Source of the DNA: a virus
Lineage: Duplodnaviria > Caudoviricetes
DNA: 36,865 nt
IMG/VR virus record: IMGVR_UViG_3300036888_000010
Location: 1-36,865 of that record
Reading direction: 5' to 3' (one strand)
Of this stretch, positions 1 through 36,865 are shown piece by piece (positions within the stretch are counted from its first letter, which is position 1; each line of letters opens with the position of its first letter). Below the pieces are notes generated by a model that had not been told where the DNA came from, searched no databases, and was given only the letters and a program-made list of their open reading frames with translations. Made by a program: the position numbers and the translations under genes.

Positions 1-133
1 GATGTCGGGAGGGTCTACTGTGTAGATAAATCAGATCCTGCGTTGAGAAAGTGGATTTGCGATGGGTGCAAGGATAATCGCCATGAGAAATAAATGGGAA
101 TTACGTACTTAATTCCCTTGGAGAAGTGAACGT

Positions 134-685
134 ATGAAACTCCGATTTTCCATGGACGAAGCCAACGCCGCTGCTGATGAGTGGGGCTTGAATTGTGGCC
201 CTGCAGCGGTCGCCTCTATTTGCGGACTTTCGCTGGCTGAGTTGCGGCCTCATTTGGGCGACTTTGAATTAAAGCGGTACACAAACCCTACTCTCATGGC
301 TCATATTTTGAAGAACATTGGCGCTAAAGTGATTGAGTTTGGCAGGCTCAATTGGCGATTCGAGATGGAGCGGACTGGTAGAGCGCCATGGCCTAGATAT
401 GGCCTTGCGAGGGTCCAGTGGGAAGGACCATGGACGAAAGATGGTGTGCCGATAGCCGCCCGCTACCGAGCTACGCATTGGGTGGGCGCAAGCTACGCAA
501 ACCAAGACAACATCGGAATCTGGGATGTGAATTGCCTGAATAACGGGACTGGATGGGTAGGACTTCATGACTGGACTAACACGCTGGTTCCGTGGCTCTT
601 GAAGGAACTTTATCCACGCGCAAGCGGCAAGTGGCACTTGACGCACATCATCGAAATCGAACAGCCAAGGGACTCAAGTATATGA
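134..685 (+). CDS. hypothetical protein, putative C39-like/papain-fold cysteine peptidase
   Basis: 183-aa ORF with NCGPAAVA (Cys) and THWV...IWD (His-x15-Asp); stop overlaps next start (ATGA 682-685). Confidence 0.6.
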   Translation: MKLRFSMDEANAAADEWGLNCGPAAVASICGLSLAELRPHLGDFELKRYTNPTLMAHILKNIGAKVIEFGRLNWRFEMERTGRAPWPRYGLARVQWEGPWTKDGVPIAARYRATHWVGASYANQDNIGIWDVNCLNNGTGWVGLHDWTNTLVPWLLKELYPRASGKWHLTHIIEIEQPRDSSI

Positions 686-1272
686 TTGCCACGAGGAATA
701 AATACACCAAGTGGACACCGGACCGTTTGGAGAAACTTCGGCACCTGGCGGCCGGCATGTCTATTCGAGATATTGCTGTGGAGTTCAGCACTACTCCTTG
801 CTCGATTTGGGCGATATGCAAAGAAAAGAAGATTCCCTGCGGCCGTAGATACCTCGCGTGGTCGCAAGAAAGGTGCGAAACCGTGAGAGCAATGGCGACT
901 GGCGGCTACACGAAGAATGAGGCTGCCAATCGGATCGGCTGCTCGATCGCGGCGGTTAAACGTGCAGCGTATCGTCTTGGGGTTCGGTTCAAAGGTAAAG
1001 GTGGGGCGCCTCGGCGGATCGACTGGGAGAAAGTTCAAGAATTGGCTGCTTCGGGGGTTTGGATCGCTCAAGCGTGCCGGCTACTGCAAATGCACCACTC
1101 GGCGGCGATTTACATCAGCAAGCAAATGGGGTTCAAGTGGCCGCTCCCGCCTAAGCAACGTCCCCGTTTGCTGCCAAGCCAGCGCATTGTTCGGCGGGAT
1201 CGCAAAGAGGATAGTGCTGTAGTAGACCGCATGATGGTGCTCGCGGAACGTTGCAGTGGGGGGGGCGCATGA
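682..1272 (+). CDS. multi-HTH DNA-binding protein (GcrA-like W-T-x-E/D-R repeats)
   Basis: Start moved to ATG 682 (ATGA overlap); KWTPDRLEKLRHLAAGMSIRDIA, AWSQERCETVRAMATGGYTKNEAANRIG and IDWEKVQELAASGVWIAQACRLL look like three HTH units. Confidence 0.65.
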   Translation: MIATRNKYTKWTPDRLEKLRHLAAGMSIRDIAVEFSTTPCSIWAICKEKKIPCGRRYLAWSQERCETVRAMATGGYTKNEAANRIGCSIAAVKRAAYRLGVRFKGKGGAPRRIDWEKVQELAASGVWIAQACRLLQMHHSAAIYISKQMGFKWPLPPKQRPRLLPSQRIVRRDRKEDSAVVDRMMVLAERCSGGGA

Positions 1273-1634
1273 AAGAGACGCCGATTATATTCAGCGCGCC
1301 GATGGTCAAGGCGATATTGGAAGGTCGAAAATCTCAAACTAGGCGCAGCGTCTACTCGGACCTCTGTCCCTGGGGCGTCCCCGGCGACCGGATGTGGGTA
1401 CCGGAGAGCTTCCAGAAGTGCGGCTGCGATGCCTGCCGTTTCGCGTGGCCAAAGAAGGGGCCGCATGGGATAGCAGCCTTCCGCGAAGGCTACCGCGGCC
1501 CAAGCTGCGCTGCGTTCACTCCGTCAATCTTCATGCCCCGATGGGCGAGCCGCATCACGCTGGAGATTACCGACGTGCGTTTGCAGCTCATGAGTCACTG
1601 GGTATGGGCATTGACGTTTCGGAGGATTGCATGA
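1269..1634 (+). CDS. conserved phage protein (ASCH/PUA-like)
   Basis: MKETPIIFSAPMVKAILEGRKSQTRR...PSIFMPRWASRITLEITDVR signature common in phages; ATGA overlaps at both ends. Confidence 0.75.
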   Translation: MKETPIIFSAPMVKAILEGRKSQTRRSVYSDLCPWGVPGDRMWVPESFQKCGCDACRFAWPKKGPHGIAAFREGYRGPSCAAFTPSIFMPRWASRITLEITDVRLQLMSHWVWALTFRRIA

Positions 1635-1840
1635 ACTTTCTATGGCGGTATCTATACCAGTTGAGCCGCGCCAAACTGCAGGCGAAGCGCGGCCCTCCCA
1701 TGGTCTGCTCGACCTGCGGCCTGTTGATTCACCGGCATGACCGTTTCCGCGTGCTGGAAGTCGTGCATATCAGCTGCCGCGATCTCGCCCTCCTAACAAA
1801 ACTATCCAAAGGCGGTCGGCCAGCTCAGTATTTCAAATAG
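1631..1840 (+). CDS. small hypothetical protein with CxxC...HxxC motif
   Basis: GGAGGA RBS and ATGA overlap at 1631; 69 aa with CSTC and HISC. Confidence 0.6.
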   Translation: MNFLWRYLYQLSRAKLQAKRGPPMVCSTCGLLIHRHDRFRVLEVVHISCRDLALLTKLSKGGRPAQYFK

Positions 1841-1854
1841 TTACCAAAGTTCTC

Positions 1855-1884
1855 TTGACAATAAGGGTTGAGATTAGCTAGGTT
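1855..1884 (+). promoter_or_regulatory. putative sigma70 promoter
   Basis: TTGACA-N18-TAGGTT in an intergenic gap. Confidence 0.5.
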
Positions 1885-1890
1885 GATTCT

Positions 1891-1964
1891 AGTTGCAGAG
1901 GAGTCCGAGGCGTGCGGTTGTAGCCAGGACTTAATAGTCAGCCTGACCTGCGTCCTCTGCAACT
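1891..1964 (+). other. structured leader or possible small RNA (long hairpin)
   Basis: Perfect 12-bp inverted repeat AGTTGCAGAGGA/TCCTCTGCAACT enclosing further pairings (GGT/ACC, CAG/CTG, GACT-TAAT-AGTC). Confidence 0.5.
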
Positions 1965-1975
1965 TATGAGGGACC

Positions 1976-2143
1976 ATGCTGAAGGCTTTTTCGAGAGACG
2001 ATCTTTGGCGCTGCCTGTGCGGTGGCGTGAACGAGGAGCGTGTTGTTACCTGCCAGGAATGCGGTAAGCGGCGCTGGTCGCAGCTTGGGGTCAGCCGAAA
2101 AGTGGCTCTGTGGCTCATCGGGCAGTTGCGTAAGGTGGCGTGA
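1976..2143 (+). CDS. 55-aa zinc-ribbon protein (RanBP2-like spacing); not in the ORF track
   Basis: GAGGG RBS; MLKAFSRDDLWRCLCGGVNEERVVTCQECGKRRW...KVA*; GTGA overlap with the next gene. Confidence 0.7.
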   Translation: MLKAFSRDDLWRCLCGGVNEERVVTCQECGKRRWSQLGVSRKVALWLIGQLRKVA

Positions 2144-2373
2144 TGGAAGACTGTGCGCTTTCAGATAACGAAGAGGTCGTCATGAAAACAACCTTCAAGG
2201 CCACGATGCTCCGTTGTGCTGACATTATCGACCATATGACAGATGACGACGTGTTAGCAAAACAGTTGGATCTGCTGCGAGAAGGAATGACTTTGGCTCA
2301 AGTATCCCGTCTCGATAGGGCTATGTTGGCGTCCGCTTGGTTTCGTTTATGTGCAGAAGGTAAGGTGGCGTGA
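2140..2373 (+). CDS. hypothetical protein
   Basis: 77-aa ORF coupled to its neighbours; true start may be internal. Confidence 0.55.
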   Translation: MMEDCALSDNEEVVMKTTFKATMLRCADIIDHMTDDDVLAKQLDLLREGMTLAQVSRLDRAMLASAWFRLCAEGKVA

Positions 2374-2634
2374 GTGATGGACAGGTCTTATCACCCATCA
2401 TTCTTCATTCAAGAGGAACTGGATGCCCGCGAATGGACTCTGCGCGATCTTGTATCTAGAATGCGTCGCTACGAGAGCGAAGAGGACTGGGATGTTAATA
2501 TGCTCGCATTTGAGATGTATATGACCATCCCAGATGTGCTTCTCAGTGAAGATATGGCGCGCGATCTGGGTGTAGCGTTTGGGGTCAGCAAAGAGTTTTT
2601 TTTGAATCTTGATGCCGCATGGAGGGCCTCTTGA
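2374..2634 (+). CDS. HigA-like XRE/HTH protein
   Basis: HPSFFIQEELDAREWTLRDL...LSEDMARDLGVAFGVSKEFFLNLDAAW matches the HigA antidote pattern. Confidence 0.7.
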   Translation: MMDRSYHPSFFIQEELDAREWTLRDLVSRMRRYESEEDWDVNMLAFEMYMTIPDVLLSEDMARDLGVAFGVSKEFFLNLDAAWRAS

Positions 2635-2653
2635 TTCTACGACGAGGAGCAGC

Positions 2654-3004
2654 ATGACTGAAATTACACTCACCCTGCCGCTGGTACCTCCATCGGTGAA
2701 CAACTATGTTCGTCACACACGTAAAGGCTTTCATTACCAAACCAAAGAGGCGAAGGCGTTCAAGGCCGCAGTCGGGATCTATGCGCGCGGGGCCAAAATA
2801 GACGCCAAGCGGTATGTGATCGATGCCGTTATCTTCCTGGGTAAGCGCGCGCGCGGAGATGCGGACAACTTCAACAAATGCATCGGGGACGGATTGGTAG
2901 AAGCTGGGGTGATCCATTCCGATGCCGCAGTCAAAGATTGGCGCGTGCGCGTGGATCGAGACTGGGCCAATCCGCGCACCGTTCTGACAGTGAGGGGAGC
3001 ATGA
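2654..3004 (+). CDS. rusA: RusA-family Holliday junction resolvase
   Basis: LTLPLVPPSVNNY...DADNFNKCIGDGLVEAGVIHSDAAV (DxDNxxK..D..D catalytic pattern); GAGGAG RBS before ATG 2654. Confidence 0.85.
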   Translation: MTEITLTLPLVPPSVNNYVRHTRKGFHYQTKEAKAFKAAVGIYARGAKIDAKRYVIDAVIFLGKRARGDADNFNKCIGDGLVEAGVIHSDAAVKDWRVRVDRDWANPRTVLTVRGA

Positions 3005-3225
3005 GAATGACTTACGACGATTGGAAGCTTGAATCGCCCGAAGAGGAAGAGTACCGCCTGTCCAACTGCCAGCGTCGAGAGAAATCTCGCGCCGAGTGGA
3101 TGGAAGAGCACGCTGATTATCTGCTTGAGGCTCGCCGCGAAGCCGAAGGCGAACATGACCGCGACTGGTATCAAGAGAACGATCCCCAATCGCTGGTCGA
3201 TTCGATCAGGGAGCATAACTCATGA
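3001..3225 (+). CDS. small acidic phage protein
   Basis: GAGGGG RBS; ATGA overlaps; MRMTYDDWKLESPEEEE. Confidence 0.65.
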   Translation: MRMTYDDWKLESPEEEEYRLSNCQRREKSRAEWMEEHADYLLEARREAEGEHDRDWYQENDPQSLVDSIREHNS

Positions 3226-3461
3226 GCCGGTCGACCATCCGAGACGACTCGCAGCGGGAGCTGCGGGAAGCGATGAACGGAGATGCTTGCTTAGCTCTGG
3301 AGATAAGCACTCTCGCTGCTATTTGCTGGTACCTTGAGCACGGATACGACAACGCAAAGATCGGGCGGGACGCGCTTGCAAAAGTTCTCCGTGTACTACA
3401 GAGGAAGTTGGAAAAAGCGCAAATGGCACTCGCTAACGCAGAGAAGCTGGAGGCGTTATGA
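3222..3461 (+). CDS. hypothetical protein
   Basis: 79 aa; ATGA overlaps on both sides. Confidence 0.6.
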   Translation: MSRSTIRDDSQRELREAMNGDACLALEISTLAAICWYLEHGYDNAKIGRDALAKVLRVLQRKLEKAQMALANAEKLEAL

Positions 3462-3649
3462 CCGCACAGGGACGTGAAGACCTGCAGCACATTCCGTTGC
3501 AATTTGCATACCTTTGTGCAGATTGTCATGCAATTGGCAACCACGCGCGCATCTGCCCGGCGTGCTCTAGCGGGGCCGTGTTGAGTCTGGCGACGGTTCT
3601 GAATCGGGAACTGCAAGCCATAGACGCCACGCCCATCCAGCAATCTTGA
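3458..3649 (+). CDS. small zinc-ribbon protein
   Basis: GGAGG RBS; CADC...CPAC. Confidence 0.65.
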   Translation: MTAQGREDLQHIPLQFAYLCADCHAIGNHARICPACSSGAVLSLATVLNRELQAIDATPIQQS

Positions 3650-3878
3650 CCGCCAAAACGCGCCTTCTGGTCTTGCGAAACTCAACGAGTTTCGTCAGTA
3701 TCTCTCCTATCGCGTGCTCCTCTGCAACACCCAGGCCCATAATGAGAGGCCCCAGTTTATCTTTCCCTCCCTCCTGATACCCCTTGCGGCCAGCATGATT
3801 CTGGCACGAGTCGCGGATCTCTTCAAGGAACAGCTCAAGGTCGCGCGTTACCTGCGACTGCGGGGATAATGCGTCCAT
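3567..3878 (-). CDS. hypothetical phage protein (last gene of the late operon)
   Basis: AAGGAG RBS; 103 aa; 3' end overlaps the convergent gene. Confidence 0.65.
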   Translation of the reverse strand: MDALSPQSQVTRDLELFLEEIRDSCQNHAGRKGYQEGGKDKLGPLIMGLGVAEEHAIGEILTKLVEFRKTRRRVLAVKIAGWAWRLWLAVPDSEPSPDSTRPR

Positions 3879-3887
3879 AACGTCTCC

Positions 3888-4196
3888 TTATGGCTGGGCG
3901 AGATAGGAAAGCAGACCCGGATTTTCTTGTAGGACCTGCAGCAGTATCGGTGTCACGCCAGTGACAAACTCTTCATCTGTGAACTTATCGCCACCGCAAA
4001 GAGTCGGATGCGTTAAGGCGTGCATGATCTCGTGGAGCAACACTTCCTGAGCCTTTGACCGGCGAAGGCGCGGCTGAACCGCCAGCCTGAGGCCATCCAT
4101 ATCGCAGTAGCCATTTGCGCCCGGCCGATACGCCCGCAGAACTGCGTAGGTGTGCGGACCTATCTTGATCGACTCCGGCATCGTGGGTTTGCGCAT
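3888..4196 (-). CDS. HExxH metallopeptidase-like phage protein
   Basis: MPESIKIGPHTY...EVLLHEIMHAL...EEFV. Confidence 0.75.
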   Translation of the reverse strand: MRKPTMPESIKIGPHTYAVLRAYRPGANGYCDMDGLRLAVQPRLRRSKAQEVLLHEIMHALTHPTLCGGDKFTDEEFVTGVTPILLQVLQENPGLLSYLAQP

Positions 4197-4198
4197 GG

Positions 4199-5077
4199 CT
4201 ACCTGCGAGTTGACAGCTTCCAGGCTGCCAGGTTCTTGAACGGCTGGAGAGAATGCACGCTATTGTCGAGAGCAATGCACGGATATTGCGGCTGCGTGAA
4301 GATCGAGAAGTATCGCTCAGCGTAGAGGGAGCCCACGTTCAGGCTTCCGGCCACCATAGAAAGCCGCTCTTTGGGCCCGTCGTAGTAGTGCATGAATGCA
4401 GGCGTGTGAATGTCTCCCATGATGGCGCATTCGCGGTCTACGCCCTGAAACCGCATGTACCGCTGGCCAGCGTGGCACGGGTTCATATAGGAATAGCCGC
4501 GAAACTTATGACTCACGGCAAAAGCGTAGGTTTGCTTTCCCACCGTAATATCGGCATGGCCGATCCCGTCGAAATACACGGCGCGTTTTCCCATCAGCCA
4601 TTTCATCACGCCGAAGCCGGCCTGCTTCTCCGTGCGCTCGTCGTCGTGGTTGCCCCAAGAGCAGAATGCAACTTTAGGCTCGATTTCTCGAAACCAGTCT
4701 TCCACAAACTGCATCTGTTTCTCGGGAGAGAAGATCTGGGCGCAGATTTCGGCAACGCTGCGCAGCTTGATAGCGAATTCCGCCAGGTCGCCGATGATGG
4801 CTATATAAATCAGCGGATCGGCCAGGATTTCTTCCGTCATGGTGCGGAAGATCTTATAATTCATGCCGCGCGCGCCGATATGCTGGTCAGAGAACGGAAG
4901 TAGACAAATCGGCCTCTTGCCGGAGCCGAGCTTGATCTTCGCGAATTTCTGCGAGACCGATGCGCGCCTGTAAAGCTCTTGCGTAGCCTCGGCGTGGGCG
5001 CACCATTCGCGCCACTTAAAGTCGGCTTTCTTCTTGTCCGAGACTACTTTGACTGCCACTGCGTCAGTTACTTTCAT
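4199..5077 (-). CDS. calcineurin-like metallophosphoesterase
   Basis: SDQHIG, IGDL, WGNHD, VSH and GDIH motifs; start moved to MKVTDA (5077). Confidence 0.85.
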   Translation of the reverse strand: MKVTDAVAVKVVSDKKKADFKWREWCAHAEATQELYRRASVSQKFAKIKLGSGKRPICLLPFSDQHIGARGMNYKIFRTMTEEILADPLIYIAIIGDLAEFAIKLRSVAEICAQIFSPEKQMQFVEDWFREIEPKVAFCSWGNHDDERTEKQAGFGVMKWLMGKRAVYFDGIGHADITVGKQTYAFAVSHKFRGYSYMNPCHAGQRYMRFQGVDRECAIMGDIHTPAFMHYYDGPKERLSMVAGSLNVGSLYAERYFSIFTQPQYPCIALDNSVHSLQPFKNLAAWKLSTRR

Positions 5078-5378
5078 TTTTGACCCTTCGCAATAACTCC
5101 GCGATTGCCTTCGGGTTGCCCCAGTAGCGAGCACCTCCGACGCGCGCGGTATAGGTCGGCAGCGATTCTGCGTATTCTTTCCCGCACGCCTTCATGTTTA
5201 GTTGGGAGCCTTCGATCTTGATCGCCAAGTCGCTATTCGTGAAGATCTCGTCTGCTGGCGCTTGATCGAGGAACGCCCTTATCTTTACTTCGGTTGGGCG
5301 AGGGTGACACAGATCAAACGGCTTCCCATTGAGCTTCAAGATTATCGCCATCGCGCTCCTCAACGGTACGAAAGTCAC
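5064..5378 (-). CDS. hypothetical protein
   Basis: 104-aa ORF with GTGA overlap upstream and a short overlap downstream. Confidence 0.55.
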   Translation of the reverse strand: MTFVPLRSAMAIILKLNGKPFDLCHPRPTEVKIRAFLDQAPADEIFTNSDLAIKIEGSQLNMKACGKEYAESLPTYTARVGGARYWGNPKAIAELLRRVKNESN

Positions 5379-5854
5379 CCTTTGCGCTTCACTAAATTGC
5401 CGACAAAGATGGGACTAAGGTGCAAAGTTTCAGGCGTCACGAGGTACGCATAGCCCGAAAGCACATTCAGCACCCTTTTGGCACCGAATACCATTAACAG
5501 GCCATCCGTGCAGAACTGCGAGCAGATAAATCGATTTGGTGACGTTAAAAATCTGGCCTTGAACAAAAGTCCCGCAATGTCGAGCAGGTTATACTTCACC
5601 CCGATCTGCGAGCGCGCCCATGTGAGCAAGGTGGCTTGCCGGGCGTCAGTGCAGGGGACTTCGTAGACATATTCCCTCGTTGGCACACAGTAAGTAGCAG
5701 GGCGTTCTCGAATTCCGCCATCCGAATGTGCGCCGATCCAGGTGCCTTCTGGAGTGCCAAACTCCACATGCTGAAAGAGCGATCCAGTAACATACCGGAT
5801 CGCCCTTCCAATAAAACTGCTGTCTGCAACGAATCGGACTCTGATACAGGCCAT
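5375..5854 (-). CDS. permuted papain-like NlpC/P60 (YiiX/YebB-like) hydrolase
   Basis: His before Cys: FQHVEF...SQIGVKYN...FICSQF...VTPETL. Confidence 0.75.
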   Translation of the reverse strand: MACIRVRFVADSSFIGRAIRYVTGSLFQHVEFGTPEGTWIGAHSDGGIRERPATYCVPTREYVYEVPCTDARQATLLTWARSQIGVKYNLLDIAGLLFKARFLTSPNRFICSQFCTDGLLMVFGAKRVLNVLSGYAYLVTPETLHLSPIFVGNLVKRKG

Positions 5855-6228
5855 TAAGCCGCCGTGGTAGTGCCGCAGGCAGGAATCGCGTTGAGGCTAG
5901 CGACGACCGCATTTACCCACGCGGTGATGGCGGTCGCTTGAGAGGCGCTCGGAATGCCCGAAGTAGCCGCATATTGCGCAAATACCGGCTCAATTGCAGC
6001 CACGACAAGCGCGAGCTTTTGCGCTCCCGTACCACTCTGCGCACCGGCAGCTACCGCAGCGGCTTCAGCTTTGGCAACTTCGGAAACGGTGAGGTTGTAT
6101 AGGGTAGCAATGCCCGGAAACGCAATGTCTACCAGGGGTTCTGCGGCCTGCGCCACGGTGATGGCCACGCTGAAGAATTTCTTCAGGCCGGTGCCGATGT
6201 CAGAGAGGATGGTACTCAAACTTGCCAT
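5854..6228 (-). CDS. Ala-rich lysis-region protein (holin-like or amphipathic)
   Basis: AAGGAG RBS; amphipathic/hydrophobic; GAQKLALV; lies in the lysis cluster. Confidence 0.5.
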   Translation of the reverse strand: MASLSTILSDIGTGLKKFFSVAITVAQAAEPLVDIAFPGIATLYNLTVSEVAKAEAAAVAAGAQSGTGAQKLALVVAAIEPVFAQYAATSGIPSASQATAITAWVNAVVASLNAIPACGTTTAA

Positions 6229-6239
6229 GTGAAACTCCT

Positions 6240-6506
6240 TTATTTGAGTTGAGCCGGGTCCACCGGCGTAGTAGGGTCCACCGGCGTAGTAGGGTGGGTC
6301 CTGTCCTTGCCCTGCGCTCCCATAGCTTGGCCGGTTAGCAAGCCGATACCGGCGCCAATCACGCCAGTTGCCGCGTCAGGGGCCACGCCGTAGACTTTGC
6401 AGGTCAGATCGAAGGCCATCCCGATGACAATGACCACAATGGCCACCCACGGAGTGTTAACGGAATTGAGAGCCGCTACAAGCTTCTGTAGCATACTGGT
6501 TTCCAT
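6240..6506 (-). CDS. putative holin (two transmembrane segments)
   Basis: WVAIVVIVIGMAF and AATGVIGAGIGLLTG hydrophobic stretches; near the endolysin. Confidence 0.55.
   Translation of the reverse strand: METSMLQKLVAALNSVNTPWVAIVVIVIGMAFDLTCKVYGVAPDAATGVIGAGIGLLTGQAMGAQGKDRTHPTTPVDPTTPVDPAQLK
6256..6295. repeat. 18-bp tandem duplication encoding PTTPVD x2
   Basis: GGGTCCACCGGCGTAGTA twice plus GGGT. Confidence 0.9.
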
Positions 6507-6539
6507 AGATGTTAATTCCTCCAGTAGCCCGCACTCTTT

Positions 6540-6797
6540 TCAAATTTGGACCGCACCGGAACGAATCAGGCTGATGAACTCGTCAAACGCTGGATTCTCG
6601 CTGAAGAATGCTGCTGCCCTTTCTTGCTTGGCGGCACGATCGGCGTGGAAGGCAGACTGTTGCTCCGCCTCTTCGCGCGCGGTGCGGCGTATCTGTCTGG
6701 GCGGTTCGCATTGGGTGTTGAAGGGTTGTTTCTCCGCTTTCGTTTCCCCTTGGCAGGCGGCGCCGTAAGCGTTATCGAAATTACTCGGATAGCTCAT
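6540..6797 (-). CDS. hypothetical protein
   Basis: AAGGAG RBS; 85 aa. Confidence 0.65.
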   Translation of the reverse strand: MSYPSNFDNAYGAACQGETKAEKQPFNTQCEPPRQIRRTAREEAEQQSAFHADRAAKQERAAAFFSENPAFDEFISLIRSGAVQI

Positions 6798-6825
6798 TCG
6801 TCTCCTTTGGGATACAGGCTAGATT

Positions 6826-7299
6826 CTACACCGCAACCGGCTCCGGCGCAATAGGCGTTCCTTTCCATAGGGTCAGTTCAGCTTGGCGGCGCTCTTTAAG
6901 CGCATAAACTTCCTGCTCCCTGCCCGCTACAAACCCATGATCCCAAAGGAGAAGCTGCAGGCCGACCAGCGCGTACTCTTTATTGTTGAGATCGCGCAAT
7001 AGTGTTGAATTCGCCAGCGCGCCGGGACCCAGGTTGAACACGAAGTCTACCAGCGCATCAAACTGGCCCTGAGTCATCGCCACATGCACCAAGCGGCCTA
7101 CTGCCCCTTCCGATGATTTTATGTCCTGCTCAAGCAGCATCACGGCAGTCGCTTCGGTGATGCCATGGTCGTATTGCTCGCCCGGCCTCAGCTTGTGGCC
7201 GTAACCGATAGTGGCATAACCGGCGACGTCACGATAGGGTTCCGCCCTGAAGCCTTCAGAGCGCTTGATGAGGTCGAGTCCCGCTTCGCTGATTTCCAT
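6826..7299 (-). CDS. endolysin, GH24 phage lysozyme
   Basis: EG...YRDVAGYATIGYGH (E-x8-D-x5-T triad), QGQFDALVDFVFNLG, RRQAE. Confidence 0.95.
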   Translation of the reverse strand: MEISEAGLDLIKRSEGFRAEPYRDVAGYATIGYGHKLRPGEQYDHGITEATAVMLLEQDIKSSEGAVGRLVHVAMTQGQFDALVDFVFNLGPGALANSTLLRDLNNKEYALVGLQLLLWDHGFVAGREQEVYALKERRQAELTLWKGTPIAPEPVAV

Positions 7300-7338
7300 A
7301 GTATAGGCCCTTTCATATTGTATTGCTCCGCTTGTACG

Positions 7339-7635
7339 TTACCAGTGCTTCGTCGCCACTAGCATTACCACGCTTTGAATAAGCCCAAAGGTGAACATTG
7401 CAAATGCTATAATTGACATCCCCTTATAGCGCAAGTTTTCAAGCGCCAACACGCGATCCGGCAACCCTGCAGTGTGCGATTGTATAAGCGCCACAGTTGT
7501 TTTTAACTCATTCACGCTCGTGTTGAGTAGGTGGACGCCGTCTAAAACTTGCGTAGCTTGAGCAGCCTGAAGCTCGTACAAGCGCTCCGCAAGATCATGA
7601 GCCCTGCCAAATTCAATGCTTGCCGGATCAGCCAT
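7339..7635 (-). CDS. coiled-coil protein with C-terminal transmembrane helix (lysis-associated)
   Basis: Heptad region followed by a C-terminal hydrophobic helix; directly upstream of the endolysin; alternative start at 7647. Confidence 0.55.
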   Translation of the reverse strand: MADPASIEFGRAHDLAERLYELQAAQATQVLDGVHLLNTSVNELKTTVALIQSHTAGLPDRVLALENLRYKGMSIIAFAMFTFGLIQSVVMLVATKHW

Positions 7636-7670
7636 AAAGCTCCGCATCCCCTTTCGTCATAGCCATAGCC

Positions 7671-10600
7671 TCACTGGGTCTCAAGTAGTTGCGCTGATGA
7701 ATTTCCGCTAGTCACAATACCAAATGTGGCAACTACATTGCAGTCGGTTGGGGGCGTGGCTCCCGAATAGGTCGTCCCGCCGCTGCCACCGCAGCCGCTG
7801 ATCGATTGCAGGTATTGGTTTGCCGCCGGTGTTGCGGTGCAGGTATAGAGCGAGCCATAGGCGTGTGATCCAGAGCAGCCCGTCACGGTGCCGCCGCCGC
7901 CCGGCACTGAAACCGAGATTGTGTAGTTGTTGGGCGCGAAGTTTGCAGTAATCCCCGAGTCGGCTTCCAGATTAAATTGTACACAGGGAACCGTCGAACC
8001 CGAGCATCCAGCCGAACCAAGAGCGTTGCTCCAATCAACGAAAGAATATCCCGCTACCGGATTCGGAGTGAGAGCGCCGATGGGCGTGGCCGAAACATAG
8101 GTTCCCCCTACCGAGTTCGTGCCGGTGATGCTTCCGGTTCCCGCCGGGGATACGAGAGGAGTCCACATAAACGATTCAATGCCAAAGACAACCTGGACCG
8201 AGCACGTTGCCGCAGGCATCGTACCGGTGTAAGGCGGCGTCGGTGAGACTCCGCAACCGGTGACTGAATCCACAACCGATCCAGTTGCCGGAGCGACCGT
8301 GATCGTATAAGCGTCGCCGTAGTGCAGCGACGTTGCAGACGGTGTTGCTGTGCCCGAGCCTGTCCCGCTGGTCGTCGCGCCGAGCGTGTAGGAGGTCTGG
8401 GTGAAGTTGGCCGTAGCGGCCGAGTTAGCCGAGATGACGAACGAGGCACAGGGGTTTGTCGCACCGGAACATCCCGCCGATCCCGACACCGAGGACCAGT
8501 CATCAAAGGCATAGCCGGTCGCTGGGGTAGCGGTGCAGGCGCCAATGGTTGTTCCAGAGGTGTAGGTTCCTGCCGCGCAGTGCGTTCCTGCTAGCGTCCC
8601 ACTTGCTACAGGGCTAATGGTGGGCGTCCACGTGTAGCTGCCGCCGCCGGTCGGCGTGAACGTCGCCGTGAGGGTCGTATTGGCCGAGAGCGAGGCAACG
8701 GTGCAAGTCGAGGTTCCCGAGCAGCCGCCGCCGGACCATCCAGCGAAAGCGTAACTGGCCGCTGGAGTCGCCATGCAAGGACCAATAGTCGTTCCCGAGG
8801 TATAGGAGCCCGTATTGCAGTTAGGGCCGGCGACGTATCCAGAAGACACAGGAGATATGACCTGGGTCAAGGTATAGGTGACAGCCGGAAAGACAGCGGT
8901 TACAGAAGTCGGCCCGTTCATGTTGAACGTGCAAGAGACACCAGAGCACCCGGAGACTCCTGACCAAGTCGGCGTGCCATAGCCTGAGCCCGGCGTGGCA
9001 ACGCAAGTAATTGCCTTCCCATTTGGATAATTGCCAGAGGAGCAGGAGAGCGTCCCGGACCCGGAGGGTGAGACAGCGACGGTGAGCGCCGCAGATTGCC
9101 CTAGCGAAATCGCTGAGATGGACTCGTAGTCCGTTGTACTAACGGGTCCGAAGGTGAACGGTACGAAGGTTGATTGATTGAGAGCGCCAAACGCGCCGCC
9201 GTATTGGTTAGAGGTATCGATGTCGGCGGGAGTGGTCCATGGTCCTCCCGGCGCGGTTGGAGCCGGATTACCTTTCGCGCCCCAGACGAGCACGTAGTCA
9301 TTGCCTGAAAGGGTCGGCGCAGGCGCAGCGCAGGCTGTATTGCAGTTCGGGTAACCGATGGCCGTTGTACCGTCGAGAATCGCAGTTCCCGAACTGATGA
9401 TGGGCTGAACGATGTCGCAATCGAGGTTGCCCATCGTCGAAGTTGTGTTGAGTGTGATGCTGCCAGTCGTACTTCCACCGGCCGCACTGGCCTCGTAAGC
9501 GCCGCCGGAGAACATATATTTGCCGCCTGCTGTGGCGGGCTGAGTCTTGAAGAGAGCCGGCACATTGGCCAGCGCATCACCGGAGACGGCGTTGACGGTC
9601 GGCGCGGCCCCTTCGAGCCATCCCCACCAGACGAGGACCGCGGGCGAGCTGGGGGTAAGAGTCTTGGTCGCCGAGCAGGTCTGTGTTGTCCCGGCGCTCG
9701 ACCATGAAACAGAGAAATTCGGCGTCGATGTCGCCGTGGTCCAGAGTCCGCCTGAGATTCCTGTGCCGGTGAGTGCGACCGTCTGCTGGGAACCCGATGT
9801 GCCGCCTGAATTATCCGTAAAGGTCAGTATGCCGTTCTGCGCCCCGAGAGCATTCGGTGTGAACGTTACAGTGACGGTGCAGGACTGGCCAGCGGGGAGC
9901 GAATACGCGAAAGTCGATTGGCAAGTATTCGTCGCGACTGCGAACTCAGAACTGCTCGAAATAATGCTGGCAATGATGAGTGAAGCTGTGCCGGTGTTCG
10001 AGAGCGTAACCGTCTGTGGGCCGCCTGTGACCGTAATGACCTGGTTACCGAAAGCGAGCGTAGATGGAGAGACAGAAGCGACCGGCTGGGCTGGTGGGGG
10101 CGCGCCGCTATACTGATAGGCTCCTACATCCCACGCACCGCCTGCAGGCCGCGAGGTCGGGGCTGCTCCCGGAGAACTGGTGCTGTGCGTGGTTGCGTTG
10201 TAGGCGACACCGTAGGTTGTCGATGCCGCACACTTCGCCGCTGCATCTGTCAAAGTGGGGTCGCTGCCCGATGCCGATGAAAGCGCGGCGCAGAAGGTAG
10301 AAGTCTTGTTGGTTCCCGCGCCCACAGTCGGCGCGCTCCCAGATTGCGGCGCGTAGACGGGCGTGGTCGAGCTTGTATATCCTGCCGCGTTGGCCGCCGC
10401 ATTGGTCATCAAGATATTCGTTGCGGCGCTTCCCTGACCCGAGCAGGACGAACTGTAGATGCTGCCCACGTCTGAGGAGATGAAATGTATGTTCGCATCG
10501 GCGTAAGGTGCGCTGTACGGAGAAACACCGCAACTGATGTCGTTCCCGCCGCCAGCGATGTTCTGAAAGGTGTCGTTGAAGCGCGAGGTCGTGCCTTGGT

Positions 10601-11753
10601 TATAAGAGTTCGGCCCGTTGAATAGCTCCATCGGTCCCGCGTTCCAGACCACGTTATTGAACCAGTAGAGAGTCGCTCCTACTGGCGGAATAGGCCAGAA
10701 TCCTACATTGGTTGTGGGACCGGAAAGGTACAGGTTCTCGAAAAGATTGTTATAGATGGCGTATGCGTTCGCCGGGCTGGCCTGATCCGGGCCAACACTC
10801 TCCATGATATTCGAGTGACCGCTGTTGACGAAGTTATTGATGGTGTTGTCATGGAAGATGTGCTGCGTACGGGTGATGAACTGCGCGCCATCGTTGAAGT
10901 AGGAATAGGCAATCTCCCAGGCCCCGCCGTACATGAACTCCTGTTGCACCGGGTCTGAGTCCGCGCCGTCCACCACATCGAAGAGAAGCACGTCGCCGGG
11001 AGCCGATGGGCCGAGGGTGTAACCGGTCGGGAAGCCACGAAAGGCGCTCATGCATTGCGAATTGATGTCGCAATTCCCCGCTACGGTGAATTGGACATGA
11101 CTCCAACCATGAATATAAAGGTTGTAATAGAACGTTCCGGCGCTCGTCTCGTTGTAACTGACATAGATGGGGGACCAATTTGACGGGGTGGTACAGATGC
11201 CCGTCATTTCGAAGTTGTCGAGAATGTAATTTCCTACTCCTCCGCCGTCCCACATGTCGTTGCTTGGATGCGTGCAGGAACCGAGCGAGGTTGAAGTGGT
11301 TGCGGGGTTGTCCCACGTCAGGATAGGCCGCGCCCAAGACGAGCCGGAGAACCATGTCTGATCCACGCCGATATAGTTGGGATTGCCGCTCGTTCCGTTC
11401 CAACTCCAATCCCACGATCCGCCGGTATATGGCGAAGCTCCAGAATTGCCGAAGTGCCACGTATCGCCGCCGCGAAAGATGATGCCGACGCCGCCCGTAG
11501 GATTGAGTGCTGCTGCATTGCCTGTGGCCGCTGGCATACCTGGCGCGTGCAGCCACGGACTAGATTCGCTGGTGCCCGCATTCGAGTCCGATCCTGTCGC
11601 TGAGACGTAATAGCACGTTGTTACGCCAAGACTCGAAAGCGTGACCTGACTAAGCGGGCTCTGCCAGTTGATATAGTTCGCACCGGAGGGACACGAGGCG
11701 AACGCCAGCGGAGCGCAAAGCAGGAGAGTGACGAGTTGGAGGAGTTTTCTCAT
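7671..11753 (-). CDS. 1360-aa exported adhesin-like protein: signal peptide, beta-helix, Ig-like (choice-of-anchor D/ASPM-like) domain, six InlB B-like repeats
   Basis: MRKLLQLVTLLLCAPLAFA|SC; YYVSATGSDSNAGT-SPW and WDVGAYQY beta-helix flanks; SVSPSTLAFGNQ...VTLSNTGTASL...CTVTVTFTP; ATP..GY.F..W repeats; ATGA-coupled to the upstream gene. Confidence 0.8.
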   Translation of the reverse strand: MRKLLQLVTLLLCAPLAFASCPSGANYINWQSPLSQVTLSSLGVTTCYYVSATGSDSNAGTSESSPWLHAPGMPAATGNAAALNPTGGVGIIFRGGDTWHFGNSGASPYTGGSWDWSWNGTSGNPNYIGVDQTWFSGSSWARPILTWDNPATTSTSLGSCTHPSNDMWDGGGVGNYILDNFEMTGICTTPSNWSPIYVSYNETSAGTFYYNLYIHGWSHVQFTVAGNCDINSQCMSAFRGFPTGYTLGPSAPGDVLLFDVVDGADSDPVQQEFMYGGAWEIAYSYFNDGAQFITRTQHIFHDNTINNFVNSGHSNIMESVGPDQASPANAYAIYNNLFENLYLSGPTTNVGFWPIPPVGATLYWFNNVVWNAGPMELFNGPNSYNQGTTSRFNDTFQNIAGGGNDISCGVSPYSAPYADANIHFISSDVGSIYSSSCSGQGSAATNILMTNAAANAAGYTSSTTPVYAPQSGSAPTVGAGTNKTSTFCAALSSASGSDPTLTDAAAKCAASTTYGVAYNATTHSTSSPGAAPTSRPAGGAWDVGAYQYSGAPPPAQPVASVSPSTLAFGNQVITVTGGPQTVTLSNTGTASLIIASIISSSSEFAVATNTCQSTFAYSLPAGQSCTVTVTFTPNALGAQNGILTFTDNSGGTSGSQQTVALTGTGISGGLWTTATSTPNFSVSWSSAGTTQTCSATKTLTPSSPAVLVWWGWLEGAAPTVNAVSGDALANVPALFKTQPATAGGKYMFSGGAYEASAAGGSTTGSITLNTTSTMGNLDCDIVQPIISSGTAILDGTTAIGYPNCNTACAAPAPTLSGNDYVLVWGAKGNPAPTAPGGPWTTPADIDTSNQYGGAFGALNQSTFVPFTFGPVSTTDYESISAISLGQSAALTVAVSPSGSGTLSCSSGNYPNGKAITCVATPGSGYGTPTWSGVSGCSGVSCTFNMNGPTSVTAVFPAVTYTLTQVISPVSSGYVAGPNCNTGSYTSGTTIGPCMATPAASYAFAGWSGGGCSGTSTCTVASLSANTTLTATFTPTGGGSYTWTPTISPVASGTLAGTHCAAGTYTSGTTIGACTATPATGYAFDDWSSVSGSAGCSGATNPCASFVISANSAATANFTQTSYTLGATTSGTGSGTATPSATSLHYGDAYTITVAPATGSVVDSVTGCGVSPTPPYTGTMPAATCSVQVVFGIESFMWTPLVSPAGTGSITGTNSVGGTYVSATPIGALTPNPVAGYSFVDWSNALGSAGCSGSTVPCVQFNLEADSGITANFAPNNYTISVSVPGGGGTVTGCSGSHAYGSLYTCTATPAANQYLQSISGCGGSGGTTYSGATPPTDCNVVATFGIVTSGNSSAQLLETQ

Positions 11754-14197
11754 GGAATGCGCAATCCTGTGTCAGTCGTGGTCCCACAACTTCCAGCCGT
11801 GATAGTGAGTGCGCCAGCAGGTAGCGTTCCTGAAGTGGCGCAGCGATAGACAATATTCGTGCCCGAGTTAATGCCGACGATACGATTTAAAATAACCCAT
11901 CCACCAGCCGCGCGGTCAATCTCAAGGGGTGAATCGATATAAGCTCCAGCATCGGAATAAGCTTGAATTTCATAGTTTGAGCCTGCGTTGCTTCCGCTCT
12001 CAGAAGAGGCATTAGCGCGGGCTATCCAGCGAGGCAGGTTGTTTGTCTCGTACCAAAGATCGCGATTTTCTCCCGCCACCGAGGTCGTCAGGTAAGCGAC
12101 TGCGTTTGTGGCTCCAACTGACACTCCAAGGGTTCCACCTAGTCTGACGTTTCCCGTTACCGTCAAGGAATTAAGCGTCGCAGCCTTGCCAATGGCATTG
12201 AGATTTCCGTTATCAATAATGGTCGAGTCATAGGCTGCGGTGATTGAAACATCTGCGATGGTACGGCTTGCGTTCGTATTCACGATGTAAGACTGGTTGA
12301 CGTGATTGTTGATGGAGAACGATCCGCCCTGTCCGTCGATGAGATAGAGTCCGGTTGCAGCATCGATACTGATTGAGCCAGCCCCGTAGTTGTTAGTTAT
12401 CTGACTCCCCAAGATATTAGAGCCTGAATCGGCTAGAAGAAAATAGCCGCTCCCACTTGGCGGAGGTCCGGTAGCGCGGATGTTTGTAAGATTGTATCCA
12501 CCCATCGCCCCATTATAGATAACAGTATTGGGAATGATGTGAAAAGCAGCGTAGGTCTCGGAGAGTCCAGGTGCCCATTCAATCACAGTCCCGTCAAAGG
12601 AAATCTGGCCCTGCACCGATGCATCAGCCTGGATGATCTGTACGGCGTCGTTACCTGCTTTGAGATACCCGCCTTTGTAGTTTAGGGAGGTTGCAGCGCC
12701 TTGTTCAATTTGGATAGGAACTGCGGATGGAGATGACGACTGATCCTCAATGTCTAGGCCCGATAAGTCCATTGCAAGGCTCGTTGAGGCAGTCATGCCG
12801 CCAAAACTCAGATCGTCCGATTGGGAGAGATAGACAACGCGGAGAGCCCCACCACAGGTCTTGCGGATATAGGAACCTTTGTCAAACTGCAAGCCATCCG
12901 TCGCCACGCCATAGAACGAAGCTTCTGTTGCGCACCCGTAGATCGTAACGCCATGGAAGTGAATGTCGCTTCCTACCAGATTTGATGTTCTCCCCAAAGC
13001 CATAATGAAATTTGGTGGCGACGAGGAGTTGTCCGCTTCGAGACCGATATCCTCAAAATTCAGGTAACTGGTGCCGACGAGCTTAAATGCCGTTGCTCCA
13101 GATCCCGTGTAGTCTATGACTGTATCTTGGCCTTCCTCTCCTCGGATTGTACCGTGAGCTACCGCTCCAAAATCCAGAGTGCAACTAGTTTTGTAGACGC
13201 CCGTCTCCCAATAGGGGGCATACAAAGAACCTCCAGGATGAGCCGCGAGCCATGTAATTGCATTGGTTAGCGGCGTGCAGTTGTCGGTGGAACTGTCTGC
13301 TTTAGCATTGAAATCAGCGACCAGATTTTTTGTCAGCACTGGTGTTGAGACGCTGCTCGCAGTTATCACCGCCGGACAGCTTGCCTCCCAGTTCCCGCCG
13401 TTCGACCACACACGCAGCAATTGGGGAGACGCGAGCGAAACGGAACTGAAAAGGCCAGGCGGAGGGCATTCGTTGAAGATATTGGTCGATCCGGAGACGA
13501 TCGGCGCCAGAGTCCCCGATCCGACGGCGCTGAACGGAATCAGGCACTTCTCCGTATAAGCGGGCAGCGTAGCAACAGCCGCAGAATTCATGAGCGCGTA
13601 ACCGTTGCTCGTTCCGCATTGGGCCGTGAATGGCGCAAACTCCTGGATCTGGTCGCCGATGCCCGCCGCGCCCGCACACGAGATTCCAGGGCCGCCATCT
13701 GTAGGCCAACAATCATTGTTGGACCCCCCATTCGGAGCCGCGAGCCCATTGCCCGTCAATTGGCCTGAAAACACAGGATTGTTTAGCGGCGTTCCGGTTG
13801 AGGAGGCGTTTAGCGTAACGGTGGCAGAACCGCTATTCCACGTCTGCGCCTGCACCAGAATGAAGGTTGCAGAGCCTACCGCAACACTCCAGTTTCCGTT
13901 GGCGGTGATGGTGGAGATCTGAGTCCACGTCTGCGAGTTGAGGTTCTGATAGGTTGCGGTAGGAGAGCTGATCGAGACAACCTGAAGCGTTCCCGACCAA
14001 GTACCGGATACCGTGACGGTGATCCACGGCGCCGGGCCGGGGACACTGGTCTGCCCCAGAATCGGAACTTGCATGTAAACGCAGCTCCGCGCCGTGCAAT
14101 TCGATGCACTGGCGTTGATGGTGCCGAAAGTGCTGGTGTTTTGGGCGAAAGCGGCAATCGGCAGAAATAGCGCGAAAATGAGCAATCGTTTCAACAT
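11750..14197 (-). CDS. tailspike/depolymerase-like beta-helix protein with signal peptide (815 aa)
   Basis: AAGGTG RBS before ATG 14197; MLKRLLIFALFLPIAAFA|QN; pectate-lyase-3-like entry motif VADFNAKADSSTDNCTPLTNAI...LYAP...GVYK. Confidence 0.75.
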   Translation of the reverse strand: MLKRLLIFALFLPIAAFAQNTSTFGTINASASNCTARSCVYMQVPILGQTSVPGPAPWITVTVSGTWSGTLQVVSISSPTATYQNLNSQTWTQISTITANGNWSVAVGSATFILVQAQTWNSGSATVTLNASSTGTPLNNPVFSGQLTGNGLAAPNGGSNNDCWPTDGGPGISCAGAAGIGDQIQEFAPFTAQCGTSNGYALMNSAAVATLPAYTEKCLIPFSAVGSGTLAPIVSGSTNIFNECPPPGLFSSVSLASPQLLRVWSNGGNWEASCPAVITASSVSTPVLTKNLVADFNAKADSSTDNCTPLTNAITWLAAHPGGSLYAPYWETGVYKTSCTLDFGAVAHGTIRGEEGQDTVIDYTGSGATAFKLVGTSYLNFEDIGLEADNSSSPPNFIMALGRTSNLVGSDIHFHGVTIYGCATEASFYGVATDGLQFDKGSYIRKTCGGALRVVYLSQSDDLSFGGMTASTSLAMDLSGLDIEDQSSSPSAVPIQIEQGAATSLNYKGGYLKAGNDAVQIIQADASVQGQISFDGTVIEWAPGLSETYAAFHIIPNTVIYNGAMGGYNLTNIRATGPPPSGSGYFLLADSGSNILGSQITNNYGAGSISIDAATGLYLIDGQGGSFSINNHVNQSYIVNTNASRTIADVSITAAYDSTIIDNGNLNAIGKAATLNSLTVTGNVRLGGTLGVSVGATNAVAYLTTSVAGENRDLWYETNNLPRWIARANASSESGSNAGSNYEIQAYSDAGAYIDSPLEIDRAAGGWVILNRIVGINSGTNIVYRCATSGTLPAGALTITAGSCGTTTDTGLRIP

Positions 14198-14204
14198 AAT
14201 CACC

Positions 14205-15761
14205 TTAGAATTGTGAGGGAAGCTGGATCGGAACACCCTGACCCGGGAGCCCGAGCTGCTGCCGTTGGCGCAAGTATTGCATCATAGCCGCGCTTCTCTC
14301 GCCGGGAGTCATAGTCGGTGAGTATGGCACCATTCCAGGTTGAGCATAGGGCGCGCCTGCTTGTGCGGGCAATTGAAGAGCAGGGCCTGTATGGGGGGTA
14401 TATGGGCTGTAAAGGGCCGGTCCCGGCAATCTTACAGTTGGCGAAGTCGGCAAATCGGAATAGAAGTTTTGCAACTGGCGCTGAAGCTGATCCAGCTTCC
14501 CTCCGCGAACCATTCCTCCAACTTTACTCAAAGCCGGACCGAGGACACTGCCCCGCGTCAATTGCGGAGCACTCTCTATGGTGTTGCCGACGAATGTTCT
14601 GGCGTCGAACGGAGCATTGGCTTTAGCTTCGGCCGCAGCAAGGCGCGGTGTGGCTCCTTGTAGTGCTCCTTGCTGTTGAATCAAGCCCCCCTCTATCCTT
14701 TTGATTCCGCTAAAGTCCTCGCCAGTGGCTTGCTGCAATGCGTCGTAGTAGGCGTTCCGCGTCGAGTTCGCCATCTGGTGCACAAGCTCCGGGGTGCCCA
14801 CAGACTTCGCGTAGGTCGGATTTCCGCGCAGGGTCGTATCTTCGACGTTCATGTATTTGCGGAACTCATTGAGGCCATCGAGAGTGGTCACACCCGCAGC
14901 GCGCGCACGCAAATTTTGAATCGTATTCAGATCTTCCGGGTCGATAGCTTGTAATTGCGCCTGCGTGGGCATAATGGACCGCTGTATAGAGGTCGTATCT
15001 ACAGGCACGTTGCGCACCTGTCCGAGAATGGCATTATGCGACTGGTCAATAGCGGTTTGAGCCTGCCGGATGATTGCCTTGTGCGCCTGCAAAGCCGCCA
15101 CCGGATCATTGCCATTGATCGCTGCGACATCTTGCGGGTTCTGAGCGGCGGTGTCGCGGATGATCGAGCCAGTCTGTTTGGCGATATCTTGCGGAATAAA
15201 GTTTGGGTTGGCCCCCGCATTGCCTTCGGCTGTCACGGCGGCATGAGACTTCATTTGAGATTCGGTGAAATTCTCTCCGGGAACGAGCTTGGGAGAGCGA
15301 GACGGAATCGATTCTGCCGCATCCTCGACTTCCGCGCCTCCGGCACCCATGAGCGCCGCCTGGGGAAGCGCCGCGATAGCCTCACCGCCCGGATTCGAGA
15401 TGAATGGACGCACCATGTTCTCAGCCGGTGTTAGCGTGTCTCCTGTGGCTATTTGCCCGGCCGTCTGCGATAAAGCGGACAGAGTATCGATCGGATGGGC
15501 GAGCGGTGAGAACAGACGCACTGCGCCCGCCCCAAGATCGGCACCGGCCGACTTGAAGAATCCGCCAACCGAAGAAGTATCGAGCGGAGGCGCTTGCGCA
15601 GCGCTGTCAATCGCGCGGTGCAGGGGGTCTGTGCCGCGTAAGACCGAGCCCACACTCCAACCTGGAGGCGCCGGAGATTTCTCGATCAATCCGGCAGAGA
15701 GATCAACGCTTCCCGCTTTCGGTACCATCCCCGCCGAGAGATCGACCTGAGACGTCGCCAT
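14205..15761 (-). CDS. putative DNA ejection (internal virion) protein
   Basis: TAATG-coupled start at 15761 (MATSQVDLSAG); A/G/Q-rich helical; third of three genes after the GNAT. Confidence 0.65.
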   Translation of the reverse strand: MATSQVDLSAGMVPKAGSVDLSAGLIEKSPAPPGWSVGSVLRGTDPLHRAIDSAAQAPPLDTSSVGGFFKSAGADLGAGAVRLFSPLAHPIDTLSALSQTAGQIATGDTLTPAENMVRPFISNPGGEAIAALPQAALMGAGGAEVEDAAESIPSRSPKLVPGENFTESQMKSHAAVTAEGNAGANPNFIPQDIAKQTGSIIRDTAAQNPQDVAAINGNDPVAALQAHKAIIRQAQTAIDQSHNAILGQVRNVPVDTTSIQRSIMPTQAQLQAIDPEDLNTIQNLRARAAGVTTLDGLNEFRKYMNVEDTTLRGNPTYAKSVGTPELVHQMANSTRNAYYDALQQATGEDFSGIKRIEGGLIQQQGALQGATPRLAAAEAKANAPFDARTFVGNTIESAPQLTRGSVLGPALSKVGGMVRGGKLDQLQRQLQNFYSDLPTSPTVRLPGPALYSPYTPHTGPALQLPAQAGAPYAQPGMVPYSPTMTPGERSAAMMQYLRQRQQLGLPGQGVPIQLPSQF

Positions 15762-17326
15762 TACGGGATCACCTGATATCCCTGCTGCTGCGCTGCCGCC
15801 TTGGCTGCGTTCGGATCGCCCTTTGGATTTGCAGCGCGCCATGCCCCCAGACTAAATTGATGCGTCTGCGGCGTGGGTGCAGCGGCGGGGCTAGCGTTTT
15901 GAGTGGGAGGATTGACCTGCACGGGCTCAACGGGCTTAAACTTCGCGCCGTATGTCTGATTTATTGTGGAAAGGTCATTCTCGTATTTGGCCTGAGACCC
16001 GCGCTGCATCACATCCTGCATCTGAGCCATGTCGCTCAGTACAGAGGTGGGGAACGACCGACCAGTGAGAGCGCCTCCGAGATGCCCCTGCAATCTCTGC
16101 AGCCACGAGCCCCCCCCGTAATTCTGAATCTCGGCCATATTGATGCGGTGGACGCCCTGCGAAGTCGTAATTTGCAGCGCGCCCTCTTGAGGGATGATCT
16201 TGTAGGAAACCACGTTCCCGCTCTTCGCAGCGGCGAGCATCTGCTGAAGCGTCTGCGTGACCGACTGCGCCTGAGCATAGTCCTCCCCTGCTTTCGTTGC
16301 GGCTGCTGTCGCAGGTGCAACCAAGTGCGGTGGGACCATCGCAAGGGCGGCATCGCTGCCCCGCGCCGCTTGGGCTTCTACGTTGGCGCGTGCCGCGCCC
16401 TCGGCGGCCGCGACCTGGACTTTCCCCTGCTGAATCTGCGGATTCGTTTGCATCCTTACCGCCTGATTCACTTCTCCCTGCTGAATCTGCTCAGCGCCGG
16501 GAGCGGTCCCCATAGCGATGGATGCGGCCGACGGCTCGTAGAGCGGGCTATTTGGGTCAGTTTTCCCTTGCGCGTTCTGGAAGGTAATCTTTTTTTGCGC
16601 GGCATCAAGAAGTTGAGCATAGCCGCCCAGGCTTTTAGCTTGGATTTCTAACTGCTGCCGCGCCTGCCCTGGATTCTGCTGCGCAAGCGTTGCGAGTTGC
16701 ATGGCCTGTTGGACGTGTGATGGGTCGAAGAGGCCATTGTGAGAGAGTTGTTGCGCTGTCTGTTGTATCGCTTGCGGCAATTGCGCGTCTGGAGTGTTCA
16801 GCACTCCATTCATCGCATCGACGATCATGCCGTTCTTGGTCTTCATCGTTTCGGCATTCGAGGTTCCAGCCCGCGCGTCATCCATCGCAGTCTCGGCGGC
16901 CTGATTTTTCAGCTTGGAAACATACTCTGTGAGTGGCTGGATAGCCTGGGCCGACGCTCCGTTTTTCATCGCCAGCGTGATCAAATCGTCGTAATTCGGC
17001 AGCGCACTGGAAGAGCCAGAGGAAGGTGCGGCAGCGGATGTATCGCTCGCCGACGCCGCGCCGGTTGCCGGGGATTGAGGAGCGCTTTGCATCTTTACCC
17101 ATTGCTGATACGACGCCTGCATCGCTTTTGCATCATTGAGTTGTATCTGGGTCTTCTGATTCTCCATCGTGCCAGCCTGCACCTGATTTTGGAGCGCGGC
17201 TTGCCGAAGCGGTTGCTCCTGCATCTGGTTACGAATACCCATCATCTCAGCATATTGCTGAAGCGGGTTCGCCTGCGTTGGGATGGGCGGTTTTACGTCA
17301 AGAGCCGGAAGAGGGATGGTTGCCAT
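15761..17326 (-). CDS. putative DNA ejection protein
   Basis: 521 aa, Q/A-rich helical; position typical of P22 gp20-like proteins. Confidence 0.65.
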   Translation of the reverse strand: MATIPLPALDVKPPIPTQANPLQQYAEMMGIRNQMQEQPLRQAALQNQVQAGTMENQKTQIQLNDAKAMQASYQQWVKMQSAPQSPATGAASASDTSAAAPSSGSSSALPNYDDLITLAMKNGASAQAIQPLTEYVSKLKNQAAETAMDDARAGTSNAETMKTKNGMIVDAMNGVLNTPDAQLPQAIQQTAQQLSHNGLFDPSHVQQAMQLATLAQQNPGQARQQLEIQAKSLGGYAQLLDAAQKKITFQNAQGKTDPNSPLYEPSAASIAMGTAPGAEQIQQGEVNQAVRMQTNPQIQQGKVQVAAAEGAARANVEAQAARGSDAALAMVPPHLVAPATAAATKAGEDYAQAQSVTQTLQQMLAAAKSGNVVSYKIIPQEGALQITTSQGVHRINMAEIQNYGGGSWLQRLQGHLGGALTGRSFPTSVLSDMAQMQDVMQRGSQAKYENDLSTINQTYGAKFKPVEPVQVNPPTQNASPAAAPTPQTHQFSLGAWRAANPKGDPNAAKAAAQQQGYQVIP

Positions 17327-18318
17327 TAGAATGCCCCTCCACTCGCCATGAGGTTATTAACCTGATTTGCATCCTGCTGGCCCTGTCCGCCGCCTAGGAG
17401 CTGCTGAAGCATGAGCATATTGGAGAGGCTCCCTCCGGCTCCGGACAGCGCCCCTTGCCACGCATTCGCGCCGCCCACGTAGCCGGAAGCCGTAGCCTCC
17501 GCAGCATTGTTCAGCCCCTGGCCGATCTGCTGGCCGGTATTGGTTAGGGTGTTCGCCATCTGCCCTGCGCTCTGAAGCCCCTGACCGCCGAGTGTCTGCG
17601 CAGTAGTCTGACCCATGCCAGCGACTCCAGCAAGGCGGTTGTAGGTATTGGCCTGCTGGTTAGCCCACGTGTTGTAATTCGTCTGGTAAGTGTTCAGCGC
17701 TTGGTTGTAGACGTTATTGTAGTTCGTGTTCGCATAGTTCTGCGCGTAGTTGTTGAGCGCCTCCTGTGTGCCGCCCGTGAGGAGTGAGCCATTCGCCGCC
17801 GCACCGGCCTGTTGAGCCTGTTCACCCTGCTGTAGCGCGAACTGGTAGCCGGGGGTAGCCTGTGCCTGCGCCGCCGTAGGAGCCTGGAACGCTCCACCGG
17901 AATAGGGGGCGAGCAACGATCCGTAGGCACCCAAATTTGTGTTAGCGGTACCGCTTAATCCCTTGACGGTCGGCACCGAGACCGAGCCAGAAACCCCCGG
18001 AATGCTTAAATTGGTGTTCCCGGTCGAAAGGCCTCCGCCGCCTTGACCGCTGGCTCCGCCCTGACCCAAAAGATAGTCGAGGGACGCCATTGCATTCGTG
18101 CCAGACTGAAGATACGGCTGATCGAGCGCCAGCGAATTGCCATACATCTGCGACTCAAGCCCGAGCGATTCCTGCCCGAGCCCAGCTTGAAGCTGTGCAG
18201 ACTGTTCTGCAGCTTGCGCTTGAGTAGAAGCGGCCTTTTCAGCGGCGTTGCTACCGATCAGCCCTCCAAACAGGCTGCTGACCCCACCAATACCCGCCCC
18301 GAGTGCTAAACCTGACAT
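17326..18318 (-). CDS. DNA ejection/pilot protein (P22 gp7-like position)
   Basis: Gly-rich hydrophobic N-terminus, QATPGYQFALQQG motif, G/Q/N-rich. Confidence 0.75.
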   Translation of the reverse strand: MSGLALGAGIGGVSSLFGGLIGSNAAEKAASTQAQAAEQSAQLQAGLGQESLGLESQMYGNSLALDQPYLQSGTNAMASLDYLLGQGGASGQGGGGLSTGNTNLSIPGVSGSVSVPTVKGLSGTANTNLGAYGSLLAPYSGGAFQAPTAAQAQATPGYQFALQQGEQAQQAGAAANGSLLTGGTQEALNNYAQNYANTNYNNVYNQALNTYQTNYNTWANQQANTYNRLAGVAGMGQTTAQTLGGQGLQSAGQMANTLTNTGQQIGQGLNNAAEATASGYVGGANAWQGALSGAGGSLSNMLMLQQLLGGGQGQQDANQVNNLMASGGAF

Positions 18319-18319
18319 A

Positions 18320-18775
18320 TTACTCCAGATTCCTCGTAAATACCGAAGTTGTTTTTCTGAATTTCTTGCGCCGCGCCAAAAGACGCTCTAAGGAACCGCC
18401 AATCGGAACGGAATATCCTATGGCGGTGCATCCGTTTTCTTTTGCGTGGCGCTCGACTTTGATAAGCAATCCGAGCCCTAATGCCGTGCGCCGGAAAGAC
18501 GGCGCGATGAAAACATTCTCAACAATTGCCACTTTCTTTCCGTATTGAGGGTCAATATAGATCAAAACAGCGGCAAAGCCTACCAGCGTATCGGCTGCGA
18601 AGGCCCCGAAACATTGCAATGCGCCATGCCGCTCCATGGACGCGTACATTTCAGGTTGAGGATTGATTTTCCCGATCTCAGGCAGAGAACATTCGTCTCC
18701 GTATTGAGAACACAGAGCGTCCCAATTGGGTGCTCTAAAGATTCCCGAAGCGAGGATCTTGCGAATTCCCGTCAA
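18320..18775 (-). CDS. GNAT-family acetyltransferase-fold protein
   Basis: LVGFAAV...ENVFIAPSFRRTALGLGLL...AKENGC; probable TTG start with TTGA overlap; usual position before ejection genes. Confidence 0.75.
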   Translation of the reverse strand: MTGIRKILASGIFRAPNWDALCSQYGDECSLPEIGKINPQPEMYASMERHGALQCFGAFAADTLVGFAAVLIYIDPQYGKKVAIVENVFIAPSFRRTALGLGLLIKVERHAKENGCTAIGYSVPIGGSLERLLARRKKFRKTTSVFTRNLE

Positions 18776-20547
18776 TGCACTTCCGCCCATGTACTGATAG
18801 CCCAAGTTCCGGCCGGCGAGCAAGTCGAGGTTACGGTTGGGGTCACCGAAAAAGTGTCGCCCGGTGGCACTACGAATGTAAAACTTACGCCGGGGCTATT
18901 GCTGCACTCGTTAGCGATCTCCCCTCCATTGAAGGTCAGTCCCGCATCGGTAAAAGCTGCCTGGTATTGGCCCCCCGTCCCCGACGTCCCAGTCAATGAG
19001 ATACTGACAATTTCCGTCACTGCGTAGCTGGCGCAATTCGTGTACGTGGTTGAAGCGGCATAGGTTGAAGTGGTGGGGCAACTTGTTCCGCCGCTACATG
19101 ACGCGGTCAGGCAGTTCGTGAGCCCGCTCACAACTCCAGCGGTCGAAGAGCCGACCGAGTTCCAGCTCGTGCCGTTGAAGACGCCGATCGCGGTTGTACA
19201 GGAAGACCCTCCGGAAGCAACCGTCGGAGCCTCTAGGAAATTTGTGGGCCAGACAAAGCTCCTGTTACCTGTTGAGTCCTGGCAGATATTGAAGTTGATT
19301 ACCTGCCCGAAGAATCCGCTCGTCAGGGTGCTGGACGTGACGTCACCAGTCAGCGTCATGTTAAATTGGTTGTAAATGCCCGCATTGAAGACCGGCGTCG
19401 CGCTGAAGACAACCGCCTGTGGGCTGTAGGGGTAGGTTGTGTTGGCCTGAATCCAATTGGTGCCGTTATAGACGAAGACGGGGGTTATGCAGGCATTCGG
19501 CGCTGCGGGCACGGCGGGAGGGTTCAGGAACGAGGGATCCCACGTGAACGTAAATCCGCCAACGCTGTTTTGACAGATATAGGTCATGATCTCCTGACCT
19601 AAAACTGCGCCCGTAAGCGTCATCGTCGTGTTTTGGTTGAGCGTGAGCGAAAAAATATAGTAGGGATCGACCGCGAAGGTCACAGCGGAGTCTGGCGTCA
19701 CCACGTCGTATGTGGCGGCTGTCTGCGGGCCGAGTGCGTTGACATATTGCCACAGCGCGCCATCAAAGAAGAACATCGGGGTGATACAACCGTTGGGGGT
19801 AGTCGGCAGCGTGGGGGGGTGCACGAAGCCTGAGGGCCAGGCGAAAGTGTATCCGCCTGTAGCGTTCTGGCATAGATCAAACTGAATGAATTGGCCAGCC
19901 AATCCGCCGCTCACGGTCGATGAGGAGACGTTGGCGGTAAGCGTCATGGTAAAGGTTGTGTAGGACCCGGCGTCGAACACGGGCTCTGCCGCAAATGTCA
20001 TAGCATCGACTTTGCCCGCAATTTCTGTGAAGCTGCCGGCCGCCGGTGTTCCGCCGGATGTGCCGATTGGACCATTGAAATATGTGCCGTTTACCGGTCC
20101 CGGTGTCGTTCCGCCAATGGTGCCGTCATCGAACGTCGAAGTCGTGATGGTGGAACTCTCAATCGTTGCGCCTGAAATCACGCCGCCGATCCACTCGCTG
20201 CCTGGAACCTGATCAACTGACCATTGCTGCACGCCAGTCGAGCAATTTGTTCCGCCATAGCTGAAGGCGATGAATTTGTATGTTTCCGGACCCAGCCACA
20301 TGACGGCGCTGCCGGTTGAGTCGAGAATCACCGGATTTGTGTTGGGCGTCCCGCCAGTGTAATCCGTGTATGTGGCTTGCGGGGTCGATGTTCCCCCCGC
20401 ATAGGTAAAAACGCAGCCATTCGCGAGCGGCACGCCATTGGGATCGACAGCAGTAAATCGCGGCGTGCGAAACGGAGACACGGATACTGAAGCCGCTACT
20501 GCGATTGGCAGCGCCAGGAAAATCGAAAGTAACGCTAATCTGCGCAT
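18772..20547 (-). CDS. tail fibre/receptor-binding adaptor with signal peptide and three internal repeats
   Basis: MRRLALLSIFLALPIAVAA|S; podovirus virion-anchor-like DPNGVPLANG.VFTYAGGTSTPQATYTD...NTNPVILDSTG; three repeats of CQ(N/D)..G...F.W...C.T.....GT.W. Confidence 0.8.
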   Translation of the reverse strand: MRRLALLSIFLALPIAVAASVSVSPFRTPRFTAVDPNGVPLANGCVFTYAGGTSTPQATYTDYTGGTPNTNPVILDSTGSAVMWLGPETYKFIAFSYGGTNCSTGVQQWSVDQVPGSEWIGGVISGATIESSTITTSTFDDGTIGGTTPGPVNGTYFNGPIGTSGGTPAAGSFTEIAGKVDAMTFAAEPVFDAGSYTTFTMTLTANVSSSTVSGGLAGQFIQFDLCQNATGGYTFAWPSGFVHPPTLPTTPNGCITPMFFFDGALWQYVNALGPQTAATYDVVTPDSAVTFAVDPYYIFSLTLNQNTTMTLTGAVLGQEIMTYICQNSVGGFTFTWDPSFLNPPAVPAAPNACITPVFVYNGTNWIQANTTYPYSPQAVVFSATPVFNAGIYNQFNMTLTGDVTSSTLTSGFFGQVINFNICQDSTGNRSFVWPTNFLEAPTVASGGSSCTTAIGVFNGTSWNSVGSSTAGVVSGLTNCLTASCSGGTSCPTTSTYAASTTYTNCASYAVTEIVSISLTGTSGTGGQYQAAFTDAGLTFNGGEIANECSNSPGVSFTFVVPPGDTFSVTPTVTSTCSPAGTWAISTWAEVH

Positions 20548-20584
20548 TGTAATTCCTTGGCTTTCTCCCTGCTCGTGTGGAGCA

Positions 20585-20821
20585 TCAATCTCCGTTGCAG
20601 TTGTAGTAGAGCGCCGGTGTTCCCGTGGTCACGTAGGTAAACGTCACCGCCGTTTTGCTGATTGCGCTCACGTAGGGAAGCGCGGTTGAAGTGCCCGCGC
20701 TCACCGTGCAATTCGCCCATGTTCCCCACGCCACGCCGAAAGTTAAAGTCGTTGCGGTTGAAGCGGTGCCTGTGGCGATGATTCCGGCGTTGTCCGTGCC
20801 GCGAGTAAGGGAGCCGGCCCC
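20585..20821 (-). pseudogene. start-less 3' remnant of a tail-fibre-like gene (78 codons)
   Basis: Manual translation: GAGSLTRGTDNAGIIATGTASTATTLTFGVAWGTWANCTVSAGTSTALPYVSAISKTAVTFTYVTTGTPALYYNCNGD*; in-frame TGA directly upstream; no ATG in the frame. Confidence 0.6.
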
Positions 20822-20985
20822 TCATGCCCAAACTCATTCCAGAACGCCACGGCCGCCACTGGGGTACCATCGGGATACGTTGCCCCCTCCATGAATCCCA
20901 CTTCAACTGAACCGCCTCCCAATTTCCGAACGAGATCTTGCAAATGCTTTGTGACTCGTTCGGACATCGGAATCGAGCGTTTCAT
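20743..20985 (-). pseudogene. truncated 5' fragment of a long-tailed-phage neck/virion morphogenesis gene
   Basis: VEVGFMEGATYPDGTPVAAVAFWNEFG motif; similarity ends near 20820 and the rest reads out of frame over the fibre remnant. Confidence 0.6.
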
Positions 20986-20986
20986 C

Positions 20987-22594
20987 TTAATACGTCACCC
21001 AATTTGTTCCGTTGCAGACCACCGGGGATTGCACCGTGCTGCCACCGGTGTATGTTCCCAGGAATGTTGGTATGGTGGCATCGCTCACCTGTAGTTGGAC
21101 TCCAGTTGTTGATGCTCCGCAAGTTGGCAATGGCGTTCCAGCGACACTGTAAAGGATGTTTGTTTGGATGCCGTTTGTGTACTGCCAAAACCCAGCCGCG
21201 ACCGAATAATCTGAAGAGATGTTGATATTCCCCAGAACCGGCGTCCCTGAAACGATCAAGGGAGTGGATGTCCTTGTGAGCGCGTTTCCGCTCAAATTAC
21301 TGCTGAGTCCGTCGTCGGTCTGCAATGTAATGCTTGAATAGAAATCGGCCCCGGAAGTGGAAACAGCCGAGTTGTGAATCGTGACTCCTCCAGCAAACGA
21401 CGTTCCGGAAATTCCTATTGCAACGGCGAATTCAATATCAGATATGCTCCCGTTGGAGTTCTCTGCTGATCCGGCTATTAGTTGCACGTTAACCACGCCG
21501 GTTAGCTGATAGCTGTCCACGTCGGTGCTTTGCAACACCACATTGCCGCTTGTACCGTTGACGACAACAAATCCATTTCCGTAATAATTGGCTACCTTCG
21601 CAATGGGAGCATTTATCAAAATTGAGGTATACCCGCCGTTGGGTAGAGTGTTGCCCTGTTCGACATCGTTATCCAATTCCGTGTTAGGGCCTTCTATGTC
21701 AAAAAGTGCTGGCGTCCCAGTTGCGGATGTTTGATATATCCCCAAATCTCGGATAAGAGATGCTGTGCAATTCGATGACGTGGTGACACCACTCCCGGTT
21801 CCGGCGTAGTTGAAAATTTGACCATTGCCGTAGATGGCGTTATATCCGAACAGATTGGACGCGCTACAAAGCGTAATGCCCACAGTACCAAGATTGCACT
21901 GCGTCGGCGGGGATGGGCCAACCGGAATCATAATGGCCGCGTTCTGATCGAGCGCGGCCTGAATCGCCACGTGATCATCGGTTGAGCCGTCGCATTTCGC
22001 CGAGTAGGGTGGTTGTGTTACGTCCACAGCGAAGGGCGGAACATAAGCGAGCGCCCCGGAGCCACTATTGGTCAAAACACCGAAAGAGTTAGCTGGAAGA
22101 GGATTGCCGTTGAGACCGGTGACGGTCGGATCGGGAAAACTTCCACCAAGATCACCGCCAGCCGCCCCGACGGCGTCCAGACCGGCTGTAGCAACTGAGG
22201 CGGCGATAACGGCGGCGCCACTCGTATAGCTGCTTGCGTAGACGCAAATCTGCGTGAGGCCAGCCGGATTGATGGTCCATGTCCCATTTGAAGTTGTGGA
22301 GGTAACGGGACTTCCGGATGGGATTGGTTGGGCACTGACACTTACCCATGTCGAGCCATTGACTGAGCCGACAAATTGCAGGGTGCCGACCCACGTTCCG
22401 GAAATTGTCGCCGCATAGGCAGAGGCAGTTGGCGGTAGCACCAGGTAGACATATCCCGCGCCGGCCCCGGAGCACGAAGAGGTTTGCAGCGTGATTTTTC
22501 CGTAGGTGCTAAGAGATGGATTCTGGGCGCGGAGAGGCAATGACCATCCAAAGATAGTCAAAATGCCCGCGAAAAGCCATTTAGAAATAGTCAT
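20987..22594 (-). CDS. tailspike-like beta-helix protein with signal peptide (535 aa)
   Basis: ATGA-coupled start at 22594; MTISKWLFAGILTIFGWSLPLRA|QN; AGGDLGGSFPDPTV linker; VTQPPYSAKCDGSTDDHVAIQAALD. Confidence 0.75.
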   Translation of the reverse strand: MTISKWLFAGILTIFGWSLPLRAQNPSLSTYGKITLQTSSCSGAGAGYVYLVLPPTASAYAATISGTWVGTLQFVGSVNGSTWVSVSAQPIPSGSPVTSTTSNGTWTINPAGLTQICVYASSYTSGAAVIAASVATAGLDAVGAAGGDLGGSFPDPTVTGLNGNPLPANSFGVLTNSGSGALAYVPPFAVDVTQPPYSAKCDGSTDDHVAIQAALDQNAAIMIPVGPSPPTQCNLGTVGITLCSASNLFGYNAIYGNGQIFNYAGTGSGVTTSSNCTASLIRDLGIYQTSATGTPALFDIEGPNTELDNDVEQGNTLPNGGYTSILINAPIAKVANYYGNGFVVVNGTSGNVVLQSTDVDSYQLTGVVNVQLIAGSAENSNGSISDIEFAVAIGISGTSFAGGVTIHNSAVSTSGADFYSSITLQTDDGLSSNLSGNALTRTSTPLIVSGTPVLGNINISSDYSVAAGFWQYTNGIQTNILYSVAGTPLPTCGASTTGVQLQVSDATIPTFLGTYTGGSTVQSPVVCNGTNWVTY

Positions 22595-22773
22595 GGGTTG
22601 ATTGCTTTCTGAAGCGCCGCGATTTGGGCCTGAAGAGTGGCGATGGTAGCCTCGTGGCTCACAAGTTGCGCCTGGATCGATGCCATCTGATTCTGGCCCA
22701 TCAATGTGAAGCCACTCGGCTGCTTCGGATCGATATACTTGACCGAGAACTGGAACGGAGCCGTATTCGCCAT
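22591..22773 (-). CDS. small coiled-coil tail protein (tail-needle/plug position)
   Basis: 60 aa; IQAQLVSHEATIATLQAQIAALQ heptads; follows the gp10-like gene. Confidence 0.55.
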   Translation of the reverse strand: MANTAPFQFSVKYIDPKQPSGFTLMGQNQMASIQAQLVSHEATIATLQAQIAALQKAINP

Positions 22774-24308
22774 TACGTGATTTCCTCATAGCGCTGGCTC
22801 AAGCGTTGCTGTGGAAGCTGATAGAGCGATCCGGCCTTAAGGTACGCATCGACAATGCGCCACGGCACCGGATCGGTTACCGAAACCTCATAGACGCGAT
22901 CACGCGCCTGTCCAAGCCGGTTCCAGTAGACGCGCTGCCGATATTCTCCCGTCTGACCCGCCGAACGAACGTATTCATTGCTCCAAGTCCTGCCGCCATC
23001 GTTCGACCACCGCAATATCATTTGGGGGCCGCGAGGCTCGCCGGCGCCGTCAAGCAGTGGCGGCATTGGGCCGTCTCCTACTTCGACATCGACCTGGAGG
23101 AAGCTGTGAAAGATGCGAACCTGCTCAACCGAGATATGCGGCGCGCGCCGAACGCGGCGAATCGGCTGTCCATTGTCCTGATAAGTGTAGATCGACATGG
23201 CGTAGATAACGCCGGTGTTCCAGTCGCCTACGAGGTTCTGACCAAAGCAAAAGGCATGGCAAGTCGAGTTATGAGCCGTCCATCCGCTCGGCGATTGTGG
23301 TGACCAGTGTCCGCGTTCATGCCACATTTGCGTGGCAGTATCGTATACCCAGGTGGCACCGAATCCCTGATTGGCGCTCGGAAAGCGCAGAACCCAAAAG
23401 GTGTGCCCCTGATCGCGGTAAGCGTAGCCAATCGCATCAGTTCCCCGACTTGGATATGCCGCCCAAGCGGTTTCTACCGCATGATTCGAGATGCGAGAAG
23501 GGGAATATCCGTTCGCCCGCCATGCGATCCCGATGCCGGTCTGGTAGCCGCCGATCCAGGAAGGCGTATTATCCAATACCGCGAGAGAGCTTGGAGCGCT
23601 GATGCCCTCTTCCATGAAAGCGCCCGGAATCACATCGAACGGCGTTACGGCGCTGGCCCCAGAGTTGTAATAGACCTGCGCATGACCATTGAGCCCGTAG
23701 ACCCAAAGCTGATTGAAGGCGCTCACGATAGCTGCGACGTTCTCCGGGAACACCAGAACTTGCTCGACGCCAAGAGGATTCCAGGTCGTACCGTCTAGCA
23801 GCGCAGATACCTGGAATTTGTTGCTGTTGGCCAGCAAAGCCACAAAGTAGCCCGAGCAGTAGACCACCATCGATACGGTGCCTTGAAGCCCAAGAATCGG
23901 ACCACTCAGTACATTGGCAGTCAGATCCAAGGAGTACAGATTCCCGGCGGAACATACAACCAGTTGATTTCCGTCTGCCCCATTTGAAGCCATTGTTACT
24001 TGGTTATAGTCGTCACCGATGTTGCCCCGGTTATTGTTTGAGCCGTCTTTATAGACCTCGTAAAGGTTTGGGCCGCCCACTGCAAACAGGCGTCCATCAA
24101 TCGCCAACATGCCGCGCACAGCCCTCGTAGGGGCAATGAGCGACGGAAGAGCAGCAAAGACCGACAAGCCGGGCGTAGGATAAAGCGCCATCGCGGATTT
24201 ACCGAGCTGGCTCTCGATCGACTCCGGATACCAATTCATCGCCTGCTGGCAATCGGCGGTGATCGACTGCGACGTGTACGAAGGTCCACAGAACCCAAAG
24301 CGTCCCAT
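22773..24308 (-). CDS. packaged-DNA stabilization/tail hub protein (P22 gp10-like)
   Basis: TAATG-coupled start MGRFGFCGPSY; NWYPE...LYPTPGL; TWVYD...WHER; LRWSNDGGRTWSNE...GEY...W.RLG.AR.RVYEV..TDPV. Confidence 0.85.
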   Translation of the reverse strand: MGRFGFCGPSYTSQSITADCQQAMNWYPESIESQLGKSAMALYPTPGLSVFAALPSLIAPTRAVRGMLAIDGRLFAVGGPNLYEVYKDGSNNNRGNIGDDYNQVTMASNGADGNQLVVCSAGNLYSLDLTANVLSGPILGLQGTVSMVVYCSGYFVALLANSNKFQVSALLDGTTWNPLGVEQVLVFPENVAAIVSAFNQLWVYGLNGHAQVYYNSGASAVTPFDVIPGAFMEEGISAPSSLAVLDNTPSWIGGYQTGIGIAWRANGYSPSRISNHAVETAWAAYPSRGTDAIGYAYRDQGHTFWVLRFPSANQGFGATWVYDTATQMWHERGHWSPQSPSGWTAHNSTCHAFCFGQNLVGDWNTGVIYAMSIYTYQDNGQPIRRVRRAPHISVEQVRIFHSFLQVDVEVGDGPMPPLLDGAGEPRGPQMILRWSNDGGRTWSNEYVRSAGQTGEYRQRVYWNRLGQARDRVYEVSVTDPVPWRIVDAYLKAGSLYQLPQQRLSQRYEEIT

Positions 24309-25279
24309 TACGGATTCGGCATTCCAGAATAGTAGTTGTAGTCGCTCATATTGTTCTGCACCCCAGGCATTCCCACATCCCCGGTGAGGCCGCGCGGGGA
24401 CTTGATGTTGTTCGACTGCACTGACTTGATGGCCAGCCTCCAGTTGTCTTCCTGTTGTGCCGTCCAACTTCCCTGAAACGGTCCCACCATATCCCGCGCC
24501 AATTGCATCGTCACGGCGTCCTGGTAGCCGGGCGGAAGACTGAAGTTGTAATTCAGGCTCGGAAACTGAGGAATTGTGCCCCAAATAGCCAATCGAATCA
24601 GATAGGCATAATTCGGAACGGGCCACAGATAGATTGATCCATTCGGCCAGTCGGCATCGTAATAAAGGTCGGTCGGGATGTCGGTTTGGAGATTCTTGAC
24701 GCGAACATTCATCCACCACTCGCGATCCCGGATATTCATCGGAATATCGACGTATTCTTGGACGCTCATGTTATTCAAAACGAGATTTGCCTGCAAAATC
24801 TTCTGCGGCCGCTGCCCCATATTGGGTGTGGCGAAGGTGGGAGCCGAATTCGCGGTTAAGACAACCGTTCCGGTATCGGCTGCGAGCCCTACCGCACCGC
24901 CGATCAGCGGAATGCTGAACTTTGCCGCCGTCGCAGACTGAACGTTTCCGGTTCCATTCAGACCATTTATCGAGTTTGAAACCGTTACTGACTGCCCATT
25001 GGTGAAATTATTGGCGCAGAAATACGTCGCGACATTGTTAGCGCGCTCACTTTGCGTCAGTTGGCCTTGCGGCCCAATGGTGTGGGGATTTAGACCGGGA
25101 ACAAGCGTATAGGTGGGCAGGCCGGTGTCGTAGATGAACGGCTTGCGCGCCGCCCATCTATCGACTATCCGGTTGAGCTTTGCCAGCGCAAAAGTCGCGT
25201 CCGCAGAGCTGGGTCCTTCCTGAATCGCTATTGCATTGATTTCCTGAAGGGCACCGGTGATGATGTCAAGTGCCGTCAC
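24308..25279 (-). CDS. head-to-tail adaptor (P22 gp4-like) with an inserted beta domain
   Basis: MTALDIITGALQEI...LNRIVDRW; LYYD...IYLWPVP; LPPGYQDAV...LA. Confidence 0.75.
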   Translation of the reverse strand: MTALDIITGALQEINAIAIQEGPSSADATFALAKLNRIVDRWAARKPFIYDTGLPTYTLVPGLNPHTIGPQGQLTQSERANNVATYFCANNFTNGQSVTVSNSINGLNGTGNVQSATAAKFSIPLIGGAVGLAADTGTVVLTANSAPTFATPNMGQRPQKILQANLVLNNMSVQEYVDIPMNIRDREWWMNVRVKNLQTDIPTDLYYDADWPNGSIYLWPVPNYAYLIRLAIWGTIPQFPSLNYNFSLPPGYQDAVTMQLARDMVGPFQGSWTAQQEDNWRLAIKSVQSNNIKSPRGLTGDVGMPGVQNNMSDYNYYSGMPNP

Positions 25280-25803
25280 GCTGCGCCGGCATCCTTGCGC
25301 GGTCTACCTGGCTTACGCCGCAATTGATCATCTGCGCGGGCCGCCTCAGCCTCGTAGGCCCGCGAGAGCGTGTCTTCCAGATCCGCGCGGAATTCAGGCG
25401 CATCTTCTCGCCAGCCGTCTGCCAGATACTCGGCGAGGTCACTTTCGTTGTGCACTATGATAGTAACCACCTTCGCCCGCACGTGGACCCGCTCTTCGAT
25501 GACGGAACTGCCCACAATGGCGCTCTTGGTCACCTCGTGAGCGGGCTCGCTCTGCTCGTGATTGTAGAGCATCTTCGGGAATTTCTGGTACCGGTACGGC
25601 ACCTTTGGCGGATCGTTGAGATTGTGGATCTGAACCGGTTTGCGGTCGTTGTCATAGCGCTGCAGGATAGAGCGCATCTGTTCTGCTTCAACAGGCGTCA
25701 ATGCTTGTGACATAGGAACTCCGTAGCAGGCCGCTAATTGCTCCTGCCGTTGTTTCTTGTTCAAGTTTGATGGGCGATATAGCCCAGGTTCTGGGATGGG
25801 CAT
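25276..25803 (-). CDS. hypothetical virion-region protein
   Basis: YQKFPKMLY...IVHNESD...ADGW; C-terminal RRKPGRPRK. Confidence 0.7.
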   Translation of the reverse strand: MPIPEPGLYRPSNLNKKQRQEQLAACYGVPMSQALTPVEAEQMRSILQRYDNDRKPVQIHNLNDPPKVPYRYQKFPKMLYNHEQSEPAHEVTKSAIVGSSVIEERVHVRAKVVTIIVHNESDLAEYLADGWREDAPEFRADLEDTLSRAYEAEAARADDQLRRKPGRPRKDAGAA

Positions 25804-26243
25804 TACTGAGCTGCGGCGCGCTCTTCGGCGGTCGGCTCAAATGGCACGGGCGCTTGATCGACACCTACACCGTATGAGCCGGGGTAATCCTTGCCGTCGC
25901 TGCTGAATGTCCAGTTGTCGGGGCCAGACCCGTACCGGTCTGTGCCGCTGCCATCCGAGACGCCTTTAGCGGAGAATCCGTCCGCGATGGCCGCATCCAG
26001 CTCATCCTGCGACTTGACGACCCGAGATTCCGTGGTGACCAGGGTTTCGGATACTTCCACTGGGGCGGGCGCAACCATCTTCTTGACGACAGTCTTGTTT
26101 TCCCGGTAAACGGTCGTCGGGAAAGCCGCGTAGGGCACCTGTGGATCAGGAAACGCCGACACGGGCGTGTTCTGTCCTTGCGCCTTAAAGCCGTGAGGAT
26201 CGTAATTCGCGTTCTCGGCTTTCAATTGATCGGTAAGGGTCAT
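25803..26243 (-). CDS. hypothetical protein, distant paralogue of the downstream gene
   Basis: AAGGAG RBS before ATG 26243; YAAFPTTVY...VVKSQDE...ADGF. Confidence 0.7.
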   Translation of the reverse strand: MTLTDQLKAENANYDPHGFKAQGQNTPVSAFPDPQVPYAAFPTTVYRENKTVVKKMVAPAPVEVSETLVTTESRVVKSQDELDAAIADGFSAKGVSDGSGTDRYGSGPDNWTFSSDGKDYPGSYGVGVDQAPVPFEPTAEERAAAQ

Positions 26244-26253
26244 AATGCTCCTT

Positions 26254-26282
26254 AAAAAGCGGGGCACCTTGCGATGCCCCAC
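26254..26282 (-). terminator. Rho-independent terminator after the coat and decoration genes
   Basis: Minus strand GTGGGGCATC-GCAA-GGTGCCCCGC-TTTTT. Confidence 0.8.
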
Positions 26283-26287
26283 CAGAA

Positions 26288-27031
26288 TTACGGCTCGAAG
26301 CGCGGCACATCGAGCAGGTAGGTACCTGCTGCCGGTGTGCAAGCCGCGGCTGTAAGGGTTGTGAAATACAAGCTCACCGTGTTGGCTGCCGACACCGATG
26401 CGCTCGTGAGAGGGCACAGGGAGGTAGCTGCAGGCTGGCTTGCCACAATGATGGGCTCTCCTACAACGAGGCCCGCCACTGTGAAGGTTTGCGCAGCGGT
26501 CTGAATGGCCGCCGAACTCGCCGCTGGGGTGATTGACCCAGTGGTTAGAAGCGGCTCCCAGTTATACACCCCACTTGAAAGGGTGACGCAATTCCAGTAA
26601 CTGACCTTCGACTGATAGGCCGGGCCAATTACCAGAGTGGGGTTGTACGTGATAGACGGGGTGCAAGTCCCCTGCGGAATCGAACTCAGGAAGACATTCG
26701 GACTCCCCACCCACACGACAGCCGCCGCGTTATGCGCTACCGCTTTGGTGCCATTGGCGCCGCGCACTACCGTGATGGATTTCCCGCTCAGCGACTCGAC
26801 CGTCAACGCTTCCTTGTCAATGACAAGAGTCGTGTTGAAGCCGGGTGTCTGAGAGGGGCCGCCAAAAGCGTTGGGTGCGACGATTCCGGTAGCGGAAACC
26901 ACCTGAATCACCTGTTGTACCCTATCCGTTGCACCGGATAGGGTGGTTTGAGTCAAGGCCGTCTGCGCTACCGAAAACACCGGAAACACAAGGAAAGCCA
27001 GGAGGGAGAAGGTTTTAATGAATTTGTTCAT
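26288..27031 (-). CDS. putative capsid decoration protein with signal peptide
   Basis: Lies between the coat gene and the terminator; MNKFIKTFSLLAFLVFPVFSVA|QT; IDKE...TVVRGANGTKAVAH; four Cys. Confidence 0.65.
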   Translation of the reverse strand: MNKFIKTFSLLAFLVFPVFSVAQTALTQTTLSGATDRVQQVIQVVSATGIVAPNAFGGPSQTPGFNTTLVIDKEALTVESLSGKSITVVRGANGTKAVAHNAAAVVWVGSPNVFLSSIPQGTCTPSITYNPTLVIGPAYQSKVSYWNCVTLSSGVYNWEPLLTTGSITPAASSAAIQTAAQTFTVAGLVVGEPIIVASQPAATSLCPLTSASVSAANTVSLYFTTLTAAACTPAAGTYLLDVPRFEP

Positions 27032-27040
27032 GGTTTCTCC

Positions 27041-28291
27041 TTATGCCCCCGCCACAACGACAGCGCCGTTGTCTTGGTACAGATTGCCGAGCCCAAAGAG
27101 TGAATCCATGCGATTGACCTGCATTGAACGCACAGGGTCCCACGCCTTCACTTTTCGAACACTCAGACCGGTGTCGGGGTCAGTTGCCGCGCCCGCCGAC
27201 TCAACCGCGTGGGGCACATAGAGCTTTGCTCCCACGATTGCGAAGGCTTGCCGCGTAAGTCCCAGCGCCACGGTTCCACTCTTGCCGTTAGGCGCAGTGG
27301 TTCCAGGCCACAAGGTGAATGCCGCTCCATCTGCCGGCAGAGCATCGACGTTCTGATACTGACTGCCAGGCCCATAGATCGGCGGAAGGAAGTTGATGGT
27401 ATCACCGCCCGCGCCGCCCGCAGCCACAAGTGCCTGCGTCACGGTGAATGTCTTGTTACGCGCCTTGCCGGGTATTTTGTACGTCATCGGGTTAACGAGG
27501 TTGACGTTGGCAATAGAGAACTTATCGCCAAGATTCCACGTGTCGCCCGCATTCGCCGTAATCACCAGCGAGGTTCCGGACTGCCCAGCACCATGAACGA
27601 TCGGATAGCCCGTAGTGCCCGCCCATGTGCCAGCCGTTTGACGAAGAAGCGCCTGCTCTTCAAAGAACATGAAGGTTCCAAGCTCTCCGATCACGCCCTC
27701 TTTCCAGGACATCTCGATTTCGCTTGCCGGATGGAAAATGGTTGTGATGTTCGAGCCAAGCGAGGTCATCATGCTTGAGGAAACGCACATGGCCCGCTTG
27801 CCAAGGACGCCCGCGGCATTCTCTTCGAGGTACTGCCGCGCCGTGTAATAGGTGGAAACCGATGTGGCATCTACCGCGAGAGCGCCCGTCACCATACTGC
27901 TGTTGATGGCCGCAAAATTCGCGCACCGTTTGTCGCATTCCTGCGCAAGAGCGGCGGCAGCGGGCTCGAAATACTGCTCTTCAAGCTCCTCTTCCGAGCG
28001 CTCGACCTTGACCGCGGCTTCGTAATCATCCCACTCGAATGCAACCTGCATCCACTGATCGAGTGAAATTGGTGTCTGAAGCCGGTTGATGCCCTGCGGA
28101 TCGTATCCCAACCCGTCAGAGACAGTGAATCGCTGAGGGAATTTCACCGTGATCATCGATCCCGGCGCGAACTCCTTTTGGAAGTCCTTTTCCCACGAGC
28201 GATTGAAGTATTCGGCAACCACCAGCTTGTTCAGCAGGAGGCGCAGAACCTTCATCGAAACCCATTGGGTGTTTAAGAAATTGTTTGCCAC
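27041..28291 (-). CDS. major capsid protein (P22 coat protein family)
   Basis: MANNFL...GSMITVKFPQRF...RMDSLFG; follows the scaffold gene. Confidence 0.9.
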   Translation of the reverse strand: MANNFLNTQWVSMKVLRLLLNKLVVAEYFNRSWEKDFQKEFAPGSMITVKFPQRFTVSDGLGYDPQGINRLQTPISLDQWMQVAFEWDDYEAAVKVERSEEELEEQYFEPAAAALAQECDKRCANFAAINSSMVTGALAVDATSVSTYYTARQYLEENAAGVLGKRAMCVSSSMMTSLGSNITTIFHPASEIEMSWKEGVIGELGTFMFFEEQALLRQTAGTWAGTTGYPIVHGAGQSGTSLVITANAGDTWNLGDKFSIANVNLVNPMTYKIPGKARNKTFTVTQALVAAGGAGGDTINFLPPIYGPGSQYQNVDALPADGAAFTLWPGTTAPNGKSGTVALGLTRQAFAIVGAKLYVPHAVESAGAATDPDTGLSVRKVKAWDPVRSMQVNRMDSLFGLGNLYQDNGAVVVAGA

Positions 28292-28294
28292 TTG

Positions 28295-29344
28295 TTAAAC
28301 TCCACGGCGGCGGGCAAGCGTTTTGCGGTCTTCCGCGCGTTTCCATTCGCGAAATGCCGCATCGTTGCCGCGCTCAATCTGTGCAAGCGCTCTCGCCGAC
28401 TCATCCATTTCGCCACCACCGCGATGGTTGATTTCGATAGGAGGAGCGGGAGCCGCTTCTGGGCCTTTTTTGGCTGGAGTCGTTGTCGTTTCCGTCTGTG
28501 TAAACTGACCTTTGTCGTTGCGGGCGCCGTTCTCTTTCCCTTTTTCAAGCTCTTTCACGATATCCTGCTCCATCAGCAGGGCAACGCGCAGAGCCTTCGA
28601 GGGATTTGAGCGACAAGCATCGAGGAAATCGTTTTTGCTTGCCTCATCGCCACCAATTACGTATAAAAGGTCGGCCAACACAGGAGAATCGTTCAATACA
28701 CCGAAAATTTCGCGTGGAATATCGGGTTGCAGCATCTCTTTGACGAGCGGAGCCGCTACCGTATCGTAATCCTGATAGCGTTTCCGTGCCTCAGAGAGCT
28801 TTTCCCCTACCGCTTGGCGTTGCTGCGCGATTTGCTGTTCAGATGCGCGAAATTCTTCTCTCCGGTCGGCCATGTGGTCGGCCAGGGCCGCTTGAGCGTC
28901 TTCCCAGGTCGCATCTTTGTTTTGAGCGATGTACTGGTTCGTCCACTCCGTCGGCTTGAAGGTTTTGCGCCACTCCTGATAGGTGGCAGGCTTTGCGGGT
29001 GACGGTTCCGCTTTCGTCGGTTGCGGCTTGCCAGCCTCTGTCAGTTGTTGTCTGAGCTGCTTGATCTCGGCGGTCAATTCGCCAATGCGGTGTTCCGCGC
29101 CGGGCTTCCGGCGTGACTCCTGCCTATTGATGCCCGGTTCCGTGCCGGGAGCTGGTTTTGCCTGTTGAGGCTCGGTTGTCGCCGTTTTAGGCGTCTCAGC
29201 GGGTGCCGTTTCCGCAGGTTTCGGCTTTTCTGGAAGATTTCCGGTTACGCGCCACTCTGCATATTCCGCAGAGCCGCTTACCGGCAGTTCAAGTGTTCCT
29301 GTTTCGGTTGCAGTTGACGATTCTGCTTGCGTCGTGGTTTCCAT
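28295..29344 (-). CDS. scaffolding protein
   Basis: Charged, helical protein between portal and coat; RIGELTAEIK. Confidence 0.75.
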   Translation of the reverse strand: METTTQAESSTATETGTLELPVSGSAEYAEWRVTGNLPEKPKPAETAPAETPKTATTEPQQAKPAPGTEPGINRQESRRKPGAEHRIGELTAEIKQLRQQLTEAGKPQPTKAEPSPAKPATYQEWRKTFKPTEWTNQYIAQNKDATWEDAQAALADHMADRREEFRASEQQIAQQRQAVGEKLSEARKRYQDYDTVAAPLVKEMLQPDIPREIFGVLNDSPVLADLLYVIGGDEASKNDFLDACRSNPSKALRVALLMEQDIVKELEKGKENGARNDKGQFTQTETTTTPAKKGPEAAPAPPIEINHRGGGEMDESARALAQIERGNDAAFREWKRAEDRKTLARRRGV

Positions 29345-29368
29345 CTCTCACCTTCGCGAGTCGAAGAT

Positions 29369-31450
29369 CTATTGCTGCGCGGAGCCGGTTTGGTCCTGCT
29401 GGCCCTGCTGAGCGGCCACTTGCTGCTGTTGCGCTGCTGCCGCCTGTTGCTGTTGAGCCATTCCGGCTTGGTGCGCATGTTCTTGGGCTTGCATTGCCGT
29501 CTCGTGGGCCGCATCGTGCAGCATGTCATAGACTTGGATTTCGCGATCGGCAATCGCTTCGTTCGAGTCTTTTGAGGCATTCATCTGGGCAACTGCCAGC
29601 TTCGTGTCTTCCTGCATCTTGACGATTGACGCCTTACCCTGCTGCTCTATGACCTTGCCTTGGCGTTCAAGCATTAGCTTCTGAATCAAGCCCTGCATCT
29701 GACCTTGCTGCTGCTGCATCATTCCCATTTGCTGCTGCATTGCCTGCAACTGCTGTGCTTGGCCTTGGTTCTGGGGATTCACGATCTCGGCCATCTGATC
29801 ACCGAGCGGGCCGAGCTGCTTCAGTTTGATCCCGAGCGAGAATACCTGCGCTGCCTGTGGAGGAGTTAACGGTAAGTTCTTTAGATTCTGGACCACCGTA
29901 TCAACAAACTCGCTCGCTTCTTCGCGCTGCGATTCGTGCGACGGCCCGGCACTGATGGTTACCTGGTAGCGGCCTTTATCGTCTGCGATTGGGAAGTGAT
30001 ATTCGTGATCACCCTCCATCACCGGAGCGTCCGTGTTGATCTTGGCGAGCTTGTGTGACCCGTCCGCCTCGCGGATTGGCTTCTCGGTCTCGCCTAAGTC
30101 CACGAGAGAAAGCCAGTTATTGACGATCCTTCCCGTTAGCTTGATGGCGCGATCGTAATTATCGACCAAATGGTAGCTGCCGATCGACTGCTCGGACTGA
30201 ATCTTGTCCAGCGCTACGCCGGATTTCTGATTCTGGCGTTGCGCCGCCGATGGCAAAGCCTGCAGGCCCATCGCCGACTGGATTGCGCGCTGACAAATGT
30301 CGATGCCAATTGCATAGGCTTGAAAGTCTGGCGTCTGGGGTGCGCGCTGCGGAGCCTGTAAGGGTTGCCCGGTGGCCTGATCCACCACAACGTCATACTG
30401 CAGATAGGGATGAAAGACTGTGTTAACCGTCTTCCAAGCCTCTTCGTCCGTCTCGAATTGCCCCACAGCACCGATATAGCTTGTTTTCGGTAGCTGGCCA
30501 ACGTTTTCCAGCATCGCGCTGACGACGTAAGCTAATGCCTTCTGCGGATCTCGCGCCAGACTCACCAGCGAGAGCAGTACACGCTCGGCCCCGCCTTTGC
30601 CGTATTCAACCCAGATTTCCTTGCTAAAGCATGCCACGATGGGAATGTATGGACCAGGCTGAGTGTCGGCTTTCTTGAGGATCTCGACGCCATTGGTTAC
30701 GTATTGCTGGATCGACCGCTCGGCAACTGTCCGCTGCTTCTTACCCACCTTCTTTGGGGAAGTTTGGATTTCCCAGTATGATGCTACGACAATGCTCTTG
30801 CCGTCATACCAGTCGTTTGCATCGCCGCCGAAGTCATCGGCCGCGAAACTGCGCCTCTCGGCATCGGGATATTCGCGCTCAAATTCCTCCAGGGTCAGCT
30901 TATCGAGTTCAAAGGCCCATTTAATGTCTGAGCCGTCAAGTTCTTTGTAATCAGGGTCAAGTAGGATGGCGTCTGGATTAAGAACAGGCAAGATGATGAT
31001 TTCCTGCTCGTCTGTCTCGTCTGAGACATAGATGCGTCCGACTTTCCAATAGCCAACGTTACGCTCAACCGCGGCTTGCAGGCCGTTGATGTACGCCTGC
31101 GATGCGTTGCAGCCATATTCGATAGCCCGGATGCGATTCTCGCGATATTCGGCTAATTCCTCGGTTGCGCCATCCCCGGCAGGGTCAACGATAATGCCGC
31201 GTGGGTTCTGCCGTGCCGTGTTGACTACCTGGTTGACGAACTGATTGAGCTGATCCGCGCAAACTGTCGGGCGCCCCTTACGTGCATTGCGGTCCTCATC
31301 GTCCCATGGATCACCCGAGACGTACCGCATGTTCTTCTGGCCCTCCGTGCGATTCCGGCGCCACTTGTCCATCGCATAGCGATAGCGCTCGCGGATACGC
31401 TTTAAGAGAGCGTCATTCTTGGTGCCGAGGTCAGCGTCTTTCTCAGCCAT
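29369..31450 (-). CDS. portal protein (P22 gp1-like)
   Basis: 693 aa; GDPW...RKGRP...ARQN; LARDPQKAL; GRYQVTISAGPS...QREEA; Q-rich C-terminal coil. Confidence 0.9.
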   Translation of the reverse strand: MAEKDADLGTKNDALLKRIRERYRYAMDKWRRNRTEGQKNMRYVSGDPWDDEDRNARKGRPTVCADQLNQFVNQVVNTARQNPRGIIVDPAGDGATEELAEYRENRIRAIEYGCNASQAYINGLQAAVERNVGYWKVGRIYVSDETDEQEIIILPVLNPDAILLDPDYKELDGSDIKWAFELDKLTLEEFEREYPDAERRSFAADDFGGDANDWYDGKSIVVASYWEIQTSPKKVGKKQRTVAERSIQQYVTNGVEILKKADTQPGPYIPIVACFSKEIWVEYGKGGAERVLLSLVSLARDPQKALAYVVSAMLENVGQLPKTSYIGAVGQFETDEEAWKTVNTVFHPYLQYDVVVDQATGQPLQAPQRAPQTPDFQAYAIGIDICQRAIQSAMGLQALPSAAQRQNQKSGVALDKIQSEQSIGSYHLVDNYDRAIKLTGRIVNNWLSLVDLGETEKPIREADGSHKLAKINTDAPVMEGDHEYHFPIADDKGRYQVTISAGPSHESQREEASEFVDTVVQNLKNLPLTPPQAAQVFSLGIKLKQLGPLGDQMAEIVNPQNQGQAQQLQAMQQQMGMMQQQQGQMQGLIQKLMLERQGKVIEQQGKASIVKMQEDTKLAVAQMNASKDSNEAIADREIQVYDMLHDAAHETAMQAQEHAHQAGMAQQQQAAAAQQQQVAAQQGQQDQTGSAQQ

Positions 31451-32060
31451 TTACGCTCTTGGGCGGCCTTCCATAATGCGCCTCGTGCGCCTCACGAAGC
31501 GATGTTTCGCAAGTGGGACAAATCTCAGTCGGATTGAAGCCGGTCGCATCGCTTGAACCATGCGGATCGTACACCCAGCCGTCACGCCGCGCTTTGATCA
31601 CTACATCGGCTTTGGTTTGCCCCTCGTGGCCGTAATAAATAGCCTCGGCGGTGCACTTCGCGCAGTGGAGATACAAAGTTCGTGCTGCCATTTCGCGTTC
31701 AAGGATGCTCTGGGCTTGCTTCCGGGAAGTCAAAACATCCTGCGCCGGCCTGAATTCCAGCAATTGTCCAGTGGGCCCGAGAACCGGCAGCTTTTCACGT
31801 TCGGCCATCTCCCCCGCATGGGCAATGTATTGGTCGAGTGGCCACGCCTCGAAGCGAAGATGTGGGCGCATTACCTCGTACATCTCGTGCCGCAGGGGTG
31901 GCTCCATCTCGGTCAAAAGTCGCGAAAAATGATCGTGGTCGCGCACATAGCCGGATGCCAGATGAGCAATTGCTGCTCCCATATCGGAACTCATGCCAGC
32001 CGCCCGCATCGATTTCTTGACGAAAGATGCTTGGCGCTCAGTTGCCGCTAGATCGATCAA
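31443..32060 (-). CDS. hypothetical protein with CxxC...CxxC
   Basis: 205 aa; TTG start in a TTGA overlap; CAKC and CPTC. Confidence 0.65.
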   Translation of the reverse strand: MIDLAATERQASFVKKSMRAAGMSSDMGAAIAHLASGYVRDHDHFSRLLTEMEPPLRHEMYEVMRPHLRFEAWPLDQYIAHAGEMAEREKLPVLGPTGQLLEFRPAQDVLTSRKQAQSILEREMAARTLYLHCAKCTAEAIYYGHEGQTKADVVIKARRDGWVYDPHGSSDATGFNPTEICPTCETSLREAHEAHYGRPPKSVNG

Positions 32061-32227
32061 TATGCACCCTTTTTTGGCATGTAGCTACTTTTGGTATCCG
32101 CGCTCATGCCACGCGGGGACGGTGGACGGCTCGGACGGTTTGCTGAGACGACGCGCAAAGGCATTGCCAGCTTAGGGGCTGCTGACTTAAGCAGGGTCGC
32201 TTGGATCATCTTAGGCGTCCAGGTCAC
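32057..32227 (-). CDS. 56-aa basic protein; not in the ORF track
   Basis: GTG start in a GTGA overlap and stop in a TTGA overlap; MTWTPKMIQATLLKSAAPK...MPKKGAY. Confidence 0.5.
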   Translation of the reverse strand: MTWTPKMIQATLLKSAAPKLAMPLRVVSANRPSRPPSPRGMSADTKSSYMPKKGAY

Positions 32228-32490
32228 GCTTCCTCTTCGCCTTCCGGCTCCTCTGTTTCTTGCGCCGGCTCGCCCTGGCTTTCTGGGATGTTGAGGTGGT
32301 TGGCGACATGTGCCAGCATCTCGTGGCCTTCGTTCTTGCCGAAGACGTGCGACTCGGGTTCTGCGTATCCCATGCTTATACCGGCCGCGGCGCGATTGTC
32401 CTTGCGGGGGCTCTCTTTGTAGTGGTGAGTGACCGTATGCCCCCCATTCTCGGCGGGCTCGATTTCCATTCTGCGAATTACCTTAGCCAT
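32224..32490 (-). CDS. hypothetical protein
   Basis: 88 aa; MEIEPAENGGHTVTHH; acidic tail. Confidence 0.7.
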   Translation of the reverse strand: MAKVIRRMEIEPAENGGHTVTHHYKESPRKDNRAAAGISMGYAEPESHVFGKNEGHEMLAHVANHLNIPESQGEPAQETEEPEGEEEA

Positions 32491-32635
32491 TTTTCTTCAG
32501 CTCCTTTGATCCCTTGCGGGCATGTCCCATTGCCGGATTGGCGTGCAGCTCGTCGACCATCTTCGTCTTTTGCGGCGCCGTGAGCGGCGAATACTTCGAG
32601 AGCAGCAGTTTCACTTGCTTACGGGTCCAGGGCAT
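32483..32635 (-). CDS. 50-aa basic protein; not in the ORF track
   Basis: TGATG-coupled start; MPWTRKQVKLLLSKYSPLTAPQKTKMVDELHANPAMGHARKGSKELKKNG*. Confidence 0.6.
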   Translation of the reverse strand: MPWTRKQVKLLLSKYSPLTAPQKTKMVDELHANPAMGHARKGSKELKKNG

Positions 32636-32838
32636 CACTCCCCCAAAATCCGGTTTGCTTTCGCTCGAATCTTCGACGCCGACGACGCGCTCAGATTGCC
32701 GCGTGCAACCTGCTGTGTGGCGCGTGCCTTGGCGTTAGCGGCGTGGCTGCGGTCTGGCATCGGATACTTGCGCGAGCCTGGCAGGCCGAACGTGCTGCTG
32801 GGCAATGCGTTGCGCTTTGCTGCTTTCAAGACTGCCAT
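32635..32838 (-). CDS. small basic conserved phage protein
   Basis: Start directly after the terL stop; RNALPSSTFGLPGSRKYPMPDRSHAANAKAR. Confidence 0.75.
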   Translation of the reverse strand: MAVLKAAKRNALPSSTFGLPGSRKYPMPDRSHAANAKARATQQVARGNLSASSASKIRAKANRILGE

Positions 32839-32839
32839 A

Positions 32840-34111
32840 TCACCCCCATACCGATACCGTAACCGGCGGTTTGTTGGTCTTTGCTTTCTTGCCTTTAGGT
32901 TCTTTGATCGCCATCGCCATTGTGCGCAGCGCATCGGCCGGGTGGCTGGCATCGTCGTGTAAGGGTTCGCGTCTCGCTTGCCCTAGCGCGCTTGATGGGC
33001 CCCATTGGTAGCGCCGCAGATAGCTCAGGCCATCCGCACAAAGATTGGAATCGAAGTACATCTGCGGAAACAGCGTGCGCACCGCATTGATGCCGTCTGC
33101 AATGCTGGATTGGCGCAGAACCTCGACCTTGAATCCTTTGGCGCGGACAACCTCTTCTATCGATCGTCCTGTGCCCAACTGTTTCGCGCCGCCATCCCAA
33201 GGTAGGTAACAGGTGCCGAGAATGTATCCCCAGGCCTGTATCTCTTTGAGATAGTAGTCGATAGCCTGATGGTCGCCCTCGAAGTAGCGAAGGATTTTGA
33301 CTTCAAACGGCGTGCGCTGCGCGGCCCAAACAGAGACACGATCAGCGTATCCCAGATCAAAGAAAGTGTCGACTGCCCGCATGGTATCGTAGGGGACGGC
33401 GCGTATTCGGCCTTCCTTCTCAGCCTCCCGTATCTCCGCCTTATAGATCGCGCCTTCAACTGTTGAGCGCGTGCCGCCTTCGTAGACGTGGTGGAACGCA
33501 TCTGGATCTTTAGCTTTGAGGGTCTCAATCTTTTGCTTCGATTCGGGACTCAGCCATTTGTTGTCGTGATAACTTGTCTTTCGCAACCACGCGCCCGGCG
33601 GCGGATCTAACACAAAATCGGTGTAGACGGGATCGGTCACGAGGTCGGGGTTAAGACTCCACCAGATTTCCGAGCCCGGCTTGCGAACAGTCGGGAGCAG
33701 AATCGTCAGGGATCGCCGGCTGACTGTGCTGGCTTCCTCTCCCCAGAAGATGTCGATCGACTCATAGGATTTGATTGAGCTGACGGTTTGCTTGCGCAAG
33801 CCGCAGAAAACAAACTCAGTCGGGTGCCACTCTGGCCCGCGAATCTCGGATTGCAGGACGCGGTAAAAATCGCCTAACCCAAGTCGGCCGATCTGATCGC
33901 TGAGCAACTGGTGTACAGACTCCCGAATCGAATCCATCGTCTCGCGCCCGCAGAGAATGCGCAGCGGCGTCGCCCAGCCATCCATTTTGCCTGTCCCCAG
34001 CAGCAACAGCGCTTGAGCGATCGACCAGCTCTTGACCCCATCGCGGCCGCCGTAAAGAACCTTGTATGGATGGTGCTCAAGGAGCGGCGTAAGCTCTTCA
34101 GGAAATTGCAT
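32840..34111 (-). CDS. terL: terminase large subunit (PBSX-like family)
   Basis: YKVLYGGRDGVKSW P-loop, IFWGEEA Walker B, SLNP, FDLG and HPADALR nuclease motifs. Confidence 0.92.
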   Translation of the reverse strand: MQFPEELTPLLEHHPYKVLYGGRDGVKSWSIAQALLLLGTGKMDGWATPLRILCGRETMDSIRESVHQLLSDQIGRLGLGDFYRVLQSEIRGPEWHPTEFVFCGLRKQTVSSIKSYESIDIFWGEEASTVSRRSLTILLPTVRKPGSEIWWSLNPDLVTDPVYTDFVLDPPPGAWLRKTSYHDNKWLSPESKQKIETLKAKDPDAFHHVYEGGTRSTVEGAIYKAEIREAEKEGRIRAVPYDTMRAVDTFFDLGYADRVSVWAAQRTPFEVKILRYFEGDHQAIDYYLKEIQAWGYILGTCYLPWDGGAKQLGTGRSIEEVVRAKGFKVEVLRQSSIADGINAVRTLFPQMYFDSNLCADGLSYLRRYQWGPSSALGQARREPLHDDASHPADALRTMAMAIKEPKGKKAKTNKPPVTVSVWG

Positions 34112-34560
34112 CAGGGATTCGAGTTTTGGGTTTTTACGAGTTCGATCTTGATCTCGGCCTGGATAGGACCGCCGCTGGGTCCGCTTGCCTCTACTGCGCG
34201 GCGTTCCATGTATTTTTGTGGCTTCGCCCCTTTAAGAAGGAAGATCATCAGTGTATCGCTATACTCCTGAATGTGCCCTACCAGCTCGCCGCCCTGGTAC
34301 ACAGGTTTGAGCGTGCCATCTTTGGCCCGGCGTACCGCTTCCTCTTCCAGCAAGTCTGCCGCAACATCCAACGCTTTCTGCCAATCCACAGCGAAGTCGG
34401 GATCGTCCCCTCTCCAATCATACGCCGTGGTCCTCGATAAACCGCTCAATTCACATGCTTTAGTGATGTTGCATGTTTCTTTAAGCGACGCAAGAAACGC
34501 TGCGCGCCTTTTAGGGGTCCGATTTGTCCGCGGCTTATCGCCTTTGATAAGGTTTGCCAT
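34111..34560 (-). CDS. terS: terminase small subunit
   Basis: HTH NITKACELSGLSRTTAYDWR; LEEEAVRRA..G; YSDTLMIFLLKG; SGPSGGPI; coupled to terL. Confidence 0.85.
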   Translation of the reverse strand: MANLIKGDKPRTNRTPKRRAAFLASLKETCNITKACELSGLSRTTAYDWRGDDPDFAVDWQKALDVAADLLEEEAVRRAKDGTLKPVYQGGELVGHIQEYSDTLMIFLLKGAKPQKYMERRAVEASGPSGGPIQAEIKIELVKTQNSNP

Positions 34561-34566
34561 CGCGCA

Positions 34567-34854
34567 TCACACCGCCTCGAACGCGAACTTGTTAGCTGTC
34601 GTTGCGAGTTCAAGCTCGTCCGAATAATGCGGCAGATTTCTTACCACCAGGCCGGGTAGCTCAGCCAACGGCAACGGCTCAGCTATGCGGGCCTGCTCAT
34701 TGCGGGCTGTAATCGCCTCTGCAATCGTGAGATCGCGAATCGAAACGCCGTATTCGACCCAGGCACAAGCGCAATTGCCAATAGCCTTAACGGCCTGGCC
34801 ATGCTTGAGCGTGAAACCGCGAGATACATTGAGGATGCGATGATTTTTGGACAT
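34567..34854 (-). CDS. hypothetical protein
   Basis: 95-aa ORF directly upstream of terS. Confidence 0.55.
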   Translation of the reverse strand: MSKNHRILNVSRGFTLKHGQAVKAIGNCACAWVEYGVSIRDLTIAEAITARNEQARIAEPLPLAELPGLVVRNLPHYSDELELATTANKFAFEAV

Positions 34855-34920
34855 CTCTGGCTTGGTTACTTCAGGAGGCCGAGCCTATTGGCGCTCGGAG
34901 CCAATAAATCGGGTGCGGAT

Positions 34921-35142
34921 TTAGTATCGCATGTGATCTGGCAAAGACGCAATGTATGAAGATAACACCTTGTCTTTGTTGAGCTTACGTAACGCGCTCC
35001 GTAAGGTTTGTTCCACTGCTTGGCGAGTGCAACCGAGTCGCTCGGCGATCTGCTGAGTGGTCATCGCGTAATCGCTATAAGGGGTTTTGGCTTTTGCCTT
35101 TACCGCTTCGTGCTGTTGCATTTGCTTCAGTGTAGCATACAT
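34921..35142 (-). CDS. stand-alone sigma70 region-4-like HTH protein
   Basis: MTTQQIAERLGCTRQAVEQTLRSALRKL; start uncertain. Confidence 0.65.
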   Translation of the reverse strand: MYATLKQMQQHEAVKAKAKTPYSDYAMTTQQIAERLGCTRQAVEQTLRSALRKLNKDKVLSSYIASLPDHMRY

Positions 35143-35192
35143 ACGCAATGTTCGCGATGTGGGACGATAGTAAGAAAGTTTCAAAAAAGTTC

Positions 35193-35221
35193 TTGACATT
35201 TGGCGTGTAATATCGTAACAT
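35193..35221 (+). promoter_or_regulatory. sigma70 promoter
   Basis: TTGACA-N17-TAACAT with an A-rich upstream tract; GGAGGGG RBS downstream. Confidence 0.7.
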
Positions 35222-35240
35222 TATTTCATTGGAGGGGATT

Positions 35241-35561
35241 ATGAAATACGGAATCCGCACATCGAATGGAGATGAACAAATCGGCCAGGTTCTTCCCAAC
35301 TCTTTCCATGAGCCGATCTCCTGTGATTGGGTGGAAGAGCTTACTGAACTTGATGGCACCTGCTGTTTTGAGATTTCCGATGATTCTGAAGAGAAAATTG
35401 CTGAAGGCATCCGGGCTTGCCGCTCTTTTTGGCCATCAACTGAATCGTATTTGCTTATTTCTGGCGAGCGTGAGGGCGATGCAGCCCGCGATGGCGGATT
35501 GCCCGAGGATGGAGCAATTTTGATTCGGAAAGCGCAAGTAATGCGCATCTTGGCGAACTAG
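35241..35561 (+). CDS. acidic hypothetical protein
   Basis: GGAGGGG RBS; 106 aa from ATG 35241. Confidence 0.7.
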   Translation: MKYGIRTSNGDEQIGQVLPNSFHEPISCDWVEELTELDGTCCFEISDDSEEKIAEGIRACRSFWPSTESYLLISGEREGDAARDGGLPEDGAILIRKAQVMRILAN

Positions 35562-35807
35562 ATGGGAAGGCCGAAAAAACCGGACTCTCTCACCGGGAAG
35601 GAACGCCAAGCAAAGTATCGCTTGAATCACCCCGGTAAATGCGCTGCCGAGCAAAAGAGGCGGAGAGCACTCCGGCAATACGATAAGAAGTGCTCCATTT
35701 GCGATGAGGCACCAAAAACCGGCTTCAAAAAGTGCGCACGCCACCTCGAGGCGCAACAATTAGCTGTAGCAAAATTCAGATGGCGGAAACGGGTCCGGGC
35801 GGAATAG
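35562..35807 (+). CDS. basic putative DNA-binding protein with a CxxC...CxxH finger
   Basis: MGRPKKPDSLTGKERQAKYR; CSIC...CARH; abuts the upstream stop. Confidence 0.6.
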   Translation: MGRPKKPDSLTGKERQAKYRLNHPGKCAAEQKRRRALRQYDKKCSICDEAPKTGFKKCARHLEAQQLAVAKFRWRKRVRAE

Positions 35808-35898
35808 GCTCCGCCGCTCCGATCCTACGGTAAGCGGTGCACAATGTGGGACGACAGTACTTTAGTCATTTTTTTCTCGGATTTGGCTCACTTTTTTC

Positions 35899-35927
35899 TT
35901 GACACGCCATTTTGGTCGGCGCATAGT
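35899..35927 (+). promoter_or_regulatory. sigma70 promoter
   Basis: TTGACA-N17-CATAGT. Confidence 0.6.
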
Positions 35928-35972
35928 GGTTGTGTTGTTAGAGGCAACCAGCCTCATGGAGGGAGACCTAAA

Positions 35973-36197
35973 ATGATCACCAAAACAGAGCAGAACTGGC
36001 AACCAGGCAGCATTGTCAAGATCGGCTTTATGAATCTAATGGTTCAAGCCCACATTCCAACCCCCAAAAACTACCGCCCAGATGCTTACCTGTTAACCAG
36101 CGCAAAAGGGCAGAACTATATTTTCGTTCCCCATTGGGGGATCGAGAAATACGACGGAGACACCTCGCTTGAGGCCATCCAATCTGCTCTCGCTTGA
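35973..36197 (+). CDS. small conserved phage protein
   Basis: GGAGGGAG RBS; MITKTEQNWQPGSIVKIGF...PDAYLL...YIFVPHWGI. Confidence 0.7.
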   Translation: MITKTEQNWQPGSIVKIGFMNLMVQAHIPTPKNYRPDAYLLTSAKGQNYIFVPHWGIEKYDGDTSLEAIQSALA

Positions 36198-36296
36198 TCT
36201 TCCCCGAGCCGGTCTCCACGGCAAGCGGAGCGTCAAGCTGGTAACTTGGGCCGGTACGTAACCCGCCAGAAAGCCTTAGACAACAGGGAGACTAAT

Positions 36297-36865
36297 ATGT
36301 GTAAATTTGCCAGCTTCGTCCTGACGAAAGATCGCGAATTTTGGCTTGACGAGTCGAATTCGCATTCCGCGATCATCGGTAAACACAACCTGAATGAGTG
36401 GGGCACGAGAGGCCCCAATGTTATCAAAGTCGAGATTTCGCCAACCGACAAGATCAAGACGTGGCCGAGTCTCAAGCAATGGGCGTTTCGCATCGATCAG
36501 GATGTGCTCCCGGAGTGGCACGACCCAGCGGTAACAGAGGCGCGGACGCGCGCAGCGCTGGCGCGGCGCTATAAGGCTGGGGTTAAGATCGTTGACGCCA
36601 GCGGCTGCACGTCGCTGACCTCGCTCAAGGCCGATTCGGCTGAGGCCGTGTATGCCAGCGGCTGCACGTCGCTGACCTCGCTGAAGGCCGATGCGGCTAA
36701 GACCGTGTATGCCAGCGACTGCCCGGCGCTGACCTCACTCAAGGCTGATGCGGCTGAGCACGTGTACGCCAGCGGCTGCACGTCGCTGACCTCGCTCAAG
36801 GCCGATTCGGCTAAGGCCGTTGACGTACACGGCTCCACGTCGCTGACCTCGCTGAAGGCCGATTC
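36297..36865 (+). CDS. LRR-like 19-aa-repeat protein, 3' truncated by the window end; not in the ORF track
   Basis: AGGGAG RBS; open frame MCKFASFVLTKDREFW...IDQDVLPEW followed by (V[DY]ASGCTSLTSLKADxAxx)n to the end. Confidence 0.8.
   Translation, partial: MCKFASFVLTKDREFWLDESNSHSAIIGKHNLNEWGTRGPNVIKVEISPTDKIKTWPSLKQWAFRIDQDVLPEWHDPAVTEARTRAALARRYKAGVKIVDASGCTSLTSLKADSAEAVYASGCTSLTSLKADAAKTVYASDCPALTSLKADAAEHVYASGCTSLTSLKADSAKAVDVHGSTSLTSLKAD
36591..36865 (+). repeat. 57-bp in-frame tandem repeat, at least 4.8 copies
   Basis: Units start at 36591, 36648, 36705, 36762 and 36819. Confidence 0.92.

What the first reader, a model, noticed from the sequence alone, without database searches (positions are those of the whole stretch)
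7671..27031. Five peripheral virion-type proteins carry Sec signal peptides: possible two-compartment phage assembly
Seen: five late-operon genes start with a basic N-region, hydrophobic core and small-residue cleavage site. They are 27031 (MNKFIKTFSLLAFLVFPVFSVA|Q), 22594 (MTISKWLFAGILTIFGWSLPLRA|Q), 20547 (MRRLALLSIFLALPIAVAA|S), 14197 (MLKRLLIFALFLPIAAFA|Q) and 11753 (MRKLLQLVTLLLCAPLAFA|S). Portal, scaffold, coat, gp4-like and gp10-like proteins have no such leader. Starts are supported by RBSs or stop/start overlaps (weakest for 20547), and the five proteins have regularly paired Cys. Established: tailed-phage virions normally assemble wholly in the cytoplasm, and P22 tailspike and decoration proteins have no signal peptide. 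Inference: the decoration, fibre and spike proteins are exported, fold with disulfides in the periplasm, and join the core particle at or after lysis. Alternatively they act on the cell envelope, for example in receptor masking or capsule remodelling.
Basis: partly seen in the sequence, partly recalled or inferred. Interest (0 to 1): 0.92.

Follow-up and report, generated by a model that had tools for sequence, protein, structure and literature searches.

The report
Phage tailspikes carrying secretion signals
A short-tailed soil phage, likely of Acidobacteria, puts predicted bacterial secretion signals and even numbers of cysteines on five spike-, fibre- and decoration-like proteins but on none of its core parts, so these proteins likely fold in the periplasm and would join the virus particle only when the cell bursts, which is untested.

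Summary
Observation confirmed. All five late genes start with a Sec-type leader, and none of 32 other window genes does (home-made rule, no SignalP). Relatives show the same split: portal 0/58, coat 0/77, nozzle 0/58, against post-coat gene 40/43 and tailspike gene 9/9. The strongest case is gene 20547. Behind its leader sits the tailspike head-binding domain of solved podophage tails (7EEQ, 9VYG; E~1e-11 to 1e-13), whose nozzles also match this phage's nozzle. Leader-bearing copies of that domain carry two cysteines (67/75); leaderless copies never do (0/45). An identical complete genome shows no leaderless spike. Best reading (0.62): export, periplasmic disulfide folding, docking on finished particles at lysis. 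Docking is not shown. For: three MS-detected structural proteins of Cellulophaga phage phi18:3 carry such leaders. Against: genes 22594 and 14197 begin with the XepA fold, and XepA is exported but absent from virions; gene 11753 shows no docking domain. The cultured phages Tunturi 1/2 and an Acidicapsa dinghuensis prophage make this testable. My searches found no paper describing this route. This scan reported the same idea on other genomes (40 notes).

The parts
26288..27031 (-). SP1, 247 aa; leader residues 1-22 (26966-27031), mature chain from Gln23; beta-barrel domain (mature 1-92) plus a C-terminal beta domain; 4 Cys; candidate capsid decoration protein
26254..26283 (-). GC hairpin followed by a U run just after the SP1 stop (terminator-like; RNA contigs run across it)
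   Evidence: z -3.2; not listed by the scan
20987..22594 (-). SP2, 535 aa; leader 1-23; XepA/YomS-fold N-domain; then a beta-helix-type region with a tailspike-like cap motif (motif recalled); 8 Cys
18772..20547 (-). SP3, 591 aa; leader 1-19; tailspike head-binding domain (residues 20-125, 20173-20490, Cys45 and Cys102); three ~97-aa fibre-type repeats, each with a C-x27-C pair; 14 Cys
11750..14197 (-). SP4, 815 aa; leader 1-18; N-domain homologous to that of SP2; beta-helix-type region; 14 Cys
7671..11753 (-). SP5, 1360 aa; leader 1-19; beta-helix resembling Acidobacteria-type proteins, ASH Ig domain, five InlB-B repeats; 36 mature Cys; no recognised docking domain
27041..28291 (-). P22-type major capsid protein, leaderless
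   Evidence: PF11651, phrog_283
28295..29344 (-). scaffolding protein, leaderless
   Evidence: phrog_8865, weak
29369..31450 (-). P22-type portal, leaderless
   Evidence: PF16510 E 1e-101
24308..25279 (-). putative head-tail adaptor (gp4-like by position only), leaderless
   Evidence: phrog_12985, unknown function; no solved relative by sequence
22773..24299 (-). nozzle / tail hub (gp10-like), leaderless; true start 24299
   Evidence: phrog_578; 9VYG_M E 3.5e-20, 7EEQ_1 E 1.3e-14
14205..18318 (-). three putative ejection proteins, leaderless, 0-1 Cys each
   Evidence: phrog_598 for 17326-18318; the other two by position
20585..20985 (-). broken region between SP2 and SP3: fragment of a neck-type gene overlapping a headless two-Cys fibre-like C-terminal fragment in another frame
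   Evidence: phrog_222 fragment
6240..7647 (-). lysis region: leaderless lysozyme (6826-7299) and small membrane proteins (holin candidates)
   Evidence: PF00959

Best explanation
This P22/Pam1-type podophage, likely of Acidobacteriota, is predicted to export its five outer accessory proteins through the host Sec system, where they likely fold with disulfide bonds in the periplasm, and at least the tailspike (gene 20547) would then dock on the cytoplasmically built particle when lysis opens the inner membrane. Shown in sequence: leaders on five accessory proteins and none on the core; a tailspike head-binding domain right behind the 20547 leader; cysteine pairs tied to the leader. Inferred: cleavage, periplasmic location, disulfides, and docking at lysis. 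Likely roles: 20547 neck-bound spike or fibre; 27031 capsid decoration; 22594 and 14197 glycan-binding spikes on a XepA-fold base; 11753 the least certain and possibly a free released enzyme or adhesin.
For: (1) Split in 94 related loci, with ORFs open at the 5' end set aside: portal 0/58, scaffold 0/67, coat 0/77, nozzle 0/58, ejection proteins 0/24 and 0/12, adaptor 1/80, terminase small subunit 1/20, against SP1 40/43 and SP3 9/9. (2) The leader is kept while its letters drift: median identity 36% in the leader, 54% in the mature SP1 chain. An RBS-like motif precedes the leader Met in 36 of 41 SP1 loci; only 1 of 41 has an alternative start with such a motif near the cleavage site. (3) The SP3 profile hits tail spike head-binding chains 9VYG (E 1.5e-13) and 7EEQ (18 chains, E 2e-11). 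The window's nozzle hits the nozzles of the same two entries. The domain also matches annotated tailspikes and fibres of cultured phages such as PBR31, H6/1 and X14. (4) Of the best 120 of 161 homologs of this domain, 75 have a leader and 45 do not. Two or more Cys in the domain: 67/75 versus 0/45. Even Cys count in the whole chain: 69/75 versus 24/45. 25 of the 28 columns conserved in leaderless copies are kept in leader-bearing ones. (5) SP1 starts within 100 nt of the coat stop in 39 of 41 loci, has exactly 4 mature Cys in 61 of 61 parsed homologs, and its first domain matches modules of virion proteins (9IN6_M Z 11.5, rmsd 2.1, 76 aligned; 8RK3_o and 8VJH_A Z 10.6). (6) The identical complete genome G001 (42,336 bp) shows no leaderless spike or fibre gene in its extra 5.5 kb. 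(7) Other phages: 3 of 12 proteins annotated as MS/MS-detected structural proteins in the fetched part of Cellulophaga phage phi18:3 carry such leaders. The cultured podophages Tunturi 1 and 2 each have five leader-bearing late genes, including those annotated tail spike, tail fiber and virion structural protein.
Against: No experiment places these five proteins in particles. The N-domain of SP2 and SP4 has the XepA/YomS fold (Z 14.4 and 14.2), and XepA is reported as exported but absent from mature PBSX particles (PMC6834076, passages). SP5 resembles host-type beta-helix proteins and shows no docking domain. The leader-cysteine link is not 75 independent events: 65 leader-bearing copies form one clade in a quick tree that included the Cys columns. 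The homologs were chosen by likeness to the query, which inflates the column count. Some relatives lack SP1 or have leaderless fibre-like genes (L013, L087, L089), and Tunturi 3 on the same host strain has 0 of 27, so export is optional. The phi18:3 proteins have 0, 1 and 3 Cys and are co-purification evidence from another phage. The nozzle itself could be the receptor binder. Leader calls come from a home-made rule.
Confidence: 0.62

Rival explanations
1. The proteins are exported and fold in the periplasm but never join the particle. They are late cargo released at lysis or acting on the envelope: receptor masking, capsule or EPS cutting, decoys, superinfection exclusion.
For: XepA precedent: exported during phage development and absent from mature particles, with the same fold as the SP2/SP4 N-domain. 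Shiga toxin is made only in lytic development and released by lysis (phi24B preprint, passage; its Sec leaders are recalled). SP5 looks like a host-type secreted protein and lies next to the lysis genes.
Against: It does not explain why SP3 keeps a head-binding domain known from solved tails next to a nozzle of the same type, why SP1 is tied to the coat gene, or why the complete genome shows no leaderless spike. Leader-bearing proteins are annotated as MS-detected structural proteins in phi18:3.
Confidence: 0.22
2. The proteins are virion parts but attach on the cytoplasmic side. Either the leader stays uncleaved and holds them at the inner membrane, or part of the pool escapes export, or a second start makes a leaderless form.
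For: It keeps assembly in one compartment, as known for tailed phages (recalled). In-frame GTG/TTG codons lie near the cleavage sites in SP1 and SP3. P22 tailspike folds with cysteines in the cytoplasm and has no disulfides in its native state (PMC3357383, abstract and passages).
Against: 32 of 41 SP1 loci have no alternative start near the cleavage site, and 1 has one with an RBS-like motif. The cores are short and end in small-residue/Gln junctions (75 of 75 leader-bearing SP3 homologs show such a junction). Cysteine pairs appear only with the leader.
Confidence: 0.12
3. The leaders are not functional: chance hydrophobic N-termini or wrongly chosen starts.
For: No trained predictor or experiment was available. 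The start at 20547 lies downstream of a broken region.
Against: Background rate 27/1297 start codons and 3/3573 core windows; hundreds of homologs keep the architecture; RBS or overlap support.
Confidence: 0.03

Closest known systems
Podophage tail machines with a tailspike head-binding domain: PDB 7EEQ (cyanophage Pam1; entry named so in PMC13730344, passage) and 9VYG/9VYH (called cyanophage Pan3 in earlier scan note e1-3272238; name not checked)
   Same: Homologous head-binding domain at the start of the spike chain and homologous nozzle.
   Different: The 9VYG spike chain aligns from its residue 1, without a leader. Here a cleavable leader precedes the domain and a Cys pair is added.
Salmonella phage P22-like late operon
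   Same: P22-type portal and coat Pfam families, gp10-like hub, ejection proteins, same gene order.
   Different: P22 tailspike has no disulfides in its native state and no leader (recalled). No P22 head-binding Pfam hit on SP3.
Tunturiibacter phages Tunturi 1 and 2 (PP887698, PP885685; PMC11924767)
   Same: Cultured podophages of Acidobacteriota; five late genes each with leaders, four of them long and Cys-rich; core genes scored in Tunturi 1 leaderless; gp17 is a beta-helix plus Ig-type protein before the lysis genes, like SP5.
   Different: No sequence homology to the window's proteins at E<0.001. The paper's main text has no occurrence of 'signal peptide' or 'mass spectrometry'; its supplements were not read.
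Cellulophaga phage phi18:3 gp085-gp087 (KC821620)
   Same: Consecutive leader-bearing proteins annotated as structural from MS/MS proteomics.
   Different: Bacteroidota host; few Cys (0, 1, 3); homology to the five not tested; the source paper was not read.
XepA (PBSX) and YomS (SPbeta) pentameric jelly-roll proteins
   Same: Fold of the SP2 N-domain (Z 14.4, rmsd 2.9, 104 aligned; Z 14.2, rmsd 1.7, 99 aligned); XepA is exported.
   Different: XepA is absent from mature particles, and its capsid-vertex binding is only hypothesised. Here the domain leads a long beta-helix chain and carries a leader and a Cys pair.
Filamentous (Ff) phage pIII/pVIII (recalled, no call)
   Same: Virion proteins with signal peptides and periplasmic disulfides.
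   Different: A different virus group: membrane extrusion without lysis, and no cytoplasmic head and tail.

Membership tests
Sec/SPI signal peptide | Basic n-region, uncharged hydrophobic core, small residues at -3 and -1 | tested here: met
   5 of 5 by home-made rule; 0 of 32 other window genes
Sec/SPI signal peptide | The leader lies at the true translation start | tested here: met
   RBS or stop/start overlaps; homologs start at the same place; weakest for 20547
Sec/SPI signal peptide | Score from a trained predictor; export and cleavage in cells | not testable with these tools
   No SignalP and no bench data
Lipoprotein (SPII), considered for SP5 | Canonical lipobox ending in Cys+1 | tested here: inconclusive
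   The rule flagged Cys21, but the -3 residue is Phe, and SPI cleavage leaves 36 (even) Cys against 35 free Cys if lipidated
Pam1-type tailspike with head-binding domain (SP3) | Homologous head-binding domain at the N-terminus of the mature chain | tested here: met
   E 1.5e-13 (9VYG) and 2e-11 (7EEQ)
Pam1-type tailspike with head-binding domain (SP3) | A nozzle of the same type encoded in the same genome | tested here: met
Pam1-type tailspike with head-binding domain (SP3) | Bound to the neck of the virion as a trimer | not testable with these tools
   Needs virion proteomics or cryo-EM
Pam1-type tailspike with head-binding domain (SP3) | Leaderless chain, as in the solved members | tested here: not met
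   19-residue leader. It likely works like these spikes but is a variant, not a plain member
P22-like podophage late module | P22-type portal, coat, gp10-like hub, ejection protein | tested here: met
P22-like podophage late module | P22 gp9 head-binding Pfam family on the spike | tested here: inconclusive
   No Pfam hit on SP3 at E 0.01; no genus-level membership is claimed
Capsid decoration or cement protein (SP1) | Gene directly after the major capsid gene | tested here: met
   39 of 41 loci within 100 nt
Capsid decoration or cement protein (SP1) | Fold of a solved decoration or cement protein | tested here: inconclusive
   The N-domain matches beta-barrel modules of capsid, tail-tip and tail-tube chains; the C-domain was barely tested
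XepA/YomS fold (SP2, SP4) | Jelly-roll domain superposable on the XepA C-domain and YomS | tested here: met
   SP2 model pLDDT 94.8; Z 14; SP4 by homology
XepA/YomS fold (SP2, SP4) | Pentameric assembly | not tested
   No oligomer job was run on this domain

The most novel reading that the evidence does not exclude
A widespread group of soil podophages builds its virion in two compartments. Head, neck and ejection proteins assemble in the cytoplasm, while the whole host-recognition and decoration set is secreted, oxidised in the periplasm and snapped onto finished particles during or after lysis, possibly as a shared pool among co-released particles.
Probability: 0.55. Interest if true: 0.92.

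Novelty: new variant of a known kind. Interest (0 to 1): 0.8.

Why it matters
Tailed-phage assembly is taken to finish in the cytoplasm (recalled). If tailspikes and decoration proteins are secreted and dock at lysis, infectivity would depend on host Sec and Dsb functions. Progeny inside the cell would be non-adsorbing until release, and phages could recruit disulfide-rich secreted host adhesins and glycanases as receptor-binding parts. It would also change annotation: leader-bearing late genes are easily filed as morons or auxiliary metabolic genes in soil viromes. The question is directly testable in cultured systems (Tunturi 1/2 against leaderless Tunturi 3 on one host strain; the Acidicapsa dinghuensis prophage, which carries homologs of SP1, SP3 and SP4). 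I class what is shown as a new variant of known tailspikes; the assembly route would be categorically new if proven.

Tried and rejected
Complex prediction of nozzle, adaptor and one SP3 head-binding domain: no verdict (score 0.00, controls not folded); not used as evidence either way. A second start giving a leaderless form: rejected for SP1. Longer upstream starts for SP2 and SP4: rejected. Sinorhizobium phage phiM5 gp19 as a precedent: leaderless, 0 of 20 late proteins positive (accession recalled, record confirmed). The phi24B decorating esterase as a precedent: no mention of a signal peptide. Cys contrast in the SP3 fibre repeats: uninformative, because the set held almost no truly leaderless copies. 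Pfam found nothing for SP1-SP4; PHROGs gave only weak tail hits for SP1 and SP3. Foldseek gave no SP1 match at E<=0.001; no solved decoration protein stood out for SP1, and its C-domain was not searched alone. No SP1 match among cultured phages. No solved relative of the SP2 N-domain by sequence. The terminator scan did not list the hairpin after SP1 and found no excess of sites; RNA contigs bridge it. Contig depth is higher over scaffold, coat and SP1 in four runs, but contig depth cannot rank genes, so it is not used. The careful tree did not finish; the quick tree was used. No tRNA genes. A paper on in-vitro docking of P22 tailspike on heads was not found in what I read; that point is recalled only. 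Tunturi 5 was not examined.
Full report
What the window is. The window is a whole 36,865-base virus record. It is identical, over the 12 kb compared, to a 42,336-base record rated 100% complete (G001). The minus strand carries terminase, a P22-type portal and coat, a scaffold, a putative adaptor, a gp10-like nozzle, three putative ejection proteins and a lysis region. Coat relatives in the genome collection lie mostly in Acidobacteriota: 10 of 14 loci, including the cultured strain Acidicapsa dinghuensis 4GSKX. The host is therefore likely an acidobacterium. RNA runs that hold the late region come from peat and permafrost, and contigs of four of them match the laid stretch at 99% or better.

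The observation. With no SignalP available I wrote a simple rule, after seeing the five leaders and without later tuning. It of 37 window genes, exactly these five. Its background is 27 of 1297 start codons and 3 of 3573 internal windows of core proteins; it also has false positives in relatives (one adaptor ORF, one small terminase; one nozzle from an internal ATG). All five mature chains have even cysteine counts: 4, 8, 14, 14 and 36. For SP5 the rule flagged a possible lipobox, but ordinary cleavage leaves an even count.

Conservation of the split. In 94 loci found with the coat protein (80 of 312 viral matches kept, plus 14 genomic; several are near-copies, six with a coat identical to the window's), leaders were called on 0/58 portals, 0/67 scaffolds, 0/77 coats, 0/58 nozzles, 0/24 and 0/12 ejection proteins, 1/80 adaptor-like ORFs, 40/43 SP1 homologs and 9/9 SP3 homologs; ORFs open at the 5' end were set aside. 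Among 112 database homologs of SP1, 94 pass the rule and most of the rest show a leader by eye. The leader is less conserved in letters than the mature chain (median 36% against 54%), and 61 of 61 parsed full-length homologs have exactly four mature cysteines (two not parsed). In 41 parsed SP1 loci (two more not parsed) an RBS-like motif precedes the leader Met in 36, the gene starts within 100 nt of the coat stop in 39, and only one has an alternative start with an RBS-like motif near the cleavage site. A leaderless second product is thus unlikely for SP1.

What the proteins are. SP3 (20547) is the key case. Residues 20-125 are the head-binding domain of podophage tailspikes: a profile hits 9VYG tail spike chains at E 1.5e-13 and the 18 head-binding chains of 7EEQ at 2e-11 (weak single-sequence hits), and the window's nozzle hits the nozzle chains of the same two entries. 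The domain also matches annotated tailspikes and fibres of cultured phages (33 records). Three fibre-type repeats follow, each with a C-x27-C pair. Among the best 120 of 161 homologs, 75 have an N-terminal leader and 45 start directly at the domain. Two or more cysteines in the domain occur in 67 of 75 against 0 of 45, and even whole-chain counts in 69 of 75 against 24 of 45. These are not independent: 65 leader-bearing copies form one clade in a quick tree built with the cysteine columns left in, although three others outside it have cysteine pairs at different places. Of 28 columns conserved in leaderless copies, 25 are kept in leader-bearing ones (biased by selection on the query).

SP1 (27031) folds confidently (pLDDT 86.8). 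Its first 92 mature residues form a beta-barrel found in virion proteins: a Vibrio phage VP1 capsid chain (Z 11.5), the JBD30 and Chi tail tips (Z 10.6; also by sequence profile), a tail tube and a GP4 portal-tail chain. With its fixed place behind the coat gene this suggests a decoration protein, but no solved decoration protein was matched. SP2 and SP4 share an N-domain (29%, E 3e-10) from a large family (1714 clusters; 95 of the best 150 pass the leader rule). Its model (pLDDT 94.8) matches XepA and YomS (Z 14.4 and 14.2; Foldseek E 2.5e-7). Both continue into beta-helix-type regions with a cap motif typical of tailspikes (motif recalled; sequence). SP5 is a beta-helix resembling acidobacterial proteins followed by an ASH Ig domain and five InlB-B repeats, with no docking domain that I could recognise. 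The extra 5.5 kb of the complete genome holds early-type genes and shows no leaderless spike or fibre.

How it most likely works. Late transcription makes core and accessory proteins together. The core stays in the cytoplasm and builds DNA-filled particles with adaptor and nozzle (inferred from homology). The five accessory proteins are predicted to cross the inner membrane by Sec, lose their leaders (three would start with Gln) and form disulfides in the periplasm. The lysozyme has no leader, so lysis likely needs holin lesions (inferred); these would let the two pools mix, and SP3 would dock through its head-binding domain. That P22 tailspike can attach to finished heads in vitro is recalled, not confirmed in the passages I read. 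I put this at 0.62 for at least SP3. The main rival (0.22) is export without virion binding. It has a real precedent: XepA is exported and absent from mature particles (PMC6834076, passages). It may well hold for SP5 even if the main reading is right. Cytoplasmic-side attachment (0.12) and non-functional leaders (0.03) are less likely.

Comparison with cultured phages. Tunturi 1 and 2, podophages isolated on Tunturiibacter psychrotolerans X5P2 (PMC11924767, passages), each have five leader-bearing late genes (5 of 24 and 5 of 9 scored), including those annotated tail spike, tail fiber and virion structural protein. Tunturi 3 on the same strain has 0 of 27, and Tunturi 4 has 1 of 24, a Cys-free protein just upstream of an endolysin gene. 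The trait is therefore a phage choice, not imposed by the host. They are analogues: no homology to the window's proteins at E<0.001. The Acidicapsa prophage carries a leader-bearing SP1 homolog, an SP3 homolog (leader called) and an SP4 homolog (45% over 181 residues), and an integrase-like ORF judged by eye. In Cellulophaga phage phi18:3, gp085-087 are annotated as structural from MS/MS and carry leaders ending at Gln or near it, 3 of 12 such proteins in the part fetched. This is the only experimental hint that leader-bearing proteins travel with tailed virions; I did not read the source paper.

Novelty. Searches of the held library for signal peptides on tailed-phage fibres or structural proteins (listings only) turned up no description of this route. 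The library lacks most subscription papers, and no supplements were read. I read passages of PMC5723332, PMC3357383, PMC11924767, PMC12494034, PMC6834076, PMC13730344 and two preprints; none of those passages reports it. This scan has noted the same idea on other genomes: 40 findings in at least 39 genomes, none matching this window by sequence or place. Those notes are leads, not support. What is shown is a new variant of known tailspike and accessory proteins; the two-compartment assembly would be a new kind of morphogenesis for tailed phages if confirmed. Interest 0.8.

Noticed in passing
window 20585-20985 (-): Broken region between SP2 and SP3: an 80-aa fragment of a neck-type gene (phrog_222) overlaps a headless 78-aa, two-Cys fibre-like C-terminal fragment in another frame; it looks like a scar of module swapping. 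The twin record L014 has the same fragment.
   Followed up: partly
window 36595-36865; L101 3-563; L102 3-1352 and 1691-2758: Early region with at least two, probably three, ORFs made of 19-aa Cys-containing leucine-rich-type repeats (57-bp period); no leader on the two whose starts are seen; function unknown; the linear record breaks inside the repeats.
   Followed up: no
window 24308-25279 (-): The putative adaptor is about 70 aa longer than most relatives (320-325 aa in L027, L030, L083 against about 250), from an internal beta-rich insertion that might be a docking site.
   Followed up: no
L037, L050, L087, L089: Several relatives carry two or three tandem adaptor-like paralogs before the nozzle gene.
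   Followed up: no
L084 11264-18657: A relative with seven leader-bearing late genes between coat and nozzle.
   Followed up: partly
window 18320-18823 (-): GNAT acetyltransferase gene just upstream of the first ejection gene; also in that slot in several relatives and in Tunturi 1-3.
   Followed up: no
window 3567-7647 (-): Lysis region with a leaderless lysozyme and small membrane proteins, but no lipoprotein (spanin-like) call on the coding strand; downstream lie a phosphoesterase-like gene (phrog_7339) and a 159-aa gene that looks by eye like a permuted papain-type protein.
   Followed up: no
L105 (G002:C10, minus strand, downstream of the integrase-like ORF): A 963-aa leader-bearing, 16-Cys ORF beyond the apparent prophage end in Acidicapsa dinghuensis; possibly a host secreted protein of the kind SP5 resembles.
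   Followed up: no
P0126: An SP3 homolog annotated with about 100 extra N-terminal residues, possibly a read-through from the small gene after the nozzle.
   Followed up: no
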